Assembly: GCA_016432425.1 (NCBI GenBank)
Contig: CP066688.1
Coordinates: 20,368-84,367, forward strand
DNA length: 64,000 bases
Direction of reading: 5' to 3'
DNA from: Candidatus Daviesbacteria bacterium
GTDB taxonomy: Bacteria; Patescibacteriota; Microgenomatia; Daviesbacterales; UBA10151
Part shown: one piece after another, positions 1-64,000 of the stretch
Numbering within the stretch: the first letter of the stretch is position 1
Layout: each line of letters starts with the position of its first letter
Position numbers and translations under genes: made by a program
Notes under the pieces: model-generated
Databases searched by the model: none
Seen by the model: the letters and a program-made list of their open reading frames with translations, nothing else
What the model was told of the DNA's origin: nothing

Positions 1-135
1 GGAGATTGGCTCTCCACAATTGCTGCCCGGGCTTATAATGGCGATATTATGGCCTACCAAAACTTGGCCCAGGTAAACAATATTTCTAATCCTGATTTAA
101 TTTTGCCCGGCCAAGTTATTAATATCCCTAGATAA
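1..135 (+). CDS. LysM domain protein, C-terminal fragment (5' end outside window)
   Basis: The open frame from base 1 translates to GDWLSTIAARAYNGDIMAYQNLAQVNNISNPDLILPGQVINIPR*. This is a typical LysM C-terminal pattern (SIA..YG.....L...N.I.NP.LI.PGQ.L.IP). Confidence 0.55.
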   Translation, partial: GDWLSTIAARAYNGDIMAYQNLAQVNNISNPDLILPGQVINIPR

Positions 136-140
136 TTTTG

Positions 141-212
141 AGCCGGTGGACAGAATCGAACTGTCGATCTTCATTTTACGAAAATGCTGCTTTACCACTA
201 AGCTACACCGGC
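141..212 (-). tRNA. tRNA-Thr (anticodon CGU)
   Basis: The reverse complement folds as a 72-nt cloverleaf. Acceptor GCCGGTG/CACCGGC, D-stem GCTT/AAGC and T-arm GACAG-TTCGATT-CTGTC all pair. The anticodon loop is TTCGTAA with one mismatch at the top of the anticodon stem. CCA is not encoded. Confidence 0.8.
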
Positions 213-325
213 CAACTACTATATTTTAAACTTTTTCCTGTTTTCATGCCAGAATATTACATATTTCCCAAAAAAAGCTTACTTTTATTTGTTAAAGTGA
301 GCTTCTCAAAGGGGGTGATAAATTA

Positions 326-490
326 ATGAGGGGCAGAAAAGGTGGACGCAAGGGCAAAGACCAGAACCAAAGAAGGTCCCAAACTGAAGACCAATCTCGC
401 CAGGATGAATCTGAACGTGGGTTTTACAGTGAGATTAGCCGTCAAGACAGGCAGAAACCAGAGATGGATCAAGGTTCTGAAATACCATAA
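326..490 (+). CDS. small (54 aa) highly charged Arg/Lys/Gln-rich protein, possible KGG-type stress protein
   Basis: An ATG at 326 sits 8 nt downstream of the SD-like AGGGGGTG. The product MRGRKGGRKGKDQNQRRSQTEDQSRQDESERGFYSEISRQDRQKPEMDQGSEIP is low-complexity and probably disordered. It is below the ORF-track size cutoff. Confidence 0.45.
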   Translation: MRGRKGGRKGKDQNQRRSQTEDQSRQDESERGFYSEISRQDRQKPEMDQGSEIP

Positions 491-538
491 ATTAGACCAG
501 CCAATCCCGGGATAGGCTAGAAGGGGGGTGAAAATATA

Positions 539-778
539 ATGCAAAATATTCAAGGGGCTATAGATCATCTTAAAAATCATCAAACTTATCCTGCTACCAA
601 AGAGAATCTTATCCAGGAATGTAATAAACTATCTGATTTCTCGGAAGAGGACAAAAAGGAGTTTATGGATAATCTTCCTGAAGGTAACTACACCTCAGCA
701 GAGGAAGTCATGGAAGCTTTGGGATGGAAGGAGCAGGAGGGGATGCCAAAAAGTCAAGGTACTCAATCTATGGCCTAA
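539..778 (+). CDS. small protein with DUF2795-like pattern
   Basis: A strong SD (GGGGGGTG) lies 7 nt upstream. The pattern YPATKENLIQEC........LPEGNYTSAEEVMEALG resembles DUF2795 proteins. Domain identity is by recall only. Confidence 0.5.
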   Translation: MQNIQGAIDHLKNHQTYPATKENLIQECNKLSDFSEEDKKEFMDNLPEGNYTSAEEVMEALGWKEQEGMPKSQGTQSMA

Positions 779-852
779 ACTTACTATCTAATTTTTGATC
801 TCTAATACATTTATTTAGGGCAGGATTTAGTCTAATTTCGAGCTTGCGAGAA

Positions 853-916
853 ATCAAGCTCTGCTTAATACGAAGTATCAAGCTCTGCTTAATACGAAGT
901 ATCAAGCTCTGCTTAT
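853..916. repeat. 24-bp tandem direct repeat, about 2.7 copies (unit ATCAAGCTCTGCTTAATACGAAGT)
   Basis: Copies at 853-876 and 877-900 are identical, with a partial third copy at 901-916. Upstream, GAGCTTG (842-848) is the inverted complement of CAAGCTC in copy 1, so the two can form a hairpin. Confidence 0.8.
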
Positions 917-984
917 GCTTTAGAACTAAAAAATGTATAAGTATGCATAGTAAATATCGTTTTAGATTTTAGGCTATAGGACAT

Positions 985-1012
985 TGACATTTAGACAACA
1001 CTTTAGTAAAAT
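985..1012 (+). promoter_or_regulatory. sigma70-like promoter (TTGACA, 16-nt spacer, TAAAAT)
   Basis: TTGACA at 985-990 and TAAAAT at 1007-1012 are both near-consensus. No CDS follows before the terminator at 1045-1072. Confidence 0.45.
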
Positions 1013-1044
1013 TCTTTTGCAGTCTGGAAACAGATTGTTATCAA

Positions 1045-1072
1045 CCGCCCGTTGCAAAAGACGGGCTTTTTT
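1045..1072 (+). terminator. intrinsic terminator (GCCCGT stem, 8-nt loop, ACGGGC, then TTTTTT)
   Basis: GCCCGT (1047-1052) pairs with ACGGGC (1061-1066) and is followed by T6 at 1067-1072. It acts on the plus strand only, because the minus strand has no T-run after the stem. Confidence 0.65.
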
Positions 1073-1110
1073 ATGGCCTCCTTTCAATTAGCTTCCTAAT
1101 CTTCCTTAAA

Positions 1111-1248
1111 TCAATATAAGCATCTGCCCTTTCCTCTGTCTTTTGCCGAAAGCTCCAAATTGGCTGCATCAATAAAAACAGCTACTTTCCCTTTAGTAAG
1201 TTTCTTTAATTCTGCGTTCACTAAATTTATCTTAGCATAAACTTTCTG
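1111..1248 (-). pseudogene. remnant of an NYN/LabA-like (DUF88) domain gene
   Basis: The minus frame reads QKVYAKINLVNAELKKLTKGKVAVFIDAANLELSAKDRGKGRCLY*. The KVAVFIDxANL pattern is the N-terminal NYN signature. There is no ATG, a stop lies just upstream, and the frame ends after about 45 aa, so this is a truncated fragment. Confidence 0.35.
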
Positions 1249-1273
1249 TTAATTTTTATTGTATAATTTCAAT

Positions 1274-1825
1274 ATGGCAACAGAGCTAAACAAAGAGTTG
1301 GGTAGTCTTATAGATTCTGGTGAATTCGATCCGGAAGTGACAGAAAGGTACCTGCAAAGAATATCGGAAGGTAATTTAACTAGGGATGAAAATCCGTACA
1401 CACACTTTTGTGTATATTTTGCGGCATTTGACCCTCATAAAAAAAGTGTTTTTGTGGGCCACCACAAAAAATCAGGGTTATGGCTTTTTAATGGTGGTCA
1501 CATTGATAGAGGAGAGGGTATTTCTGATGCCTTAGTGAGAGAATCTGGAGAAGAATGGGGCGTAAAAATACCCATAGAAGACGTAAAGAGACCCTTACTT
1601 CTTACAATTACTCAAATTCCAGCTAACCAAAAACAAATATGTAAAACTCACTACGATATTTGGTGTTTTGTACCCAGCGATGAAGATACAGCTAGGTTTA
1701 ATCAGGATTTACTTGCAAAAGAATTTTTTGAAACCAGATGGTTAAGTATTCCAAATGCAAGAAGCCGTATAACTGATCTCAGTACACTTAAAGCTCTGGC
1801 ATTATTAGAACAAAGGCTCAAATAA
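1274..1825 (+). CDS. NUDIX hydrolase
   Basis: A complete Nudix box is present in GGHIDRGEGISDALVRESGEEWGV (Gx5Ex7REUxEExGU). An ATG at 1274 lies 7 nt after a TATAAT at 1262-1267. The ORF-track start at 1259 is a TTG. Confidence 0.85.
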   Translation: MATELNKELGSLIDSGEFDPEVTERYLQRISEGNLTRDENPYTHFCVYFAAFDPHKKSVFVGHHKKSGLWLFNGGHIDRGEGISDALVRESGEEWGVKIPIEDVKRPLLLTITQIPANQKQICKTHYDIWCFVPSDEDTARFNQDLLAKEFFETRWLSIPNARSRITDLSTLKALALLEQRLK

Positions 1826-2385
1826 AAGAAACTCTATCCCACTGCTTCCTCGCTTACTAACGCCTATGGTTGTTTCACTACAGAATATAAGTGATGTGAT
1901 GAATTAAGATGCTACCTTTAGATGAAATAAGAAAGTATTATCCTAATGCATCGGAAGATAAGTTAAAAGATATACAGGAAGTTGTTTACTTATTGGCTTG
2001 TGCAGTTATGCAAGAATTTTATGGGCCGCCTTTGGCGAGCCTCGCTCATTGAGCGGGTCAAAGTGGATGGGAAATTTTGAAGAGTCTGGTCAAGAGGAGA
2101 AATAGCGAGCTGAAAGCTAGTTCGACTCTCGTTAGGGTGTAAGATTATAAGCCCAAACTTTAACGAATTTTAGTAACATTCCGAAGCTAAAATTTGTCAG
2201 TTCGATTAAATTCCTATGTCCTTCGACTTCGCTCAGGATTATAAGAGCACCGGATGCAAATTATTTTGAACCCCTACCTGAATATGTCATAATCGAGTTT
2301 AACAGAATCAGAAAAGCACTACAAGCTTTAGAGGAGGGATAATTACCTACAATTCTTTCTTACATTCTGATAAAATTGACGGGAA

Positions 2386-3042
2386 ATGAAAATTATTAAT
2401 ACTTCCACCAAGGATAGGATGTATACGGCCTGGCTCAAAAGTGAGTTTTACAGAATGAAGGACACTTTGAGTCAGGAGCAAATAGGCCTTATTGAGACAC
2501 CAAATTTCAATGATCAAGCAGAAAATGAGCAAAGGGAAAATTTGATTTTGAACATATATGGCAGGAGTCCAATAATGGATCATGTTCCGACAGCCATTAC
2601 TTGGTATGAGGTTGAAATTGAAGAAAAAGATTTAGAAAATTTATACCTACTGGCTATATGGGATTGGTTTATCGATACAGGAAGAACATTTAAGCTCTCA
2701 GGAGTTTCGAAAAATTTGTCTAGCGGACACGGACACCGTATTTCTAATTTTCCTCCGGGGGCTGCAGATCACAAGATAAAAATAGATGAAATGTTAAAAG
2801 TTATGAATGACAACGTTCAAGATATTGTAATGATTAGTTCTTCTAAAGATGGACCATTTACAATTATTGATGGTACTCATCGTTCCAGCTTACTAACTAT
2901 TAAAGGTGGTCTACCAGGAACTAAAGCATATTTGGGCGTAGCATCAGACTTATCTAAATGTGTTTGGGCACCTGAATGGGAGAACTATGAACAGAATCTG
3001 GCTGAGCTAAATCGAATAGTAAATGAAGGATACTTATGGTGA
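2386..3042 (+). CDS. hypothetical protein with C-terminal ParB/sulfiredoxin-like fold (DGTHR motif)
   Basis: The C-terminal half reads KIKIDEMLKVMNDNVQDIVMISSSKDGPFTIIDGTHRSSLL. This resembles the ParB/Srx nuclease-domain core (hydrophobic strand, then DGxHR, compare DGQHR/DGQQR families). The N-terminal 120 aa have no recognizable pattern. The stop overlaps the start of the next gene. Confidence 0.5.
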   Translation: MKIINTSTKDRMYTAWLKSEFYRMKDTLSQEQIGLIETPNFNDQAENEQRENLILNIYGRSPIMDHVPTAITWYEVEIEEKDLENLYLLAIWDWFIDTGRTFKLSGVSKNLSSGHGHRISNFPPGAADHKIKIDEMLKVMNDNVQDIVMISSSKDGPFTIIDGTHRSSLLTIKGGLPGTKAYLGVASDLSKCVWAPEWENYEQNLAELNRIVNEGYLW

Positions 3043-3848
3043 GTGAAAGTATAATAGCATCAAGTTCTGCTACGATAAATCAAACGTTACCTACGGTGGT
3101 AAATGGCTTAACAGGTTTGGGTGCAATGGTAGCCGCAGCCTTTTTCGGTGGATTATTTGCCGGAATTTGGACGAATTACTTTGAGACTAAAAGGAGAATC
3201 CATGACAAGCGACACGATAGGTATTACGAACATAGGAATACTATTGTTCAATTCGAGCAAGAGTTAATTCCCCTCAGGGTAAACATCTCTCGAGATATAA
3301 CTTCAATAGCTGATGCCATAAAAAACACTAATGAACTGAATATTCGATTTATATTGAGATTCTACAAATTATTTTTAAGCACAGGTTTGGGGTTAAAACT
3401 CTTAAATTTAGACTTAATCAATAAATATGCAGAACTTTATTCAGCTATTGAGAGTTTAAATTCAGATATTGACTACGTTTCTGGAATGATATCATCAGTC
3501 ATAGAAGATCAAAAAGAGGACAAGATTGATCCCTCTAAAATTGAAGCTTATAAAGTATTCTTGCCTCAATTACAAGACGCATGCGAGCAAATTGACCAGA
3601 AATCATTAGAGCTTTTGGCTACGAGTAAGTTAACAATAGGTAAAGAGGATAAAAGAATAAGAGATAAATATATTGATGATGGTAAGGAAATAAGATACTC
3701 ACTTACCAAAGAAGCACTGGCTAAAAAGTACAAAGGTATTAAAAAAGAGGAGGATGGTTCTCTACATAAAGGTGAGAAACAACCTAAGTTCGTTTCTCCA
3801 TTTCTAGATTTAAAGAAAGTGCTTATTACAACAACTCCCGTAGTGTAA
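3036..3848 (+). CDS. hypothetical membrane protein (one N-terminal TM helix plus a long coiled-coil/charged region)
   Basis: A TM helix (LTGLGAMVAAAFFGGLFAGIW) is followed by about 200 aa of K/E/D-rich helical sequence. It overlaps the upstream gene by 7 nt (ATGGTGA), indicating translational coupling. Confidence 0.55.
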   Translation: MVSESIIASSSATINQTLPTVVNGLTGLGAMVAAAFFGGLFAGIWTNYFETKRRIHDKRHDRYYEHRNTIVQFEQELIPLRVNISRDITSIADAIKNTNELNIRFILRFYKLFLSTGLGLKLLNLDLINKYAELYSAIESLNSDIDYVSGMISSVIEDQKEDKIDPSKIEAYKVFLPQLQDACEQIDQKSLELLATSKLTIGKEDKRIRDKYIDDGKEIRYSLTKEALAKKYKGIKKEEDGSLHKGEKQPKFVSPFLDLKKVLITTTPVV

Positions 3849-3978
3849 AAAGACTAAAGGAAGAGACGGGATTTGAACTCAAAGGAAGCTGGTTCAATGT
3901 AAAAATGTTGAGTGGCGGACGGGGTGCTAAACAAAATATGAATTATTTGTGCCTACAATGTAAAAAATTTCTATTTAG

Positions 3979-4049
3979 AGCGGGATACGGGAGTCGAACC
4001 CGTCTCTCTACCTTGGGAAGGTAGTGTTGAACCGCTCAACTAATCCCGC
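3979..4049 (-). tRNA. tRNA-Gly (anticodon CCC)
   Basis: The reverse complement folds as a 71-nt cloverleaf: acceptor GCGGGAT/ATCCCGC, D-stem GTTG/CAAC, anticodon stem CTACC/GGTAG with loop TTCCCAA, T-arm ACGGG-TTCGACT-CCCGT. The discriminator is U, as expected for bacterial tRNA-Gly. Confidence 0.85.
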
Positions 4050-4091
4050 GTTTCTTTCAATTTTACCCCAATTTGTGGTAAATTTTAAGGG

Positions 4092-4817
4092 ATGAGTTAC
4101 CGATCCAGAATACGTTCCCACTCTACCCGCCGTTCTAAGCAAAATTTTTTTGCCACCATTATTATTGCTTTACTGCTACTTTTTATTAGTATTAACTGGA
4201 TACTGCCAGCTTTAGTTTCAGTCATGGGGAAAATCCGCAATCTTGGGAATCAGACCAGCAAAATCTCTTCCCAAGTAGCTGATAACCCCACTTTGGCTCC
4301 CCCAGTTTTTATTATTCCTTATCAGGCCACCAATTCTGCCCAAATAGACATTAAAGGCTACGCCACCACTAACTCTAAGGTAGAACTTTATTTGGATGAG
4401 GAGTTAAAAGACACTGTGGCTGTAAACGAAGATGGTACTTTTGTCTTCCAAAATATTTCTTTAAATTTGGGTCTTAATAATATTTATGGTAAAACCCTGG
4501 ATGAAAAAGACCAAGCTAGTTTGCCTTCTAAAAACATCCAGCTAATTTATGATAATACCAAACCTTCACTGCAAGTAAATGAGCCGGAAGACGGCAAGAC
4601 AGTTACGGGCGGGGAGAAAAATATTAAAATATCCGGCAAAACTAATCCTGATGCACAAGTTACTGTCAATGAAGTTACCGTAATTGTAGACAAAGAAGGT
4701 AATTTTTCCACTAGTCAAGCCTTAAATGAGGGTGATAATAATTTTACTATTAGGGCTGGCGATGCGGCCGGAAATTACGCTGAGGTAGTAAGGCGGGTAA
4801 GTTACAAATCTTCATGA
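4092..4817 (+). CDS. membrane-anchored extracytoplasmic protein with two Ig-like (Big-type) beta domains
   Basis: An N-terminal basic stretch plus one TM helix is followed by repeated beta-rich modules (NEDGTFVF... / KEGNFST...) ending in GNYAEV. Its stop overlaps the next start (ATGA). Confidence 0.65.
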   Translation: MSYRSRIRSHSTRRSKQNFFATIIIALLLLFISINWILPALVSVMGKIRNLGNQTSKISSQVADNPTLAPPVFIIPYQATNSAQIDIKGYATTNSKVELYLDEELKDTVAVNEDGTFVFQNISLNLGLNNIYGKTLDEKDQASLPSKNIQLIYDNTKPSLQVNEPEDGKTVTGGEKNIKISGKTNPDAQVTVNEVTVIVDKEGNFSTSQALNEGDNNFTIRAGDAAGNYAEVVRRVSYKSS

Positions 4818-6013
4818 GTATTTTAAGTTGGGTATTGGTGGTAGCTATTTGTGCGGGGCAACTGATTAAAATCTCTTTTGGTGAGGGAGGGATTACTATT
4901 TTAGATCTGACAGTGGGATTTTTAGCAATTATTAATTTCTTTAGCTGGATAACTTCTGTCAAAACTTTTAAAATAAATTTAATCAATTTCTCTACTATGG
5001 GTTTTATCATTGCAGCAGTAGTTTCCTTAATCCTGTCACCCATTCACTTAACTGCCAATGAAAAACTGATTGCTGCCTCCTATATTGTCCGGTTAGGAGC
5101 CTTTTTCTCATTGCTGTGGTTTCCGAGTAAATTATTATCCCCTTTACAAAAGGATAGTACAAAAATTTTACTCTTTTCCGGGGTTATCATAGCTGTTTTG
5201 GGGATAGCGCAACTAACCTTTTTTCCGGATTTACAATTTTTAGCTGCTGCAAATTTTGACCCTCATTATTTACGGACCGTTTCGACCTTTTTAGACCCTA
5301 ATTTTACCGGGGCTTTCCTAAGTTTAACAGCCATAATTTTGTGGCCTAAATTATTTACTAAAGATACTTTTAAATCAAATGTGTGGATTTTTATCCTAAT
5401 TTATATTACCCTGTTAACCACTTTTTCCAGAGGAGGATATTTAAGCTTAGTTAGTGGCTTATTAATTATTTCCTTAATTAATAAATCCTTTAAACAAGTT
5501 CTCTTAACCATAGTTTTAGGCGCTATTTTACTTTTTTCTTTTCAACAGTATACTTTACAGGTAGCAGCTCCCAGAAAGATTGACCGGGCCCAGTCAGCAG
5601 CTGCCCGCTTGGATACTTGGCAGCAAGGTTGGAATTTATTTCAAAGATATCCCATTTTGGGGGTAGGGTTTAACGCTTATCGTTATGCCTTGAAACAACT
5701 TAATTTGGCTGATGAACAGTTTTTAAGCAAAAAAGGTGCCTCTACTAATGATTCAAGTTTACTGTATGTGGCCGCTACTACCGGAATAATCGGGCTGGGA
5801 TTTTATTTAAGCTTCTTGGGAGGAATTTTAAAACTAGGCTGGTATAAAATATCACACCTCGGGGGTATGATATTAATTGGAGGTTTAATAGCCCTGCTTT
5901 CTCAAGGCTTTTTCGCCAACACCCTCTTTTATCCATTCCTCCTAATCTGGATAATACTAATAATTTATTCTGTGGGCACTGAGGGACTTGAACCCCCGAC
6001 ATCTGCAATGTGA
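4814..6013 (+). CDS. Wzy_C / O-antigen ligase-family polytopic membrane protein (WaaL/PglL-like)
   Basis: About 10 TM segments flank an external loop with the Wzy_C signature RLDTWQQGWNLFQRYPILGVGFNAY...SSLLYVAATTGIIG. The last 13 codons run antisense through tRNA-Val. Confidence 0.7.
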   Translation: MSILSWVLVVAICAGQLIKISFGEGGITILDLTVGFLAIINFFSWITSVKTFKINLINFSTMGFIIAAVVSLILSPIHLTANEKLIAASYIVRLGAFFSLLWFPSKLLSPLQKDSTKILLFSGVIIAVLGIAQLTFFPDLQFLAAANFDPHYLRTVSTFLDPNFTGAFLSLTAIILWPKLFTKDTFKSNVWIFILIYITLLTTFSRGGYLSLVSGLLIISLINKSFKQVLLTIVLGAILLFSFQQYTLQVAAPRKIDRAQSAAARLDTWQQGWNLFQRYPILGVGFNAYRYALKQLNLADEQFLSKKGASTNDSSLLYVAATTGIIGLGFYLSFLGGILKLGWYKISHLGGMILIGGLIALLSQGFFANTLFYPFLLIWIILIIYSVGTEGLEPPTSAM

Positions 6014-6044
6014 ATGCAGCGCTCTACCACTGAGCTAAGTGCCC
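5973..6044 (-). tRNA. tRNA-Val (anticodon CAC)
   Basis: The reverse complement folds as a 72-nt cloverleaf: acceptor GGGCACT/AGTGCCC, D-stem GCTC/GAGC, anticodon stem CTGCA/TGCAG with loop TTCACAT, T-arm GGGGG-TTCAAGT-CCCTC (one G-U pair). The discriminator is A. Confidence 0.85.
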
Positions 6045-6088
6045 GCATCAAACGGAATTTTAGTAAACACATTTTAACATTACGACTA

Positions 6089-6118
6089 TTGCATCTCAAC
6101 CTGAAACTTTGCGATAAT
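6089..6118 (+). promoter_or_regulatory. promoter of lepB (TTGCAT, 18-nt spacer, TGcGATAAT extended -10)
   Basis: The -35 is TTGCAT at 6089-6094 and the extended -10 is TGCGATAAT at 6110-6118. The ATG at 6126 lies 7 nt after the -10, so the mRNA would be leaderless. Confidence 0.45.
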
Positions 6119-6125
6119 TTAGGTT

Positions 6126-6716
6126 ATGGATCCTAGTTCTTATAATCCCTCTGCTCAGGATGACCGAGGTTTTTGGGGGAGTTTAGGCGCCCATTTTATT
6201 GACCTTTTTGAAACTTTTGTCATTATTGGGGCAATTTTCCTCCTTTTCTACCAATTTGTAGGCCAGCCACATCGGGTTTCCGGTAACTCCATGGTGCCTA
6301 CTTATTTAGATGGAGATTTTATTCTAACTGATAAATTAACCTATCGTTTTAACCACCCCCAAAGAGGAGAGGTGGTGATTTTAAAAAATCCCCGGGATGA
6401 GTCAATAGATTTTATTAAAAGGGTCATTGCTTTGCCGGGAGACAGTATCCAAATTCTGGGAGGCTCTGTTTATCTTAACGAGAAGTTGCTTATTGAACCT
6501 TATTTACCGGCTGACACAGTTACCCAGAGCGGCAATTTCCTGCGTGAAGGAGAGACAGTTACTGTAGGGTCCAATCAATACTTTGTCTTTGGTGACAACA
6601 GAGCCCATTCTTCTGATTCCAGAGAGTGGGGGCCAGCGACTAAAGAAGAAATTATCGGCCGGGCTTTTTTGCGTTATTTTCCCCCTCAGAGGGTAAGGCC
6701 GTTAGTCGGACTTTAG
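6126..6716 (+). CDS. lepB: signal peptidase I (S26 family)
   Basis: An N-terminal TM helix is followed by box B GNSMVPT (Ser nucleophile), box D IKRVIALPGD (Lys) and box E FVFGDNRAHSSDSREWG. Confidence 0.85.
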   Translation: MDPSSYNPSAQDDRGFWGSLGAHFIDLFETFVIIGAIFLLFYQFVGQPHRVSGNSMVPTYLDGDFILTDKLTYRFNHPQRGEVVILKNPRDESIDFIKRVIALPGDSIQILGGSVYLNEKLLIEPYLPADTVTQSGNFLREGETVTVGSNQYFVFGDNRAHSSDSREWGPATKEEIIGRAFLRYFPPQRVRPLVGL

Positions 6717-7565
6717 ATTAAAATAACCGGTGATCGCTTGATGAATATCCTCTAAGATTGGTGTTGTTTGAGAAGGATCTCCTTCTATCACCATATCAAT
6801 TTTGACTCTTTTAGCAGTTTGAGAACATTTAACTTGTGAATTTTTTAACCGGGTAGAAAAAAGCGTGGTTAGATCATCTTGCAATCTATCAACTTCATCA
6901 GAAAGAATATGCATGCTCTCAATCACTGCGCTTTTGCGGGGATTAATGCCTGCTTTAGCCCGGAAACGGCGCACCAGTTCTTCTGTTCCCCTAACAGATA
7001 AATTCCTTTTCAAAACTTCTTTATAAGCTTCAATAATTAAATGAGGGTCTTCTAAGGCTGCTAGCGCTCTGGCATGGCCTTCAGTGGTTTGCCCTGACAT
7101 CAAAGCATCTTTAAGGGCATCAGGTAAAGTTAAGAGCCTAATGGTATTAGAAATATAGGCCGGGCTTTTGCCCACCCTAGTGGCAATTTCATTATTAGTT
7201 AAGGCAAACTCATCCATCAAACGTTTATAAGCTTGGGCCCGCTCCAGAGGATTTAAATCCATCCGCTGCACGTTTTCCACAATAGCCATTTCCAACATTC
7301 CCCGCGGATTGGTCTCCCGGATAATTACCGGCACTTTAGATAACCCTACCAGTTTAGCTGCCCGCCAACGCCGCTCGCCTGCCACAATTTGAAATCCAGC
7401 CGGAGTTTTGGCCACTACTAGAGGTTCCAAAATACCATGCTCTTTAATTGAATCTGCCAACTCCGCCAGGGAATCCGGAGTAATTAAACCACGAGGCTGC
7501 AGGGGATTAGGCTGAAGTAAATTAATATCCAGTTCGTTAATTTGTTCGTTTTGTTGATCGTCCAT
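6702..7565 (-). CDS. parB: ParB/Spo0J chromosome partitioning protein
   Basis: The ParB N-terminal box LLQPNPLQPR...LAELADSIKEHGILEPLVV...IVAGERRWRAAKL is present, with an HTH and a C-terminal dimerization domain. No parA is adjacent. Confidence 0.85.
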   Translation of the reverse strand: MDDQQNEQINELDINLLQPNPLQPRGLITPDSLAELADSIKEHGILEPLVVAKTPAGFQIVAGERRWRAAKLVGLSKVPVIIRETNPRGMLEMAIVENVQRMDLNPLERAQAYKRLMDEFALTNNEIATRVGKSPAYISNTIRLLTLPDALKDALMSGQTTEGHARALAALEDPHLIIEAYKEVLKRNLSVRGTEELVRRFRAKAGINPRKSAVIESMHILSDEVDRLQDDLTTLFSTRLKNSQVKCSQTAKRVKIDMVIEGDPSQTTPILEDIHQAITGYFNLKSD

Positions 7566-7810
7566 TATATAACGCTTACTGTTAGCCTACCGATTCTTTT
7601 TTTAAAAACAACACTACCAGCAGTAGTGGCAAAAATAGTGAAATCATTACCTTGACGGGTACCTATCCCTGGAAAAACTTTATTACCTTTTTGTCTGATG
7701 ATAATATTGCCTGATTTAACTGCTTGCCCACCAAAAACTTTCACGCCTAAACGTTTAGATTTTGAATCTCTATTAGTTCTGGTTGTACCTCCACCTTTTT
7801 TATGTGCCAT
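7565..7810 (-). CDS. rpmA: 50S ribosomal protein L27
   Basis: The sequence [28 protein letters not shown]...IIIRQKG is near-identical in pattern to bacterial L27. Confidence 0.9.
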
Positions 7811-7856
7811 ACCGCAACATTTTAATCGCTGTGAAAAATTTAGTCAAGAATTATTT

Positions 7857-8150
7857 TCACGGAACTAGTTCAACCAAGGTTTTGCGTGGTCTAATACCGG
7901 TAACCCGACGATAATTTGCCTTGGCATGGAATTTAGCCACTCTAATTTTAGGAAGTTTCCGCTCCTCGACTACTTTTAATTCTAATTTGCTATCTAAATA
8001 AGGCTTGCCAACTTTAACTTTACCATCCTCGCTCAGCATGAGCACTTTTACCTCTGGTTGTTTCTCGCCTAGTAAATCTACTAAAAATTTTTGCCCCGGG
8101 GCAACTATATATTGTTTACCTTTAATTTCCAATACTACAAAGTTAGTCAT
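7857..8150 (-). CDS. rplU: 50S ribosomal protein L21
   Basis: The L21 pattern (...KGKQY.V..G......L.......V.......I...GK.VV, basic C-terminal tail) is present, immediately upstream of rpmA. Confidence 0.9.
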   Translation of the reverse strand: MTNFVVLEIKGKQYIVAPGQKFLVDLLGEKQPEVKVLMLSEDGKVKVGKPYLDSKLELKVVEERKLPKIRVAKFHAKANYRRVTGIRPRKTLVELVP

Positions 8151-8178
8151 CGAGGGAATTTTAGCGCAAAGCTAGTTG

Positions 8179-9237
8179 TTATGTCAATTTTCTACTCATA
8201 TTAGCAACAGAAGCAGACAACCCTAAACAGATTAAGGTGGCAAGTAGCGAACTTCCTCCATAGGAAACCAGCGGCAAAGTAATACCGGTAATGGGCAAAA
8301 TACCCACATTCATGCCAATATTGACAAAAACTTGAAATAAAATCATGGTGACTACCCCATAGATGATCAAATAGCCAAAACTATTCCCCGTCTCTTTACT
8401 TACTTTAAGCAGATAAAAAATTAAATAACCATATAAACTTAAAATTACCAAGGCTCCGACTAAACCTAATTCTTCGGAAATAGCGGCAAAAATAAAATCA
8501 GTCCGGAATTCGGGTAAAAATTGTAACCTGGATTGGGTACCGCTGCCCAAACCCCGGCCAAAAACTTGTCCAGAGCCTACGGCAATAGTAGACTGGATAA
8601 TATTGTATCCGGTTCCCAGAGGGTCACTGTTGGGAGAAAGGAAATTAAACACCCTTTGTTTTTGGTAATCTTGCAGGTTTAGCCAGATTAAGGGCATGGT
8701 AATAGTAAATAAAAAACCAAGCAGGACAACTTTTTTAAAGGAAATTCTAGTTATTAAAAGCATTCCTAAAAAGATTGCCGTAATAGTTAAAGTCGTACCC
8801 AAATCAGGTTGTTTAAAAATCAAAAACAAGGCAGGCAAGATAATTCCTACACTTAAGGAAATATTTTTCCAATTTGGTAAATGTTTTGACCAAAAATCAG
8901 CTAACAGTAAAATTAAAACTGGTTTTGCCAGCTCTGAAGGTTGAATATTAAAAAATCCCAGCGGAATCCAACGAACCGATCCTCTAGTTTCTATACCAAC
9001 AACAAATACCACTATTAACAATAGTAAAGTTATTAAATAAGTCGGATAAATAATATGAGTTAAGGCTCGGTAATCGGAATGAGAAAGTAGTAAAAAAATA
9101 ATGAATCCCAAGGCAGTAGCAAATAATTGTTGGCTGGCTAGGGTTAAAGAAGAAGATAAAAGTACGATGATGCCAATGGACAGTAGTAGTAAACTGGACA
9201 AAATTATGGGCAGGTTAATATCTTTTAAAAACCTCAT
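8179..9237 (-). CDS. rodA: SEDS-family peptidoglycan glycosyltransferase, RodA-like
   Basis: A 10-TM protein carries the SEDS motifs GSVRWIPLGFFNIQPSELAKP and PEFRTDFIFAAISEELG. It is distinct from the dcw-encoded ftsW paralog, hence RodA. Confidence 0.75.
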   Translation of the reverse strand: MRFLKDINLPIILSSLLLLSIGIIVLLSSSLTLASQQLFATALGFIIFLLLSHSDYRALTHIIYPTYLITLLLLIVVFVVGIETRGSVRWIPLGFFNIQPSELAKPVLILLLADFWSKHLPNWKNISLSVGIILPALFLIFKQPDLGTTLTITAIFLGMLLITRISFKKVVLLGFLFTITMPLIWLNLQDYQKQRVFNFLSPNSDPLGTGYNIIQSTIAVGSGQVFGRGLGSGTQSRLQFLPEFRTDFIFAAISEELGLVGALVILSLYGYLIFYLLKVSKETGNSFGYLIIYGVVTMILFQVFVNIGMNVGILPITGITLPLVSYGGSSLLATLICLGLSASVANMSRKLT

Positions 9238-12101
9238 GCTACTTTTTCTACTTTTAGCTCCGGCCCTTCATTGATGGATATGGAAGAGGTAGCTTTTAAA
9301 ATTTGTTCTTCAAAATCTTGAGGCCATTTGGGAACTACAACTTTGGTTTTATCAGCCAAAGTTAGGCCTTGTTCTTTTCTTAATTGCTGAATTTGCCTAA
9401 TTAACTCCCTGGCTTCCCCTTCTTGTGCAAGTTCTGGAGTAATATTTGTATCCAGGATTATTTTTGGATCAGCTGATGAAATTTTTTGGTACTCAACTTT
9501 TTTAACATTTAATTCATCTGCCAAAATTTGTTCTAAATCTGTACTCAATTTTTCTGTTGATTCATAAGTTAAATACCCCAAGGGCTGCTTTAGTTTAATA
9601 TTTTCCTCTTTTCTTTTAGCCAAACCTGCTTCGGATATTTTTCTAACTAGCTTCATAGCTTTTTCCAACCCATTATCCAATAACTTTTCCCGAAATTCTG
9701 GCCAATCACTTAAATGAACTGACTGTTTACCAGTTAAATTTCTATATATTTCTTCACTTAAAAATGGAATAAAAGGTGCCAAAATCTTAGAATAATTAGC
9801 CAATACCACCCAAAGAGCTTGCAGGGTATCATTTTTATCGGTAATATCAGTAACTTCTGGTCCTACTCTATCCCTGATACGTCTTACATACCAATTAGAT
9901 AAATCGTCAATAAATATCTCTGCCTGTCCTGTGGCATCACTGGCATCATACTTTTCTAAACTCTCAGCAATATTTTTAATATTTCTATTCATTCTAGAGA
10001 TAATCCATCTATCTAAAACATGTTTTGGCTCAAAATTTTCTTCCGGTTTCCAATCATTTAAATTCGCATACATCACAAAAAATGAATAAACGTTCCATAA
10101 TTTCAACAAGAAAAGTCTTTTAATTTCTTCAAGTACATGGAAACCAAAATTAACATTATGCTCTGGATTAGTCCTTAAATATAACCACCTCATTACATCT
10201 GCCCCAATTTTGTCCGCTGCTTCATTAAACTCAATAGCGTTTCCTTTGGATTTGTGCATTTCCTCGCCTTTCTCATCTCTCACCGAGGCAAAACCCAACA
10301 GGTTTTTAAAAGGAGTAGTTTTCTTTAAGGCTGTACTCATGGCAATAAGAGAATAAAACCAGTTTTTAAATTGTCCGGGGAAACTTTCTGTGATAAAATC
10401 TGCCGGGAACCATTCTTCAGGCAAAGTAGAAAAAGGCACGATTCCGGCATCTAACCAAGGATTACCGACATCAGGAATACGATTTGCAACCTCATTACAT
10501 TTTGAACATTTAATTTTTACTTGATCAATCCAGGGCCGATGAGGAGAATGTCCCTCAAACTTTTCCCACCCCTCCACAGCTTTTTCTTTTAACTCTTTTT
10601 TGCCGCCAACTACTTCAAAATTACCGCATTTTTGACATTCCCAAATAGGCAGTGACAAACCCCAATATCTTTTTTTAGAAATTAACCAGTCATGCATATT
10701 TTTTAACCAATCTAGTTCGCGGTCATACCCCCATTTAGGCAGCCATTTTGCCTCTTTAATAACTTCTATCATTTGCTGGCGATAAGTTTTACCGGATTCG
10801 TCTTTGGTATCCATGGCTATATACCATTCATCAACCACTCTCCAAACTAACTCTGTTTTGCATCGCCAACAAGTAGGATAGCGGTGAGTATATTTAACGA
10901 CGTCAAATAAAAACTTACCATTTTCAAAACTTTTTAGAAAATTAATAATTAATTCCGGATGAGTTTTAGCATTTTGACCGGAAAAATCCCCCAAACCATC
11001 TATATAATTGGCACTTTCATCAATTACCTCAATTATGGGCAGTTGATATTTTTTACCTAATTGAAAATCTTCAGTACCTGCTCCCGGCGCTGTATGTACC
11101 AAACCTGTGCCATCCACGTCAGTAATAGGCATAATCATCGGATCCGTAGCCACCACCTGATGATTATAATTTGATAAAGATTTTTGCATTTGAGGCAGTT
11201 CATCAAAGGGAGACTTATATTCAAGACCAACTAATTCTTGACCTTTTAAATTTTTAACAACATTTAACTTTAATCTTTCAGCTGCTTCTTTGCTTAAATA
11301 ATAGGTATTACCAGGTACGGTACCACTGGCAACTACATAATCTTTATTGGGATCAACTGCTATAGCTACGTTAGCAGGTAAAGTCCATGGTGTAGTTGTC
11401 CAAACTAAGAGATATTCATTTTTTCTGCCTATAATTGGATATTCAATATAGAGGGAATCATGTGTCAGTTCTTGATACTCCTCAGTTAAAATTTCATGCT
11501 GGGAAATAGCTGTACCACACCGGGGGCACCAAGGAACACTGTCGCGACCTTTATAAAGCCAACCTTTAGCATTTACTACTTTTAAAAAATTCCAGATTGC
11601 GTAGTTATTTTCATCTGAGGAAGTATGGTAAGAATTATCCCAATCCATGAAATAACCTAAGCGTTTACTTTGCTGCGTCTGAATAGCCGAATATTTTTTC
11701 ACCCTCTCTTTGCAGAGGTTAATAAATTTTTCCAAAGAAGCAAATTTATCACCCGGTACTAAATTTTCAATATCTTTCTTGCTTTTTAAGCCTAATTCTT
11801 TTTCTACTTCTACTTCCACCCACAGCCCTTGTTCATCAAAACCGTTCTGAAATCTTTGCCTAAATCCACGCATATTAAAAAATCGCTGCCACAAATCTTT
11901 ATAAGTTCTACCCCAGGCATGATGCACTGCCATAGGATTATTAGCAGTAATGGGCCCATCCAGAAAAGAGAATTTTTGACTAGAGTTTTGATTTTTAGTT
12001 AAATATTTTTTAGTTACACCTTCTTGATACCAAAAATCTAGCAACTCTTTCTCTAGGATTGTAAAATCCACTTGTGAAGAAACTGGTTTGAATTTAGCCA
12101 T
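9234..12101 (-). CDS. ileS: class I aminoacyl-tRNA synthetase, most likely isoleucyl-tRNA synthetase (type 2-like)
   Basis: A HIGH-region variant (PITANNPMAVHHAWG), a WLISKKRYWGLSLP motif (WCISRQRYWG-like), a KMSKS variant (MHKSKGN) and a Cys-containing Zn-ribbon region fit an IleRS/ValRS editing synthetase. The 955-aa length and HIGH region favour IleRS. ValRS is not excluded. Confidence 0.6.
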   Translation of the reverse strand: MAKFKPVSSQVDFTILEKELLDFWYQEGVTKKYLTKNQNSSQKFSFLDGPITANNPMAVHHAWGRTYKDLWQRFFNMRGFRQRFQNGFDEQGLWVEVEVEKELGLKSKKDIENLVPGDKFASLEKFINLCKERVKKYSAIQTQQSKRLGYFMDWDNSYHTSSDENNYAIWNFLKVVNAKGWLYKGRDSVPWCPRCGTAISQHEILTEEYQELTHDSLYIEYPIIGRKNEYLLVWTTTPWTLPANVAIAVDPNKDYVVASGTVPGNTYYLSKEAAERLKLNVVKNLKGQELVGLEYKSPFDELPQMQKSLSNYNHQVVATDPMIMPITDVDGTGLVHTAPGAGTEDFQLGKKYQLPIIEVIDESANYIDGLGDFSGQNAKTHPELIINFLKSFENGKFLFDVVKYTHRYPTCWRCKTELVWRVVDEWYIAMDTKDESGKTYRQQMIEVIKEAKWLPKWGYDRELDWLKNMHDWLISKKRYWGLSLPIWECQKCGNFEVVGGKKELKEKAVEGWEKFEGHSPHRPWIDQVKIKCSKCNEVANRIPDVGNPWLDAGIVPFSTLPEEWFPADFITESFPGQFKNWFYSLIAMSTALKKTTPFKNLLGFASVRDEKGEEMHKSKGNAIEFNEAADKIGADVMRWLYLRTNPEHNVNFGFHVLEEIKRLFLLKLWNVYSFFVMYANLNDWKPEENFEPKHVLDRWIISRMNRNIKNIAESLEKYDASDATGQAEIFIDDLSNWYVRRIRDRVGPEVTDITDKNDTLQALWVVLANYSKILAPFIPFLSEEIYRNLTGKQSVHLSDWPEFREKLLDNGLEKAMKLVRKISEAGLAKRKEENIKLKQPLGYLTYESTEKLSTDLEQILADELNVKKVEYQKISSADPKIILDTNITPELAQEGEARELIRQIQQLRKEQGLTLADKTKVVVPKWPQDFEEQILKATSSISINEGPELKVEKVA

Positions 12102-12200
12102 ATGAGGTAAATTCTACCAAAAAAGGTTATTACGATCTATAATGAAAAGGTTAATAAGGCTGGCTACTAATGTAAAGCTATCGTCAGGTGTTTAATTACT

Positions 12201-13364
12201 TTATCTGTTATTCCTTAAAAATGCGGGAATTTCTAAATCATCACTATCATCATCTTCAGTTACCTCTGACTCGGAAGATGCATCTGAAACAGATTTTTGA
12301 TCCTGATCATCACTTTGGCCAGTAGTAGGCGTCGACACCCAAGGAGATGCCTGCTGACCAAGTGAGGCTGAACCAATGCCAGTTCCTACATATTCCCTCA
12401 ACCTCATTCTACTTTCATCAAAGCCAGTGGCAATGACAGAAATTTTTACTTGGTCTAATTGATCTTCTTTGATGGTCGCTCCAAAAATGATGTTAGCATC
12501 AGGATCGGAGGCTTGGGCAATAATTTGGGCTGCCTCATTTACCTCATTCATAGACAGGTCTGATCCGCCCACAATGTTAAATAACACTCCTTTGGCTCCC
12601 TGGATGGAAACTTCCAAAAGTGGTGAGGCAATGGCCATTCTGGCTGCAGCAGCGGCCCGGTTTTCCCCACCAGCCACTCCAATACCCATTAAGGCTGAGC
12701 CGGCATTACTCATAATAGTTTTAACATCGGCAAAATCCACATTAATCAAACCTGGCATGGTAATTAGGTCAGAAATTCCCTGGACTCCTTGACCCAGTAC
12801 CGAATCTGCCAGTTTAAATGCTTCTTGTAGAGTCATATTTTTATCTACTACCTCCAGGAGTCTCTGATTGGGAATTATAATCAAAGCATCAACCTTATCT
12901 TTTAAACTCTCAATACCCTCTTCCGCAGCCACCATTCGCCTGGTTCCCTCAAAGGCAAATGGTTTGGTGACTACTGCCACAGTCAAAGCCCCCACATTTT
13001 TAGCAATTTGAGCCACAATAGGAATTGAACCAGTACCAGTTCCTCCACCCATTCCGGCAGTAATAAAAACCATATCTGCATCTTGCAAAACATCCTCTAA
13101 CTTCTGCGTTGATTCTTCGGCGGCTTGTTTACCCACGTCTGGATCTCCACCAGAACCTAAGCCTCGAGTGAGTGCTTCTCCAATTTGTACCTTGGTGGGA
13201 GAGGGATTAGTGAAAAGAGCCTGGGCGTCAGTATTAATAGCTACAAACTCCACTCCTTGAATTTGTTGCAGAGACATCATAGAGCCAATCGCATTACCAC
13301 CACCACCACCCAACCCAATTACTTTTATCTTAGCGAATCTTTGAACGTCCGGTTTAACTAACAT
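12201..13364 (-). CDS. ftsZ: cell division GTPase FtsZ
   Basis: The tubulin signature GLGGGGGNAIGSMM and the T7 loop are present. The C-terminal peptide DLEIPAFLR is conserved. Confidence 0.95.
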   Translation of the reverse strand: MLVKPDVQRFAKIKVIGLGGGGGNAIGSMMSLQQIQGVEFVAINTDAQALFTNPSPTKVQIGEALTRGLGSGGDPDVGKQAAEESTQKLEDVLQDADMVFITAGMGGGTGTGSIPIVAQIAKNVGALTVAVVTKPFAFEGTRRMVAAEEGIESLKDKVDALIIIPNQRLLEVVDKNMTLQEAFKLADSVLGQGVQGISDLITMPGLINVDFADVKTIMSNAGSALMGIGVAGGENRAAAAARMAIASPLLEVSIQGAKGVLFNIVGGSDLSMNEVNEAAQIIAQASDPDANIIFGATIKEDQLDQVKISVIATGFDESRMRLREYVGTGIGSASLGQQASPWVSTPTTGQSDDQDQKSVSDASSESEVTEDDDSDDLEIPAFLRNNR

Positions 13365-13412
13365 TTTATTTCTGGCAGAATATTATCAAAATCTTAGATT
13401 AATTACAAGACC

Positions 13413-14699
13413 TCACGGCAGAAATGATTTAATTAAGTCAAGACCTTTTTGCAGTACCCCTTTAATAGGTAAATTACCAGATAGCATCGGAATATGAATT
13501 TGTCCTGTCTCCCCCTGGCTGACTCCATAAACAATTAACCCTGTTGCAGTGGCAAAGGATAGGGAATCAATCTCATCTACTAAACCTCCCAAACCCTCTA
13601 TCTTGCCTAAGCGGGCCGGGAAACCCAAAACATATTTGGCTTGATCTAGCGCTCCCACTGTGAGAGACCCTCCGCCACACAAGACTATTCCTGAAGGAAT
13701 TTGTACCCCAAAACCACTTTTCTTAATTTCTTTACCCACGAATTTAAAGATTTCCTGCAACCTAGGTCTGATGATTCCATCTACTACGGCTTTACGGGAA
13801 ATTTTTTGCTGAATATCTTCTTCTAATCCCAACTCTTTAATCTCTAAAATATCATCTTCTTTATTCTTTCCTCCTTTTTCTTTCTCGTCCAAAATAATCG
13901 GTTTTTTAGGTAATTTGCCCAAAGCTAATTTAATTTTCTCTGCTCCCTCCAAAGAAATTCTTAGTCCCACAGCCAAATCAGAAGTAATATGACGGGCACC
14001 AATCGGTACTACTGCCGAGTAAGCCACTGACCCATCTACAAAAATAACTACATCGGTTGTTTCTCCTCCAATATCAATTAGGGCCACCCCCAACTCTTTT
14101 TCTGTATCAGTTAATACCGCCACAGATGAGGCCACTCCGGAAAACACTAATTCTGTCACTTCAATTCCCACCTCAGAAACACATTTGACTAAATTCCTCA
14201 TGGCCGCTGAAGCCCCGGTAATAATGTGGGTTTCTGTTTCTAACCTTACTCCCGTCATCCCCACCGGATCTTTAATTCCCTCTTGTCCGTCTACGGTGAA
14301 AGTCCGGGGAATAACATGAAGGATCTCCCGAGAGGCCGGCAGCGCCACTGCTTTAGCGGCGTCATTAACCCTCAAAATGTCCCCTTCTTTAATCTCTCCT
14401 TCTGGTTGAGCCACAGCCACTACTGCGTGTTGGTTTAAACTTTCAATTTGAGGCCCACCCAAAGAAACATAAGCCGAAGAGATCGAGTACCCAGCCATCC
14501 GTTCTGAAGCTTCTACTGATTCAGTAATAGCAGCTACTGCTTCTTCAATATCTACTATCTGATCTTTCCGAACTCCCTTGGCGGGGGTGCTGGAAACTCC
14601 AATAAGACTAATCTTGTCATCCTCAGAAATTGAAGCAATTAAAGTGGCAACTTTCGATGATCCTACATCAATAGCACAAACAATTCGATCTTTAGCCAT
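13413..14699 (-). CDS. ftsA: cell division protein FtsA (actin-like ATPase)
   Basis: The N-terminus reads IVCAIDVGSSKV and the actin-fold phosphate motifs are present. The gene lies upstream of ftsZ. Confidence 0.9.
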   Translation of the reverse strand: MAKDRIVCAIDVGSSKVATLIASISEDDKISLIGVSSTPAKGVRKDQIVDIEEAVAAITESVEASERMAGYSISSAYVSLGGPQIESLNQHAVVAVAQPEGEIKEGDILRVNDAAKAVALPASREILHVIPRTFTVDGQEGIKDPVGMTGVRLETETHIITGASAAMRNLVKCVSEVGIEVTELVFSGVASSVAVLTDTEKELGVALIDIGGETTDVVIFVDGSVAYSAVVPIGARHITSDLAVGLRISLEGAEKIKLALGKLPKKPIILDEKEKGGKNKEDDILEIKELGLEEDIQQKISRKAVVDGIIRPRLQEIFKFVGKEIKKSGFGVQIPSGIVLCGGGSLTVGALDQAKYVLGFPARLGKIEGLGGLVDEIDSLSFATATGLIVYGVSQGETGQIHIPMLSGNLPIKGVLQKGLDLIKSFLP

Positions 14700-14721
14700 A
14701 GCCTAAATTCTTTTAATCTCC

Positions 14722-15339
14722 TTATATCTCCTTCTTTTGATCAGTAGCATATTTAATAACTGGATTTTCAAAACGCAGATCGATCAATTTAAGCTCCTTG
14801 TTATCAATTTTAGCTTTCTGCAGTATCAATTGTAAAGCAGTCAATTGAATATCCACATTTTTATTAAAATCCGCAATTATAATTGGTGGGCCGTTGAGAA
14901 CCAAAATATTGGTAAAGACCCATGAAGTATTCACTGTAATTTGGAAATCTTTTAATTTGTCTTTCATTTTTACAACTGCAGAAACCAAGGATGCCGGTAA
15001 ATTTTGTCCCACACTAAATTTTTGATCCAACAAAATCAATTTAAGTTGATCTGCCAGTTGGTCAGCTTTTTCAAAAACTACACCTTTTTGGTCTACCGCC
15101 AGAAGATCACCGGAGGCGCTAGCGCTACTGCTAGCCAGAAGAATCACTTGATCCAAAGTTGTAGGTTGGACAATTTCCGGATTTTGCAAAATGATGGCGG
15201 GTTGGCTTTTTTTTACTGAAACTTCTACTTGATTAGTTTTAAAAATTGGCAGCTGTGAAATAAGTATCAGGCTTAAAAAAATAAAAATGAATAGTAGTAA
15301 TATAATTTGAGAAATACCTTTTCTGCCTGCCTTAGCCAT
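14722..15339 (-). CDS. ftsQ: FtsQ/DivIB-like division protein (single TM plus POTRA-like periplasmic domain)
   Basis: The call rests on its position between murG and ftsA, its short length (205 aa) and its N-terminal TM topology. Sequence signal is weak. Confidence 0.5.
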   Translation of the reverse strand: MAKAGRKGISQIILLLFIFIFLSLILISQLPIFKTNQVEVSVKKSQPAIILQNPEIVQPTTLDQVILLASSSASASGDLLAVDQKGVVFEKADQLADQLKLILLDQKFSVGQNLPASLVSAVVKMKDKLKDFQITVNTSWVFTNILVLNGPPIIIADFNKNVDIQLTALQLILQKAKIDNKELKLIDLRFENPVIKYATDQKKEI

Positions 15340-15357
15340 AGTTATATTATATATGTA

Positions 15358-16467
15358 TCAGGAGCGCCCTAACAGGATGATTTCCAAGGCTAATCTTTTT
15401 TCGCTATCTGGAATAACTACCTCTTTGGCAACTTGAGCAGATTTAGTTAAACTAGCTAAATTTTTTAAAGACTTTTTGATAGTTTCCTCCAACACTTCAC
15501 CTGAGGCTTCTTTTTGCCAAATGATTTGACACAGTCCAAGTTTTTGAAAAAATTCTGCATTTTTTGTTTGCTCATCTTGATATAAATAAGGAATAGGAAT
15601 GGTGAGAGCCGGTTTACCCAAATATGCTAACTCTAATAAAGTATTTGCTCCTGCTCTGGTTATGACCAAATCAGCAGATTTAAAAACTACTCCGATCTCT
15701 TCATTAATAAATTTTTTAACTAGAAACCAGGGAGTGGAAAATTTTTCTAATCTCTCAAAATCTTGATATTTAGAATCACCGGTTTGGTGGATAATACAGC
15801 AAAATTTTAAAAGTGAGGACAGCCTTTCTTCGATGAGTTGGTTTATAAAATGTGATCCCTGATTACCACCTGTCACTACCACTATTGGTAGGTGAGCTCT
15901 TTTGGCAAAATTAAAGAAGTTTTTGTATTCTTCCCCGATATTTTTGTGATTGCTTTTGAAAACCTCTCTAATGGGGTTACCTGTTAGAATGTATTTACCC
16001 TCAGTTTTTAAGTTTTGTCTAAAAGAAACCGCAATTTTATCAGCAAATAAACTACTAATTTTATTCGCCAAACCTGTGACCAATGTTTGTTCATGGATTA
16101 AGATGGGAATAGATAAAACCCAGGCACAAATTACCAAAGGCAGGGCTACATAACCTCCAAAAGACACCACCACATCGGGTTTCTCTTGTAAAAGAATTTT
16201 AAAAGCCTGGATAAAACCAATAGGGATTTTAAGAAGTGAAGGAATAGTGTAAGGGGTAAAGGAACGCTGCAGACGACCAGTAATAATGGGGATAAATTTG
16301 ACTCCCAAGCTTGGTAGAATTTGGGACTCAACAGACTTAGTTTGATCACCTTCCATGGTGGTACGGCGCCCCACGTAGACTAACTCTACCTCAGGGTATT
16401 TCTTCAATTCCTGAATAGTAGCTACAGCTGTAGTAAAATGTGCACCAGTTAGAATTATTTTTGACAT
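15358..16467 (-). CDS. murG: UDP-GlcNAc:lipid I GlcNAc transferase MurG (GT28)
   Basis: The N-terminus MSKIILTGAHFTTAVATIQELKK is present, a glycine-rich loop GGNQGS lies in the C-terminal half, and the gene is in the canonical dcw position. Confidence 0.8.
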   Translation of the reverse strand: MSKIILTGAHFTTAVATIQELKKYPEVELVYVGRRTTMEGDQTKSVESQILPSLGVKFIPIITGRLQRSFTPYTIPSLLKIPIGFIQAFKILLQEKPDVVVSFGGYVALPLVICAWVLSIPILIHEQTLVTGLANKISSLFADKIAVSFRQNLKTEGKYILTGNPIREVFKSNHKNIGEEYKNFFNFAKRAHLPIVVVTGGNQGSHFINQLIEERLSSLLKFCCIIHQTGDSKYQDFERLEKFSTPWFLVKKFINEEIGVVFKSADLVITRAGANTLLELAYLGKPALTIPIPYLYQDEQTKNAEFFQKLGLCQIIWQKEASGEVLEETIKKSLKNLASLTKSAQVAKEVVIPDSEKRLALEIILLGRS

Positions 16468-16468
16468 G

Positions 16469-17560
16469 TTATGTTTTAGTATCCCGGGAAATATTCAGCA
16501 ATATCCCTACTGCTGTTAAATTTGCCACCAGAGCTGAGCCGCCATAAGAAATAAACGGTAAAGGTACTCCGGTTAAAGGAACCAAGGCTACCATCGATGA
16601 TAAATTAATCACTGTTTGGATTCCCAACCAAACTATCAGCCCTGTAGCTAAAATTTTACCAAAGCGATCTTCGCAGTGGCGGGCAATTTCAAAACCGCGC
16701 AAAATTAACCCCAGAAAAAGCCCAATTAGAACCAAACTTCCCAGAAAACCTAACTCTTCTCCCACAATGGCAAAAATAGAATCAGTAGTTACCTCCGGAA
16801 TAAAGCCAAATTTTTGGCGCGACTGGCCCAAACCTACTCCTGTCAAACCCCCGGAACCAAGCGCAATTAGTACTTGAGAAATATGGTAAGTAAACCCCTG
16901 GGTATCGGAAAAAGGATTTAAAAAAGCGAGTACTCTCTGGAAACGATAACTGGAAGTAAAAATTAAACCCACCACCGCTAAAAGACCGGCTGGTAAAAGC
17001 AGCAAAAAATGCCACCATCTCCCGCCAGAGACAAAATAAATCATTACTGCGGTAGTGGCAAAAACGATGGTTGAACCTAAATCCTTTTGCAAAACTGCGG
17101 TAATGAAAGTAATTAGGGTAAGTAAAATTAAAAATGGTTTGAGCCTGACCCCTTTTTCAAAAATAGTGGCTAAATAAATTACACTGGTTAATTTAATAAT
17201 TTCAGCCGGTTGGATGACAGCAAATTTTAAATTTAACCAGCGATGTGCTCCCCCGCCAGAGACTCCCAGTCCGGGAATAAACACCGCCACCAGCAATATT
17301 AGGGAAAAAAGTAACATTAAAAAAGATAACCTTTTAAAATTATGGTAATTAAAAAAAGTAAAAAATCCAGCTGAGAGAAGGCCAATTATGACCCAAATAA
17401 TTTGTTGGCGAATATAGTAGTAGCTGTCATTAAAATCTTTAACAGCCTCTACCACGGAAGAGTCATAAACCATTACTAAACCAAATAAACTCAAAACTGC
17501 CGTAAAAAATAGCAGTGTATAATCAATTGAGGATGTTTGTTCCTTAAGTTTGATATTCAT
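16469..17560 (-). CDS. ftsW: SEDS-family lipid II flippase/polymerase FtsW
   Basis: It is SEDS-family with about 10 TM segments. The start is reassigned to ATG at 17560 (MNIKLK...), which abuts the mraY stop. The ORF-track start at 17647 would overlap mraY by 90 nt. Confidence 0.8.
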   Translation of the reverse strand: MNIKLKEQTSSIDYTLLFFTAVLSLFGLVMVYDSSVVEAVKDFNDSYYYIRQQIIWVIIGLLSAGFFTFFNYHNFKRLSFLMLLFSLILLVAVFIPGLGVSGGGAHRWLNLKFAVIQPAEIIKLTSVIYLATIFEKGVRLKPFLILLTLITFITAVLQKDLGSTIVFATTAVMIYFVSGGRWWHFLLLLPAGLLAVVGLIFTSSYRFQRVLAFLNPFSDTQGFTYHISQVLIALGSGGLTGVGLGQSRQKFGFIPEVTTDSIFAIVGEELGFLGSLVLIGLFLGLILRGFEIARHCEDRFGKILATGLIVWLGIQTVINLSSMVALVPLTGVPLPFISYGGSALVANLTAVGILLNISRDTKT

Positions 17561-18570
17561 CGGGAAATTAGGGCTAACCAGAGTCCGAAAATAGCAAACA
17601 ATGCTCCTACCAGCCAAAAACGGAAGACAATTTTGGGCTCTTCCCAACCTAAGTATTTAAAATACATATGTATGGGTGCAACCGGTAAAACTTTGTGGTC
17701 AAAAAATTTCTTAGAAACAATTTGAATTAAAGAGGAAGAAATAATTACCACATATACTCCTCCAATAATTGTTAAAGCTAAAATTTTACCGGTTAAAAGT
17801 CCCACTACTGCCAAGGTTGCTCCAAAAGCAAAAGCCCCGGCATCGCCTAGATAAATTCGGGCTGGATAAACATTAAAATACAAAAAGGCAAATAAAGTGC
17901 CCAACCAAATACCGATAAAACTAGCCAAAGTTAGATTCAGGGTGGCGGAAGCTAAAGCCAAAAAAGCGATTAAACAAATTAGCAGCAGGCCAGTTGAGAG
18001 TCCGTCCAAACCATCAGCAATATTATAAGCATTGGAAAAAGAAACAATAATAAAAGCAGCCAGCGGCACATACCAATAGCCAATTACCAAATTACCAATT
18101 CCCGAGATATAAATATTACTCAAACCCACCACTGAATAAAGCATTAAAGCAATTAGGACGGCAAAAATAATCTGGAACAAAAAAATAAATCGTCCCTGAA
18201 TCCCGGCATATTTACCACTAAAAGCAGTCACGATCTTTTTTAGATCATCAAGCAAACCAATTAAACCAAAAGAGAGTAGGGTATAAATTAAAATATGTAA
18301 ATCACTCTGTCCGGTAGAGTTGTTCCACTGACTAAAAAGTAAAGTTAAAATAATAATCACCGCTACCAGCAATATCCCCCCACCCACCGGCGTACCCACA
18401 TCCTTACCTTTGAGAAGCTGGTTATGGATGGGAGTTTTAGTGTCATCATATCCCTTGGGGATTTTCCTTTTATATCGGCGGCGCAGGAAAAATAAGAAAT
18501 CAATAAAAGGCACCATAAAAATACTAGTGATAAAAAAAGACAGTAGTACTAAACCAAGTAAATTAGTCAT
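17557..18570 (-). CDS. mraY: phospho-N-acetylmuramoyl-pentapeptide transferase MraY
   Basis: The polytopic protein carries the MraY/WecA-family motifs NAYNIADGLDGLSTG and LGDAGAFAFGATLAV. Confidence 0.9.
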   Translation of the reverse strand: MTNLLGLVLLSFFITSIFMVPFIDFLFFLRRRYKRKIPKGYDDTKTPIHNQLLKGKDVGTPVGGGILLVAVIIILTLLFSQWNNSTGQSDLHILIYTLLSFGLIGLLDDLKKIVTAFSGKYAGIQGRFIFLFQIIFAVLIALMLYSVVGLSNIYISGIGNLVIGYWYVPLAAFIIVSFSNAYNIADGLDGLSTGLLLICLIAFLALASATLNLTLASFIGIWLGTLFAFLYFNVYPARIYLGDAGAFAFGATLAVVGLLTGKILALTIIGGVYVVIISSSLIQIVSKKFFDHKVLPVAPIHMYFKYLGWEEPKIVFRFWLVGALFAIFGLWLALISR

Positions 18571-19763
18571 TTTTTAGCCACTCGAGCAACTACCTCATCT
18601 AGGCGGACTGAGCGCGAGCCTTTAATTAAGCAAACATCACCTTTACCTAAATATTTTAAGAGTTTGGCAACAATTTGGGAATTTTGTAAATTACTCTCTA
18701 TACTTTGCTCCCAAAATCCTAAACTTTTTAGCTCTTCAGCGATAATTTGGGCGCTACCTCCCCCCAGCAACACCAAATCTGGTTTTTCCCGATAAATTTT
18801 GCGGGCTATCTCACGATGTAAGTCATCAGAATATTTACCTAGTTCCTTCATCTCGCCCAAAACTATAATTTTTCGGCGGGCGGGAATTTTCATTAAAGTA
18901 TCAATGGCTGCACAAGCAGCAGCGGGAGATGAATTATAGGTATCATCTAAAATAACTGAGTTATTCGGCCCCATTATTGGTTGTAGACGATGATCAGCTG
19001 GAGTCATTGACTCGAGGGCATTTTTGATTTTTATTAAAGGAACTCCATTACTAATTCCCAAAGCTGCGGCCGCTAAGGCCGGATAAACCTGATGTTCCCC
19101 CAACAGCTGATATTCAACTCTCACCCGTTCGACTCCATAATTTAGCTCAAAAATAGTTTTAAAATCTTCAATTTTAATATTCCCGGCCCAAACCTCACAA
19201 TTTTTACTATCAGTTCCAAAATAAATTACCTCAGCTTCAGTCGCTTCTTTTAACTTACGGGTATAAATATCATCATAATTTAAAATCGCCAGGCCATCTT
19301 GGGGCAGTTGGGCGACTAATTTACCTTTTTCCGCCATAATCTGCTCTACTCCACCCAAGAATTCGCTGTGAGCAAAATAGATTCTGGTGACGATGGCTGT
19401 TTTAGGCTTTACCAAGGATAAATAAAAATCCATTTCCCCCGGGTATTCTATGCCCATTTCTAAAATAACCTTTTTGATCTTGGGGGTAATTTTTAAAATA
19501 GTCAGGGGTATATTTAAAATCGGGTCTAAACTAACCTGAGAAGAAAGGGTGGGAAACTTTTTTGATAACACTGCTTGACATGCCAAAACGCAAGTAGTTT
19601 TACCGACTGAACCGGTCACGCCCACAAAAAGCTGCCGGGAAAAAAGTTTGGCATATTGACGAGCCAAAAAAATTCTAATCAGATGAAAAGGTTTTTTAAA
19701 AACAGAAATCCTGGTTTGATAAGGTGTTACCTGAGTCCAAATAGGATGTGAGCTAATGTCCAT
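18567..19763 (-). CDS. murF: Mur ligase, probably UDP-MurNAc-tripeptide:D-Ala-D-Ala ligase MurF (short N-terminus)
   Basis: The P-loop VGVTGSVGKTT and Mur ligase middle and C-terminal domains are present, and it sits in the dcw position between murE and mraY. At 398 aa, the N-terminal domain is shorter than in E. coli MurF. Confidence 0.7.
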   Translation of the reverse strand: MDISSHPIWTQVTPYQTRISVFKKPFHLIRIFLARQYAKLFSRQLFVGVTGSVGKTTCVLACQAVLSKKFPTLSSQVSLDPILNIPLTILKITPKIKKVILEMGIEYPGEMDFYLSLVKPKTAIVTRIYFAHSEFLGGVEQIMAEKGKLVAQLPQDGLAILNYDDIYTRKLKEATEAEVIYFGTDSKNCEVWAGNIKIEDFKTIFELNYGVERVRVEYQLLGEHQVYPALAAAALGISNGVPLIKIKNALESMTPADHRLQPIMGPNNSVILDDTYNSSPAAACAAIDTLMKIPARRKIIVLGEMKELGKYSDDLHREIARKIYREKPDLVLLGGGSAQIIAEELKSLGFWEQSIESNLQNSQIVAKLLKYLGKGDVCLIKGSRSVRLDEVVARVAKK

Positions 19764-19822
19764 TTTTAGATTATAACGGAACGTTACAAGAAGCGCTAGC
19801 GATTATACAAAAACAGGATTAA

Positions 19823-20410
19823 TTAATCGCTCGCCGCTTTAATCTTAAAAGTAGCTGACAAAATTACTTCCCTACCCAGTTTTAAGTTTTTGGGAGAAAT
19901 ATTTTCTATTTTGGAAGAAGGTGTGAGAATTCTGACTTTTTCTGCTGCTTGCTGCAGCAAGGCATTAATAAACAAATTTCCTCCAATTGATCCGGGTAAA
20001 CCAACAAAACTTTCACTTTTCAACCCCTGCTTAATTAAAAATTCCACAAAATTTCCGATGGTAACCCCAGAATCTGCTTCTACCAGAGCCTCTTCTACCC
20101 CAATGCCGAATTTAGAAACTTTACCTTTAATGGAGACTACTTTCATATCCTGGGAGCGATTTTTAATCACCAAACCTTCAAAACCTCTATCCGCAATTGC
20201 CATTTTGCTCCCCGTGCCGAAAAGTAAAAAGGGGATTTTTAATTGGCGGCAGTAGTCAATGACTTTAATAATTTCTCGCTGATTTGTAGCTACGAAAAAA
20301 AGTTTGGCCGGACCACCCAGTTTTAAGACAGTGTGATCAGATAATAGCTCATCTGTTTTGAATAAATTTTGTCCCAAGGAGCTGACAATTAATTTTAATT
20401 TAGTGTCCAT
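19823..20410 (-). CDS. MurB-like FAD-binding domain protein (C-terminal substrate domain absent)
   Basis: LKLGGPAKLFFVATNQREI...IPFLLFGTGSKMAIADRGFEGLVIKN...GLPGSIGGNLFINA matches the MurB N-terminal FAD-binding domain. The frame stops after 195 aa, and only 59 nt separate it from murF. Confidence 0.5.
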   Translation of the reverse strand: MDTKLKLIVSSLGQNLFKTDELLSDHTVLKLGGPAKLFFVATNQREIIKVIDYCRQLKIPFLLFGTGSKMAIADRGFEGLVIKNRSQDMKVVSIKGKVSKFGIGVEEALVEADSGVTIGNFVEFLIKQGLKSESFVGLPGSIGGNLFINALLQQAAEKVRILTPSSKIENISPKNLKLGREVILSATFKIKAASD

Positions 20411-21617
20411 TTAAATACTTTTTAGCTACCTTTACATCTGACCAGGGAATTTCTGTTTTTCCGTCATAATTCATTGAAGTTTCATGTCCTTTACCAAAAA
20501 CTCCCACTGTATCATCCCTGCGAGCTAATTTCCTAATAGCAAATTCAATAGCTTTTTCCCGGTCACCCACCACAAAATAATCTTTATTCTCCTTAAACTG
20601 GTGATTAACACCGGCAACAATTTGTTGATTAATACTATCCAGTAATCCCCGAGGGTCTTCGGCAGTAATTACAGTAAGATCGGCTAAACTAGTCGAAATT
20701 CTTCCCATTAAGGGCCGTTTTTTTTCGTCACGCAACCCGGCACAGCCAAAAACAGAGATTAATCTACCTTTAGTTTCTTTCCTTAAAGTCTTCAAAGCTT
20801 GTTCTAAGGCGTTAGGTGTATGGGCAAAATCTACAATAACTTTAATACCTCGAGAATTTTTCAATACCTGCATACGACCACTCAAGTTAGAGAAATTTTC
20901 TAATGTTTGCTTAATTATTTTGTGATCTATCCCTAACTCAGAAGCTACTGCCGCAGCTGCTAAACCGTTAAGCAAATTATATTCCCCCAACATTTTTATT
21001 TTTAAAGGTAATTTAATAGGATTAAAATCAGCAGTTTTCGAAAAACCAAAGCTGATTATGTTAGACATCGAATGTGTTAAGTGAACCAACCTCTCAAAGT
21101 GTTTTTCGTCACGATTTAAAACAGCTACCTTAATATCTTTTATGAGTTTGGCTTTAGTCTGAAAATAATTTTCCCAAGTTTGGTGGTAATCTAAATGGTC
21201 ATGAGTAATGTTGGTGATAACTCCTATGTTAAATTTAATACCCCAAAATCGGAATTGATCCAAGGCATGAGAGGTTACTTCCAAAATTAAATATTCGTCT
21301 CCATGATCCAAAGCTTGTTTGGCAAATCTTTGGACCATAAAAGGGTCAGGGGAAGTCACATGGAAACCGGTATCTACCACCTTACCGGCAATTTCTGCAT
21401 TAACAGTGGAAACCATGGAAACTTTTTTGTTAGCCTCTTTAAGAATTTGATAAACCATATTGGTAGTGGTGGTTTTACCATCAGTACCGGTTATACCAAT
21501 CACAGTTAGTTTCCTGCTGGGAAATCCATAATAAATATTAGCCAAAATAGCTTTGGGTAAATGGAAAAAGATATTAATAATTTTTTGGGATAGCAAAGAT
21601 TTGATAAATTTTTTCAC
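20400..21617 (-). CDS. murE: Mur ligase, probably UDP-MurNAc-L-Ala-D-Glu:diamino-acid ligase MurE (short N-terminus)
   Basis: The P-loop GITGTDGKTTTT and a C-terminal ITAEDPRG resembling the MurE DNPR motif are present. It is in the dcw position after ftsI. At 405 aa the N-terminal domain is reduced. Confidence 0.7.
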   Translation of the reverse strand: MKKFIKSLLSQKIINIFFHLPKAILANIYYGFPSRKLTVIGITGTDGKTTTTNMVYQILKEANKKVSMVSTVNAEIAGKVVDTGFHVTSPDPFMVQRFAKQALDHGDEYLILEVTSHALDQFRFWGIKFNIGVITNITHDHLDYHQTWENYFQTKAKLIKDIKVAVLNRDEKHFERLVHLTHSMSNIISFGFSKTADFNPIKLPLKIKMLGEYNLLNGLAAAAVASELGIDHKIIKQTLENFSNLSGRMQVLKNSRGIKVIVDFAHTPNALEQALKTLRKETKGRLISVFGCAGLRDEKKRPLMGRISTSLADLTVITAEDPRGLLDSINQQIVAGVNHQFKENKDYFVVGDREKAIEFAIRKLARRDDTVGVFGKGHETSMNYDGKTEIPWSDVKVAKKYLNGH

Positions 21618-21741
21618 TGAAGCTAATTATAGCAAAAGAAGTCTTAAAAATTAACTTTGAGAGGACATCTGCTTTTCAATAAATCTTATTCTTACTCTTT
21701 CCAAAATATCAGTATTGACGATATTTAATTGATAATATTTT

Positions 21742-21772
21742 TTTCAAAGTATATACGGCCGTAAAGAGTTTG
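21742..21772. repeat. left copy of an imperfect 31-bp direct repeat with ACGGCCGT palindrome core
   Basis: TTTCAAAGTATATACGGCCGTAAAGAGTTTG matches the right copy at 22282-22312 at 23 of 31 positions, and at 16 of 18 in the core ACGGCCGTARAKAGTTTG. Confidence 0.6.
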
Positions 21773-21779
21773 AAATAGA

Positions 21780-22280
21780 TTAATCTACATTATCAGTTTC
21801 AATCACCTTAACCCAGTCTTTAATTCCTATACTTTTGATGAACTCTCTTAACGGTTTTGTACAATCCTTTTTTGTTACCCAAACACTTTGCTGCCAAGGA
21901 AGAAACTCCCAACTTTTGAGTTTTTGTCTCAAGAGATCCCTTACTACTCGTCTTTTTTCGGGAATGTCAAAAATAACTATTCTCCATTTACCATCCCACT
22001 TATCTTCATTTATTAATAATTTTGTCAGTACCGCTTTCTCCTTCCCTTTATCCGTCAACTTTATTACTAACGTTTCATCATCAACAAAATCAATTAGACC
22101 ATTTTCTCGAAGTCTTCTAATCGCATTAGACAAAGCTGATTTATTTAATGGATAGTCCCAACCACTTCCCCAGGCATAATATTTTGGTTTGTGGATTAAA
22201 TCATCAAACCTCACATATCCATCAACTGTTTTTTCTAAAATTAGGAGAATTAATTTAGATAAACTTTTCTTTTTATACAT
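21780..22280 (-). CDS. PaaX-like winged-helix regulator (PaaX C-terminal domain pattern)
   Basis: DGKWRIVIFDIPEKRRVVRDLLRQKLKSWEFLPWQQSVWV matches the PaaX_C signature (W..V.F.IPE..R..R..LR..L...GF..L..SVWV). It has a 160-aa winged-helix N-terminus. It interrupts the dcw order between ftsI and murE. Confidence 0.55.
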   Translation of the reverse strand: MYKKKSLSKLILLILEKTVDGYVRFDDLIHKPKYYAWGSGWDYPLNKSALSNAIRRLRENGLIDFVDDETLVIKLTDKGKEKAVLTKLLINEDKWDGKWRIVIFDIPEKRRVVRDLLRQKLKSWEFLPWQQSVWVTKKDCTKPLREFIKSIGIKDWVKVIETDNVD

Positions 22281-22281
22281 G

Positions 22282-22312
22282 TTTCAAGATTATCACGGCC
22301 GTAGATAGTTTG
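22282..22312. repeat. right copy of an imperfect 31-bp direct repeat with ACGGCCGT palindrome core
   Basis: TTTCAAGATTATCACGGCCGTAGATAGTTTG. See the left copy at 21742-21772. A third related copy lies at 33111-33131. Confidence 0.6.
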
Positions 22313-22410
22313 TCGATTGAAAAAAACATTAGAAAATACAACAACCGCACAAGTGGAACATGATAGTGCCTTTGATGAAATTACAAGAGAAGTTATCTAT
22401 AAATAGGTCT

Positions 22411-24108
22411 TTATTCTTCTGGTGCAATTTTGTAGTAGGTAAAAAGATCTTGAGTAATCTTAAAAAAGGTGGGGGCGGCTGTTTCTGCTCCAAAGATTGA
22501 GGCTGAAGGTTGATCAAAACGCACCAGCATGACAAATTTAGGATGGTCAGCCGGAGCAAATCCGATAAAAGAAGCAATTGTTTTAGTGGGGTCATAATGG
22601 CCGGCCACCGGAATCTGAGCCGTACCAGTTTTTCCGGCAATTTTGAAACCTTTAGGTTTGGCAAATTTGGCCTCTCCCTCATCCACCGCTTTGACCATCA
22701 TTTCTTTCACAACTTGAGCGGCATTTTCTGATATGACATTTCTGATTACCCTAGGTTTGATTTCAAAAGTCGAGTTACCATCAACAATTGATTTGACTAC
22801 CTGTGGCTCCATCAAATTCCCCCCATTGGCAATGGCCGAAACTGCTGTGACCATTTGAATAGGAGTTATGGCAATACCCTGGCCAAAAGAGGTAGTTGCC
22901 AGATCAATCTCCCGCCAATTCTTTTTAGGACGAAGTGTGGGTGCAGTTTCATCTTGCAGATCAATATCAGTGGAACCGTCAAAGCCAAATTTTTGTAAAT
23001 AGGCATAAAATTTATCAAGCCCCAGTTTCCGGCTGGTAAATACCATTCCCGTATTATCTGAGTGGATGATTACATCTGTCATGGTTAAGCCGGGACGATA
23101 CTTGTTATCCCAAGTTCGAATCGAGTAATCATTCACTTGTACCGGCCCGCTACAGATATCACATTTAGTATCGCTTTTAACTACATCTTCATTAATAGCA
23201 GCTGACATCACCAGTACTTTAAAAGTAGAACCAGGTTCATATTGGTCAGCTACCACAGCATTTTTATAGTAGTCTTTAGGAAAATTACTAAATCTCAGTG
23301 GATCATAGTTAGGGTAAGCAGCTAGGGCTAAAATTGCTCCGGTATAAGGCTCCATTACCACCGCCGAGGCAGCCTTGGCCCCATACCGCTCCATAGATTC
23401 CTGTAAATATTTTTCCACCGTGTATTGAACTACCCGGTCCAAATTTAAGTTCAAATTTTTGCCATCTTTGGGAGAGTTACCTAAAAATCTGCCGATTAAA
23501 ATCGGCAGGCCAAAAACATCTTTTTCGCTAATTGCCGCCCCAGGAACCCCTCTCAACTCTCCATCATAAAATCCTTCTATTCCAAAATAACCGGTTGGCT
23601 CTCCGCGAGCGTCAGAGCCGACAAATCCCAAAAGCTTAGCAGAGGAAGATCCTTCCGGATAAAATCTGGTGCTGGTATTTTGGAAACCTATTCCTGGTAA
23701 ATTACTTTGCTCTACTTTTTTTTTAAGTGTTAAATCAATATTTTTTTTTAACTGTACCCAATATAAATCTTGAGATAAACTCTCTGAAAAACTCTGTTTT
23801 AAAGATATTTCCTCGGTTTCATCATTTGCTAAAATTTTTGCAAGTTTTGTAGAAACTTGCTTTTTTTGCTCTTCTGATAATGTTTTCGGCAAACCATAGA
23901 GATTAAAGACAAGTTGGGAGCTAGCTAAAATGCTTCCGTCAGAAAAATAAATCTGACCCCGAGTGGCAGGTTGTAGCTGCTCTTGCAGATGTTGCCGGTC
24001 AGCAGTGGCCGCCAAAAAATCGCCGCGCAACATTTGCCAATAAAATAATCTAGAGATAATTAAGGCAATGAAGATTAGGAAAAAAATCCGTAAAATTTTT
24101 AGCCTCAT
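22411..24108 (-). CDS. ftsI: class B penicillin-binding protein / FtsI transpeptidase
   Basis: An N-terminal TM anchor is followed by the active-site triad STFK, SDN (HSDNTG) and KTGT. Confidence 0.85.
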   Translation of the reverse strand: MRLKILRIFFLIFIALIISRLFYWQMLRGDFLAATADRQHLQEQLQPATRGQIYFSDGSILASSQLVFNLYGLPKTLSEEQKKQVSTKLAKILANDETEEISLKQSFSESLSQDLYWVQLKKNIDLTLKKKVEQSNLPGIGFQNTSTRFYPEGSSSAKLLGFVGSDARGEPTGYFGIEGFYDGELRGVPGAAISEKDVFGLPILIGRFLGNSPKDGKNLNLNLDRVVQYTVEKYLQESMERYGAKAASAVVMEPYTGAILALAAYPNYDPLRFSNFPKDYYKNAVVADQYEPGSTFKVLVMSAAINEDVVKSDTKCDICSGPVQVNDYSIRTWDNKYRPGLTMTDVIIHSDNTGMVFTSRKLGLDKFYAYLQKFGFDGSTDIDLQDETAPTLRPKKNWREIDLATTSFGQGIAITPIQMVTAVSAIANGGNLMEPQVVKSIVDGNSTFEIKPRVIRNVISENAAQVVKEMMVKAVDEGEAKFAKPKGFKIAGKTGTAQIPVAGHYDPTKTIASFIGFAPADHPKFVMLVRFDQPSASIFGAETAAPTFFKITQDLFTYYKIAPEE

Positions 24109-24129
24109 AATGTAATTAGAAAGTCCCCT

Positions 24130-24399
24130 TCATTCAGATAAATATTGTACGGCTTTTGCTTTGGAAAAGCCAAGGTTGGCAGCAGCTGAGGCGATATAAC
24201 TCAGGGAAGAAATACTGGCCAAATTGTTTTCCAGGCGCAAATTCTCCCAGTTAATTTCTTGTTGCAGTTTATTAATTTGTACTAATTTTTCTCCCAAACT
24301 AGCGGTAGTATTATTGGCCCAAATTTTTAAAATGGCCAAAATTAAAAGTAGGGCCAAACCGGCTACCAAGTATTTACGCCAATCCTTAATCTGGTTCAT
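24130..24399 (-). CDS. ftsL: FtsL-like small bitopic division protein
   Basis: It is 89 aa with a single TM helix and a coiled-coil, placed between rsmH and ftsI. The call rests on context. Confidence 0.5.
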   Translation of the reverse strand: MNQIKDWRKYLVAGLALLLILAILKIWANNTTASLGEKLVQINKLQQEINWENLRLENNLASISSLSYIASAAANLGFSKAKAVQYLSE

Positions 24400-25280
24400 G
24401 AAACTAATTTTTGAAAAACTCTAAGTTTGGCTGACCTGGCTCGGGGATTTTGATTAATTTCTCTCTCGCTGGGAAGTAAAGGTTTTTTAAAACTACTCTC
24501 ACCCAGCCCCATATTTTGCCAGTGGCGAAAAATGTTTTTCACCGCTCTATCCTCTAATGAGTGAAAACTAATCACTAAGACTAATCCGTCTTTTTCTACC
24601 ACTTTTAAACTTGCTTCCAAACCTTCTTTTAGAGCATTTAGTTCATCATTAACAGCTATCCTCAAGGCCTGGAAAATTTTGGTGGCGGGGTGAATTTTGC
24701 CACTTCTACCCACCTCTTTTTCAATTACCCGGGCTAAATCACCAGTTGTCTTAATTACTGGACGGGCGCTGACCACAGCAGCAGCCAGCTTGCGAGCAAA
24801 TTTTTCTTCACCCAATTTAGTAAATAATTCATTAAGTTCTCCTTTGTTTAAACCACGGATCAGATCCAAAGCAGTTACCGAAAGCTTTGGGTCCATCCTC
24901 ATATCCAGAGGGCCTTCTCTTAAAAAAGAAAAACCCCGCTCCGGAGTTTCTAGTTGTAGACTGGAAACCCCTAGATCAAAAATTACACCAAGAAATTTTT
25001 GATCGATTCCCGTCTGTGCTATTAAATTAGTTAAATCGCGAAAATTACCTTCAATTAATTGATACTGCTTCGCTGGAATTCCCTCTTGCTCAAACCTTTG
25101 GCTAGCTCTCTCTAGGGCTTGGGGGTCAACATCTATCCCCACTAGTTTACTTCCCTGCTTCAAAATTTCTAAACTATGTCCACCATCCCCCAAAGTACAA
25201 TCTAAATACCAGGCACCTTTTTGAATATGTAAGGCTACTAAAGTTTCCTTAAGAAGAACGGACTTATGATAAGTTTTCAT
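24396..25280 (-). CDS. rsmH: 16S rRNA (cytosine1402-N4)-methyltransferase RsmH (MraW)
   Basis: HKSVLLKETL...YLDCTLGDGGHS is the RsmH SAM-binding N-terminus, and the gene is in the canonical position after mraZ. Confidence 0.9.
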   Translation of the reverse strand: MKTYHKSVLLKETLVALHIQKGAWYLDCTLGDGGHSLEILKQGSKLVGIDVDPQALERASQRFEQEGIPAKQYQLIEGNFRDLTNLIAQTGIDQKFLGVIFDLGVSSLQLETPERGFSFLREGPLDMRMDPKLSVTALDLIRGLNKGELNELFTKLGEEKFARKLAAAVVSARPVIKTTGDLARVIEKEVGRSGKIHPATKIFQALRIAVNDELNALKEGLEASLKVVEKDGLVLVISFHSLEDRAVKNIFRHWQNMGLGESSFKKPLLPSEREINQNPRARSAKLRVFQKLVS

Positions 25281-25656
25281 ACTCTTCCTTCAGTTTAGCT
25301 AATTTTTCCTGCCAACGCGACTTGTCCCAAATCTCAAAATGATCACCCACTCCGATAATAACTATTTCCGAACCTAATTTTGCTAACTCTAAGAGAGTGG
25401 CAGGAATAACCAATCTTCCCTGATGATCCAACTCTGCGGAGTAGCTAGCAGAAAAAATTAATCGGCGCTCATCTAAAATCCGCTCTTCTAATTTAAAAGT
25501 GCTTTCCCAATCTTGCCGTGAATAACCTTCAATTACCTCTTCTTCTATCCTTAAAACTAGTTTTTTACCATTGATCTCTTCCCGTAGGCTTTTGGGCAGA
25601 ACCACCCTGCCAACACCAACAAATTTCATTTCAAACTGGCCTAAAAACATACTCAT
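25264..25656 (-). CDS. mraZ: transcriptional regulator MraZ
   Basis: The duplicated MraZ/SpoVT-AbrB domain is present (FLGQFEMKFVGVGRVVLPKSLRE... and ...RLVIPATLLELAKL), as the first gene of the dcw cluster. Confidence 0.9.
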   Translation of the reverse strand: MSMFLGQFEMKFVGVGRVVLPKSLREEINGKKLVLRIEEEVIEGYSRQDWESTFKLEERILDERRLIFSASYSAELDHQGRLVIPATLLELAKLGSEIVIIGVGDHFEIWDKSRWQEKLAKLKEEYENLS

Positions 25657-25718
25657 GCACGTATTAGGCAGTAACTACTTCCAATCTCAATCTTTCCCAA
25701 CCTTTTATCGTCTTTTCA

Positions 25719-25744
25719 CGCCATCTATCACCATCATGCACCAT
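25719..25744 (-). promoter_or_regulatory. candidate MraZ operator: three ATGGYG direct repeats at exact 10-bp spacing upstream of mraZ
   Basis: On the minus strand these read ATGGTG-cATG-ATGGTG-ATAG-ATGGCG (plus-strand CRCCAT at 25719, 25729 and 25739). A TTGACA -35 hexamer lies at 25762-25757 on the minus strand, about 12 nt upstream. Confidence 0.4.
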
Positions 25745-25790
25745 TTTTCACATCCTTGTCAATGGGTATTTTAAAAGAATAGGTGTAAAG

Positions 25791-26708
25791 CTATTTCACC
25801 CGTCGGGTGTTTAAGACAGCAAAGATGCCTGCTCCGGAAGCTGTAGTTGTTAATTTACTGCCGGAAATTTTAGTATCCAATTCCAACCACTTGTTTTCTC
25901 CCTCGTTAAAGTGATAAATTTTAGCTTCAGCCGGCGGATTTTCTGCCAATTCTAATGTGAGCGTTCCCGGTAGTAACTCTTTAGCCAAAGGTACATTTAC
26001 CGCATAAACTTTTCCCAGAACTTGTTTTTCCTCCGGCAGTTTCGGTAACCCAGTCAAGTCATTAATAATAGTGTGGCCAATTAAACTTAAATCTGCCCGG
26101 GCAGCTTTTATTTCATAATTAAAGTGCCCGTCTCCGGAAATTAAATTACCCAAAACTACATCCGGTTGCTGCAGATGCCAAGTAGTAACCATCCGGTAGG
26201 CTTTAGCGCCTTTTCTAATACGGAGTGTTAAAGTGCCATTTTCTACTCCTTTATCATATTTACAAACATTCTTACTGCAAGTTCCAAACAAAATTTCCTG
26301 TTGATATTCTCCTTTTTTCTCTGAGGTGTCAATTTTCCCCACCACTCCCCGGTCAATGGTGCCAGTGGAAACCCCCCCTTCATCTGTTGGGGGAGGAGCT
26401 TTACCACCGACTGTAGTTTCATCTACTCTGCTGGTATAAGCTAACTCATAAGTAATCTCATCATAAGAAGAAGTCCGCTTTAAATTTAGCTGCAGCGCAT
26501 TGCCATCCCGGCGAGGCAAAAGAAGGGCATAAGGACCTTCCGCGTCAAAATTTAAATCTACTTCGGTGATGTTTGCTTGGCTGGAAACCTGGTAATTTCT
26601 ATACAAAGACCAACCCCCTCCCACCAAAAGAATAAGTAAACTTAAAAGTATGATGGTAGTTTTATGAGTAATTATTAAAGCTTTAAGATTGCTGATCATA
26701 TTTTTCAC
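25791..26708 (-). CDS. hypothetical membrane-anchored secreted protein
   Basis: One N-terminal TM helix is followed by a beta-rich, Gly/Thr-rich extracytoplasmic domain. No recognizable motif. Confidence 0.55.
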   Translation of the reverse strand: MKNMISNLKALIITHKTTIILLSLLILLVGGGWSLYRNYQVSSQANITEVDLNFDAEGPYALLLPRRDGNALQLNLKRTSSYDEITYELAYTSRVDETTVGGKAPPPTDEGGVSTGTIDRGVVGKIDTSEKKGEYQQEILFGTCSKNVCKYDKGVENGTLTLRIRKGAKAYRMVTTWHLQQPDVVLGNLISGDGHFNYEIKAARADLSLIGHTIINDLTGLPKLPEEKQVLGKVYAVNVPLAKELLPGTLTLELAENPPAEAKIYHFNEGENKWLELDTKISGSKLTTTASGAGIFAVLNTRRVK

Positions 26709-26976
26709 CGGTATTAGTATCCACTAAATTTTCTGGTCTAACTTTCTTTGGCAAGGGACTTACCTGTATCGTTCCCAAAACAAAATCATAATTTTTACCA
26801 CCTGCCTTACCTGCTTCAATTAATCTTTGAGCCCTACCCTCTGCCTTAGCTAGGGCTTCTTCCGGAGTACTACCTTCTCCGAAGTGGCTCCAAGACTTTA
26901 TTCCTCTTCCCGACCCGCTTACTACTTCTGTAGCTGATATATGATATAAAACAGTTTCTGGATTTTCTTTATCCAT
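26683..26976 (-). CDS. hypothetical small protein (97 aa)
   Basis: The start is reassigned to ATG at 26976 (MDKENPE...), which overlaps the glyQS stop as ATGGATAA and suggests translational coupling. The ORF-track start at 27012 would overlap glyQS by 44 nt. The product is hydrophilic with a GSGRG motif. Confidence 0.5.
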   Translation of the reverse strand: MDKENPETVLYHISATEVVSGSGRGIKSWSHFGEGSTPEEALAKAEGRAQRLIEAGKAGGKNYDFVLGTIQVSPLPKKVRPENLVDTNTGEKYDQQS

Positions 26977-28282
26977 TGATTTTTTTCTGGAGGTACTCTG
27001 GAAGAACTTCAATCTTCACCCGATCCTGAAGAGCACTATCTCTCTCCCGGACTGTGGCTGTTTTATCTTCCAAGCTTTGAAAATCTACTGTCACACAAAA
27101 AGGTGTCCCTATTTCATCTTGTGAAGCATATCTTCCGCCAATATTACCTCTCTCATCCCAGGCTACCAGAAAAACTTCCCGGAGGTCAAGATAGATTTTT
27201 CTGGCTAAATTTATCAGTTCTGGTTTATTACCCAGTAGTGGAAAAACAGCTGCTTTATAGGGGGAGAGTTTCTTCGGCAATTTCAATTTAACTTTACCAT
27301 CTATTTCTTCATAAGAGTTAACTAATACTGCCAGGACAGAACGGTCCACTCCCCAGGTGGGTTCAATCACATGAGGCCAAAATTCCTTTTGAGTTTCCGG
27401 ATCCTTATATTTAGTATTTTGACCACTTGCTTGTTCATGGTTTTTTAAATCAAAATCCCCCCGGTAAGCCAAGCCATATAACTCTTTGATACCAAAGGGG
27501 AATTCAAACTCAAAATCAATGGTCCTTTTGGAATAATGGGCCCGCTCTTTTTCAGGAACCTCCAACTCATGCACTTTTTTAGGATCTAACTTTAAATCAT
27601 TTTTTATCCAAGAAAGCATAGCCTTTCGCCAATGCTCAAAAACCTCCTGCCACTCTTGATCACTTTGGGGAGGGGCAATAAAATATTCAATCTCCATTTG
27701 TTCAAATTCCCGGGTCCGAAAAATAAAATTACCGGGGGTAATCTCATTTCTAAAAGCTTTACCTATTTGAGCAATTCCAAAAGGAAGTTTTTTGCGGGAG
27801 GTATCCAACACATTTTTAAAATCTACAAACATCGCCTGAGCTGTCTCTGGTCTAAAGTAGGCAATATTAGAAGACTCTTCAGCCGGTCCAATAAAAGTTT
27901 TAAACATCAAATTAAAACTTTTAGGAACAGTCAAAGATTTTTTGGCGTTACAGCTAGGGCAATCTGTCCCTGCTACTTGATCTGCCTTAAATCTCTCGTG
28001 GCACTTTCTACATTCCACCAGCGGGTCAGTAAAGTTTTCCAAGTGTCCAGAAGCTTCCCAAACTTTAGGGTTCATAATTAAGGCTGCATCAATTCCCACA
28101 ATATCTTCTCTCTGGTGGACAAATTTCTTCCACCAAAGTTGTTTAATATTATTTTTAAGCTCTACCCCCAAGGGACCATAATCCCAAGAATTAGCCAACC
28201 CTCCATAAATTTCGGAGCCGGGATAAATAAATCCCCGCCTTTTGGCTAAAGAAACTATTTTTTGTAAAAAATTATTATCCAT
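26969..28282 (-). CDS. glyQS: glycyl-tRNA synthetase, class II homodimeric (GlyQS) type
   Basis: The N-terminus RRGFIYPGSEIYGGLANSWDYGPLGVELKNNI and class II motifs are present. The 437-aa length is typical of the alpha2-type GlyRS. Confidence 0.9.
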   Translation of the reverse strand: MDNNFLQKIVSLAKRRGFIYPGSEIYGGLANSWDYGPLGVELKNNIKQLWWKKFVHQREDIVGIDAALIMNPKVWEASGHLENFTDPLVECRKCHERFKADQVAGTDCPSCNAKKSLTVPKSFNLMFKTFIGPAEESSNIAYFRPETAQAMFVDFKNVLDTSRKKLPFGIAQIGKAFRNEITPGNFIFRTREFEQMEIEYFIAPPQSDQEWQEVFEHWRKAMLSWIKNDLKLDPKKVHELEVPEKERAHYSKRTIDFEFEFPFGIKELYGLAYRGDFDLKNHEQASGQNTKYKDPETQKEFWPHVIEPTWGVDRSVLAVLVNSYEEIDGKVKLKLPKKLSPYKAAVFPLLGNKPELINLARKIYLDLREVFLVAWDERGNIGGRYASQDEIGTPFCVTVDFQSLEDKTATVRERDSALQDRVKIEVLPEYLQKKING

Positions 28283-28283
28283 C

Positions 28284-28934
28284 TCACCTCTGTTTTAAAA
28301 ACTGGCGGGATTTTAACTGCCCTTCCAGGGTTCTTTCAATATAGTAACGTAAATATCTTTCTAATTCTAGAGCTTGAATCTCGGTTATCTGCATTTTTTC
28401 AATCTGATCCCAGTCAAAATTTTGTAAATCCTCTAGTATTTTCCTGATTTGTATTGACACCCCGGGGGTGGAAGTAGGGTTTGAAGGGAAAAAAGTGGCG
28501 AAGCCTAAGACTGATAGTATTTTAACCTCAAAAGCCCTGATTAAAATTTGCCGAGGATTTCGAGAAAGTTTCTCCAGTACTCTAACTAAATATTCATATA
28601 AAATTTGATTTTCTTGGCCTTCAGCGGTAATTTTATCTACTAGTTCAATCAAATGATAAGCATAAGTGGAAAGCGTTAAATCTGCTTTTAATTTGGGATA
28701 AGTGTCCAAACTCTCCGCTTCAGTCAAAATAGGCATTCCCTTACCTTGATGGAAATACATAATCGCCCGATTTAGTAGTTCTACGTTGCCGGCCCGGCGA
28801 GAGGTAATCCGGCGCACCCCTTTAGCTAAAACAGAAATTTTACCTTTTTTTTGTGAAAAAACTGTCAAAATCCGATCCGCCTCTCCAAAATTACGTCTTT
28901 TTAAAATAATTCCCTCTGTTTTAAAAGAAAACAT
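28284..28934 (-). CDS. recO: DNA repair protein RecO
   Basis: The N-terminal OB fold EGIILKRRNFGEADRILTVFSQKKGKISVLAKGVRR matches RecO. The 216-aa length is typical. Confidence 0.8.
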   Translation of the reverse strand: MFSFKTEGIILKRRNFGEADRILTVFSQKKGKISVLAKGVRRITSRRAGNVELLNRAIMYFHQGKGMPILTEAESLDTYPKLKADLTLSTYAYHLIELVDKITAEGQENQILYEYLVRVLEKLSRNPRQILIRAFEVKILSVLGFATFFPSNPTSTPGVSIQIRKILEDLQNFDWDQIEKMQITEIQALELERYLRYYIERTLEGQLKSRQFLKQR

Positions 28935-28969
28935 AGCTAGATTTTATGCTAAAAAAGGTGGGTGTGCAA

Positions 28970-30862
28970 TTAAATATCAAATTTAAATTCTTTATCTTGA
29001 TCTAGCTTAAAATTAGCTTCCTGGGAACTGTTTAATTTAATAATATAGCGGAAGTCTTTGGCTCCGGGTTGCTTCTGAATTAATAACTCATATTTATCTC
29101 CCGGTTTGTAGGGAATAATATATTCAAATTCTAGCTTGCGGGAATTTTGGGGCCTGACTGTAATAAAAGCCTCAAAAACAGTTTTGTCTAAATCTTCTAA
29201 AGTCCTGACCCCATCTTCTGAGCCTTTAGAAAAAAGAAGTTTACTACCTTTGGGTACATAAACCCTGACATAATCACGGTTGATCCCGTTTAACCAAATA
29301 TTAAATGGCTGAGGATTTTTATACTCAATAGACAATTTCTTTTTATAACCATAAGTTCCATCAGACTGTTTGCTAATTTCTTGGGTTACGGTTTGCTCCA
29401 CATACAAATTAGACTTCCCTCCGGCAAAATTGGCATCATTAATGTGCAGATAATCACCGCTGTAAGGGCGAATTTGACCTGTCCAATTTAAATTTGAAAA
29501 TGAGGTTTGGACACTACTGTCATGCATGTAAAACATGACATGTTTGTGGTTAGCCAGTCGGACAATTGTCTCCAAAAGTTGTGGAATTCTTTCACTGCTA
29601 CTTCCCAGTGATTTAGCTAAAATTTGTTGCATTAATACTCCTAAAATGGCTTTGCGGTCTTGCTCTCCCCTGGCGGCAATCTCAGAATAATTTTCCAGCT
29701 CATAGATGACATTGGGACAGTTACAACGATGGTCAACTTTGGCAGAATAAGGAGTGCCAAAAATATCAATCGGACCGGTGACCTCGATCAGCTCTTCTAC
29801 CACCTGAGAATCAATAAAAATCACCCCATCAAAAGGTAGGCCTTGCCCTAGCAGTTGGTACATTCTCTCAAATTCTTTGGCTGAAGTTGGCAGGTGCGGC
29901 GAGATATTAGAATCTCTCATACTCCAAGCAGATCTCGCCTTGCCTGAAACTTCCGGTAAATATTTGACGATAGGTTCTGGTGGGGCTAAAGGGCAAATCT
30001 TTGATTGGCAAGTAGCCAACAGCCGCTCATCCAAGCGGTAAATGTCATCGGAGATAGTGGTGGAAATTTGCCCTTTATCAATCCGCAAAAAGGCAAAAGC
30101 GGTGATAAAGCCACCAGTGGGGCGGATTTCTTTATCATTTTGGAATAACATCAGATAATTTTTGGGAGAGTTAATCCCCAGCATGGTGGGCAGCTGCTGC
30201 AGGATATCCCGGTGATTGCTAACCACCTCATCTGCTCCAACTATAAAATCTTTGCTCATTCTGACTAATTGACCAAAGGGCATCCCTCGAAATTCATTAG
30301 GATATTTATTAGTATCAATATTTTCGACACTGCGGCGAGCTTTCTTAAATTGCGGTTGGACACTATCTAGATAAGGCAAAGCTGCTTGCAACAGCTTAAC
30401 TCCTTGAGAAACTCTATCTGGACCAGATAAAGGTGCTCCAATAAAACCTAGTTCCTTTTCTTGGGGCCGCAATTTATTTAAAATAGTTTCTATAGCAGAC
30501 AGTTCTTCTACTCCGGCCCCAGTTAAACTGCGGATATCGGAATAATATCCGCCAACAAAAGGGATGGGGCTCATCCAAATTAAGAAATTCAGCGAAGTAT
30601 TCATCTTTTGTAGTGACTGTTTAGTCGCAGTTACTTCTTGTTGTAATTGTCCAAAATTTTGATTCTGATAAGCAGCAGCCACTGCTTTGGAGTGAAGTTG
30701 TAAATCCTTAACTCCATCAAAGATAATCTTGCCCGGTAAACCCGCTAAAATTACCAAAATTAAAAAAATAATGCCGATCCTAATTAAAAATCTTTTTGCC
30801 CAGGGAGAACGGTTATAATAGTTGCGTCTGTTTAGGCGATTGTTTAAATTAACTAAAGCCAT
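28970..30862 (-). CDS. large membrane-anchored extracytoplasmic protein of unknown function (possibly DUF4012-like)
   Basis: One N-terminal TM helix is followed by a 590-aa external domain. It is the first gene of the glycan locus. The family assignment is by recall only. Confidence 0.55.
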   Translation of the reverse strand: MALVNLNNRLNRRNYYNRSPWAKRFLIRIGIIFLILVILAGLPGKIIFDGVKDLQLHSKAVAAAYQNQNFGQLQQEVTATKQSLQKMNTSLNFLIWMSPIPFVGGYYSDIRSLTGAGVEELSAIETILNKLRPQEKELGFIGAPLSGPDRVSQGVKLLQAALPYLDSVQPQFKKARRSVENIDTNKYPNEFRGMPFGQLVRMSKDFIVGADEVVSNHRDILQQLPTMLGINSPKNYLMLFQNDKEIRPTGGFITAFAFLRIDKGQISTTISDDIYRLDERLLATCQSKICPLAPPEPIVKYLPEVSGKARSAWSMRDSNISPHLPTSAKEFERMYQLLGQGLPFDGVIFIDSQVVEELIEVTGPIDIFGTPYSAKVDHRCNCPNVIYELENYSEIAARGEQDRKAILGVLMQQILAKSLGSSSERIPQLLETIVRLANHKHVMFYMHDSSVQTSFSNLNWTGQIRPYSGDYLHINDANFAGGKSNLYVEQTVTQEISKQSDGTYGYKKKLSIEYKNPQPFNIWLNGINRDYVRVYVPKGSKLLFSKGSEDGVRTLEDLDKTVFEAFITVRPQNSRKLEFEYIIPYKPGDKYELLIQKQPGAKDFRYIIKLNSSQEANFKLDQDKEFKFDI

Positions 30863-31498
30863 TTAAATTGCTCCTTTACCATAGAGTACTGCCGGAATAG
30901 TTTTTAAAATTAACCACAGATCAAAAAAAATACTTCTTTTTTGTACATAATCAGCATCCATTTTGACTCTTCTGTCAAAATCAATTTCTGAACGCCCCGA
31001 AACTTGCCAAAGCCCGGTGAGTCCTGGTTTACCTGATAAAATAATTTTAACATACTCACGGGACTGCGGATATTTTAACTGTTGCTCTTCTAACTCAAAC
31101 GGGTAGTAAGCCCGGGGTCCCACCAAACTCATTTCTCCCTTCAAAATATTAAAAAATTGAGGAAACTCATCAATGGAAAAACGGCGGATAAATTTACCAA
31201 TTTTAGTCACCCTGGGGTCATCAAAAATCTTGTAATTATTTTTTTTATATTCTTCCAACAGCTTGGGATTTTTTTCTAAAATTTCATGGGCATTTTTGAC
31301 CATGGAACGGAATTTATACATTTTAAAAAGTTTCCCGCTTTGCCCTACCCGTTTGGGAGTATCCGCAAAGATTGGCCCAGATGAATCTAATTTAATAGCC
31401 AGTGAAACTAGTAAAAAAATGGGGGATAAAATAATTATCCCCACTAGCGCCCCCACCAAATCAATTATCCGCTTCAGAAAATCATATAACATGGTCAT
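30863..31498 (-). CDS. polyprenyl-phosphate sugar-1-phosphate transferase (small PglC/WbaP-C-terminal type initiating enzyme)
   Basis: The Bac_transf pattern reads IIDLVGALVGIIILSPIFLLVSLAIKLDSSGPIFADTPKRVGQSGKLFKMYKFRSM...DEFPQFFNILKGEMSLVGPRA. Confidence 0.8.
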   Translation of the reverse strand: MTMLYDFLKRIIDLVGALVGIIILSPIFLLVSLAIKLDSSGPIFADTPKRVGQSGKLFKMYKFRSMVKNAHEILEKNPKLLEEYKKNNYKIFDDPRVTKIGKFIRRFSIDEFPQFFNILKGEMSLVGPRAYYPFELEEQQLKYPQSREYVKIILSGKPGLTGLWQVSGRSEIDFDRRVKMDADYVQKRSIFFDLWLILKTIPAVLYGKGAI

Positions 31499-31511
31499 TA
31501 ATTAGTTTACA

Positions 31512-32564
31512 CTACCGGGGCAACTGTTTGCTAAAATTAAGTTTAAAATTTTCCAGGGAAAAACGCCGGGCATTTTTCTGACAATCTTGAGGATTAATCT
31601 GGATATTTTCTAATCTTTTGATAGCCTTTATTAAACTTTCTACTGACTGCTGCGGAAAAAATACTCCGGTTTTACCGCCAATTACCGTTTCCAGCGCCCC
31701 ACCACTTTGATAAGCGATAACTGGTTTACCTAAAGCCTGAGCTTCCAGCGGTGTTAGACCAAAATCTTCTTCTCCTGCTAAAATCAAAGCCCGACAGCCA
31801 GCTAAAAGTCGTACTACCAATTCATCGCTCACCTGACCCAAAAACTCTACCCTGCTGTTACCATCCACCATCTTTCTTAAGTTACTCATCTGCGGACCGT
31901 TGCCTACAATTTTTAAAGGAATTTTTAATTTCTGACAAGCTGTAATTGCCAAATCCACTCTTTTGTATTGGTTTAATCTGGCAATTACTAAAAAATAGCC
32001 TCCATTAAAAATCTCTATGCCTTCAAATCTTTTCAAATCAATATAAGGGTATAAAACTTGAGAGTCCTTATTATAAACCTGTTTAATTCTCTCTTTGGCA
32101 TTTTTTGAACCGGCTAAAAAATAATCCACCCTGGCAGAGGAAACATGATCAAAATATCTTAACCAGTTTAAAAAAGGTATTTTAAATTGACCATTAAAAT
32201 TATATAAAAATCTGGGGGGACTGTGACAATAGCAAATGTGCACGGTTTCTGGCTTAGTAATAATTGCCTTAGCAAAACGGGTAGTATGAGAAATGACTAA
32301 ATCAAAATCAGAGAAATCGAACTGTTCAAAAGCAATTGGATAAAGGGGCAGTAATGCTTTGTAGAGAAATTTCCAACCGGGAATTTTTTGTAAAAAAGAA
32401 GTAATAATTTTTTTGTTAGCAAACCTTTCTTTTAACTGATTATTCGAATAATCGAAAACTGAAGTAAAAATTGGCGCATTGGGATAAATTTGTGTCAATC
32501 CTTCCAAAACTCGCTCCGCTCCACCCCACTGCACCAGGTCATCATGAACAATTGCTACGCGCAT
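31512..32564 (-). CDS. GT4 family glycosyltransferase
   Basis: A GT-B fold with the C-terminal EX7E region EEDFGLTPLEAQALGKPVIA. Confidence 0.75.
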   Translation of the reverse strand: MRVAIVHDDLVQWGGAERVLEGLTQIYPNAPIFTSVFDYSNNQLKERFANKKIITSFLQKIPGWKFLYKALLPLYPIAFEQFDFSDFDLVISHTTRFAKAIITKPETVHICYCHSPPRFLYNFNGQFKIPFLNWLRYFDHVSSARVDYFLAGSKNAKERIKQVYNKDSQVLYPYIDLKRFEGIEIFNGGYFLVIARLNQYKRVDLAITACQKLKIPLKIVGNGPQMSNLRKMVDGNSRVEFLGQVSDELVVRLLAGCRALILAGEEDFGLTPLEAQALGKPVIAYQSGGALETVIGGKTGVFFPQQSVESLIKAIKRLENIQINPQDCQKNARRFSLENFKLNFSKQLPR

Positions 32565-33649
32565 TTTTGATATACCTCCAAAGTTTGTTTAGCTAATTTT
32601 TTCCAGGAAAAATCTTTGACTCTTTGCTGGCCTTTTTTAATTAATTCCTGTCTTAAATTTTCATCATTTAAAACCTGTTGAATTTTTTCCATCATTTCCT
32701 CTAAATTATGGGGGTCAAAATATAAAGCAGCTTCTCCCCCTACCTCCAAAAGTGAACCAGCATTAGAAGAAACTGCCGGACAGGAAGAAGCAAATGCCTC
32801 CAACAAAGGTAAGCCAAAACCTTCCTCATACGAGGGCATGATAAAACACTCTGCATTTTTATATAAAGTTACCAGCTCGCCGTCACTCACAAATCCGGTA
32901 AAAATAATATCGGGATCCTGATATTTCTTTTTTAATTTTTCCCAAAAGAAATGATCATGTCCTGATAAAACTAATTGTAAGGATGGATCATTTTGTCTCA
33001 ATTTTAAAAATACTTCAATTAATCCTTCCACATTTTTATGGGGATGAACATTACCTATATAAAAAATATACGGCGGTTTGATACTAAATTTTTCCCTATT
33101 CAAACTACCTACGGCCGTGATAAGTTTGTCGTCAACTGCTTCCGGAGTAACTATGATTTTTTTATCATCCACCTTCCATTCGTTAATTAATTGATTTTTT
33201 ACAAAATTAGAAGGCGTCAAAATTTGCCGGGATTTTACTACAGCATTTGAAAAAACTTTTTTATAGCCTATTTTTTTTAAATGATAAGTTACAGGGTCTA
33301 AAGTAGTCGCCCTGTTCATAGGATAGTGCTGATGAATCAAGTCATGAATAGTAACCACAAATTTGCCCGTATAAAAAATCGGCACATTAAAATGGGGGAA
33401 ATGAACCAGATCGGGATTTATTTTTTTTAAGATTCCAGGAAGTTTAAATTGTTCTTGCAAAGTATACCATCTAAAATTTACTTCAACTTTTTGGAAATTT
33501 TGAGTTAATTTAAATCTTAAATCCTTTTGCAACAACAAAATAAAATATTCATTAGTTTGATCTAAGGTCTGTAATTCCTGCAACAGATTCCGCAAATACC
33601 TACCAATTCCTGATTCATTTATTAATCTGGCATCAATGGCGATTCTCAT
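32555..33649 (-). CDS. GT4 family glycosyltransferase
   Basis: The EX7E region reads EGFGLPLLEAFASSCPAVSS. It contains an ACGGCCGT-motif copy at 33111-33131. Confidence 0.75.
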   Translation of the reverse strand: MRIAIDARLINESGIGRYLRNLLQELQTLDQTNEYFILLLQKDLRFKLTQNFQKVEVNFRWYTLQEQFKLPGILKKINPDLVHFPHFNVPIFYTGKFVVTIHDLIHQHYPMNRATTLDPVTYHLKKIGYKKVFSNAVVKSRQILTPSNFVKNQLINEWKVDDKKIIVTPEAVDDKLITAVGSLNREKFSIKPPYIFYIGNVHPHKNVEGLIEVFLKLRQNDPSLQLVLSGHDHFFWEKLKKKYQDPDIIFTGFVSDGELVTLYKNAECFIMPSYEEGFGLPLLEAFASSCPAVSSNAGSLLEVGGEAALYFDPHNLEEMMEKIQQVLNDENLRQELIKKGQQRVKDFSWKKLAKQTLEVYQKCA

Positions 33650-33659
33650 AAGGTTCCCC

Positions 33660-34553
33660 TCATACCGTGAGATTTCTTTTAGCTAAAGCCCACTTTAAAT
33701 TAATTCCTAAAAAGACTAGCCAATTAATAAAGAAGGGATAATTTTTCTCCAAATGTTTTTGATAAAAAATTTTCATAGTTTCATAAAAAGAATTAAAAGC
33801 TCGTAGCTGTGACTGCCTGGTGGCAGTAGAGATATTTTGGCTATGTTTTTTTAAGCCCGAAGCCACCCCTTTAAGGTGCAGCACTTTTACCTCTGGCACA
33901 TACATGATTTTAAAACCATTTTGTTTAATCCTAAAACACAAATCTAAATCTTCCCCGTATAACCAATAATCTTCATCAAATAAACCAGTTTTTTCTAAAA
34001 CAGATTTTCGAGTCAACATAAAAGCTCCGGCCAAAGCATCTATCTCGTGAGCTTTGCTCATAGGACGTTTAGTTAAATGGTATAAACTATCATCTCCTAA
34101 AAAGTAATATCTAAAAGCCGCCTCTGGAGTAGGCCAACCTCTGTGAGAGGCCCAATCTAATGTTCCATCAGCTTTTTCCACCCGACAAGTCGAAGCTCCC
34201 ACATCAGGATTTTCTTTCATAAAATTTAACATCAATTCTAATGTACCCGGCAAAACTTGGCTATCGGGATTTAAGATTAAAATATATTCATTTTTAATTT
34301 GTCTCAGAGCCAGATTATTAGCTTTACCAAAGCCTAAGTTTTGCTTTTCGAGTAAATAATTTACATGAGGATATTTTTTGCGCGCTTTTTTAATACTAGT
34401 GTCTAGCGAGGCATTATCTACCACCCAAATCTCTAGATTAACCTCATTTTTAACTTGCTCTAGTGAATCCAAACATTCCACTAAAAAATCACCGCTATTA
34501 AAATTGACAATCACTACGCTTAAATTGTTATTAATCTTTTTTAAAACTTTCAT
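33660..34553 (-). CDS. GT2 family glycosyltransferase
   Basis: VVIVNFNSGDFLVECLDSL...VVDNASLD is the GT-A N-terminus, with the DxD region YGEDLDL. Confidence 0.75.
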   Translation of the reverse strand: MKVLKKINNNLSVVIVNFNSGDFLVECLDSLEQVKNEVNLEIWVVDNASLDTSIKKARKKYPHVNYLLEKQNLGFGKANNLALRQIKNEYILILNPDSQVLPGTLELMLNFMKENPDVGASTCRVEKADGTLDWASHRGWPTPEAAFRYYFLGDDSLYHLTKRPMSKAHEIDALAGAFMLTRKSVLEKTGLFDEDYWLYGEDLDLCFRIKQNGFKIMYVPEVKVLHLKGVASGLKKHSQNISTATRQSQLRAFNSFYETMKIFYQKHLEKNYPFFINWLVFLGINLKWALAKRNLTV

Positions 34554-35721
34554 AGATGTGGCTTAAATTTTGGGCAATTTTTTCGTAAGAATATTCTTCT
34601 TCTACTAATTTGCGCGCTTTTTCCGCTATCTCCTGATATTTTTGCCGGTCATTTAATAAACCAATTGCCAGTTCCGCCAAAATTTCACTACTTTGGCCCA
34701 CCAATACTGACTGACCATTTTTGGCAGCTATTCCCTCAATGCCAATTTGGGTCGTTACCACTGGCACTTTGGCCGCCATTGCTCCCAAAATTTTTAATCT
34801 GGTACCCCCCGGGCCATACAAAGGAGCTACCAAAATACCGGCCTGCAAATAAGCAAGTCTTACTCCCTCGACATCATCAATTTCTAAATCCAGTAATTTA
34901 ATATGATCTCCTTTTAAATCATTTAATTTATCAGTATTTTGCCCCGCTATTATTAGCTGCGCTTCCGGAATCTGTTTTAAAATCCGCGGAAAAACTTCTT
35001 TAGCTAAAATATTAGCTGCTTCAATGTTTTGTAACCAGGCATAATTACCCATAAAAAGAATCTTTTGGGAAAAATGTAACGGTGGATTTTCCATTAAATC
35101 TTCACCCACTCCGTTAGGAACTACATCTACCCGCAAACCTTTGACCAAATTTTTCATAGCCTCTGCATCCCTGGTGGATACTGCCACCACCCGCGAAGCT
35201 TTTTTCCAAAAATAAGTTTCCCAAAATTTAATTTTTAAGACGTCAACCATCAGCAGCGGCTTTAAAAAAAAGAGGGGGAAATTTCGCACAAAATGATGAT
35301 AAACTTCAAATTCAATGGTTTGGTCAACTAAAATAATGGGGATTCGAGTTTTGGGAATATGAGGGCTGACATAAAAAGTTTCTGCATGAATAATATCAAA
35401 GTGGCTATTTGTTAAAATTTCCTGAATCTTTTTTTTCTCTTCTTTAGAATAATTCCTAATTACTAAAAACGGATATAAACTGGTGGCAGTCTTTAAAATA
35501 TTTGATATCGACCAAGGATGTTCTGCTCTTTTAAAAACAAAAACTTCCTGGCAATACTTTTTTAAATTATCAATATATTTTTTTTCAGATTCATATTTAA
35601 TTAAAGAACAAAGAGTAATTTGATGTTTTTGGGAAAGTTGTTTAATCAAATTATAAGAGCGGATTTGTCCTCCGCTTGAGGGCGGATAAGGTAAGTATGG
35701 TGTGAGCATTAATATTTTCAT
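34531..35721 (-). CDS. GT4 family glycosyltransferase
   Basis: A GT-B C-terminal domain (APLYGPGGTRLKILGAMAAKVPVVTT) with an N-terminal Rossmann-like half. Confidence 0.7.
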   Translation of the reverse strand: MKILMLTPYLPYPPSSGGQIRSYNLIKQLSQKHQITLCSLIKYESEKKYIDNLKKYCQEVFVFKRAEHPWSISNILKTATSLYPFLVIRNYSKEEKKKIQEILTNSHFDIIHAETFYVSPHIPKTRIPIILVDQTIEFEVYHHFVRNFPLFFLKPLLMVDVLKIKFWETYFWKKASRVVAVSTRDAEAMKNLVKGLRVDVVPNGVGEDLMENPPLHFSQKILFMGNYAWLQNIEAANILAKEVFPRILKQIPEAQLIIAGQNTDKLNDLKGDHIKLLDLEIDDVEGVRLAYLQAGILVAPLYGPGGTRLKILGAMAAKVPVVTTQIGIEGIAAKNGQSVLVGQSSEILAELAIGLLNDRQKYQEIAEKARKLVEEEYSYEKIAQNLSHIYESFKKD

Positions 35722-37178
35722 GGCTCGGGATCGCTCCCCTCTAGCGGGTGTTGAATTTTAGTTAAATCAGCAATTACAAATTCTGAACTCTTTTTTAAAA
35801 CAGTAAAATGCCGAATCACCCAATTAGTTTTATCATCATAGGAGGTAGAAATATAATAATGTACTCCATATTCTGCCACCAAATCTACCAAGGGCAAAAC
35901 CGTCGTGGCAAAACCTGCCCGGTTAGTTTGATACAAAAAGGCAGTGTCACCGTTATAAGGAGCCACCACCAGCGCATCTTTAGGTAAAATTTGATCCGCC
36001 ATTCTTCCCGCTTGGATAATAGGGGGGTTGTTAATCTTATAAAACTCTTTTACCGGAACCCAAGTTAAATAAAAAGTTAACCCTAAGAAAATTAAACTTA
36101 AAGGTACACTTATCAACCGAGGAATCAATTCCTGCGAACGGTTAATCAAAAAATTTACACCCATTGAGACAAAAACAGCCAACACCGGGACTAAAACTGT
36201 TTGGTAATAATTATGCCTGACATTACCACTGGCAAAAATGGCGATATTTAAAAACATAGAAAATGCCCACCAATGGAAAAAATAATTTCTAGCTTCCGGT
36301 CGGCGCAAAAATCCTAAGAAAAACAAGAAAAACCCTGTTACTCCCAAAATCTCTCCCCCCAATCGGTTTTGAACTATCCACCACCAAAAAGCAGGTCTAA
36401 ATCTAATCCCATCCCCATTTATTAACCAATTAGAAGCCGGAATTCCTTCTGGTTGTTGCAAGATCCACAATCTCCATAGAATAAACGGTATCATTGCCAG
36501 CAAAAATAAAACCATAAATTTAAGTTGCCTCTTAAGAGGTTTTTGAATTCCCAAATAAATAAGCGGTAAGAAAAAAAAGATTGCCCAAGGTTTGATTAAA
36601 AAGGCAATACTGGTAAAAAAGACGGCCCACCATTTAAAATGATTTTCTTCAATAAATTTTATCCAAAAATAAATCATCCCCAAAGAGAAAAAAATTAAAG
36701 TTGGTTCCGGCAAGGTAGTCCGGGAGAAGAAAATATTAAATGGTAAAAAGGTAAAAATGGCAGTTGATAAAACACCTAAAAATTTCCCCTTGAACGCTCT
36801 GACAATTAAAAAAAGAAAGACGCCGGCACCTAAAGAAACTAGGGCAGAAACAAGTCTTAAAAATAAATCACTAATACCAAATAGTAAAAAGAGCGGATAA
36901 ACTAAAATATTATAGACAGGAAACTCGACAAAACGGAAACGGTCTGGATTAGGGATGGGTTTTTCCGCTACCCCAGACATATCGTCATATTTAGGTAAAA
37001 ATGGGTTAAAACCCTCTTTGACAAAATTGCGCGTTACTGCGGCAGTATCTGCCTGACGCCATGAATGCCAGTCAGCAATGGGGGCATTTATTTTATAAAG
37101 ACGCACTCCCAAACCCATTATTAAAATTAAGCTCAACCAAAAATACTGATTTTTAAAAATTGCCAGCAGTCTAATCAT
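35718..37178 (-). CDS. GT-C polytopic membrane glycosyltransferase, PMT_2/GT39/ArnT-like
   Basis: The first loop carries the motif HSWRQADTAAVTRNF, characteristic of PMT_2/ArnT-type enzymes. There are more than 10 TM segments and a C-terminal soluble domain. Confidence 0.6.
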   Translation of the reverse strand: MIRLLAIFKNQYFWLSLILIMGLGVRLYKINAPIADWHSWRQADTAAVTRNFVKEGFNPFLPKYDDMSGVAEKPIPNPDRFRFVEFPVYNILVYPLFLLFGISDLFLRLVSALVSLGAGVFLFLIVRAFKGKFLGVLSTAIFTFLPFNIFFSRTTLPEPTLIFFSLGMIYFWIKFIEENHFKWWAVFFTSIAFLIKPWAIFFFLPLIYLGIQKPLKRQLKFMVLFLLAMIPFILWRLWILQQPEGIPASNWLINGDGIRFRPAFWWWIVQNRLGGEILGVTGFFLFFLGFLRRPEARNYFFHWWAFSMFLNIAIFASGNVRHNYYQTVLVPVLAVFVSMGVNFLINRSQELIPRLISVPLSLIFLGLTFYLTWVPVKEFYKINNPPIIQAGRMADQILPKDALVVAPYNGDTAFLYQTNRAGFATTVLPLVDLVAEYGVHYYISTSYDDKTNWVIRHFTVLKKSSEFVIADLTKIQHPLEGSDPEP

Positions 37179-38562
37179 GTTTAAATTTAACTAAAGCAAC
37201 AGAGGCTCCCAAAACTAACCATAAAATAAAAGAAATTTTTGATGACTCCAACGCATCAATAAAAGTAGAATTTATGAAAATTACTAAAACTCCCACAAAA
37301 GAAGCAGTTAAGAGATAAAAAGTGAAATTTTTATGATCAGGCCGTTTTTTCCAAATAGTCCGCAGTATTATCCACCAAATCAGGGCAAAACTTAAAAATC
37401 CTAACATACCGGTTTCCCCTAAACTTCTTAGATAATCATTATCGGTGGCAATGGTGATAGAGGAATAACCGCTACCCAAAAAAGGATTTTTAAAAAAGGC
37501 TCTTACAGCTCTAGGCCACTCCACATTTAACCTGATTTCAAAAGAGCGGAAAACTCCTAGCTCAGTAGAGTTAATAGGTTCGCCTGGAGCAACGTCAACT
37601 GGTATCCCGGAGAAGGTGGCAGAACTGCTTGCAGCATTTTCAATAGAAAAATGTTTGGTAGGATTGGGCTTTTGGGGGGGCGGGCTATATTTAGCTCCCC
37701 CTCCTCCTAATAAATTCACCGTCACAGTGGCGACAGTTCTGTGCCGAAGATCAGGAGAGATAACAAAAGCTCCCAGACTTAAAAGTATTAATAAAAATAT
37801 TAATTTACGCTGACCCACAAACCACAAAACTGCCGCTGCTCCCAGTATGGTTGACAAAAAAGAAACCCGGGCAGCAGTTAGACTAAGTAATATAAAACCC
37901 AACAAAGAAGAGAAAAGTATCAGTAGTTTTTCTTTTAGCTTTCTAACATAAAACAAAAAGGCTGTGGCAAAGATTAAAAATACTGACAGATAAACCGCCA
38001 GGTCATAATGACCGGCGAAAGTAGAATTAACCCTAGCGCCGGGAGTTAAAAATAATATTAAACCTTTAGAAAATTCCTTATTCATAGTAGAAATAACCGG
38101 GAAGGAAAACCATTGTTGGCCAAAGCCATAAAATATTATTATTAAAGTGGTTAGCAGTGAAATTTTCAGTAAATTTTTAATTTGATTTAAATTCTGGACG
38201 GCATCCAAAGCCACAAAAAATAAAATCATCACCTCTACTCTTCTTAAAAAATGTAAGATACTTAAGTGCCAGGATACAGTATGGGTCACCAAGATGCCGG
38301 AAAAAACTGACAGCGCTCCTACTGCCCAAAATAAAATAAAAGCCTGATATAAAGGCTGTTTTAAACTGTCTCCTATAGAACCTACTTTAGAAATTAACCA
38401 CCATAAAAATACCACTGCCACAATAAAATCTTCTAATCTGACTGCCACATAAGTACCCGGCACACTAATTAAAGGAAATTTAGGGTACAGAGGTATAAAA
38501 ACAAATAAAAAATATACCCACCAAATTAAATATTTACGGCAAAGAAACGATAACTTTTGCAT
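37171..38562 (-). CDS. Wzy_C / O-antigen ligase-family membrane protein (second copy in window)
   Basis: WPRAVRAFFKNPFLGSGYSSI...DNDYLRSLGETGMLGF is the Wzy_C signature. An unusual Gly/Pro-rich insert GGGGAKYSPPPQKPNPTKHF lies in the large external loop. Confidence 0.7.
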   Translation of the reverse strand: MQKLSFLCRKYLIWWVYFLFVFIPLYPKFPLISVPGTYVAVRLEDFIVAVVFLWWLISKVGSIGDSLKQPLYQAFILFWAVGALSVFSGILVTHTVSWHLSILHFLRRVEVMILFFVALDAVQNLNQIKNLLKISLLTTLIIIFYGFGQQWFSFPVISTMNKEFSKGLILFLTPGARVNSTFAGHYDLAVYLSVFLIFATAFLFYVRKLKEKLLILFSSLLGFILLSLTAARVSFLSTILGAAAVLWFVGQRKLIFLLILLSLGAFVISPDLRHRTVATVTVNLLGGGGAKYSPPPQKPNPTKHFSIENAASSSATFSGIPVDVAPGEPINSTELGVFRSFEIRLNVEWPRAVRAFFKNPFLGSGYSSITIATDNDYLRSLGETGMLGFLSFALIWWIILRTIWKKRPDHKNFTFYLLTASFVGVLVIFINSTFIDALESSKISFILWLVLGASVALVKFKHD

Positions 38563-39412
38563 AGGTTAAAGAAATATTAAATTTACCTATTATAAAAAAT
38601 AATACCATTCGCAAGGTAGCAGCTAAATAGACTAATAATTTTATCCCTGAACCTACTAAAAAGTTTTGTTTTTTAAAAAATAAAATCAAACCCTTAAATT
38701 CACCTGTCCATTGTCTAAATTTAGGTTGGTCCAAACTTCCACCAGACAGATGTTTAATCGAAACTGCCGGGTTAATCATAACTTTAAAATTATTTTTTGT
38801 GGCTTTAAAACAATAGTCAATATCTTCAAAATACATAAAATATTCCTCGTTTAAAGGCCCAATTTTAACAATCACTTCTTTTTTAACCATCATAAAATTG
38901 CCGGAAACCCAACCCACCGGATGAGGCCTTTTATAGAAACTGTCTTCATTTCGATGCAATGAGGACAACCCCAAAACATCTAAATTAAATAGCCAGCTAA
39001 AAACAGATAAAAAATTAGGCAGGTCTCCTCCACTGGGTTGCAGGCTGCCATCAAAATTTAAAACCTTGCAACTGGCAATCCCGCAATCCGGATACTCATT
39101 CATAAATTCCACCATCGGATCTATGACATTTTCATCCATCTGGGTATCGGGATTTAAAATCAAATAAAAATCACTTTTAATATTTTTTAAGACCAGATTG
39201 TGTCCACCGGCAAAACCGAGATTTTTTTTACTTTCAATCAATTTAACTTGAGGAAATTCTTTTTTAATGACTGCAACTGAACTGTCACTAGAGGCATTAT
39301 CAACTACTATAATTTGGACTTTATTTTGATATTTAAATTTTAAGAGGTCATTTAGGGAGTTTCTAATTAACTGGCTGCTGTTGAAACTGACAATGCTAAC
39401 TGTGACCAACAT
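38534..39412 (-). CDS. GT2 family glycosyltransferase
   Basis: VTVSIVSFNSSQLIRNSLNDL...IIVVDNASSDSS is the GT-A N-terminus, with the DxD region YFEDIDYC. Confidence 0.75.
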   Translation of the reverse strand: MLVTVSIVSFNSSQLIRNSLNDLLKFKYQNKVQIIVVDNASSDSSVAVIKKEFPQVKLIESKKNLGFAGGHNLVLKNIKSDFYLILNPDTQMDENVIDPMVEFMNEYPDCGIASCKVLNFDGSLQPSGGDLPNFLSVFSWLFNLDVLGLSSLHRNEDSFYKRPHPVGWVSGNFMMVKKEVIVKIGPLNEEYFMYFEDIDYCFKATKNNFKVMINPAVSIKHLSGGSLDQPKFRQWTGEFKGLILFFKKQNFLVGSGIKLLVYLAATLRMVLFFIIGKFNISLTYAKVIVSLP

Positions 39413-39413
39413 G

Positions 39414-39986
39414 TTAAATTATTTCTTTCTGCAGCGATTTTCGCCAAATTTTAAAAACCGAGATTGATAGTCCCCATATTGCCAAATAAACAAAAATTCG
39501 CCAAATAATATTATTAGGGTAAAAACGCAAAGTAGTTTTAGAATCATAATATACCCCGTTAATATGGACATGATCTCCCACAAAATTGTGGGGTGCCTTC
39601 AACAACTCGTTGTGTACAAAAGGCTCATACCCTCCCACAAAAATCGAACCGCGCAGGGGATAAACATATTCTTCCATGAAGGTAACATAAATTTGATCAC
39701 GGACCATTCTTTTAGCTTCCTCCGGAGGGTAATTTAAAGTTAGTGGTGGAAAGAATTTGCCAAAGATAAATGAATCTTGATAATCTTGCCGATAAAACTC
39801 TGTTATCTCAGCTCTTTTAGAAAAAGAAAAGAAAGCCGCAATATTGGGAACTTGCACCGTGTCGCCCGGTTCATCTGATTTTGCAGACTGAGGCAAGGGA
39901 GAAAAATCTTCCACAGAAGTAGGACCAGGTAAAATAATATACAATAAACCAAGTATAAAAATAAAAGGCAAAATTTTTTTTCTCAT
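39414..39986 (-). CDS. hypothetical bitopic membrane protein
   Basis: It has N-terminal and C-terminal hydrophobic helices and no motif. It sits inside the glycan locus. Confidence 0.45.
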
Positions 39987-40624
39987 TGAAAGAGCCGCGC
40001 CCGCCCTAGCAGGTAGTGAAGATTTTTATTTTTCCGTTCACCAATTTTGACAGCTGGCACGCCTCCCACAATTTCATATGGTTTCACATCTTTAGTAACT
40101 ACTGCTCCCGCAGCCACAGTCGCCCCTTCACCAATTTTGACCCCCGGCAAAATAATCACCCTGGGGCCAATAAAAACATAATCACTAATTTTTACCGCAG
40201 CAACAGTCGCCCGAAAATCTTCAGAGTTAATATCATGTTCGCTGTTATAAATTAACACCTGTGAAGCAATATCTACATGATTGCCAATAATTAGTTTATC
40301 CCGGCCATCTAAAAAAGCATCAGCTCCCACAATAGAATCCTCCCCAATTTCTATATTAGGCGGATAAAAAAATTGCGTACCCATGTGCAGGTGAGATCCT
40401 GCTCCAATTTTGACTCCGGCTAAAACATAAAAAAGATAGCGAATAGAATAAAGAGGTATCAACCCTACAATCCGTAAAATTAACAGTTCTGCATCCAGAA
40501 AATAATTAAAAATACGGTTAATTATTTTTCTGATAGCCTCAGTGGTAGACAAAGTTCGCCCGGACTTATCTTTAAAAACCAAACCATCCCGTAGATTTAT
40601 GGCTAAATTATCGGAAAACAGCAT
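39983..40624 (-). CDS. hexapeptide-repeat (LbH) sugar O-acetyltransferase with N-terminal membrane segment
   Basis: Left-handed beta-helix repeats ([10 protein letters not shown]...[11 protein letters not shown]...[11 protein letters not shown]...[29 protein letters not shown]) are present, as in WcaF/WbbJ-type acetyltransferases. Confidence 0.75.
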
Positions 40625-40642
40625 AATTTGAGTATAACAAAT

Positions 40643-41821
40643 TTAAGCTTCTTTTACTAATTTGGTGAAGGTGGATAAAACTACTTTAGCAGCCGTTTCC
40701 CAAGAGTATTTTTGAGCTTGCTGCAGGCCTAATTTACTTAAAGCTTCATTTAATTTTTTATCATTAATGACTGCTCTGATGGCCTGCTCTATCTGAGTTA
40801 CTGAGTAAGGGTCTATTAAAAGCCCAGCTTTGCCTACCACCTCTGGCAGGGAGGAAACGTTGGATACTACCACCGGAGTACCGGTGGCCATAGCCTCTAC
40901 TACCGGAATACCAAATCCTTCCCAAAGTGAAGGTAGGACAAAGGCTGCTGCTCCGGATAAAAGACAGGGTAACTCTTCGGTGGGTACAAACCCTGGAAAA
41001 ATCACTCGCTCCGGGATATCTAATTTTTGAGGTGTTTGTAAAATTTCCTGAAATTGCCAAGCCTCTCTACCCGGACCGGTAGTTTTACCCACTACCACTA
41101 ATTTTAAATCTTCAATATTTTTAACTGCTTCCATTAAGCGAATAATATTTTTTTTAGGTTGAATCGTCCCAATGAAAATAATATAGCGGCCAACAATACC
41201 ATACTTATCCTGAATTTTTTTAATTTGAGAACTATTTTTGATGGGACGAAAAACTGTTTGGTCAAAACCGGGATAAAAAATTGTAATTTTATCTGCTTTC
41301 AACTTATACTGTTTTATCAAATCCTTTTTGGTAAAGTTAGAAATTGTTAAAACGTGCTGTGAGTTTAAAACTGAAAATTTAGTCCAATTTGTTAATTTAT
41401 ATAAGTCTCCTTTATTAAACATTTCCGGAAATTGTAAAAATGACAGGTCGAAAATTGTCACTACTTTCGGAACTGGGCAAAACCTGGGAACATAATGAGT
41501 GGGAGAAAAAAATAGATCTGGTTTAATCCTAGCAAAATATAGCGCAAAAGGCAGAGTTATCCTGGTCCAAAGTTTACTGGGTCTGAGGATTTTATATTTC
41601 CAACCTTCACGTTCCTGAGGCATATCTTCCATGGGAGAAGAGGGGAGGAAAATCGTGTATTCATTTTTTTGGTCTAATTTTTCTAAAGATCTTATAAGTT
41701 CATAGGCTACTTGTGAGGAACCTAGTCTTTGTGGCACATTAGCTTCATATCCATCTATCCAAATTTTCATTTTGTTAACCTCCGATAAACCTCTGTTGTT
41801 TCCTGGGCTGCTTTTTCCCAA
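40643..41821 (-). CDS. GT4 family glycosyltransferase
   Basis: The EX7E region reads EGFGIPVVEAMATGTPVVVS. Confidence 0.75.
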   Translation of the reverse strand: MGKSSPGNNRGLSEVNKMKIWIDGYEANVPQRLGSSQVAYELIRSLEKLDQKNEYTIFLPSSPMEDMPQEREGWKYKILRPSKLWTRITLPFALYFARIKPDLFFSPTHYVPRFCPVPKVVTIFDLSFLQFPEMFNKGDLYKLTNWTKFSVLNSQHVLTISNFTKKDLIKQYKLKADKITIFYPGFDQTVFRPIKNSSQIKKIQDKYGIVGRYIIFIGTIQPKKNIIRLMEAVKNIEDLKLVVVGKTTGPGREAWQFQEILQTPQKLDIPERVIFPGFVPTEELPCLLSGAAAFVLPSLWEGFGIPVVEAMATGTPVVVSNVSSLPEVVGKAGLLIDPYSVTQIEQAIRAVINDKKLNEALSKLGLQQAQKYSWETAAKVVLSTFTKLVKEA

Positions 41822-42792
41822 GAGAAACGTTTCACATTTTCCAGTCCCAATTTAATTAAATCCTCCCGCAATTTAGCATCCTCCATTGCTTCAGTTACTT
41901 TTTTGGTAATTTCCTCTTGATTTAAAGGGTCAACTAAAAGTGCACTTTTACCTGCCACCTCCGGCATACTGGAAATATTAGAGGTAATCACCGGGGTTCC
42001 GCAAGCCTCCGCCTCTAAAATCGGCAGGCCAAACCCTTCATAGAGTGAGGGATATAATAATAAGGTAGCTGTAGAATAAAGTAGCGGCAACTCTGTTTCG
42101 TAATCTAACCATGGCAAACTTTGACCGGCAATAACCAGATGATAATTTTTACAAGCTGCTTTGACTCTTTCTAAGTTACGCCTTTCACCTATGCCGCCAA
42201 TACTCAAAACAAAAGTCTCCGGCAGTTGGTATTTTTTCTTAAATTCCCTAATTTTTTCTTCCAATTGGGGTTTGAATTGTTTTCCTGCTGCTTCATAAAC
42301 TACCGTAATTTTATTCTCCGGTATTTTTGATATCTTCAACAAATCCTCTTTGGTAGAGCGCGACACCGCAATTACCTGATCAATTTCCCGCTCCACCAGT
42401 TTTAAGCGCTCTCGGTGGACAGAGACAATTTTCGGATGTGACCATTGAGGAAATTTTAACGGCACCACATCATGATAAGTAGTTACTTTCTTCGCTCGGC
42501 TTGGAGGTTGAACCCAATCGCTGGAATGGAAAATATTCAGCGGGCCCAAAAACTTCTCAATACTAACGTTATGTAACTTATTGAATAATACTTCAAATAA
42601 AGTTGGCGGAAGCTTAAATTTGCGGACATTTTTTAAATTACCATGGTAAGGTTGTCGCAGTGAGGAATAAAAATAAACCATATCTAAACTAGACAGTTTA
42701 GATAATTCTTCAGTTAAGCTTCTGGTGTAAGTATTGACTCCCCCAGCGTGAGCCAATTGTGAAATATCAAATCCAACTTTAATTTTCGCCAT
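41767..42792 (-). CDS. GT4 family glycosyltransferase
   Basis: The EX7E region reads EGFGLPILEAEACGTPVITS. Confidence 0.75.
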   Translation of the reverse strand: MAKIKVGFDISQLAHAGGVNTYTRSLTEELSKLSSLDMVYFYSSLRQPYHGNLKNVRKFKLPPTLFEVLFNKLHNVSIEKFLGPLNIFHSSDWVQPPSRAKKVTTYHDVVPLKFPQWSHPKIVSVHRERLKLVEREIDQVIAVSRSTKEDLLKISKIPENKITVVYEAAGKQFKPQLEEKIREFKKKYQLPETFVLSIGGIGERRNLERVKAACKNYHLVIAGQSLPWLDYETELPLLYSTATLLLYPSLYEGFGLPILEAEACGTPVITSNISSMPEVAGKSALLVDPLNQEEITKKVTEAMEDAKLREDLIKLGLENVKRFSWEKAAQETTEVYRRLTK

Positions 42793-42804
42793 TTATATAT
42801 TGTA

Positions 42805-44235
42805 TCAAAGCCGGCTGTAATGGGTAATTAAACCCACCCCATTAAAATTATAAACTTCTTTTTTGTTAAAGCCTTGTCTAGTTAAGTTTTTTTCTAAATT
42901 TTTCCCCGGATCGGTAATATCTACTAAATACTCAAATAAGTAAATATTATTGACTGAGACAAATTTAGTTGTATCATTTTCACTGTATGCCGGCAGTTTC
43001 CGCAATCCTGGCAACCATTTTTGGCCTCTGCTATAGTATTCAAAAGGCGATAAATTACCATTACTTTCAAAAACCGCTACTCCCTGATTTTTTTGAGCTA
43101 AATTTTCTACTGTAGAGACTGCCCCTCGCCAATCTTCCCGCTGAAATTTTGGATTGGTGTAATAAAAATACAAACAGCTTAGAGAAATAAGTAGTAAGGA
43201 CAAAATAGTTATTATTTTAAATTGTTTAGCTAAATTTTCCACTCCTTTAGCCACTAATAGATAAAAGAAGGGCAGAATAAACAATAATCTAAAATAAGAT
43301 AAAACTGGCACAAAAAACGAGATTATGGTGGCCAGTATTAATGGGACGGCAGTTAAAAACAGCACTAATTTCAACTGATCGTAAACTTTCCTTAAAGCAT
43401 TAATTATTACCGCTCCATAGATTAATCCGACCACCATCACCACAACACTATAAAAAATTTTGTCATCAAAACTGACTCGGCCTAAAACTGTTTTAGCGAA
43501 AATTAACCCTAAATTTTTAATACTCACCCCTCCCACAACTTCTGCCCAACCAGGTACTAAATTAGCAGTTCTTAAACCATTTAATAGTTGTTGATAAAAG
43601 AAAGGCAACCAAATTAGGAAAGAAACCAAAACGAAACTCCCAACCTTTAAGTAATTTTTTAATTTATCTTTTTGGAAAAATAGTAGGTATAAAAATTGGG
43701 CGGGAAATATTAAATAAGCTAAGTAGTCAGAATAAATTACCAAAACCCCACTGAAAACGAACAAATTCTTGGCTTCGCCAATAAACCCCAGATTTACCTG
43801 AAGTTTATTTTTTAAAAGTCGTACAAAAAAATAGCTATTCAATGCTACCGCAAAAGCGGCGAAACTGTACATTCTGGCTTCCTGGGAATAATAAACATGT
43901 AGTGGCGCCACTGCCAGCAAAAGCGCAGCCAGCGCTCCAATCTTTTTGTTAAATAGTTCTTTACCTAAAAGGTAAACTAACCAGATAGTGCCTACTCCCA
44001 AAAATAACGAGGGAATTCTGACACTAATTTCACTAAAACCAAAGAGGCGTCCCCACAACCAAAGAAGCAAAAAATACCCTGGAGGATGAAAATCCCCAAT
44101 GGGATATTGGGTGAGAAAAGTTAGTAAATTTAAGTTTTGGGCATTAACTACATTAATGGCTTCATCCAGCCAGAGAGATTGATTGAGACTAATTAACCTT
44201 AAAATTAATGCCACTGCCAAAATTAGGTAAATCAT
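42805..44235 (-). CDS. GT-C polytopic membrane glycosyltransferase, PMT_2/ArnT-like
   Basis: The first-loop motif SLWLDEAINV (the DE catalytic pair of the ArnT/PMT family) is present. There are about 12 TM segments and a C-terminal soluble domain. Confidence 0.6.
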   Translation of the reverse strand: MIYLILAVALILRLISLNQSLWLDEAINVVNAQNLNLLTFLTQYPIGDFHPPGYFLLLWLWGRLFGFSEISVRIPSLFLGVGTIWLVYLLGKELFNKKIGALAALLLAVAPLHVYYSQEARMYSFAAFAVALNSYFFVRLLKNKLQVNLGFIGEAKNLFVFSGVLVIYSDYLAYLIFPAQFLYLLFFQKDKLKNYLKVGSFVLVSFLIWLPFFYQQLLNGLRTANLVPGWAEVVGGVSIKNLGLIFAKTVLGRVSFDDKIFYSVVVMVVGLIYGAVIINALRKVYDQLKLVLFLTAVPLILATIISFFVPVLSYFRLLFILPFFYLLVAKGVENLAKQFKIITILSLLLISLSCLYFYYTNPKFQREDWRGAVSTVENLAQKNQGVAVFESNGNLSPFEYYSRGQKWLPGLRKLPAYSENDTTKFVSVNNIYLFEYLVDITDPGKNLEKNLTRQGFNKKEVYNFNGVGLITHYSRL

Positions 44236-45077
44236 TTGTTTGCTTGCTCACCTAAAAATGATCTTAGCAGTGAAATCTCAATCGCTAAATCATAGACTAT
44301 TTTAAATATCAAATAGGTGAAAGAGGCGATCTTTATCGAACCAACCATACCGTTAACCAGACTAAATAAAGGATTATACCTAACCAACGAAATTATTTTC
44401 ATGATGAGCTCATTTTTAATTTTTCTTCTTTTATACTCTGATTTGCCAATCCAACGGGCTTGGCGGAAAACTTCTCCCAAACTGCCGGGGTTTTGGTGAT
44501 AAAAAATAGCTCCCGGAGCCACAGTTGCCAAAACTCGGAGTTGTTCAGCCAAAGTATGGTCATCAATATAGCCAATTGGCTGAAAGCCTCCCGCCCGCTC
44601 AAATTCTTTTTTTAAAATAGCCCGAAAAACCGGCTGGATATCCGGATAATTTCTTGGATGCATCCGATCAAAAGGCAGCCCTTTATTAAGATTCCAACAT
44701 TTACTCCAAATATTATCTTTGTTGGACACTTGTTCTTCTTTGCTAAAAGTACCGATTGTTTCATTTTTAATAATTGGTAGAGTTAATTTTTCTAAAAATT
44801 TTTTATCAAAAGTCATATCAGCATCCACAAAAACCAAAATTTCTCCCTTGGCTACCTTGGCACCTAAATTCCGAGCTCTACCTGGACCCAAATGAGATTG
44901 TTGCAAAAGTTTGACCGGAAATTGCCGGACGATTTCTCTGGTTTTATCTGTTGAACCATCATCAACCACAATAATTTCCTGATCTGCCAAGGTTTGCTGC
45001 TGCAAAGATCTTAAACAATCACCAATGGCAGTCTCTTCATTAAAAGCAGGTATAATAACTGAAACGCTCATTTGCAA
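44232..45077 (-). CDS. GT2 family glycosyltransferase
   Basis: VSVIIPAFNEETAIGDCLRSL...IIVVDDGSTDKT is the GT-A N-terminus, with the DxD region FVDADM. Confidence 0.75.
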   Translation of the reverse strand: MQMSVSVIIPAFNEETAIGDCLRSLQQQTLADQEIIVVDDGSTDKTREIVRQFPVKLLQQSHLGPGRARNLGAKVAKGEILVFVDADMTFDKKFLEKLTLPIIKNETIGTFSKEEQVSNKDNIWSKCWNLNKGLPFDRMHPRNYPDIQPVFRAILKKEFERAGGFQPIGYIDDHTLAEQLRVLATVAPGAIFYHQNPGSLGEVFRQARWIGKSEYKRRKIKNELIMKIISLVRYNPLFSLVNGMVGSIKIASFTYLIFKIVYDLAIEISLLRSFLGEQANK

Positions 45078-46018
45078 ATTTCCTCTATCAATTTTTTATA
45101 CTCGTCTGCTATTTTATCCCAGGAAAATTTTTCCGCCTGTTTCTGCGGGGTATTTTTCCAGTCTTTATTTAATGCTTCCTCAATTGCCTGGGCATATTTT
45201 TTAGCTTCATATACTTGAGTTAATACTCCGGCATTTCCCACAATTTCCCTGCGGGGAGAATCATCTGGAGCAACTACCGGGAGTCCCGAGGCCATCGCTT
45301 CCACATAAACTATTCCAAAAGCTTCCCGGTTCCAAGAAGGTAAAGTAAATAAATCAGCTGACCTGTATACATCTGGCATCTGATCAAATTTTACAGAAAT
45401 TATTTTAAATCTGCCGGGAATTTTTAAATTTGCTAATTCTAATAACTGCTTTAATTTTGACCCACTACCCACTATCAGCAATGAGACATCTTTCAACTTG
45501 GACAGTGCCTCAATGGCTAACTCATGATGTTTGTACCACTCCAACGCACCTACACTTAAAATAATTGGCCCAGGTAAATCGATTTTAATTTTTTTACCCT
45601 GGGAGCTAAATTTAGCTAAATCTACCCCATTGGGGATTTTTTTAACTTTAGTTTTCCAGGCCCATTTTTGGGCCCAATTTTTCTCATGATCAGTTAAGGC
45701 CACATAAACATCGGGTATACAGACGGCAATGTTCCAAAGGTCATCCCTCCCAATCCCCGCCTGACCAGATATTAACAGACGATATTTACCAACTAATCTA
45801 CCCAAACTTGCCTTTAAAGCCTGCATTCGGCCATTGGTCGCAATCACTAAGTCAAAATTTCCTTTAATTATTTTTGATAAATTACCACTATCTTGCCCAG
45901 TCAAAATAGTGACTGTAAAATCTTTCTGCAGTCTTTTCGACAGTTCCCCCACATAAGTTTCTACTCCGCGGTTAACCGTCCCGTAACCCTGACATAAAAA
46001 AGCTATTTTCTTTGCCAC
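45068..46018 (-). CDS. GT4 family glycosyltransferase
   Basis: The EX7E region reads EAFGIVYVEAMASGLPVVAP. Confidence 0.7.
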   Translation of the reverse strand: MAKKIAFLCQGYGTVNRGVETYVGELSKRLQKDFTVTILTGQDSGNLSKIIKGNFDLVIATNGRMQALKASLGRLVGKYRLLISGQAGIGRDDLWNIAVCIPDVYVALTDHEKNWAQKWAWKTKVKKIPNGVDLAKFSSQGKKIKIDLPGPIILSVGALEWYKHHELAIEALSKLKDVSLLIVGSGSKLKQLLELANLKIPGRFKIISVKFDQMPDVYRSADLFTLPSWNREAFGIVYVEAMASGLPVVAPDDSPRREIVGNAGVLTQVYEAKKYAQAIEEALNKDWKNTPQKQAEKFSWDKIADEYKKLIEEICK

Positions 46019-47418
46019 AGCTCAACCTCTCCCATTTGTTTAATTTCCGAAGGAAAGAAGGTTCCCTTCATCTTAGTATAATTTAGTTTAATATACTCCA
46101 CTACTTTTTGAGGTTGATAAACATTTAGGTCAAACCAATTGCCACTGGCGGGAATTTTCCGCAAAATCAACTTAGGTGGATCAGCTGTTAAATCCTTAAT
46201 AAATTTATCCTGCACCCCTGGGATTTCAAAATACCAACCAAAGTTATCCAACCAACCTTTGGGCGGCAAACGGTCACTATAGACATAAAGCGAGGAATTT
46301 AATCCCAGTAAATACACTTTTTCGGAAGAACCTAGATTTTGATTTAAAAAATTAGCCCAGGCAATTTCTTCTGGGCCATAAAATCTTATTGCTTCTTTTT
46401 TAGGCTGATAATAAATTCCAGCTACTACTAAAAAAATTGTCGAAACTAGCAATAAAGTTATGATTTTGAATTTTGTTAAATGATGAATAATTAAGCTTAA
46501 ACTAATTATTAAAAATACTAAAGCCGGTTGCAGATGAAAAAAAGTTAATCGAGGATAAATAATTAATGTAGAGATAACAAAAAAAATTAGACTTAAGATT
46601 AGAGTTTGATTTTTCAATACTTTTTTATTTAATAAGCAAAGCTTTTCTATGAATAAGCAAGTAAAAATAGTTAATCCTAAAATCATAATCGTCAAAAATT
46701 CTCGACGGCTAATCTGAAAACCTGTATATCCGGGAAACTTTGACCAAAAATTAATTGGATAATAGATATTCCAGTTTGTAAAATCCATTAAGGAATTATT
46801 AACTACTAAATAAACAATAAAGCCAATCAGAGGAGCCCCACCATAAATTAGATATAAAATATTTTTATAATTTAACTCTCTATTTTTAATAAGGATAAAA
46901 AGTAAAGGTAGCGAATACAAAACTGCGGTTTGTTTGACCAAAATAGAAAAACTTAAAAAAAGAGCTCCCCAAAATAAATAGATTGGTCTTTTTTTCTCTA
47001 ACCACGCCAAAACCATTAAAAATTCCAGCAGCAAAAACGGCAACATACCAATTTCGAACCACATCATGTTTCCATCTAAAACTGACTGCAATAAAATGTA
47101 GAGGAAAGTTAATAAAAAAGATAGTTTAAGATTATTTGTTAATTTTTTTATAATGAGAAAAATCAACAGGTCCCCCACCAAGATATAGATCCAAGTAAAA
47201 TATTTAAGTACTAAGGGACTAAACTCAAATAAATGATAAACAGCAGATAAAATTAATACTAACCCCGGCGGATAAGGCATCACAAAATCTTTATAAAAGA
47301 AAAAGTTATTACTTAATAAATACGGATAAGAAAGCATCTCCGGCCAAGCAGTAAAGGTTAATTGGTTTAAAACCAAAATATGCAAGATAAGAATGAATAT
47401 TAAAAACAAATACTTCAT
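46003..47418 (-). CDS. polytopic membrane protein, putative GT-C-type glycosyltransferase of unknown family
   Basis: About 12 TM helices are followed by a C-terminal extracytoplasmic domain. It is very AT-rich with no diagnostic motif. The assignment rests on topology and context only. Confidence 0.4.
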   Translation of the reverse strand: MKYLFLIFILILHILVLNQLTFTAWPEMLSYPYLLSNNFFFYKDFVMPYPPGLVLILSAVYHLFEFSPLVLKYFTWIYILVGDLLIFLIIKKLTNNLKLSFLLTFLYILLQSVLDGNMMWFEIGMLPFLLLEFLMVLAWLEKKRPIYLFWGALFLSFSILVKQTAVLYSLPLLFILIKNRELNYKNILYLIYGGAPLIGFIVYLVVNNSLMDFTNWNIYYPINFWSKFPGYTGFQISRREFLTIMILGLTIFTCLFIEKLCLLNKKVLKNQTLILSLIFFVISTLIIYPRLTFFHLQPALVFLIISLSLIIHHLTKFKIITLLLVSTIFLVVAGIYYQPKKEAIRFYGPEEIAWANFLNQNLGSSEKVYLLGLNSSLYVYSDRLPPKGWLDNFGWYFEIPGVQDKFIKDLTADPPKLILRKIPASGNWFDLNVYQPQKVVEYIKLNYTKMKGTFFPSEIKQMGEVELWQRK

Positions 47419-47442
47419 GTAATTAGAAGGTCTCCTTCACTA

Positions 47443-48246
47443 TCATTTTTGGGCAATTATCATTAGATCTGTACCCAAGTTTAGTTTAGAAATTATTAAA
47501 GAGGGAAATAATGTAACCAACTCACTAAAAAATCTTTTTTTAAAGTGAATTAAAGCAAAAATTAATTCTTTAAAAGGATTATCCAGATCAAAAATACCAG
47601 AAGCTCTCTCAGAGTAAATAATTTTAAACTTAAATTCTCTTAATAAAATCTCCAAAGAGAAGTAAGTAAAATGCCATAAATGCTCCTCCGGCAGAAGCAA
47701 ACTCCAGCGGTACCCCTGTTTCCTGGCAGACCAAGAGCCAAAATTGGGCACATCAATATAAATAATTCCTCCTTTGTTCAATAAACTAAAACATTTTTTA
47801 ATAATCCTTCGAGGATTTTCTAAATGCTCCAAAGTGTGGTTTAAAATTATAATATCAAAATTATCCTTAAATTTAATATTTTCAAATTTATCAACAATTA
47901 CTTTAAGGCCTTTTCCTGCTGCAATTTTGGCTGCCCCTGCAGACATCTCTACCCCATAAACAGTAAAACCACGGTCTTGCAGTAGTTGCAGCATTACTCC
48001 TATAGAACAGCCAATTTCTAAAACCTTGCCTGATTTTTTAAAATCAGAGATAATTTTAACCCGCTTTTGAAAAATATTTTTAAATAACTCCGGCTCATTA
48101 ATATAAGTTTCATCACGATGATAATCTCCTACCTGAGAAAATAGATCTCCGGTTATTCCTAATCCACAATTTTTACATTGAGAAATTTCTTTGTCTCCAA
48201 CTGTACAATATAAATCTGCCGCTTGGTTGCAAATAAAACAGTTCAC
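47443..48246 (-). CDS. class I SAM-dependent methyltransferase with N-terminal Cys4 zinc ribbon
   Basis: The ribbon CFICNQ...CKNCG is followed by SAM motif I VLEIGCSIG and post I IILNHTLEHL. Confidence 0.7.
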   Translation of the reverse strand: MNCFICNQAADLYCTVGDKEISQCKNCGLGITGDLFSQVGDYHRDETYINEPELFKNIFQKRVKIISDFKKSGKVLEIGCSIGVMLQLLQDRGFTVYGVEMSAGAAKIAAGKGLKVIVDKFENIKFKDNFDIIILNHTLEHLENPRRIIKKCFSLLNKGGIIYIDVPNFGSWSARKQGYRWSLLLPEEHLWHFTYFSLEILLREFKFKIIYSERASGIFDLDNPFKELIFALIHFKKRFFSELVTLFPSLIISKLNLGTDLMIIAQK

Positions 48247-49101
48247 TTAGCTTAGCCTCCTCTTAATTTTTTTCAAGGGAGTTTGGAAAAAAGCGGGGAT
48301 TTTGTATTTTAAAGGCATTTTCTTTAAAGGATTTTCTACCAAAGTGGGGTATTTTTTAAAAAATACCCCGGGAAGTTTAAAATCTTTGGGGAAAGGAGTA
48401 CCCAGTTCATATTTAAATCTCATTTGTCTTTCAAAAACCTCCCCATCTTTACTGGATCTTCTTAAATGGCTGGCATGTAAATAAGGAGCATCTAAAAAGA
48501 GCAATTTGTCTTCTCCCCGCTCATAAATTAATTTACCGTCCTTATCAAAATAACCCTCGCGGAAAAACCCTTGTTGGTTGGAATGAGTTTCTATATGCAG
48601 CCCGGGGATTTTCATATTAATAGCCCGGACATTAAAATGTCCTTTACGACCAGCAATTTGATACTCACCACCCAGCTCTTCCTGATAATGGAAAATATCT
48701 CCCAATAACATATAAGTGGGAACTACCATACATTCTGCACTATCATTTTGCTCCATGGCAGATGTGAGTTTCCGAATTGAGCCATCCGGCCAAATCTCAT
48801 CTCCATCTAAAATTAAAATCCAGTCTGCTTTTGTTTCATCTAACATCTGCTGGCGATACTTCCCCAGCTCAATCATATCTTTGTTTTTGGGATACTCCTT
48901 TAAAACAATTTTTTTGTTTTTAATGGTTTTAATAATTTCTACAGTATGGTCAGTTGATCCCAAATCATAGACCAAAACCCGATCTACCCAGTCTATGACA
49001 CTATTTATGGCAAACCAGATAAATCTTTCTTCATTCCTAACTAAACAATGTACCCAAATTTTTATTTTCATGTTTTTCTGGCAAACTCCTTGACTGCCCA
49101 A
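48247..49101 (-). CDS. GT2-like (GT-A fold) glycosyltransferase
   Basis: VHCLVRNEERFIWFAINSV...VLVYDLGSTDHT is the GT-A N-terminus, with the DxD region ILDGDE. Confidence 0.6.
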   Translation of the reverse strand: MGSQGVCQKNMKIKIWVHCLVRNEERFIWFAINSVIDWVDRVLVYDLGSTDHTVEIIKTIKNKKIVLKEYPKNKDMIELGKYRQQMLDETKADWILILDGDEIWPDGSIRKLTSAMEQNDSAECMVVPTYMLLGDIFHYQEELGGEYQIAGRKGHFNVRAINMKIPGLHIETHSNQQGFFREGYFDKDGKLIYERGEDKLLFLDAPYLHASHLRRSSKDGEVFERQMRFKYELGTPFPKDFKLPGVFFKKYPTLVENPLKKMPLKYKIPAFFQTPLKKIKRRLS

Positions 49102-50333
49102 AAAGTCGGCAGGATAAAATTTAATATGTTGCCAACTAATACGGTGGCTGCCGCCCCTTCAATTCCCCATAGCGGTATCAATTTGATACTTAAAAAAATC
49201 ACCATTAATAAATTAATAATGGAAAAGATTACAAAAACTTGTGGTTTGGCAAAGTAATAAAAGATGGACTGATGGGCTGGTACGGAAAGCAAAAAAAGCA
49301 GTTGAGCAATAAATAAAATAGTAAATGCTCTGACACTGCCTTCAAAAACCGATCCATAAATTAAGGGAATTAATAAATTGGCCACCGGAATTAATAAAAT
49401 TCCCAAAAACGCCAGTCCTAAAACGAGCAGCTCTACCTTTTTAAAATAATTCCAAGCCTGACTTCTGGTATTGAAACTGGCAAATTTAGGGGCCACCACC
49501 GCAGCTAAGGCAAAAATTAGCTGCGGTAAAACTCCGGCAACCTGCAAAGCCACCCCATATAGACCAACCTGTCCAATAGATAAAAATTTAGCAGCCATGA
49601 AAGTGTCCACTCTGGCACCTAAAGCTGCCACAATAGTCAAAAGTATCATCCATCTATTAAATTTAAAAAATTCCTTGATCACTGATTGTTCATTTTTCTC
49701 TACTAAAAAATTAGGCAAAAGAAACAACCCTAAAAAGAAAAAAATAAAAGGAATAACAATGTAGATTATTAAGGTATTTTCTAAAGTTAATCCAACAGTT
49801 AATGAAAGAAGCAAAATAAGAACTAACCGGATGGAGTTAGAGGTGATATTAAATGCCGACCAAACCCAGTATTTTTGTAGCCCTTGAAAAGATGTAGCAA
49901 TAAAAGAAAAAAACATTGCTCCCCCTGCCCCTAACAAAGACATTCTTAAGGGTTGTACCAGCTCTGACTTCCCGAAAAAGCTCTGTGCTAAAATGGGCGC
50001 AATTAACCAGCCAAATATGGCAACTGTCAGCCAAACTAATATTTTTATCTCTAGCCCCAATTTTAAGAAAAGTTTATATTTACCATTAAGGTATTTACTG
50101 ATAAACCTAATTATCCCTGTATCTATGCCTAGACTGCCAATATCTGCGAGTATTGTAATGGTAGCAACAGCTATGGTAAAAATCCCGAAATTTTCCGATC
50201 CCAGGCTGCGAGCCACTAATATGTAAAATAAAATTCCCAAAACTCCATTGATGACAGTTCCGGAAGTGGTCACAAAAGAATCTTTTAAGGTTTTAGTTTG
50301 TAAAGCTAGTTTAAAAGTATTAATTAATTCCAT
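49068..50333 (-). CDS. Wzx-type oligosaccharide flippase (MOP superfamily, PST family)
   Basis: A 12-TM protein whose N-terminus LKDSFVTTSGTVINGVLGILFYILVARSLG is typical of polysaccharide biosynthesis (Wzx) proteins. Confidence 0.7.
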   Translation of the reverse strand: MELINTFKLALQTKTLKDSFVTTSGTVINGVLGILFYILVARSLGSENFGIFTIAVATITILADIGSLGIDTGIIRFISKYLNGKYKLFLKLGLEIKILVWLTVAIFGWLIAPILAQSFFGKSELVQPLRMSLLGAGGAMFFSFIATSFQGLQKYWVWSAFNITSNSIRLVLILLLSLTVGLTLENTLIIYIVIPFIFFFLGLFLLPNFLVEKNEQSVIKEFFKFNRWMILLTIVAALGARVDTFMAAKFLSIGQVGLYGVALQVAGVLPQLIFALAAVVAPKFASFNTRSQAWNYFKKVELLVLGLAFLGILLIPVANLLIPLIYGSVFEGSVRAFTILFIAQLLFLLSVPAHQSIFYYFAKPQVFVIFSIINLLMVIFLSIKLIPLWGIEGAAATVLVGNILNFILPTFWAVKEFARKT

Positions 50334-53028
50334 AAATTTTTCTTCTTAGGAAATATACCAAGCCACCCACTATTATGACAAGAACAGTTGCCATGGAAAG
50401 ATAAACACTAAATTTGACTGATGATTGGGGCAAATATTGTAACTGCAAGCTTTGAGGCTGGTCTACATAAAAACCATTGATCATGGAATATAAAGGAAAA
50501 TGAGGAGTATTATTTATATTCCAATCTCTATTATAGTGATCAGTAAAAATTATCCATTTGTTGCCTTCATTTAGAGAAATCAGATAATTAGTCGGGTTGT
50601 GCATTTGATAACCAACTTCTTGATATTGTAAATCCTTAAGCTTTTTTTCTATTTGTGTATCTAAGTTAATATGTTCATATTTTTCTATAATTTGATTGGA
50701 TAAACTTAAGGCCTCCTGATAATCTTGCTCTGGTATTAGAGCTATAACGTTGACGGCATTAAACCCGCCCAAATTTTCTAAGCTAATATTTTCATTACCC
50801 TTTTGCAAACTAAGTGGTCCGAGTACATTCCATTTAAAAGAATCTATATTTTTTAAAATTTCCTGGTTTTTAAAATTAATCCTGATTCCTGCACTCTCTT
50901 GATTAGAGATAGTCCTCAGAGCTAGGCGATACTGGCCATTTTGAGGTACCGGAATTTTAAATTGTAATTTTTCATCTTTGATGGACGAAAAATACAAACC
51001 TCGATTAAACCCTAAATCTTTGACTGCAATACCATTTTTTAAAAGTTCATATTTCCAGTTAAGATACTGATTGCTCTTATATACCCCCCAATTATTAAAG
51101 CTGGGAACAAATTCCAAAAAGTTACGCTGTTTTAGTGCCAAAGCCAAATCAATATTATTTCTCTGATTTAAAATTAAATAAGCTGACTGCTTGGGTAAAG
51201 AGACTAACTGGTCCGGATTAAATAATCCATCCTCTACAAAAATAAAACCCTGATTATAGAGGTGAAAGTTAGTATATTTTGTTTTTAAGTTTTCATAAAT
51301 ACTGCCATCCCCCACTACTATAATCACTTTTTCCTGGGTAAAAATCTTGGGGTTGGGGTCTGAAACCTGGTAGCCAGGAAAGGAAATGGGCCAGTTTAGT
51401 ACTTTAAAACTAGTGTTTTGGCTAAGAAAATCTACAAATTTTTCTCTGTCCTTTCTTTCTTGATCGGTCCAGGTTTTTTTTCTGGGGTTTTCCGGGAAAA
51501 AAGCATATTTAATTCCCAATAGTTTAAACCAATCTGATAACTGGCTGTGATGAAGAAAATAAAATAAGTCATATTCTCCCTGAATCATTAAAGCAAAGGG
51601 GAGGTCTTTGTAAAGATTATTGGCAGAGATTGCTTCCTTACCCCAAACCGCATATCCCAAAGGCGGCTTTTCCGGAAACCATACTGACCTAAAAAAAGGC
51701 TCTGACGCTTTTAAATTCCCTGCAATAGTGGAGAAGCTAGGATCCGAAGGTTTTAAGGATAAAGTTCCGGTCAAGCCTCCAAAAGCCGGGGATATTAAAA
51801 TCAGTAAAAAAATATAGACAAAGACAAAAAAAATATTTTTTTTCTTTGGTAATTTTAAAGCAATTTGGCAGACGCTAAATGAAAGCAGCAGTGAAGCAAA
51901 TAAGATTTGCGGGATAAAAAATTTTGAAGAATCCCGAAAGAGAAATCCTAAGGGAATATTATTAACTAAAAATGTATACCAAAGACCCAACGGCTCACTA
52001 CTGCCTTTAGTAATAAAGGCCAGTACTAAAAATATTAAGCCAAAAATTAAAAATTGTTTTTTGCGAGCTAACAAACCACCAAACAGTAACAGCGGAACGA
52101 AAGCGAAATAAAAAGGAACATTGATCGAGCGGCCAAATTCATTTAAGGGGAATTGGGGTTGATAAATAAATAAAGAATTAGTCAGTGAGACAATGCCTTC
52201 TAATTTATCAACTCCGATATTTAAACCTACAGAATTAAAATTTAACCAAGTAGGTAATATCCAAAAAAGATCTGCTAGAAAAGTACTAATTAATAAAACA
52301 GCCACCCCAAAAAGTTTTGAGGATAAATTGACTTTTAATTTATCTAAGTCACCAATCAAAATTAGAAAAACTGTCAAAAGGAGTAGTAAAAAAATTCTCA
52401 TGTCAATATTGGTAAGTAGTAGTAAAAATAAAAGCGACAGGAAAAAATATTTTTTAGTTTCCAGATGTAAATATTGGTAGAGAAAATGAGCTGTTAAAGG
52501 GAACAGGCCATAAGCTAGAGCCACCCCGATTTGTCCTCCATCCGCTACCATCAAAAAATAAGTATTGAAACTGTAAAAAAAACTGCCTAAAAATTTAGGA
52601 ATTTTACCTCCGCCAACTGGCGGAGGCAAGCTCTGCTTACCCTGAACATGGTGAATGGGCAAGCTCTGCTTATCTTTGACAAAACTACCTATTAAAAACC
52701 ATGCTCCCAAGAAAGAAATTAAAGTAGCGGGCAGATAAAAAATAATCCTCACTAAAATATTATTTTCTATTCCTAAAAAATCATTGACTAAACCATATAA
52801 ATAAGTAGGCAAGTAGAGCCAAAGTACATTAAATTGAGGGGCGCCAAAATTATCATTTCTGATATCCCAAGTAAAAGGAAAATTAAACAGCTCTTTCAAA
52901 TTTTCCGGGTAGAAAAAAGGAGCATCACCCCAAGATAGCGGAGAATTGGTAAAAAATGCTCGATAAATTAGTAAATAGGGAACTAAAAAAGCTAAACCGG
53001 CCAAGAAGAGATAAACTTTACTTTTCAT
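50320..53028 (-). CDS. large (902 aa) polytopic membrane protein, YfhO-like putative GT-C glycosyltransferase with internal tandem peptide repeat
   Basis: An N-terminal 13-TM domain (WGDAPFFYPENLKELFNFPFTW...) is followed by a C-terminal 450-aa external domain. An in-frame 33-nt tandem repeat at 52625-52690 encodes IHHVQGKQSLP x2. Confidence 0.5.
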   Translation of the reverse strand: MKSKVYLFLAGLAFLVPYLLIYRAFFTNSPLSWGDAPFFYPENLKELFNFPFTWDIRNDNFGAPQFNVLWLYLPTYLYGLVNDFLGIENNILVRIIFYLPATLISFLGAWFLIGSFVKDKQSLPIHHVQGKQSLPPPVGGGKIPKFLGSFFYSFNTYFLMVADGGQIGVALAYGLFPLTAHFLYQYLHLETKKYFFLSLLFLLLLTNIDMRIFLLLLLTVFLILIGDLDKLKVNLSSKLFGVAVLLISTFLADLFWILPTWLNFNSVGLNIGVDKLEGIVSLTNSLFIYQPQFPLNEFGRSINVPFYFAFVPLLLFGGLLARKKQFLIFGLIFLVLAFITKGSSEPLGLWYTFLVNNIPLGFLFRDSSKFFIPQILFASLLLSFSVCQIALKLPKKKNIFFVFVYIFLLILISPAFGGLTGTLSLKPSDPSFSTIAGNLKASEPFFRSVWFPEKPPLGYAVWGKEAISANNLYKDLPFALMIQGEYDLFYFLHHSQLSDWFKLLGIKYAFFPENPRKKTWTDQERKDREKFVDFLSQNTSFKVLNWPISFPGYQVSDPNPKIFTQEKVIIVVGDGSIYENLKTKYTNFHLYNQGFIFVEDGLFNPDQLVSLPKQSAYLILNQRNNIDLALALKQRNFLEFVPSFNNWGVYKSNQYLNWKYELLKNGIAVKDLGFNRGLYFSSIKDEKLQFKIPVPQNGQYRLALRTISNQESAGIRINFKNQEILKNIDSFKWNVLGPLSLQKGNENISLENLGGFNAVNVIALIPEQDYQEALSLSNQIIEKYEHINLDTQIEKKLKDLQYQEVGYQMHNPTNYLISLNEGNKWIIFTDHYNRDWNINNTPHFPLYSMINGFYVDQPQSLQLQYLPQSSVKFSVYLSMATVLVIIVGGLVYFLRRKIYGIN

Positions 53029-53088
53029 AAACTAATGAATTTTAACCATTATCTTAAATTTTATAACTAACGCATGTGCGAATACAAA

Positions 53089-53117
53089 TTGACACAACCA
53101 ATTTAACTATTTAGAAT
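53089..53117 (+). promoter_or_regulatory. sigma70 promoter (TTGACA, 17-nt spacer, TAGAAT) for the plus-strand operon starting at 53129
   Basis: TTGACA at 53089-53094 and TAGAAT at 53112-53117 form a textbook promoter. The ATG lies 11 nt downstream. It sits in the divergent region between 53028 and 53129. Confidence 0.55.
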
Positions 53118-53128
53118 GAGCTAATCGC

Positions 53129-54019
53129 ATGGAAAAATCTCCGCTAATATTAATGTTAGGGGCAACCGGACTAGTAGCCTCCCAAATTTTAGAAGATTGG
53201 CACCATCCCAGTAATATTCTTACTCCCGGAATTGCCGATTTAGATATATTAAATCAGGAAGCTTTAGCTGTCTATTTAAGAAAAAATCCTACTCCTGTAA
53301 TTATTAACTTTGTCGGTTTCACTAATTTACCGGAGGCAGAAAAAGATAAAGGGAATAAGAAAGGGCTGTGTTGGCAGCTAAATGTCGGAGCCAGCGCCCG
53401 CTTAGCTCAAATTTGCCAAGAAGAGGACATCTTCTTAATACATATCTCCACTGACAATGTTTTTTATGGATTAAAAAGCGATCCCGGGCCCTACAGCGAA
53501 AACCACCCGCTAATGGATGATCATACCCAAGTAAACTGGTATGGATACACTAAAGCACAGGGAGAATTAGCTATTAGAAATAGCAGTATCAAATCAGCCA
53601 TTGTGAGAATCTCCCACCCTTTTGGCAATCCCCAAATAGACCGTGATTTTGCCCAAAAAGTCATTACTTATATTAATGCCGGATACACCCTCTTTGATGA
53701 TCAACATTTTACTCCCACTTATTTACCGGATTTATCCCTAGCGCTTAAAAAAATCGCTGACGAGCAAATTTCTGGTATTTACCATGTAGCTTGCCAGCCT
53801 GTATCTACCCCTTTTGAGTTTGCAGAATATATTGCCAAACAAAAAAAATTAGCTCAAGTTAAAGTGGGGAAGATTGATGAATGGACAGAGAAAAATCCCA
53901 ATAGCTACCCTAGAGTAAAGTTTGGTGGACTAGAAACTGATTTTACCCAAGCAATTTTGCAGGTAAAATTCCATTCCTGGCCAGAAGCTTTAGATGAGTT
54001 TTTACCGAAAATTAAATAG
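53129..54019 (+). CDS. NAD(P)-dependent sugar-nucleotide reductase/epimerase of the RmlD (dTDP-4-dehydrorhamnose reductase) family
   Basis: The N-terminal glycine-rich motif LMLGATGLVASQI, the ISTDNVFYG motif (RmlD ISTDYVF) and a YxxxK (YGYTK) are present. The 296-aa length fits. Confidence 0.6.
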   Translation: MEKSPLILMLGATGLVASQILEDWHHPSNILTPGIADLDILNQEALAVYLRKNPTPVIINFVGFTNLPEAEKDKGNKKGLCWQLNVGASARLAQICQEEDIFLIHISTDNVFYGLKSDPGPYSENHPLMDDHTQVNWYGYTKAQGELAIRNSSIKSAIVRISHPFGNPQIDRDFAQKVITYINAGYTLFDDQHFTPTYLPDLSLALKKIADEQISGIYHVACQPVSTPFEFAEYIAKQKKLAQVKVGKIDEWTEKNPNSYPRVKFGGLETDFTQAILQVKFHSWPEALDEFLPKIK

Positions 54020-55186
54020 ATGAAACTGCGCCTTTTAGTAGCTGCCGGTTCTTTTTTAGTAACTTTAATAATTTTAGAACTATCTTTAAGATCTTATTAC
54101 TGGCTCTCTGCCCAACAATTTTTTCATCCTAACCCCCAAGAAACTACTATCACTTGGCAAAATGATCCGCTGTTAGGACGAAGGCTAACTCCTAAGCAGC
54201 AGGGTTGGTTTGTAAGCTCCACCAAGGAATATTTTACCTGGATTACAGTTAACCAAGCAGGCTGGCCTGATGCAGATCACTCCTTTGCCAAACCAGCTGA
54301 CACTTTCCGAATTGTGATTATTGGCGACTCTTTTGTAGAAAATTTTCAAGTGCCATTTCATCAAACTTTCTTTCGCCAGTTACAAGACAAATTAAATAAT
54401 AAATTACTTGATAAAAAGATCGAGGTGATTGCTTTGGGGCTAGGTGACAGCGGCACTGCCCAGCAGTATTTAATACTTAAAAATTATGCCTTAATTTATC
54501 AACCGGATTTAGTTATTCAATTTTTCTTTTCCGGTAATGATGTTAAAAATAATTCTCTTATTTTGCAAGGTGATCCCCATCGTCCTTATTTTAAATTAGA
54601 AAACAACCAAGTAGTATTACAGTCATTTACTACCAAAAACAGCCTCTTCCCCCAAAATATGCTAATCTTTTTTAAAGATCATTCCAAATTACTCACTTTA
54701 ATTTTAAATTTTAAAGGGCAAATCATCAATCGCTTTAGTACTGATTTAAATGATTACCCCATTGATTATCATGTTTATGACCAAAATCCTTCTGCTGATT
54801 ATCAAGCTGCCTGGGAACTAACTTTGCGGCTTTTGCTCCTGGAAAAACAAACCGCAGAAACTGCTGGGGCTAAATTTTTACTGGTAACCTTAGCTAATAA
54901 TGAACAGGTTAACAAAAATGTTTGGCCAGAAATACAAAATACTTACCCCAAATTAAAAACTGCCAGTTTGGATTTAAAGAAACCGGATGAAATCTTAGCT
55001 GAGTTTTGCCAAATTAATAATTTGGACTGTTTATTTACGCTGTCCTTTTTTCAAGATTTTGTGAAACAAAATCCAGCCACCCCGACTCATTTTCAAAAAG
55101 ACGGCCATTGGAGTCAAACAGGAACTAATTTAGTGGCTAATTTTTTAACAGAAAAATTAGCGCCCATGTTAGAATTTAAAAGATAA
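54020..55186 (+). CDS. SGNH/GDSL-family hydrolase or acyltransferase accessory protein (AlgJ/DltD-like) with N-terminal membrane anchor
   Basis: One TM helix is followed by block I IIGDSFVENF. Its stop overlaps the next start. Confidence 0.5.
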   Translation: MKLRLLVAAGSFLVTLIILELSLRSYYWLSAQQFFHPNPQETTITWQNDPLLGRRLTPKQQGWFVSSTKEYFTWITVNQAGWPDADHSFAKPADTFRIVIIGDSFVENFQVPFHQTFFRQLQDKLNNKLLDKKIEVIALGLGDSGTAQQYLILKNYALIYQPDLVIQFFFSGNDVKNNSLILQGDPHRPYFKLENNQVVLQSFTTKNSLFPQNMLIFFKDHSKLLTLILNFKGQIINRFSTDLNDYPIDYHVYDQNPSADYQAAWELTLRLLLLEKQTAETAGAKFLLVTLANNEQVNKNVWPEIQNTYPKLKTASLDLKKPDEILAEFCQINNLDCLFTLSFFQDFVKQNPATPTHFQKDGHWSQTGTNLVANFLTEKLAPMLEFKR

Positions 55187-55830
55187 TGACTAAACCTAAA
55201 GAAAAAACTCTGACTGCTATTTGGCAACAAGTTCCGGCAGACTATTACGACCAAGGAATGCAGAATAATTTTCTGCAATTTATTTGGCACCGACAAAAGT
55301 GGACCTTTTTCCGAAAACTTATGGAGGGAGTAAAATTTAAATTAATTTTAGATGTTGGTTGTGCCAGCGGCACTTTTACCAACAGGTTAACGGAACTTTT
55401 CCCTCAGGCAAAAATTTATGGAGTGGATGCTTACAGTTCTGCCATTAAATTTGCCCAAAAAAAATATCCTCATCTAAATTTTTTGAAAGCCGACGCTCAC
55501 CAGCTACCCTTTAAACAAAATTCTTTTGACTTAGTTATTTGCTATGAAACCATTGAGCACGTAGTCGACCCGCTCCAGGTTTTAAGACAGATGCACAGAA
55601 TTTTAAAAAAAGACGGTCTGGCCATTTTGGCAATGGACTCGGGTAATTTGATGTTTAGAACTATTTGGTGGTTCTGGGGAAAAACCAAGGGTCGGGTTTG
55701 GGAAGGGGCACATTTGCACCCTTTTCATCATGACCATTTGGAAGAAATTGTGCAAAAAAGTGGTTTTAAAATTCAACAGAAAAAATTTTCCCACTTCGGA
55801 ATGGAAGTAGTGTTCGTTCTCAAAAAATGA
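55186..55830 (+). CDS. class I SAM-dependent methyltransferase (type 11)
   Basis: Motif I ILDVGCASGTF, post I LVICYETIEHV and motif III LKKDGLAIL. Confidence 0.75.
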   Translation: MTKPKEKTLTAIWQQVPADYYDQGMQNNFLQFIWHRQKWTFFRKLMEGVKFKLILDVGCASGTFTNRLTELFPQAKIYGVDAYSSAIKFAQKKYPHLNFLKADAHQLPFKQNSFDLVICYETIEHVVDPLQVLRQMHRILKKDGLAILAMDSGNLMFRTIWWFWGKTKGRVWEGAHLHPFHHDHLEEIVQKSGFKIQQKKFSHFGMEVVFVLKK

Positions 55831-55876
55831 AGGGGATCTTCTAATTGCATTATGAGGGGGACCCTCTAATTATATT

Positions 55877-57829
55877 ATGAAAAATCGTATCTTAGTATTG
55901 TCTTTTTTATCCATACTAGTACTGCTACTGTTTCTACCATTTATTTTAAATCCTCAATTATTACTAAACCGCAATAATGATTTGCAGGAAGTTTTTGGCC
56001 CCATATTTTTGTTTATAAAACAGCAGGTAATTACCAACCACCAGTTCCCTTTTTGGAATAGTCCGTGGTTTGCCGGCCAACCACTACTACCAGATCCTCA
56101 ATTTTCCTTTTTTTATCCGCCTAATTTATTGTTCTTAATTTTACCAATTGGCACAGCATTCATTGTAACTTTCTTTTTTCATCTTTTAATGGGCGGGGTG
56201 GGAATTTTTTTAATTTCTTCTAATATTTTTAAACTCTCAAAATTTAGCAGTTTATTTAGCGCAACTTTATATATCAGCTCACCTAAAATCATGGGGTTCC
56301 TGGTGGCCGGCCATGTGGGATTGGTAGAATCCAGTGCTTGGATCCCTTGGGTAATTTTAGCCACCATTAAACTCTCTTCATCAGCCAACATCTACTGGGT
56401 ACTGCTGTTATCGGCAAGTTTAGCCGGGTTATTTTTTACTCATACAGTTATTTTTATGATCACTATAAGTAGCAGTATCGCATTATTTTTGTATTGTTTA
56501 ACTCTCCAAAGAAAAAATATTTCGTTATCATTCAGGTTTATATTTTTAGCACTCGTAGGTACCGGCGGGCTGACAGCAGTCACCTTGCTACCCCAGCTGG
56601 AATGGTTAAAATCTACTACCAGATTCTTACTATTAAATACTAGAGAAGTTTTTCCTCAATGGAACTCTGTCGGGGAATTTATTAAATCGGTACTGGCTTC
56701 CGTTTACAACCTAAAAAATTTACAAAATATTGACAGCGAAAAATGGCTGCCCTTGGGACTCTTGGTAATTATTTTGTCACTCATTGGTTTTTTAAATTTA
56801 AAGAGAAAATTTAAAATTATTTTGTCAGTAACTCTAGTCTCGATAACACTAATTTCTTTAAATAACGCTTCACCGCTCTATCAATTTTTTTTGAAATTAG
56901 ATCCATATGTCTTAATGCGAGTTTCTACCAGAGTTTGGTTTGTGACGATTATCATTACTACCTTCTTAGCTAGTTTAGGAATTGAATATATTAGAAAAAA
57001 ATTTGGATTTAAAATCGCCGTTGTTATTGCAATTTTAGCGGTAGCAGAATTGTATTCTATTTCCTGGATATATATGCTCAAACCAGTGGAGCAAATCAAT
57101 TTTGCTCCTATTGAAGTTACTAACTATTTTAAAAATGACCACAACCTCTATCGAGTTTTCTGTGTCACCAGATGTTTATCTCAAAAAGAAGCTGCTGAAA
57201 ATAAATTAGAACTTATCGAAGGATACAATACCATCCAGCAATACAATTATTATAAACAGTCCTGGCAGCTGATGGGCAATTACTGGAATTATTATACTTT
57301 AGCCATCCCCCCTTTCGGCATTACCGAGTATGAACAGCTCAAACCGGACGCAAAGTCCCTGGGGGAATTTAATACTAAATATATTATCTCTCCCTATCCG
57401 CTGGAGGATCAAAACTTGAAGCTAGATCAAAAAATTAACGATTTCTTTATTTATCAAAATAACCTTTTTAAACCGCGTTCATATTTTTTTGATGCCGAGA
57501 TAGGAATTTTAGATGGTGCTAAAATTAATTACTACTCCCCTAATTTAGTCCGTGTGGATACATCTGCAAAATTAGCCAGCAGGGTAATCTTGGCTCAAGT
57601 TTATAGCCCGGGCTGGAATGCTTATTTGAATGGGCAAGAAAAAACTCCGGTTCTGGAGCGGCCAAATGCTTTAATGTTGGTTGATATTAAACCCACCACT
57701 AAATATGTTGATTTTCGATACGAGCCCGGTAGTTTTAAAATCGGTTTAATAATTAGTTTAGTAACCTTATCCTTTTACTGTTTTCTTTTAATTAAGGGAA
57801 AGGTCAACTTAAAATGGCTGCAAATCTAA
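55877..57829 (+). CDS. YfhO-like polytopic membrane protein (putative GT-C glycosyltransferase)
   Basis: The N-terminal pattern NDLQEVFGPIFLFIKQQVITNHQFPFWNSPWFAGQPLLPDPQFSFFYPPNLLF resembles YfhO family proteins. It has more than 12 TM helices and a C-terminal external domain. Confidence 0.5.
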   Translation: MKNRILVLSFLSILVLLLFLPFILNPQLLLNRNNDLQEVFGPIFLFIKQQVITNHQFPFWNSPWFAGQPLLPDPQFSFFYPPNLLFLILPIGTAFIVTFFFHLLMGGVGIFLISSNIFKLSKFSSLFSATLYISSPKIMGFLVAGHVGLVESSAWIPWVILATIKLSSSANIYWVLLLSASLAGLFFTHTVIFMITISSSIALFLYCLTLQRKNISLSFRFIFLALVGTGGLTAVTLLPQLEWLKSTTRFLLLNTREVFPQWNSVGEFIKSVLASVYNLKNLQNIDSEKWLPLGLLVIILSLIGFLNLKRKFKIILSVTLVSITLISLNNASPLYQFFLKLDPYVLMRVSTRVWFVTIIITTFLASLGIEYIRKKFGFKIAVVIAILAVAELYSISWIYMLKPVEQINFAPIEVTNYFKNDHNLYRVFCVTRCLSQKEAAENKLELIEGYNTIQQYNYYKQSWQLMGNYWNYYTLAIPPFGITEYEQLKPDAKSLGEFNTKYIISPYPLEDQNLKLDQKINDFFIYQNNLFKPRSYFFDAEIGILDGAKINYYSPNLVRVDTSAKLASRVILAQVYSPGWNAYLNGQEKTPVLERPNALMLVDIKPTTKYVDFRYEPGSFKIGLIISLVTLSFYCFLLIKGKVNLKWLQI

Positions 57830-59238
57830 TTAACCATTTACCAAAATATATCAAAGAATATTTATTAATTGGTTTGATACTTTTAGCTGCCCTGGTGGGG
57901 AGGATTTTATATTTATCACCCTATTTAGAAGATTGGGATAGCGTCCAATTTGCTCTGGCGATGAACCATTTTTCTCTGATTAAAGAGTTACCACATGCCC
58001 CCGGTTACCCACTATATATTTTGCTGGGAAATTTTATGAAGATTTTCTTTTCCTCGGATAATCTAGCTTTAACCATTCTCAGTGCAATGACGGGATCAGC
58101 AACAGTCTTAGTTACTTATTTATTAACTCAAAAAATGTTTAATAATAAATTAACTGCTTTAGGGGCAGCTTTAATTTTTACTTTTATTCCGGTAAGCTGG
58201 AGTCTGTCTGAACAAGCTTTAACTAACGTTCCTGGTTTATTTTTTCTTTCTTTGCTAGCTTACTTACTGTATAAATTTATCGACAACCCCAAAATTATTA
58301 TCCTGATCAGTTTTTTATTTGGGCTGCTGTTAGGACTACGGTTTACTGAACTGCCGATCATAATGGCTTTACTTTTATTTGTATTTGCTTGGAAGAGAAA
58401 TTTAAAACTAGTTTTGTTTTCTTCTTTAAGTTTTGTTGTAGGTATACTCTTTTGGCTGGGACCTTTAATTATAGTCACCGGCTGGACAGACTTTGTTAAA
58501 GCATACCTCAAGATTGCCAATTATATTTTCAATCATGATTCTTTACTGGGAGGTGACCGTTATGGTTTTTATCTAATACGCCTTAGATTAAATCACTTAT
58601 TTTATATTTTGAAAATCGCTTATGGGCAGATCTTCATTCTCATCTCTATACTAATACTAGCATTTACAATCTGGCAAAAAAAACAAAGGACAGATAGTAG
58701 AATTCAATTTTTATTAGTTTGGTTTTTAACATATTTAGTCTTCCTTGTTTTCTTCTTTAATTTGGAAGTTACTCGTTACAGCTTACCTCTAACTGTCCCC
58801 TTAGCCATTTTAACAGCTGCTGCCTTAAGTAAGTTAATCACCAATAAAACAATCTATACAGCAGTAATTTTAGTAACTTGTGTAATTTTGTTTAAAGACT
58901 CTTATTATCAAGTAAGTCAATTCAAAAATTCTCTCCCCCCTACTATGGCTCCGGTTCTTTTGGTTAAAAAAGAGTTCAGTTCATCTGAAACTACTCTTAT
59001 TCCCACTTTGTTAAAACGTCATTTTCAATACTACACTCCGCAGTTCTCATTGGTTGATTTAGATGAGTTCCACTCTCAAATTATCACCAGTAAATTCGTC
59101 ATTATTGATCATCTTTCCACCATTGATAAAATTAAAGATTTGCGCAGTTACAAACTTAAGGATAAAAAAGAATTTTATGGAGATCGGGAAATCTATAACC
59201 GGGTCCCCCGCACTACTATTTATATTTTAGAAAAATGA
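57814..59238 (+). CDS. DUF2723/TMEM260-like GT-C membrane protein (putative protein O-mannosyltransferase family)
   Basis: The first loop DSVQFALAMNHFSLIKELPHAPGYPLYILLG matches the DUF2723 signature (D..EF..A.....aHPPGYPL). About 11 TM segments are present. Confidence 0.55.
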   Translation: MAANLINHLPKYIKEYLLIGLILLAALVGRILYLSPYLEDWDSVQFALAMNHFSLIKELPHAPGYPLYILLGNFMKIFFSSDNLALTILSAMTGSATVLVTYLLTQKMFNNKLTALGAALIFTFIPVSWSLSEQALTNVPGLFFLSLLAYLLYKFIDNPKIIILISFLFGLLLGLRFTELPIIMALLLFVFAWKRNLKLVLFSSLSFVVGILFWLGPLIIVTGWTDFVKAYLKIANYIFNHDSLLGGDRYGFYLIRLRLNHLFYILKIAYGQIFILISILILAFTIWQKKQRTDSRIQFLLVWFLTYLVFLVFFFNLEVTRYSLPLTVPLAILTAAALSKLITNKTIYTAVILVTCVILFKDSYYQVSQFKNSLPPTMAPVLLVKKEFSSSETTLIPTLLKRHFQYYTPQFSLVDLDEFHSQIITSKFVIIDHLSTIDKIKDLRSYKLKDKKEFYGDREIYNRVPRTTIYILEK

Positions 59239-59242
59239 ATAG

Positions 59243-60949
59243 TTACTTTTTAATTAAATAATTTTCTAAAATTAATACATCCAGTTCACTGTTCATAAAT
59301 GTATTGTAAGCTTCCTCATTAGTATTAACTATTGGCTCACCTTTTAAATTAAAAGAGGTATTGAGCAATGTTGATATTCCTGTTTGCTCACCAAAACTTT
59401 TTACCAGATTATAATAAGCAGGGTTAATGGGTTTCTTAATCAGTTGGGGGCGGGCTGTCCCGTCTACATGAGTAACCGCCCCTAATTTAGCTTGCCAAGA
59501 CTTCTTAACCGGTACTACCGCCAGCATATACTCTAAAATAGGAGGGATCGCGGATCCAATTTCAAAATACTGCGATCCTTTTTCATACAAAGATACCGGG
59601 GCAAAAGGCCTAAAGGCTTCCCTAAATTTAATTTTTTTATTTACCAAATCTCTCATTTTTTTACTTCTCGGATCAGCCAAAATGCTGCGCGCCCCCAAAG
59701 CCCGGGGTCCCCATTCAAATCTACCTTTAACCCAACCAATTACTTTACCCGCAGCCAAAAGTTCTGTCACTTGATTATTTAAATCTTGGTCAGAAAGTCT
59801 TTTGGCAGTTAAATTGTTTACTCTTAAAAATTGTTTGACTGAAGACTCTGAGTTCTGCTGCCCCAAAAATACATCCTGAAAAGATTTTTTTCTTGGTTTA
59901 CCTAAAATATGGTAATAAAGATAAAGGGCGGCTCCCACTGCCCCTCCGGAATCCCCTGCCGCCGGATGAATAAAAATATTTTTAAAGCCGGCTTCTTTAA
60001 ATATCCGCCAATTAGCTACCCCGTTTAAAGCCACTCCTCCGCCATAACATAAATTTTCCTCACCGGTTTCCTGTTGCAAAGCTTTAGCAATTACTAACAG
60101 TTTTTCTTCTAAAACTTTTTGGGCGCTAGCAGCAATATCGGCATATTTAATAAAAACTTGATCACCATCTTTGGGGTTAACAGGAGGCAATTTAAAAAGC
60201 TTGACAAATTTATCAGTAAAACTCTTTTTTTCGGAGACATGGAAATTAAAATAATCTATATTCAACCTGAAAGAACCATCTTCCGCTTGTCTAATTAGCT
60301 TTTCTACTTCTGCCACATATTTGGGCTGGCCGTAAGGCGCTAACCCCATTACTTTATATTCTCCTTCATTAATCTCGAACCCTAAATATTGGGTAAAGGT
60401 ACTGTAAAAAAGACCCAGCGAGTGAGGAAATTTTATTTCTCTGTTTAAAACTAGCTTATTACCTTGACCTTTTCCCAAAGCCGTGGTGGTCCACTCCCCC
60501 ACCCCATCACAAGTTAAAATAGCGGCTGATTTAAAATCACTGGTGTAATAAGAGCTGGCAGCATGGGAAAGATGATGGCCGCCAAAAAAAATTTTTTTGG
60601 CTGGAATTTTTAGAGTTGAGGCAATCGTGGCTTTAACCCACAATTTATTTTTTAACCAAGTTTTATAAGCATCTGTAAATAAACCCCTCGCTACTGGTAC
60701 GGTTGCCAGAGCAGATAAAGTGATTCTTTCAAATTTAGTGAACGGTTTTTCATAAAAAATTACATAATCTAAATCTTGGGCAGCAATTTCGGCAAAATTT
60801 AGGCAAAAAGCAATTGCTTGTTTGGGGAAACTAGAGTCGTGTTTTATCCGAGAAAACCGCTCTTCCTCGGCCGCTGCTAAAATTTGGCCATCTTTAATTA
60901 AAGCAGCCGCCCCATCATGGTAATAACAAGAGATTCCTAAAATATACAT
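59243..60949 (-). CDS. carbamoyltransferase (NodU/CmcH family)
   Basis: The N-terminus ILGISCYYHDGAAALIKDGQILAAAEEERFSRIKHD matches Carbam_trans_N, and a C-terminal Carbam_trans_C-like region is present. Length is 568 aa. Confidence 0.8.
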   Translation of the reverse strand: MYILGISCYYHDGAAALIKDGQILAAAEEERFSRIKHDSSFPKQAIAFCLNFAEIAAQDLDYVIFYEKPFTKFERITLSALATVPVARGLFTDAYKTWLKNKLWVKATIASTLKIPAKKIFFGGHHLSHAASSYYTSDFKSAAILTCDGVGEWTTTALGKGQGNKLVLNREIKFPHSLGLFYSTFTQYLGFEINEGEYKVMGLAPYGQPKYVAEVEKLIRQAEDGSFRLNIDYFNFHVSEKKSFTDKFVKLFKLPPVNPKDGDQVFIKYADIAASAQKVLEEKLLVIAKALQQETGEENLCYGGGVALNGVANWRIFKEAGFKNIFIHPAAGDSGGAVGAALYLYYHILGKPRKKSFQDVFLGQQNSESSVKQFLRVNNLTAKRLSDQDLNNQVTELLAAGKVIGWVKGRFEWGPRALGARSILADPRSKKMRDLVNKKIKFREAFRPFAPVSLYEKGSQYFEIGSAIPPILEYMLAVVPVKKSWQAKLGAVTHVDGTARPQLIKKPINPAYYNLVKSFGEQTGISTLLNTSFNLKGEPIVNTNEEAYNTFMNSELDVLILENYLIKK

Positions 60950-60950
60950 T

Positions 60951-61178
60951 TTATTGTTTTTTCAAATCTTTTATCTTAAAATAATTATCTTTAAAATCCT
61001 CCCATTTGGGACTGTCTTTAACATGCAGAAAATCAGCCAAAACCTGGGTTATTAAACCCAAAGGGGTTGCCAGTATAAAATATAATAAAGAAAAAACAAC
61101 TGTGACCTGGAAATTACCTATTTTTTCGGCAATTTTTTTCCATTTTTCCCAAACTTTTTTCATAAAAATATTACTCAA
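60951..61178 (-). CDS. small membrane protein (75 aa), often found 3' of carbamoyltransferase genes
   Basis: A single TM helix (VTVVFSLLYFILATPLGLITQVL). Its stop is 2 nt after the carbamoyltransferase start. Confidence 0.45.
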   Translation of the reverse strand: MSNIFMKKVWEKWKKIAEKIGNFQVTVVFSLLYFILATPLGLITQVLADFLHVKDSPKWEDFKDNYFKIKDLKKQ

Positions 61179-61388
61179 ATATATTTTAGAAGAGCGGATA
61201 AATTATGGGAGCCAAGGGAGAGGAACCCACTAATAAAATTAATAGCCCTACTACTAGGAATACTAGCATCATGGGGATTAACCACCACAATTTTCTTCTC
61301 CATAAAAATATAAAAAATTCTTTGACTATTTCAAACCTATTTAATAAATCATTCATTAAACAACCTTAACATATTAAAAATATAGTTT

Positions 61389-62846
61389 TCAATATGGAAA
61401 AAATGGTGTTAAAGATATCATTTTTTCCTGGTTATATTTTTCACTATCAATCGCTTCATAGTAAACCTTAATCGATAAATCGTTATATAAAAGTTTCAGT
61501 GCATCTGATCCCGATAGTATGTAAAATACTTGTTTAGAAGAGCTTCCCCAATCTTGAGAAATATAGGGATAACCAGGATCATCCTTTATGAAAAAGTTTG
61601 CTCCTTTATCTATTTGAGGAACTTCATGTTTAATACTACTTAGTATCACTTTTGCGGCCTTTGCCCTTTTGGCAGCCCAATGGGTGCTTTGATTAAGTTG
61701 GATAGTTTGCCAAGATAGCCCTAAAAATGCTACCACAAAAAATATCACCACAAATTTACCTATTTTTTGCCAGGTCAATAAATTAGAGATCGGATAGACG
61801 ATAAATCCTGCAAAAAATACCAGTGGTAAATTTAAGTAATAACTAAAAATATGTTTCGGGAAAAAAATAAAAGGTGTCAGCGAAATGATAAATGAAAAAA
61901 ATAAAAAATAAAAAATGGAATTTAAATTGCGAAAATATCTCCCAAAAGCAATGGCGACAGTTATAAGTATAATACCAATAATTGGTGTTATAAGTAGTAA
62001 ATAATCTCCATAATATTTAAATAGATTAGGGTTTATTTCAAATTTTAAGGTCATAAAATCTCTTAACATTTCAGGCAAACCTATGGTCCACAAGGATAAC
62101 CATACAAATGAATTTATCACACTAGGCGGAGAAAACACTGGTTGATATACTTGCTGTTGAGAAATTCCGAAATAAGCAAAATGGACAAGTATTCTTAAAA
62201 ATAAAAGTAGCACGAATGGCAGCAGATTAATAACTATCCTTCTAAAAGAATTTTTCTTGCAGAAAACTTCATATAAAAATAAAATACCAATCAGTACTGC
62301 CGCTGATTCATGTGATAGTAACGCTGTAATAAAAACTAATATAGATAAGTACCAATTAATAATTTTTCTTCCTGTAGAAAATTTATGATAATTTAACAAA
62401 CCAACTAACACAAAAAATGTAGAAAGTAATGTTTGAACAGATGATAAATAGTATAATTCAACACTATGTATAGGACTAATCAGATAAATTAAAAAGGCTA
62501 AAAAACCAATCAGTTCTTTTTTGCTAACCATCTTTATGAGTAGGAAAACTAAAAAAGAATTAATAAATATTAAAACTAGGTTTATTAAATGATATGGAAA
62601 TGGATTTAAATTATACAACTTGAACATGATAAAATTATATAATTCTCGACTTAAAGGGCGATAAAAGGTTTGTTCATCGCTAAATTTAGGAATAAACAAT
62701 GACGGGAGATCTGTTATTTCTTTTCCCAACAATAATCTTAAATGGAAAAAATCATCTTGGGAAAAATAAGAATTGAGAGCATTCCAATTAAAAATTATCA
62801 GTATAAAAACTGACAAGAAGATTACAAAAACGTTAAGAATTTTCAT
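61389..62846 (-). CDS. polytopic membrane protein, putative GT-C-type glycosyltransferase (PMT-like loop motif)
   Basis: The first loop reads SQDDFFHLRL...FYRPLSRELYNFIMFKLYNLNPFPYHLINLVLIF (DD...FRPL...G.NP..YH..N pattern). About 12 TM segments are present. Confidence 0.45.
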   Translation of the reverse strand: MKILNVFVIFLSVFILIIFNWNALNSYFSQDDFFHLRLLLGKEITDLPSLFIPKFSDEQTFYRPLSRELYNFIMFKLYNLNPFPYHLINLVLIFINSFLVFLLIKMVSKKELIGFLAFLIYLISPIHSVELYYLSSVQTLLSTFFVLVGLLNYHKFSTGRKIINWYLSILVFITALLSHESAAVLIGILFLYEVFCKKNSFRRIVINLLPFVLLLFLRILVHFAYFGISQQQVYQPVFSPPSVINSFVWLSLWTIGLPEMLRDFMTLKFEINPNLFKYYGDYLLLITPIIGIILITVAIAFGRYFRNLNSIFYFLFFSFIISLTPFIFFPKHIFSYYLNLPLVFFAGFIVYPISNLLTWQKIGKFVVIFFVVAFLGLSWQTIQLNQSTHWAAKRAKAAKVILSSIKHEVPQIDKGANFFIKDDPGYPYISQDWGSSSKQVFYILSGSDALKLLYNDLSIKVYYEAIDSEKYNQEKMISLTPFFPY

Positions 62847-62857
62847 CTATGAGGATG

Positions 62858-63247
62858 TTATTTTTTAAATACATTACTGTTAATATTTTCAACTAAAAAT
62901 AGTGCCGTTCCAAGTATTAATGTTTGATATACATAAACCGCTGTCCTTTCAGCCCAGACCTCAATTCCACTCAACCTTAAAAAGGCGGCAAAAAGCCACA
63001 GTATCAACCCAATAATAAAAAATGTTTTGCTTCTGGCTCCAATAAGAAATGCTGTTGCCAGCAGTGACATAAATACTACTGCATTTATAGTGATAGAATA
63101 ATAAGGAGAAAAATAGCCTCCCGAGCGAAGCAGTAATAAAAGTATGACTAGAATATTAAATACAAAAAGGCCAACAAGATGATTTTGAGTCCATTTGCTT
63201 AATATCTTTTGATATTGTTTTTTATAACCCAAAATCTCCTTCATCAT
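62858..63247 (-). CDS. hypothetical 4-TM membrane protein
   Basis: 129 aa with four hydrophobic helices. No motif. Confidence 0.45.
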   Translation of the reverse strand: MMKEILGYKKQYQKILSKWTQNHLVGLFVFNILVILLLLLRSGGYFSPYYSITINAVVFMSLLATAFLIGARSKTFFIIGLILWLFAAFLRLSGIEVWAERTAVYVYQTLILGTALFLVENINSNVFKK

Positions 63248-63265
63248 GTTATATAATTTATTACT

Positions 63266-64000
63266 TTATAGTTTATTTTTCCCAGAAACTCTCTTTGAAA
63301 TAAATTGAGCAACAAAATACGTCGTAACTGTAAGCAGCGTTAAACTGGAAATTATAAATCCTATTAACCATAGCTTTTGGCGTTGATAAGAAATTATCAT
63401 CTGATATTTTTTCGGGGTTTCCGGAATGTACCAAGCATTGGCATAAAGGTTGGTAGAAAAATGTATCGGCACAACTTTGAGTTTTTCACCTGTTTCGCTA
63501 AATAAGCTAACTTCCCAGAAGGGTGAGTAATTCTCAGAAAAAACAATGACGTGCGAACCTGAAACTTTATCTATCTCTGCTTTGTAGTAAACAGGTGAAA
63601 TTCTCTTTAATTTTACTTCTGGAGTATCAAGAAGAACAGGTAAGTTTGCTTTGGCGAAAATTAGATTATTAGAAAATATTTTATAAACAAATAAATCATC
63701 ATATATAACTTTTGTCCCTAGTGGATCTTTAATAAGGGGAGCAATCAAAGAAATTCTCATCGTAGAATCAGTAACTACGGGATTATAAAAGAAATTAAAA
63801 GTATGCATCTGTGGATAGTTCGGTAATCTTTCAGTCTGGGCTTTAATCAGGGTATTTTGATTCTGTTGATAAACTATACTACTAGCATTATTCCCATAAA
63901 TTTGCTGGTACTTTAAAGCTATAAAATATGTAGCGAATGGATCAAAAGAGGAAACTATAAAATCGGCAGACGGCTCTCTGGCTTCAAGTCCCTTATTAAG
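63266..64000 (-). CDS. hypothetical protein, N-terminus outside window (5'-partial)
   Basis: The minus-strand frame stays open without stops from 63808 to the window edge at 64000, so the ORF-track start at 63808 is probably internal. A C-terminal TM helix is present. Confidence 0.5.
   Translation of the reverse strand, partial: LNKGLEAREPSADFIVSSFDPFATYFIALKYQQIYGNNASSIVYQQNQNTLIKAQTERLPNYPQMHTFNFFYNPVVTDSTMRISLIAPLIKDPLGTKVIYDDLFVYKIFSNNLIFAKANLPVLLDTPEVKLKRISPVYYKAEIDKVSGSHVIVFSENYSPFWEVSLFSETGEKLKVVPIHFSTNLYANAWYIPETPKKYQMIISYQRQKLWLIGFIISSLTLLTVTTYFVAQFISKRVSGKNKL

Follow-up and report, generated by a model that had tools for sequence, protein, structure and literature searches.

In an uncultured bacterium of ultra-small size, 33 glycan genes follow one another without a break: which product do they make, and was this locus inherited vertically or acquired laterally? 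Both questions are raised by positions 28,970-64,000 of the window (that is, the whole stretch of 64,000 nucleotides analysed here), which belongs to a metagenome-assembled genome (MAG) of Candidatus Daviesbacteria, a member of the Microgenomates group, within the candidate phyla radiation (CPR). A preliminary description of this DNA saw in it a complete assembly and decoration line of exceptional glycosyltransferase density, and this view is borne out by 18 glycosyltransferases in 35 kb inside the window and 29 in the whole span seen, which covers at least 53.7 kb. In general terms, the locus is probably best read as a vertically inherited line that builds a complex cell-envelope glycan. No paper describing it was found.

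Extent and Gene Content of the Locus

The following glycosyltransferases can be differentiated in the run: (i) one initiating enzyme (PGT); (ii) six GT4 enzymes; (iii) four GT2 enzymes; and (iv) seven complete GT-C enzymes, together with an eighth of which only the 3' end lies inside the window. The same run also encodes Wzx, a Wzy_C protein, acetyl-, methyl- and carbamoyltransferases, and an RmlD-like reductase. This last gene is the only exception to the absence of nucleotide-sugar synthesis genes from the sequenced part of the locus.

Position 64000 is the edge of the window, past which the locus continues for at least 19 kb: L082 and L163 carry it on to a window-equivalent position of about 82.7 kb. 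The super-locus hence spans at least 53.7 kb (about 6.5% of the 820-kb contig), its right boundary not having been reached, and its proximal two-thirds lie inside the window; the extension comes from independent assemblies of the same genome. Seven GT2 genes, three complete GT-C-like genes, the rest of an AftD-like gene and four methyltransferases are added by the extension, and one of these distal GT2s is homologous to ArnC/GtrB over its full length (E 1e-44 and 1e-32). Among the 29 glycosyltransferases, 11 are GT-C-like and one is a polyprenyl-phosphate sugar synthase of the ArnC/GtrB type. As to the source, a 902-aa protein of the locus is identical to a protein of a Candidatus Daviesbacteria MAG encoded on a contig of 820,589 bp.

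At its other end, the locus adjoins RecO and the cell-division genes (dcw cluster). Within it, a divergent intergenic region of 100 bp (53029-53128) separates two transcription directions and contains the best sigma-70-like match of the region (11/12; 53089-53117, plus strand); counts of promoter-like matches overall were not above those of shuffled controls.

Initiating, GT4 and GT2 Enzymes

The initiating polyprenyl-phosphate hexose-1-phosphate transferase (30863-31498, minus strand) is a small monotopic protein of 211 aa recognised by Pfam Bac_transf (206 bits) and, in NCBIfam, by the EPS_sugtrans/WbaP C-terminal domain (244-253 bits). All six GT4 genes lie on the minus strand: (i) GT4a (31512-32564; Glycos_transf_1, 104 bits), syntenic in 43 loci; (ii) GT4b (32555-33649; Glycos_transf_1, 123 bits); (iii) GT4c (34531-35721; Glyco_trans_1_4, 66 bits), which adjoins GTC1 in 70 of 70 loci; (iv) GT4d (40643-41821; Glycos_transf_1, 125 bits); (v) GT4e (41767-42792; Glycos_transf_1, 82 bits); and (vi) GT4f (45068-46018; Glycos_transf_1, 103 bits). 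Pfam thus agrees with the one PGT and six GT4 enzymes proposed previously. The five GT2 or GT2-like enzymes of the same proposal are reduced to four, the fifth being unsupported. These four are also encoded on the minus strand and match Pfam Glycos_transf_2: GT2a (33660-34553; 92 bits), GT2b (38534-39412; 70 bits), GT2c (44232-45077; 116 bits) and GT2d (48247-49101; 57 bits). GT2a and GT2b (the latter with a C-terminal TM at residues 257-275) are paralogues with 33% identity whose presence differs among lineages, GT2a being missing in the closest group (L083-L108), and GT2d adjoins Wzx in 54 of 55 loci. No GtrB-like signature was found among the GT2s inside the window, which are of the generic type; against the PDB, GT2b gave generic GT2 matches only, and GT2c gave generic GT2 matches with DPMS at just 38 bits.

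GT-C Enzymes

The preliminary description had estimated five to seven polytopic GT-C-type proteins, and the upper end of that range proves correct: four are recognised by Pfam and, since three polytopic proteins without a Pfam hit of their own (485, 650 and 902 aa) are also GT-C by profile or structure, the total is seven. Acidic residues after TM1 are conserved in all seven families.

The four recognised by Pfam are: (i) GTC1 (35718-37178, minus strand; 486 aa; PMT_2, 46.8 bits), with about nine predicted TM segments and conserved D36, D44, D65 and D66; (ii) GTC2 (42805-44235, minus strand; 476 aa; PMT_2, 61 bits), with conserved D24-E25; (iii) GTC3 (46003-47418, minus strand; 471 aa; PMT_2, 29 bits), which aligns with GTC1 and GTC2 at 97% (hhalign) and conserves E27; and (iv) GTC4 (57814-59238, plus strand; TMEM260-like, 47.6 bits; PMT_2, 33 bits), which lies in the variable part of the locus and is present in four related loci.

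The 902-aa AftD/YfhO-like protein (50320-53028, minus strand) was assigned by AlphaFold and Foldseek. Its model (pLDDT 92.6, pTM 0.91) comprises a TM bundle at the N-terminus, an extracytoplasmic domain bearing CBM6-like modules, and a TM anchor at the C-terminus; the top Foldseek match is mycobacterial AftD (6w98; E 6.8e-10), followed by STT3, AglB, PglB, DPY19 and AftA, and the soluble part matches CBM6. D35 is invariant, and some orthologues match PF10131. The 650-aa YfhO/AftD-like protein (55877-57829, plus strand) aligns with the 902-aa family by hhalign (98.5%, E 1.7e-15), shares its architecture, has about 11 predicted TM segments followed by a further TM at the C-terminus, and conserves D35. 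The 485-aa polytopic, PMT_2-related protein (61389-62846, minus strand) aligns with GTC1-4 (95-97%, E 1e-8 to 1e-11) and conserves D31. A pooled scan of orthologues of the last two proteins, whose matches are not allotted to individual members, gave a few YfhO, PTPS_related or GT-C_AftD matches in a set including 22 orthologues of the 650-aa protein, and four PMT_2 matches attributed to the 485-aa group.

Only the C-terminal 244 codons of the eighth gene, which encodes an AftD-like GT-C of 1020 aa, lie inside the window (63266-64000, minus strand; frame open to 64000). The gene is complete in L082 and L163, where Pfam GT-C_AftD is found; its orthologues measure 950-1170 aa, and it is paralogous to the 902-aa protein. 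A supposed 180-aa ORF at 63266-63808 was rejected as a gene of its own, as it corresponds to the 3' end of this one. Sugar-binding domains of the CBM6 or discoidin type occur in several GT-Cs of the locus. A conserved 129-aa protein with four predicted TM segments (62858-63247, minus strand) adjoins the AftD-like gene in 15 of 15 loci; no GtrA or other family match was found for this small protein, which is possibly a lipid-linked sugar flippase or an accessory subunit.

Decoration Enzymes and Small Proteins

Pfam agrees with the acetyltransferase, the two methyltransferases, the carbamoyltransferase and the reductase that had been named before. The O-acetyltransferase (39983-40624, minus strand) is a WcaF-like, left-handed beta-helix protein (Hexapep, 62 bits; NCBIfam WcaF family, 98.6 bits, under its cut-off) with a median identity of 62% across 58 loci. 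It is adjoined in 33 of 33 loci by a conserved 190-aa protein (39414-39986, minus strand) with hydrophobic N- and C-terminal segments and no Pfam or NCBIfam hit. The SAM-dependent methyltransferases are MT1 (47443-48246, minus strand; Methyltransf_23, 95 bits) and MT2 (55186-55830, plus strand; Methyltransf_11, 89 bits), and the O-carbamoyltransferase (59243-60949, minus strand) is of the NodU/CmcH type (Carbam_trans_N, 280 bits; Carbam_trans_C, 226 bits). A supposed gap of 439 bp beside the latter is occupied at 60951-61356 by two small minus-strand genes for membrane proteins: one of 70 aa (60951-61163), which independent assemblies also show as a gene and which has no family hit, and one of 56 aa (61186-61356) belonging to DUF5989 (Pfam, 59.6 bits).

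Segment 53129-62846 is variable among relatives. It contains the RmlD-like NAD(P)-dependent sugar reductase (53129-54019, plus strand; RmlD_sub_bind, 146 bits; NCBIfam rmlD, 145.7 bits, under the 224-bit cut-off), which has a counterpart in just two related loci, and a membrane-anchored protein (54020-55186, plus strand) found in three related loci. The latter had been taken for an SGNH hydrolase or acyltransferase accessory protein; a weak signal does exist, but both matches (ALGX, 23.5 bits; Lipase_GDSL_2, 20.5 bits) are under the Pfam cut-offs and, hence, it is tentatively regarded as an O-acetyl esterase or transferase.

Wzx, Wzy_C and DUF4012 Proteins

The Wzx flippase named previously is found at 49068-50333 (minus strand) as an MOP-type protein with about 12-14 predicted TM segments (Polysacc_synt, 76 bits). 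The Wzy_C assignment (37171-38562, minus strand; polytopic, 463 aa, 11 TM) fell short in this genome (24.8 bits, under the 31.7-bit cut-off), but was rescued by its orthologues, 22 of which, scanned in a pooled set, yielded 20 Wzy_C hits (best E 2.3e-9). On these grounds, the protein is a putative glycan polymerase or ligase. Neither a Wzz/PCP chain-length regulator nor a canonical LCP protein (Pfam LytR_cpsA_psr) was found in the window.

The array ends with a gene (28970-30862, minus strand) for a membrane-anchored DUF4012 protein of 630 aa with one N-terminal TM. The position of this gene is fixed: it always adjoins the PGT gene, where the array meets RecO and the dcw cluster. The model of this protein shows an LCP-like (LytR-CpsA-Psr) fold with medium confidence (pLDDT 80.5, central domain 54-93); no sequence-level support for that fold was found and, for the C-terminal beta domain, other folds rank first in Foldseek. 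The model suggests that the DUF4012 protein may be an LCP-like glycopolymer ligase attaching the product, and it is the best candidate for this role.

Proposed Pathway

In the proposed pathway, the small WbaP-type PGT would act first, priming a polyprenyl-phosphate carrier on the cytoplasmic side of the membrane. The six GT4 and several GT2 enzymes would then lengthen the lipid-linked oligosaccharide, which the acetyl-, methyl- and carbamoyltransferases would modify in the cytoplasm, before Wzx flips the intermediate to the outer face. There, the Wzy_C protein would polymerise or transfer the glycan, and the PMT_2/TMEM260-like and AftD/YfhO-like GT-Cs would add residues outside the membrane, presumably from polyprenyl-phosphate-monosaccharides supplied by the ArnC/GtrB-type GT2 of the distal part. 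Finally, the DUF4012 protein could move the finished polymer from the lipid carrier to peptidoglycan or another envelope acceptor.

One Product or Several

It was reasonable to expect, as the preliminary description did, either several glycans or one long heteropolymer with many modifications. PMT_2/TMEM260-type enzymes elsewhere are protein O-mannosyltransferases and, in consequence, some GT-Cs of the locus may glycosylate proteins instead of the polymer. Two or more glycoconjugates would then be made, namely a Wzx/Wzy-dependent polysaccharide and, separately, O-glycosylated surface proteins (S-layer, pilins) on which these GT-Cs would use a lipid-linked monosaccharide. Four or five GT-Cs fall in families whose characterised members glycosylate proteins, and a GtrB/ArnC-type synthase, a small four-TM protein and a GT-C recall a stand-alone three-component glycosylation pattern. 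The modularity of the locus points the same way: because the block Wzx-GT2d-MT1-GTC3-GT4f-GT2c-GTC2-GT4e is missing in some lineages (L066-L079), more than one product is possible, and the variable GT2a, GT2b and 53129-62846, as well as the differing GC3 of the distal part, fit with this. Nevertheless, PGT, Wzx and Wzy_C are each encoded just once in the 53.7 kb or more that were seen, and the GT-C genes stand in between GT4 and GT2 genes in one co-directional array with overlapping stop and start codons, an interleaved order that is conserved. Besides, in known systems the substrates of AftD/YfhO-like GT-Cs that bear carbohydrate-binding modules are polymers, and a Wzy-like::GT-C fusion protein in five related loci (L066, L068, L073, L077 and L078) links both kinds of enzymes, which suggests that the Wzy step is coupled with them. 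All in all, separate products seem rather unlikely, albeit worth serious consideration, and the single envelope glycan is preferred.

Origin of the Locus

Far less probable is a laterally acquired, strain-variable island of the O-antigen or capsule kind; the preliminary description had suggested lateral acquisition from the AT-richness of the region. The region is indeed about 3 points lower in GC (0.355 vs. 0.385 in upstream housekeeping genes; p=0.002), the distal part (61.4-82 kb) has a significantly lower GC3 (0.265; p=5e-5), and 53129-62846 differs among relatives. But the GC deficit is confined to codon positions 1 and 2, and the core (28970-53028) has the same GC3 as housekeeping genes (0.319 vs. 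0.326; p=0.49). Moreover, the flanks of the locus showed neither tRNA genes nor repeats nor mobility genes (integrase, transposase), and megablast returned no high-identity DNA match to it in plasmid and phage collections.

The same gene order is kept in 80 loci from species-representative genomes and in 80 from metagenomes. The order from MraZ, RecO and DUF4012 to the 902-aa GT-C is kept in more than 100 loci of Daviesbacteria, Woesebacteria, Blackburnbacteria and Levybacteria, with adjacency of core gene pairs in 85-100% of loci; the DUF4012/RecO/aaRS/MraZ junction is kept in every related locus covering it (RecO/DUF4012 in 30 of 30), and both order and RecO-dcw junction persist in all relatives, even those with as little as about 35% identity. 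The identities that the glycan proteins show correlate with those of the flanking RecO and aaRS (r=0.79-0.88), with similar means (52-68% vs. 56% for housekeeping proteins). Since core GC3 equals that of housekeeping genes, order is conserved and identities co-vary with the flanking genes, lateral acquisition is unsupported; judging from these comparisons, the locus is vertically inherited, ancestral and common to Microgenomates.

An assembly or binning chimera of unrelated contigs, conceivable for a metagenome-assembled genome and named beforehand as a possible refutation, has a negligible probability, being excluded by independent Logan assemblies of two sequencing runs, which reproduce the sequence over 3,960 and 11,143 nt, differing at 0-1 position, and extend it, and by the same gene order in more than 100 other assemblies. 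With lateral acquisition unsupported and a chimera excluded, it is misleading to liken the locus to strain-variable O-antigen or capsule loci: it behaves as a core, clade-defining envelope pathway.

Gene content and extent of the locus

The window holds 62 ORFs of at least 100 aa, and all genes from position 28,970 to its end are related to glycan synthesis. The inventory given in the preliminary description proved essentially right when checked with Pfam, NCBIfam and profile comparisons. The following components can be distinguished: (i) a small Bac_transf phosphoglycosyltransferase (PGT; 30863-31498; 206 bits in Pfam), which is WbaP/EPS_sugtrans-like according to NCBIfam (244-253 bits); (ii) six GT4 glycosyltransferases (at 31512, 32555, 34531, 40643, 41767 and 45068); (iii) GT2 glycosyltransferases, of which Pfam supports four (at 33660, 38534, 44232 and 48247) rather than the five first counted; (iv) four PMT_2/TMEM260-type GT-C enzymes (at 35718, 42805, 46003 and 57814); (v) the MOP-family flippase Wzx (49068-50333; Polysacc_synt, 76 bits, cut-off 28.2); (vi) a Wzy_C protein (37171-38562) with a sub-threshold Pfam score (24.8 bits, cut-off 31.7); (vii) a hexapeptide acetyltransferase (39983-40624), WcaF-like by NCBIfam; and (viii) two SAM methyltransferases, an RmlD-like reductase, a NodU/CmcH-type carbamoyltransferase and a weakly matched SGNH/AlgX-like protein, all identified with Pfam. 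For the protein encoded at 28970-30862, Pfam gives DUF4012 and no other family. The genes are tightly packed: 21 co-directional genes run from 53,028 to 28,970 with gaps of at most 35 bp and many overlaps, and 35 bp past this array lie recO, then a class II aminoacyl-tRNA synthetase gene and the dcw cluster (mraZ to ftsZ).

Orthologues of five families (the 129-, 190-, 650- and 485-aa proteins and the Wzy-like protein) were pooled in one Pfam scan of 105 sequences, in which matches are not assigned to individual members; 20 Wzy_C matches were obtained, versus 22 Wzy-like orthologues in the pool. Judged from its sequence, the Wzy-like protein may be a polymerase, a ligase or an oligosaccharyltransferase. 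No Wzz/PCP chain-length regulator rose above noise in the 33 genes, nor does one appear among the genes listed for the 18.7 kb past the window. The 190-aa protein has no family match. The 129-aa protein resembles GtrA in topology only (four TM segments), and neither it nor its 16 orthologues matched GtrA at E<=0.01. Two of the GT2 enzymes, GT2a (33660-34553) and GT2b (38534-39412, minus strand), are paralogues with 33% identity. Directly upstream of the carbamoyltransferase gene there are two small membrane-protein genes on the minus strand (60951-61163, 70 aa, no family; 61186-61356, 56 aa, DUF5989), a pair which may resemble SxtJ and SxtK, the companions of the carbamoyltransferase SxtI.

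Position 64,000, first described as the end of the locus, is the edge of the window only. The reading frame at 63266-64000 (minus strand; listed as a 180-aa ORF, 63266-63808) is open to that edge, and the homologues of the listed ORF are 950-1170 aa long; it encodes the C-terminus of an AftD-like GT-C protein of 1020 aa, whose gene lies at 6920-9982 in L082. L082 and L163 are two independent Logan assemblies of the same genome, recovered by exact-protein look-up, which differ from the window by 1 mismatch in 11,143 nt and 0 mismatches in 3,960 nt, respectively, and both run on past it. The gene cut by the edge encodes the 1020-aa protein (Pfam GT-C_AftD), which over its residues 220-500 is a paralogue of the 902-aa protein. 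It is followed, in order, by genes for a polytopic protein of 696 aa that ends in a discoidin (F5/8 type C) domain; a methyltransferase; a GT2 enzyme having two TM segments at its C-terminus; a polytopic protein of 896 aa, which likewise ends in a discoidin domain; a Methyltransf_13/14 enzyme; another GT2; a PMT/PMT_2 protein of 734 aa; and two further methyltransferases together with five GT2. Besides the AftD-like gene, the extension thus adds seven GT2, three GT-C-like proteins (two with discoidin domains and the 734-aa PMT-type one) and four methyltransferases.

Since L163:1-19466 corresponds to window-equivalent positions 63.3-82.7 kb, the locus continues for at least 18.7 kb past the window and measures at least 53.7 kb. 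It comprises 29 glycosyltransferases (1 PGT, 6 GT4, 11 GT2 and 11 GT-C-like) and six methyltransferases, and takes up about 6.5% of its contig (820,589 bp), in a genome of less than 1 Mb.

Identity of the unannotated membrane proteins

The 902-, 650- and 485-aa polytopic proteins, with 9-12 predicted TM segments each, have no Pfam match, and a search of the unannotated proteins against NCBIfam gave nothing usable. Family alignments were therefore built from related loci and compared profile against profile (hhalign). The 485-aa family groups with the four PMT_2 families (95-97% probability, E 1e-8 to 1e-11), and the 650-aa family with the 902-aa family (98.5%, E 1.7e-15), whereas most control pairs (Wzx, Wzy-like, 129-aa) remained below 10%; one of them, 650-aa versus Wzy-like, reached 48% over 44 columns only. 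A PDB sequence search with the 902-aa family profile returned noise only and, in consequence, a fold search was needed. The AlphaFold model of this protein, built with 81 homologues (pLDDT 92.6, pTM 0.91), has as its best PDB match in Foldseek the mycobacterial AftD (6w98, E 6.8e-10), followed by STT3, AglB, PglB, DPY19 and AftA; its soluble part matches CBM6 modules. An acidic residue located just after TM1 is kept in all seven GT-C families. In the three proteins without a Pfam match (D35 in the 902-aa, D35 in the 650-aa and D31 in the 485-aa protein) it lies in the first extracytoplasmic loop, and its conservation across the family alignments is 90% or more. In the pooled Pfam scan, a few orthologues match YfhO, PTPS_related, GT-C_AftD or PMT_2. 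The 902-, 650- and 485-aa proteins are GT-C enzymes, and the total of seven in the window is the upper bound of the range of five to seven suggested at first. The 902-aa protein is identical to HYW45_00370, a hypothetical protein of a Candidatus Daviesbacteria MAG.

Enzymes of the GT-C type act on the outer face and use polyprenyl-phosphate sugars supplied by GT2 enzymes of the GtrB/ArnC/DPM1 type. A distal GT2 (L163:691-1629; window-equivalent 81,103-82,041, outside the window), with two C-terminal TM segments, matches both ArnC (E 1.1e-44) and GtrB (E 1.6e-32) over its full length, and is therefore a polyprenyl-phosphate sugar synthase. Indirectly, this homologue suggests that the GT-C enzymes of the locus may draw on a polyprenyl-phosphate sugar donor. 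The GT2 enzymes of the window were also considered as GtrB-like donor synthases, as was a 312-aa GT2 with two C-terminal TM segments; both candidates were discarded, having generic GT2 matches only.

The DUF4012 protein and the proposed pathway

No protein of the locus is more conserved than DUF4012, which gave 2335 matches, shows 61-80% identity within Daviesbacteria and is always placed between PGT and recO. A Foldseek search with its model returned the LCP entries 3owq and 3pe5 at probability 0.99 with weak E-values; 3pe5, 3okz and 4obm are LCP family members, and the other five structures compared are named LCP in the search output. The LCP-like fold is suggestive only. DUF4012 differs from LCP ligases in that it matches neither LytR_cpsA_psr in Pfam nor any LCP in the PDB sequence profile search, and in that it has two additional domains, one long, helical and N-terminal, the other a beta-sandwich at the C-terminus. 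Enzymes of the LCP family move polyprenyl-pyrophosphate-linked polymers onto peptidoglycan, and DUF4012 is widespread in the EPS loci of Gram-positive bacteria. It can be hypothesised that DUF4012 is a candidate LCP-like glycopolymer ligase. In Bifidobacterium longum 105-A, DUF4012 has the priming transferase on one side and wzz on the other (PMC5412050).

According to the established knowledge of the protein families, the following steps can be proposed: (i) priming by the PGT; (ii) extension by GT4 and GT2 enzymes, and decoration; (iii) flipping by Wzx; (iv) a Wzy step; (v) elaboration by GT-C enzymes on the outer side; and (vi) attachment by DUF4012, which would putatively transfer the polyprenyl-pyrophosphate-linked glycan to peptidoglycan or protein. 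A PGT, GT-A/GT-B enzymes, Wzx and Wzy constitute the standard lipid-linked repeat-unit pathway. The order of the steps, the sugars, the acceptor and the existence of a single product are what we infer here. In the main rival explanation, some of the GT-C enzymes would glycosylate surface proteins on their own. A broader and rather improbable reading may also be put forward: that the Microgenomates, and perhaps other CPR, possess a clade-defining, arabinogalactan-like wall heteroglycan, in which some 11 GT-C enzymes act on a Wzx/Wzy-made primer and the DUF4012 anchor represents an unrecognised, highly divergent branch of the LCP family. If that were true, this pathway would be a principal investment of these reduced cells, and would likely determine envelope integrity or host attachment.

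Conservation and variation among relatives

Daviesbacteria belong to the Patescibacteria/Microgenomates group. Related loci were collected in two scans, (i) one with the 902-aa family as query (80 loci, one genome per species) and (ii) one with the GT-C family of 35718-37178 as query (80 metagenome loci), and all window proteins were compared with the loci from both scans using tblastn. In loci named Daviesbacteria, Woesebacteria, Blackburnbacteria, Levybacteria and Microgenomates, the order of genes is nearly uniform: AftD-like, 129 aa, a variable segment, 650 aa (minus strand), 902 aa, Wzx, GT2, methyltransferase, GT-C, GT4, GT2, GT-C, GT4, GT4, LbH (the hexapeptide acetyltransferase), 190 aa, an optional GT2, Wzy-like, GT-C, GT4, another optional GT2, GT4, GT4, PGT, DUF4012, RecO, aminoacyl-tRNA synthetase, 305 aa, MraZ and MraW. 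Counting only loci that contain both genes of a pair, adjacency was found for RecO and DUF4012 in 30/30, for DUF4012 and PGT in 33/33, for GT4c (a GT4) and GTC1 (a PMT_2/TMEM260-type GT-C) in 70/70, for GT2d (a GT2) and Wzx in 54/55, and for Wzx and the 902-aa gene in 51/57. The junction with RecO and the dcw cluster is kept in every locus that covers it. The components of the locus, their conservation and their linkage are matters of observation.

Variation is concentrated in the segment 53129-62846, whose RmlD gene is present in 2 loci, SGNH in 3, GTC4 (the fourth PMT_2/TMEM260-type GT-C) in 4 and the carbamoyltransferase in 10. The paralogues GT2a and GT2b are variable elements as well: both are missing from the closest group of loci (L083-L108), yet present in more distant ones, a pattern which indicates gain or loss of modules within an otherwise fixed gene order. 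One lineage (L066-L079) lacks the block from Wzx to GT4e (a GT4), and its Wzy-like protein is fused to a GT-C domain. This fusion of Wzy-like and PMT_2-like GT-C parts in a single ORF of about 1070 aa occurs in L066:16105-19338, L068:16578-19766 (Levybacteria), L073:11767-15003, L077:16778-20050 and L078:16165-19401; as a "Rosetta-stone" arrangement, it suggests that both activities may cooperate. The 305-aa protein (25791-26708, minus strand), located between the aminoacyl-tRNA synthetase gene and mraZ, has an N-terminal TM segment and no family match, and shows about 60% identity in 13 loci. Many of the species-representative records with the locus (L002-L081) bear the title "uncultured Gammaproteobacteria bacterium", and one that of "Woesearchaeota archaeon"; both look like placeholder or wrong labels.

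Origin of the locus

Lateral acquisition had been proposed on the basis of an AT-rich composition. The locus is indeed poorer in GC than the upstream genes, by 3 points within the window (0.355 versus 0.385, p=0.002), but this difference sits in codon positions 1 and 2 (GC2, p=0.0004) and not in GC3 (p=0.31), and is to be expected because the encoded proteins are membrane-rich and differently composed. Versus a housekeeping GC3 of 0.326, values are 0.319 in the core (28970-53028; p=0.49) and 0.330 in the middle part (53129-60949; p=0.85). In the distal part (61.4-82 kb, mostly outside the window), GC3 falls to 0.265 (p=5e-5), despite the conservation and synteny of the AftD-like and 129-aa genes located there.

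The flanks of the locus are free of tRNA genes, repeats and mobility genes, the repeat scan having yielded AT-rich chance matches and one paralogue pair only, and the tRNA scan no gene beside it; megablast searches for high-identity DNA in plasmid and phage collections gave no match. Given the housekeeping-like GC3 of the core, and these negative results, its lateral acquisition is rejected. Neither a patchy distribution nor incongruence with the neighbouring genes was seen: synteny is kept and, in the 24 loci with RecO and the aminoacyl-tRNA synthetase, the identities of DUF4012, PGT, GT4a, GT4b, GTC1, GT4d and GT4e correlate with housekeeping identity (r 0.79-0.88), with similar means (52-68% for the seven glycan proteins versus 56%). 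An assembly chimera is contradicted by the agreement of L082 and L163 with the window.

In the promoter scan, promoter-like counts did not exceed those of shuffled controls, and the only feature noted was an 11/12 match in the divergent gap. Terminator-like counts were above controls in 44-64 kb only (32 versus 16.6, sd 4.5).

Comparison with known systems

In its logic, the closest analogue is the mycobacterial and corynebacterial arabinogalactan/lipoarabinomannan system (GlfT, AftA-D, EmbA-C, Lcp1). As proposed for the present locus, a lipid-linked primer is made there by cytoplasmic GT-A/GT-B enzymes and extended outside by many GT-C enzymes from polyprenyl-phosphate sugars. Large AftD-type enzymes carry periplasmic carbohydrate-binding modules and C-terminal TM segments in both, and glycosyltransferases are similarly numerous. 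Attachment of the mycobacterial product is the task of an LCP enzyme. Nevertheless, the locus differs in that a small WbaP-type PGT, not WecA, starts synthesis; export proceeds via Wzx and a Wzy_C protein; the genes for DPA synthesis (UbiA, DprE1/2) are not seen; sequence identity to AftD amounts to about 10%; the candidate ligase is DUF4012 and not a canonical LCP; and the host is a reduced CPR bacterium.

Next closest are the streptococcal and lactococcal rhamnose-rich wall polysaccharide loci (gacA-L; cwps of L. lactis), with their GT-C side chains. These loci and the three-component systems (GtrA/GtrB/GtrV; CsbB/GtcA/YfhO) share with the present locus a monoderm-type envelope, an RmlD-like gene, a GtrB/ArnC-type GT2, YfhO-like or other GT-C enzymes that add outer side chains, and exchangeable modules. 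Here, in contrast, there is no rhamnan ABC transporter, the small four-TM partner is without a GtrA signature, GT-C genes are far more numerous, and the locus exceeds these in size and is much more stable across the phylogeny.

With Wzx/Wzy O-antigen, capsule and colanic-acid loci (E. coli wca), the shared elements are a PGT, GT4, GT2, a WcaF-like acetyltransferase, Wzx and a probable Wzy_C-family protein, and the cytoplasmic half of the locus is a classical Wzx/Wzy pathway. Unlike those loci, which vary between strains, the present one is kept across a class-level clade, is without Wzz/PCP or outer-membrane export genes, and has glycosyltransferases in three- to sixfold larger number as well as seven to eleven GT-C enzymes. 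No defining feature places it in any one of these systems.

Significance

CPR bacteria have minimal genomes, without most biosynthetic pathways, and to our knowledge the chemistry of their envelope is essentially unknown. In Daviesbacteria, Woesebacteria, Blackburnbacteria and Levybacteria the locus is kept gene for gene and joined to the cell-division and peptidoglycan cluster; hence, a complex surface glycan is a core, selected feature of these bacteria and not an accessory antigen. As far as could be found, its parts are known and their arrangement, in a class-level clade of reduced bacteria, is seemingly undescribed: no account of the locus was found in the published literature, the only relevant remark being that of Meheust et al. 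(2019; PMC6744442), who reported the DUF4012 family as enriched in CPR/Microgenomates and Gram-positive bacteria, and many membrane-protein families likewise in CPR/Microgenomates. The locus accounts for several of the "hypothetical membrane protein" families whose enrichment in Microgenomates has been reported. DUF4012 gains a testable function, that of a putative LCP-like ligase, and, together with the AftD/YfhO-like GT-C enzymes and the Wzy-like::GT-C fusion, is a candidate for structural and biochemical work.

Other features of the window

A separate, strong Wzy_C gene of the O-antigen-ligase/PglL-like type (4092-6013, plus strand; 64 bits) lies 23 kb from the locus. It overlaps the gene of a membrane-anchored protein with Big/Glucodextranase_B domains, with tRNA-Gly and tRNA-Val on the flanks, and its product could be a putative protein O-oligosaccharyltransferase. 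The dcw cluster (18567-22280, minus strand) looks unusual: the "MurB" ORF is only 195 aa long (the FAD_binding_4 part), the two Mur ligases, of 398 and 405 aa, are short and without a match to the Mur_ligase N-terminal domain, and murE is separated from ftsI by an inserted gene for a protein with a PaaX_M (Cas2-like) domain.

Follow-up and report, generated by a model that had tools for sequence, protein, structure and literature searches.

The characterised bacterial enzymes of the PMT_2 and YfhO families, namely GtlB, GttB, GtcC and CsdD and likewise CsdF, GtsC, GacL and YfhO, act on teichoic acids and wall polysaccharides rather than on proteins (PMC8035078, Tables 1 and 2). In AftD, EmbC and GT136, the carbohydrate-binding modules that these GT-C enzymes carry bind the acceptor polysaccharide (PMC11127046). 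In TMEM260, a protein of 707 residues, a C-terminal TPR domain is believed to pick out the client proteins (PMC10214176). The window that we analysed is a stretch of 64,000 nucleotides from Candidatus Daviesbacteria, an ultra-small groundwater bacterium of the CPR. It holds a gene cluster, of which we found no earlier published account in the literature, that rather likely assembles a complex heteroglycan of the cell envelope; this would be a secondary wall polysaccharide or else a glycan anchored to lipid.

The cluster comprises 34 genes over some 39-40 kb and encodes about 20 glycosyltransferases, including nine membrane-embedded GT-C enzymes. A first-pass annotation had placed it at 35718-62846; the cluster is real, but it starts at 28970 and runs to approximately 4.4 kb beyond the window end. 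Its order starts with the genes for a DUF4012 protein and a phosphoglycosyl transferase, continues with those for ten Leloir glycosyltransferases, a Wzy_C-like protein and Wzx, and leads on to the nine GT-C genes; methyl-, acetyl- and carbamoyltransferases are also encoded. The long minus-strand operon is tightly packed (12 of 20 junctions overlap) and ends with the DUF4012 gene (28970..30862, minus strand; 630 residues, one N-terminal TM segment; Pfam DUF4012, 89 bits), which forms the boundary next to RecO and is found at the same position, followed by RecO, in 24 of the 40 long metagenome loci. Upstream of the plus-strand operon, a divergent intergenic region contains a predicted, near-consensus sigma-70-like promoter (53089..53117, plus strand; TTGACA-17-TAGAAT, 11/12 positions), called from its consensus match only.

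The neighbours of the cluster are RecO and the dcw (cell-division) genes. The whole block was recovered in collinear form from 23 Microgenomates genome loci (Daviesbacteria, Woesebacteria, Blackburnbacteria and Microgenomates) and 40 long metagenome loci at approximately 30-70% identity, its order and chromosomal position being kept across several candidate phyla or orders of Microgenomates, with RecO, aaRS, mraZ and mraW recurring as flanking genes across the loci compared. Because this order is kept in dozens of diverged genomes, chance is ruled out, and because the cluster adjoins RecO and the dcw genes, we regard it as core and vertically inherited rather than as a variable O-antigen island. 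The parts list itself (a phosphoglycosyl transferase, Wzx, a Wzy_C-like protein, many GT2 and GT4 enzymes, acetyl- and methyltransferases) is the classic one of an ordinary strain-variable Wzx/Wzy locus for O-antigen, capsule or EPS, to which a few Gtr-type serotype-converting GT-C enzymes might have been added. Such loci are hypervariable, however, whereas here order and position persist at the orthologue identities given above; moreover, the GC content is in line with that of the flanking regions, nine GT-C enzymes far exceed the needs of Gtr-type decoration, and neither a Wzz/PCP chain-length regulator nor Wza-like export components were found among the ORFs scanned. We give this explanation scarcely any credence, the synteny having already largely refuted it, and the earlier view that the cluster goes beyond an ordinary O-antigen pathway is borne out by the conserved, dcw-linked block.

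The cytoplasmic part of the pathway would begin with the product of 30863..31498 (minus strand), a small monotopic phosphoglycosyl transferase of 211 residues (Pfam Bac_transf, 206 bits; also matching NCBIfam EPS_sugtrans and the WbaP C-terminal domain), whose domain suggests that it starts synthesis on polyprenyl phosphate. All ten Leloir enzymes are encoded on the minus strand. Five of the six GT4 enzymes match Glycos_transf_1, namely GT4a (31512..32564; 104 bits; syntenic), GT4b (32555..33649; 123 bits), GT4d (40643..41821; 125 bits), GT4e (41767..42792; 82 bits) and GT4f (45068..46018; 103 bits), while GT4c (34531..35721; Glyco_trans_1_4, 65.7 bits) lies beside the GT-C gene A in 40 of 40 metagenome loci. 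The four GT2 enzymes match Glycos_transf_2: GT2a (33660..34553; 91.6 bits; NCBIfam matches to generic GT2 only), GT2b (38534..39412; 70 bits), with a single hydrophobic, TM-like C-terminal segment at residues 257-275, GT2c (44232..45077; 281 residues, 116 bits) and GT2d (48247..49101; 57 bits), which is syntenic next to Wzx. The GT2c stop overlaps the start of the GT-C gene B by 4 nt, the two being translationally coupled, and the B-GT2c pair is conserved. GT2c is a candidate, though unproven, polyprenyl-phosphate-sugar synthase whose best PDB and NCBIfam matches are generic GT2 proteins, with DPMS at only 38 bits; indeed, NCBIfam and PDB searches identify none of the GT2 enzymes of the window as such a synthase with confidence, the matches being generic and those to DPMS-, ArnC- and GtrB-type enzymes weak.

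Several genes encode modifying enzymes: a WcaF-like hexapeptide O-acetyltransferase (39983..40624, minus strand; Hexapep, 62 bits; WcaF family, 98.6 bits), the SAM methyltransferases MTa (47443..48246, minus strand; Methyltransf_23, 95 bits; syntenic) and MTb (55186..55830, plus strand; Methyltransf_11, 89 bits), a NodU/CmcH-type carbamoyltransferase (59243..60949, minus strand; Carbam_trans_N, 280 bits, and Carbam_trans_C, 226 bits) and an RmlD-like NAD(P)-dependent sugar reductase (53129..54019, plus strand; RmlD_sub_bind, 146 bits), which scores 145.7 bits against TIGR01214, under that model's cut-off. An SGNH/AlgX-like membrane-anchored protein (54020..55186, plus strand; N-terminal TM segment; weak ALGX and GDSL matches, all below cut-off) may be an extracytoplasmic O-acyl transferase or esterase. 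Four small proteins accompany them, all encoded on the minus strand. A 70-residue protein (60951..61163; called in locus L001) is co-conserved with the carbamoyltransferase in loci L005, L011, L016 and L025, and next to it lies a 56-residue DUF5989 protein (61186..61356; 59.6 bits). A bitopic membrane protein of 190 residues (39414..39986) has no family match and is conserved in 23 of 40 loci. The fourth, a membrane protein of 129 residues (62858..63247) whose translation shows about four TM segments, is conserved in most loci, always between G and the AftD-like gene; it has no match to GtrA or any other Pfam family and is a candidate flippase or partner protein.

Flipping and polymerisation have their own candidates. 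A Wzx-type flippase is encoded at 49068..50333 (minus strand; Polysacc_synt, 76 bits), and no GtrA-family flippase was matched with Pfam. The Wzy_C-like polytopic protein of 463 residues (37171..38562, minus strand), whose gene overlaps A by 8 nt, adjoins A in 38 of 40 loci and has conserved R232, R275, R344 and H185; its Wzy_C score of 24.8 bits falls short of the cut-off (31.7), and it may serve as polymerase or ligase. The GT-C enzymes had been described as sitting beside Wzy_C-family proteins, which is accurate only in part: the match within the cluster is sub-threshold, and a solid Wzy_C protein exists (4814-6013; 64 bits) but 30 kb away. The latter gene overlaps that of an Ig-domain surface protein, and its product weakly matches TIGR03097, 'putative O-glycosylation ligase'. 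These features speak for a protein acceptor, and since no LCP (LytR-CpsA-Psr) wall ligase was found among the ORFs scanned, a Wzy_C-type ligase to protein is conceivable. The system might be one of protein O-glycosylation, in which the glycan is built on polyprenyl-PP and the Wzy_C-like protein, as a PglL/WsaB-type O-oligosaccharyltransferase, moves it en bloc to an S-layer protein, pilin or other surface protein, and/or PMT_2/TMEM260-like enzymes O-glycosylate Ser/Thr of secreted proteins. Firmicutes S-layer glycan clusters have a comparable parts list.

The seven ORFs assigned to the GT-C fold in the first-pass annotation lie exactly where it had placed them, and the assignment holds for all seven, by Pfam in the case of A, B, C and F, by profile links and hhalign for D and E, and by the acidic residues of loop 1, which are present in all seven and, in every one but F, at least 95% conserved. 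With the two enzymes past G, the nine mutually very divergent proteins comprise four PMT_2/TMEM260-like, two YfhO-superfamily, two G-family and one AftD-like member. Enzyme A (35718..37178, minus strand; 486 residues) scores 46.8 bits against PMT_2 (Pfam cut-off 26.1 bits) and 23.8 bits against PMT, the latter match being partial and barely at threshold; it carries the HSWRQADTA motif at residue 38, with loop-1 D36 and D44 in or beside it (at least 95% conserved, 68 sequences). Enzyme B (42805..44235, minus strand; 476 residues; PMT_2, 61.4 bits) has the LWLDEA motif at residue 21, which holds a PMT-like pair, D24-E25 (at least 95% conserved, 25 sequences). Enzyme C (46003..47418, minus strand; 471 residues), said to lack a clear motif, does match PMT_2, narrowly above cut-off (29.2 bits), and has a loop-1 E27 (at least 95% conserved, 24 sequences). 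Enzyme F (57814..59238, plus strand; 474 residues) has a TMEM260-like/DUF2723 N-terminal module (47.6 bits, cut-off 24.2 bits; PMT_2, 33.2 bits); its loop 1 holds E39, D40 and D42 (two sequences only), and the HAPGYPLY motif lies at residue 61.

The PMT_2, PMT and TMEM260-like matches of A, B and F and the DE pair of B speak for protein acceptors. PMT_2, however, is a generic ArnT/GT83/GT39-like model that is not specific for such acceptors (PMC8035078), none of the seven GT-C enzymes has a Pfam match to PMT_4TMC or MIR, domains that true PMTs possess, and F lacks, again by Pfam, the C-terminal TPR domain with which TMEM260 would recognise its clients. Most of the nine would in any case modify a glycan even if that glycan were finally moved to protein.

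Four of the remaining GT-C enzymes, D, E, H and the ninth, point to glycan acceptors. On sequence profiles and loop-1 motifs, we judge that D, E and G are GT-C enzymes despite lacking any direct Pfam, NCBIfam or PDB sequence match. Enzyme E (55877..57829, plus strand; 650 residues) combines a TM bundle with a beta-sandwich domain and a TM region at the C terminus, has an invariant loop-1 D35, and is a divergent YfhO-superfamily member: its family profile matches intermediates, 10 of 10 of which pass the Pfam YfhO cut-off. Its best structural match is AftD, with 528 residues aligned, soluble domain included; ArnT is also among the structural neighbours. Enzyme D (50320..53028, minus strand; 902 residues) aligns to the E family by hhalign (98.2% probability, E 6e-14), so that both are YfhO-like as first claimed; an extracytoplasmic domain of about 450 residues separates its N-terminal TM bundle from its C-terminal TM region, D35 is invariant in its loop-1 WGDAP, and some of its homologues carry PF10131 (PTPS_related). 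Enzyme G (61389..62846, minus strand; 485 residues), said to lack a clear motif, is covered by no family model but has an invariant loop-1 FSQDDFFH (D31, D32). The AftD-like enzyme H (63266..64000, minus strand) runs off the window end, within which lie its C-terminal 245 codons; the full gene in L001 encodes 1020 residues, scores 32.3 bits against GT-C_AftD (cut-off 26) and has a conserved D33. The ninth enzyme, beyond H, shows an alignment to the G family (99.5%, E 5e-23), about 11 TM segments, FFxQDxW as an invariant motif and a fusion to an F5/8-type-C galactose-binding-like domain. Large extracytoplasmic beta-rich or lectin/CBM-type domains are present on four of the nine, D, E, H and the ninth, and they too argue against protein as the acceptor. 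Taken together, protein O-glycosylation is rather unlikely and, as the headline of the earlier annotation, unsupported as stated; of its broader phrase, a 'protein or cell-wall glycosylation system', the cell-wall half is the better supported. Another explanation, that some of these proteins modify membrane lipids in the manner of ArnT or EptA, or are non-catalytic scaffolds or flippase-associated like Agl23, draws on the ArnT neighbourhood and on matches of A and B to NCBIfam Agl23 ('flippase activity-associated protein'; 26-41 bits). These scores are far under the cut-off, acidic residues at the catalytic position are conserved in six of the seven window GT-C enzymes and in H, and the genes lie within an operon for glycan assembly, which makes this explanation very unlikely.

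For the heteroglycan, the most likely scheme is a hybrid of a Wzx/Wzy-type pathway with extracytoplasmic GT-C steps, not dedicated protein O-mannosylation. On the cytoplasmic face, the phosphoglycosyl transferase would prime polyprenyl phosphate, a lipid-linked oligosaccharide would be built by as many as ten Leloir enzymes (six GT4, four GT2), and the acetyl-, methyl- and carbamoyltransferases and the RmlD-like reductase would provide decoration or an unusual sugar. Wzx would then flip the lipid-linked unit, and the Wzy_C-like protein would polymerise or ligate it. Outside the membrane, the nine GT-C enzymes, judging by fold and catalytic loop, would extend and branch the glycan by single sugars drawn from polyprenyl-phosphate donors, with GT2c (coupled to B) and GT2d as candidate donor synthases. 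Against the scheme stand the generic matches of the GT2 enzymes, the missing GtrA-family match, the sub-threshold Wzy_C score and the lack, among the ORFs scanned, of both an LCP ligase and a Wzz/PCP regulator, so that attachment to peptidoglycan is not accounted for; some of the nine GT-C enzymes may also have a protein acceptor.

The scheme follows the same logic as arabinogalactan/LAM assembly in mycobacteria and as the multi-component transmembrane glycosylation systems of Firmicutes. The PMT/GT39 enzymes of eukaryotes and actinobacteria and TMEM260 (GT117) share the GT-C fold and the acidic catalytic motif of loop 1, and F fits the TMEM260 N-terminal model and B the PMT-like pair, but the PMT_4TMC and MIR domains of the former and the TPR domain and length of the latter (PMC10214176) set them apart. 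The multi-component transmembrane systems of Firmicutes and Gram-negatives (CsbB/GtcA/YfhO, GacI/GacK/GacL, GtrA/B/C, ArnC/ArnT) likewise use PMT_2 and YfhO families, and have counterparts to the coupling of a GT2 gene to a PMT_2 gene and to a Wzx-type flippase in the locus, as with GacK (PMC8035078); in those systems, however, one GT-C adds one side-chain sugar, whereas here nine occur in one conserved operon set, clear signatures of Und-P-sugar synthases are missing from the GT2 enzymes, and a search for GtrA homologues gave none. In the GT136 three-component systems for pentofuranose side chains, the enzyme that acts on the polysaccharide once it is polymerised is a GT-C whose C terminus carries a carbohydrate-binding module (Kelly et al., 2024, PMC11127046), which recalls the F5/8-type-C fusion of the ninth enzyme, although the window has no PPPRS or MATE flippase and the G-family TM domain fits no family model. 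The mycobacterial arabinogalactan/LAM pathway (AftA-D, EmbA-C, PimE and Mpt, with decaprenyl-phosphate sugars) differs in using WecA and an ABC transporter in place of a Bac_transf phosphoglycosyl transferase and Wzx, in its UbiA-type polyprenyl-phosphoribose synthase and DprE-like epimerase, both absent from the window, in its enzymes, to which sequence identity is 8-13%, and in its host, here a member of the CPR whose contig measures about 0.8 Mb. Yet in both, the cytoplasm supplies a lipid-linked primer that is flipped and elaborated outside by many different GT-C enzymes, some of which carry carbohydrate-binding domains; H matches the AftD GT-C model and E is nearest to AftD in structure, and both pathways are core and linked to the cell wall.

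The dcw-type cell-division and wall cluster of the window (GC ~36%) lies at 8179-28282(-) and contains mraZ, mraW, a PBP, Mur ligases, mraY, ftsW, murG, ftsA and ftsZ together with IleRS and rodA. RecO (28284-28934) follows it, and from 28970 to the window end the DNA forms a single glycan-biosynthesis region. This cluster spans ~39 kb (28970 to ~68,400 in window coordinates, partly past the window end) and totals one Bac_transf phosphoglycosyl transferase (PGT), 10 Leloir glycosyltransferases (GT2a-d and GT4a-f) and nine GT-C enzymes (A to H and a ninth). Its main minus-strand operon, in which 12 of the 20 junctions overlap, opens with D, the Wzx flippase, GT2d, the methyltransferase MTa, C, GT4f, GT2c, B, GT4e, GT4d and an acetyltransferase, and continues with a 190-aa unknown protein, GT2b, a Wzy_C-like protein, A, GT4c, GT2a, GT4b, GT4a, the small PGT and a DUF4012 protein ending at 28970. 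The Pfam assignments of the PGT (Bac_transf, 206 bits) and of Wzx (Polysacc_synt, 76 bits) are clear. A near-consensus promoter (TTGACA-17-TAGAAT) lies upstream of a divergent plus-strand operon encoding an RmlD-like protein, an SGNH-like protein, the methyltransferase MTb, E and F, while a convergent minus-strand operon comprises the ninth GT-C, H, a 129-aa membrane protein (s129), G, a DUF5989 protein, a 70-aa protein and a NodU-type carbamoyltransferase. Identical deposited Candidatus Daviesbacteria proteins carry the locus tags HYW45_00370, HYW45_00390 and HYW45_00415.

Two genes of the dcw-type cluster are oddities in their own right: a 195-aa FAD_binding_4 protein between two Mur ligases (19823-20410(-)), which is MurB-like and corresponds to roughly the N-terminal domain only, and a 166-aa protein with a PaaX_M domain between the PBP and a Mur ligase (21780-22280(-)). 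A 305-aa membrane-anchored protein without a family match sits between the aminoacyl-tRNA synthetase gene and mraZ (25791-26708(-)) and is kept in that position in related genomes at 55-64% identity.

When a genome collection was scanned with an alignment of E, Daviesbacteria, Woesebacteria, Blackburnbacteria, 'Microgenomates' and other Patescibacteria yielded 23 loci. A metagenome scan with A added 80, of which 40 reach 13 kb or more. When the window proteins were mapped onto all loci by BLASTP, the same gene order was found throughout, at ~30-70% amino acid identity. On one side it reads B, GT2c, GT4f, C, MTa, GT2d, Wzx, D, E (with or without F), (G), s129, H and the ninth GT-C; on the other it reads DUF4012, PGT, GT4a, GT4b, (GT2a), GT4c, A, the Wzy_C-like gene, (GT2b), the 190-aa unknown, the acetyltransferase, GT4d, GT4e and B. 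Outside DUF4012, the other loci again carry RecO, a class II aminoacyl-tRNA synthetase, the 305-aa unknown, mraZ and mraW. The RmlD/SGNH/MTb insert is variable, as is the place of the carbamoyltransferase module. We conclude that the block belongs to the core genome and is inherited vertically. O-antigen and capsule loci show the opposite behaviour; on the synteny we reject an ordinary variable O-antigen or EPS island as very unlikely. Since relatives share these genes, in unchanged order and next to cell-division genes, we argue that the product is a central envelope component and not an accessory antigen.

Two further observations emerged from these scans. The carbamoyltransferase, 70-aa and DUF5989 (56 aa) proteins (59243-61356(-)) move together as a three-gene module, conserved but placed differently within the cluster in loci L005, L011, L016, L025 and L064. 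Metagenome-assembled genomes titled 'uncultured Gammaproteobacteria bacterium' (binchicken and similar; L006-L008, L011, L017-L022, L025 and L026), among them the 810,692-nt chromosome OZ246419.1, carry the Microgenomates-type cluster, and because all of them do, the titles look like placeholders or wrong taxonomy.

The seven GT-C-type ORFs named in the first-pass annotation were all found at the coordinates given there, along with the motifs it had read in three of them: HSWRQADTA at residue 38 of A (35718-37178(-)), LWLDEA at residue 21 of B (42805-44235(-)) and HAPGYPLY at residue 61 of F (57814-59238(+)). Four of the seven score above curated cut-offs of Pfam GT-C families. A matches PMT_2 (46.8 bits) and also PMT (PF02366), at 23.8 bits against a cut-off of 22.7 and over profile positions 76-205 of 245 only; B matches PMT_2 (61.4 bits); and F matches PMT_2 (33.2 bits) and, over residues 58-194, the DUF2723/TMEM260-like N-terminal module PF11028 (47.6 bits, cut-off 24.2). 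C (46003-47418(-)), described at first pass as lacking clear motifs, does match PMT_2, its 29.2 bits lying narrowly over the cut-off of 26.1. PF02366 stays under its cut-off in F (16.4 bits) and is unmatched by Pfam in B and C. As judged from all-against-all BLASTP and phmmer comparisons, in which B and F form the best pair (8e-7), none of the seven is a recent duplicate of another.

By contrast with these four, no sequence match of their own was obtained in Pfam, NCBIfam or the PDB for D (50320-53028(-)), E (55877-57829(+)) or G (61389-62846(-)). A PDB sequence search with these three and both Wzy_C-like proteins, run as single sequences and as family profiles, gave nothing meaningful, the family profiles of E and G likewise brought no family match, and NCBIfam leads for the membrane proteins (Agl23, MmpA, archaeal STT3) were dropped at scores far below threshold. 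Homologue searches gathered 95 relatives for D, 253 for E and 241 for G, nearly all from Daviesbacteria, Microgenomates or metagenome contigs, a minority of which show weak GT-C-clan matches: PTPS_related for D, YfhO, PTPS_related and DUF6541 for E, and PMT_2 for G. Neither D nor E matches YfhO (PF09586) at E <= 0.01, and a precomputed PF09586 match is present in 12 of the 120 E homologues listed. We placed E by transitive Pfam evidence, from the E profile through intermediates to the YfhO cut-off. The E-family profile reaches 41,921 cluster representatives at E <= 1e-3, and all 10 intermediates sampled, with E-values of 1e-64 to 1e-80, score above the YfhO cut-off of Pfam. Because they do, E is assigned as a predicted divergent member of the YfhO superfamily outside the PF09586 model itself, and its first-pass description as YfhO-like stands. 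By hhalign, D aligns with the E family over 327 columns of the TM domain (98.2% probability, E 6e-14) and with G at 80%. In YfhO proteins, a TM bundle at the N-terminus is followed by an extracytoplasmic domain and, at the C-terminus, by a TM helix (in part after PMC8035078). This architecture is present in both D and E: in the E model, helices extend to residue 400, a beta-rich domain occupies 412-615 and a last helix 618-641, and D has TM segments up to ~residue 417 and a final one at 873-891. A lineage-specific insertion in D (residues ~117-146, …KDKQSLPIHHVQGKQSLPPPVGGGKIPK…), with the short internal repeat KQSLP, is missing from the family consensus in the hhalign output.

The AlphaFold2 models of G (pLDDT 94.2) and E (pLDDT 94.1), made from 57- and 59-sequence alignments, are of high confidence; fold comparison does not discriminate between glycan and protein acceptors, as PMTs, ALGs, STT3, ArnT and Aft enzymes score alike. 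With the first extracytoplasmic loop placed from hydropathy and the models, acidic residues that are invariant or at least 95% conserved were found in loop 1 of A (D36, D44), B (D24, E25), C (E27), D (D35, in WGDAP), E (D35, in NDL), G (D31 and D32, in FSQDDFFH) and H (D33). F has E39, D40 and D42, in a comparison of two sequences only. The loop-1 acids on which the first-pass reading depended are therefore present and conserved in A, B, C, D, E and G, and by fold as well as by these acids the proteins are members of the GT-C superfamily. The G family and the D/E branch, at least two GT-C lineages, are not covered by current family models. The deposited G (HYW45_00415) has 380 aa and starts at M106 of a 485-aa ORF. 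Because ~490-aa homologues span 100% of the long ORF and F28-H35 (FSQDDFFH) is invariant, the GenBank call leaves out TM1 and the predicted catalytic loop.

The GT-C cluster is larger than the seven enzymes recognized at first pass, since two more follow them. Logan contig L001, which is identical over E, runs beyond the window end (window coordinate = L001 coordinate + 52,635). After G comes s129 (62858-63247; 129 aa, ~4 TM segments) and then the gene for H (1020 aa), which reaches into the window with its last 245 codons (63266-64000); an apparent ORF at 63266-63808 was discarded as an internal-start artefact belonging to this gene. Full-length H, taken from L001, matches GT-C_AftD (PF11847) over residues 39-494 (32.3 bits, cut-off 26) and is a predicted AftD-like enzyme. 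The next gene (L001 13677-15194, ~window 66,300-68,400; L003 16946-19012) is annotated solely by a C-terminal F5/8-type-C (discoidin, galactose-binding-like) domain. Its product is polytopic, with ~11 TM segments, and loop 1 carries an invariant FFxQDxW. Because it aligns to the G family by hhalign (99.5%, E 5e-23, 397 columns), we regard it as a ninth GT-C fused to a lectin/CBM-type domain.

What partners do these enzymes have? The Wzy_C-like protein of the cluster (37171-38562) scores 24.8 bits for Wzy_C, under the cut-off of 31.7, and is a candidate polymerase, ligase or O-OTase, between which its sequence does not decide. The domain is weak here and solid at 4814-6013(+), in a 399-aa protein (64 bits) with a weak match to the "putative O-glycosylation ligase" TIGR03097. 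That gene is overlapped by 4 nt by one for a membrane-anchored 241-aa Ig-domain protein (Glucodextran_B/Big_6), and the pair (4092-6013(+)), ~30 kb from the main cluster, could represent a ligase or O-OTase together with a protein that it works with or acts on. The final 42 nt of the Wzy_C ORF overlap tRNA-Val(CAC) (5972-6044(-)), so the tail "...GTEGLEPPTSAM" at its C-terminus may stem from read-through into the complement of the tRNA and not be true protein. The four GT2s, tested as polyprenyl-phosphate-sugar synthases, gave generic GT2 matches and none is clearly a synthase; GT2c, although its best matches are of this kind, is a candidate because of its conserved 4-nt overlap with B, to which it is coupled. 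Of the components expected in a GtrABC-like system (a membrane-associated GT-A making the polyprenyl-P-sugar, a GtrA or Wzx flippase and a GT-C), a GT-C and Wzx are present, and s129, tested as a GtrA flippase, has no GtrA match. Neither the chain-length regulator Wzz nor the wall ligase LytR_cpsA_psr (LCP) of monoderms was found among the scanned window ORFs of at least 120-150 aa.

From the domain families, GT-C folds, conserved catalytic-position acids, operon structure and synteny described here, we infer the steps of a pathway, and the parts support a hybrid one. The PGT and the Leloir glycosyltransferases would build a decorated lipid-linked oligosaccharide, Wzx would flip it, and the Wzy_C-like protein would polymerise or ligate the flipped oligosaccharide. 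The nine GT-Cs would add more sugars outside the membrane, drawing on putative polyprenyl-phosphate-linked donors. A core envelope heteroglycan assembly line is the best explanation of the cluster and, in our judgement, probably the correct one.

A major question is whether the acceptor of such a system is a glycan or a protein. The first-pass annotation had proposed protein O-glycosylation by the clustered GT-Cs, and with no wall ligase found in the window, Wzy_C-type transfer to protein, or a lipid anchor, is conceivable. Against a protein acceptor, PMT_4TMC and MIR have no Pfam match at E <= 0.01 in any of the seven window GT-Cs. TMEM260 (707 aa) carries a C-terminal luminal TPR region at residues 411-707, to which client recognition is attributed (PMC10214176), and Pfam finds no TPR domain in F (474 aa). 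D, E, H and the ninth GT-C carry large extracytoplasmic beta-rich or lectin domains, and the CBMs of AftD, EmbC and GT136 bind acceptor polysaccharide (PMC11127046). Moreover, the characterised bacterial PMT_2/YfhO enzymes GtlB, GttB, GtcC, CsdD, CsdF, GtsC, GacL and YfhO glycosylate lipoteichoic acid, wall teichoic acid or wall polysaccharides (Rismondo et al., PMC8035078). For these reasons we favour a glycan acceptor. The idea of a dedicated extracytoplasmic glycosylation system beyond an O-antigen pathway is borne out, but its assignment specifically to protein O-glycosylation is unsupported and, we think, unlikely.

CPR/Patescibacteria, with their tiny genomes and a life attached to other cells, account for a large part of bacterial diversity. 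In this Daviesbacterium, ~39 kb of an 820 kb contig (~5%) is given to one glycan pathway with ~20 glycosyltransferases. We tentatively raise the broader possibility that Microgenomates, and perhaps other CPR, own a lineage-defining, dcw-linked wall or lipo-heteroglycan built largely outside the membrane by nine GT-Cs that include at least two unmodelled families (G, and the D/E branch of YfhO-like enzymes), and that F or the Wzy_C-like protein might attach it to a surface protein. If so, this heteroglycan would in effect play the part that arabinogalactan or teichoic acid plays elsewhere and might plausibly mediate attachment to hosts, and F, if it links the glycan to protein, would be the first bacterial TMEM260-type protein glycosyltransferase. 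The cluster provides CPR surface glycobiology with a parts list that is concrete and testable, in which three or more GT-C lineages outside family models come with high-confidence models and identified catalytic loops, and the gene call that removed the catalytic motif of G is corrected.

Our literature coverage, which was incomplete, yielded no published account of this cluster, whether for CPR, for Microgenomates or for Daviesbacteria; the Patescibacteria reviews and genetic studies consulted name no glycosyltransferases and just one small EPS locus, that of a Saccharibacterium. [quoted passage not shown] The Daviesbacteria cluster departs from both in that nine GT-Cs are locked into a single conserved set of operons, in a lineage of CPR whose genomes are very small.
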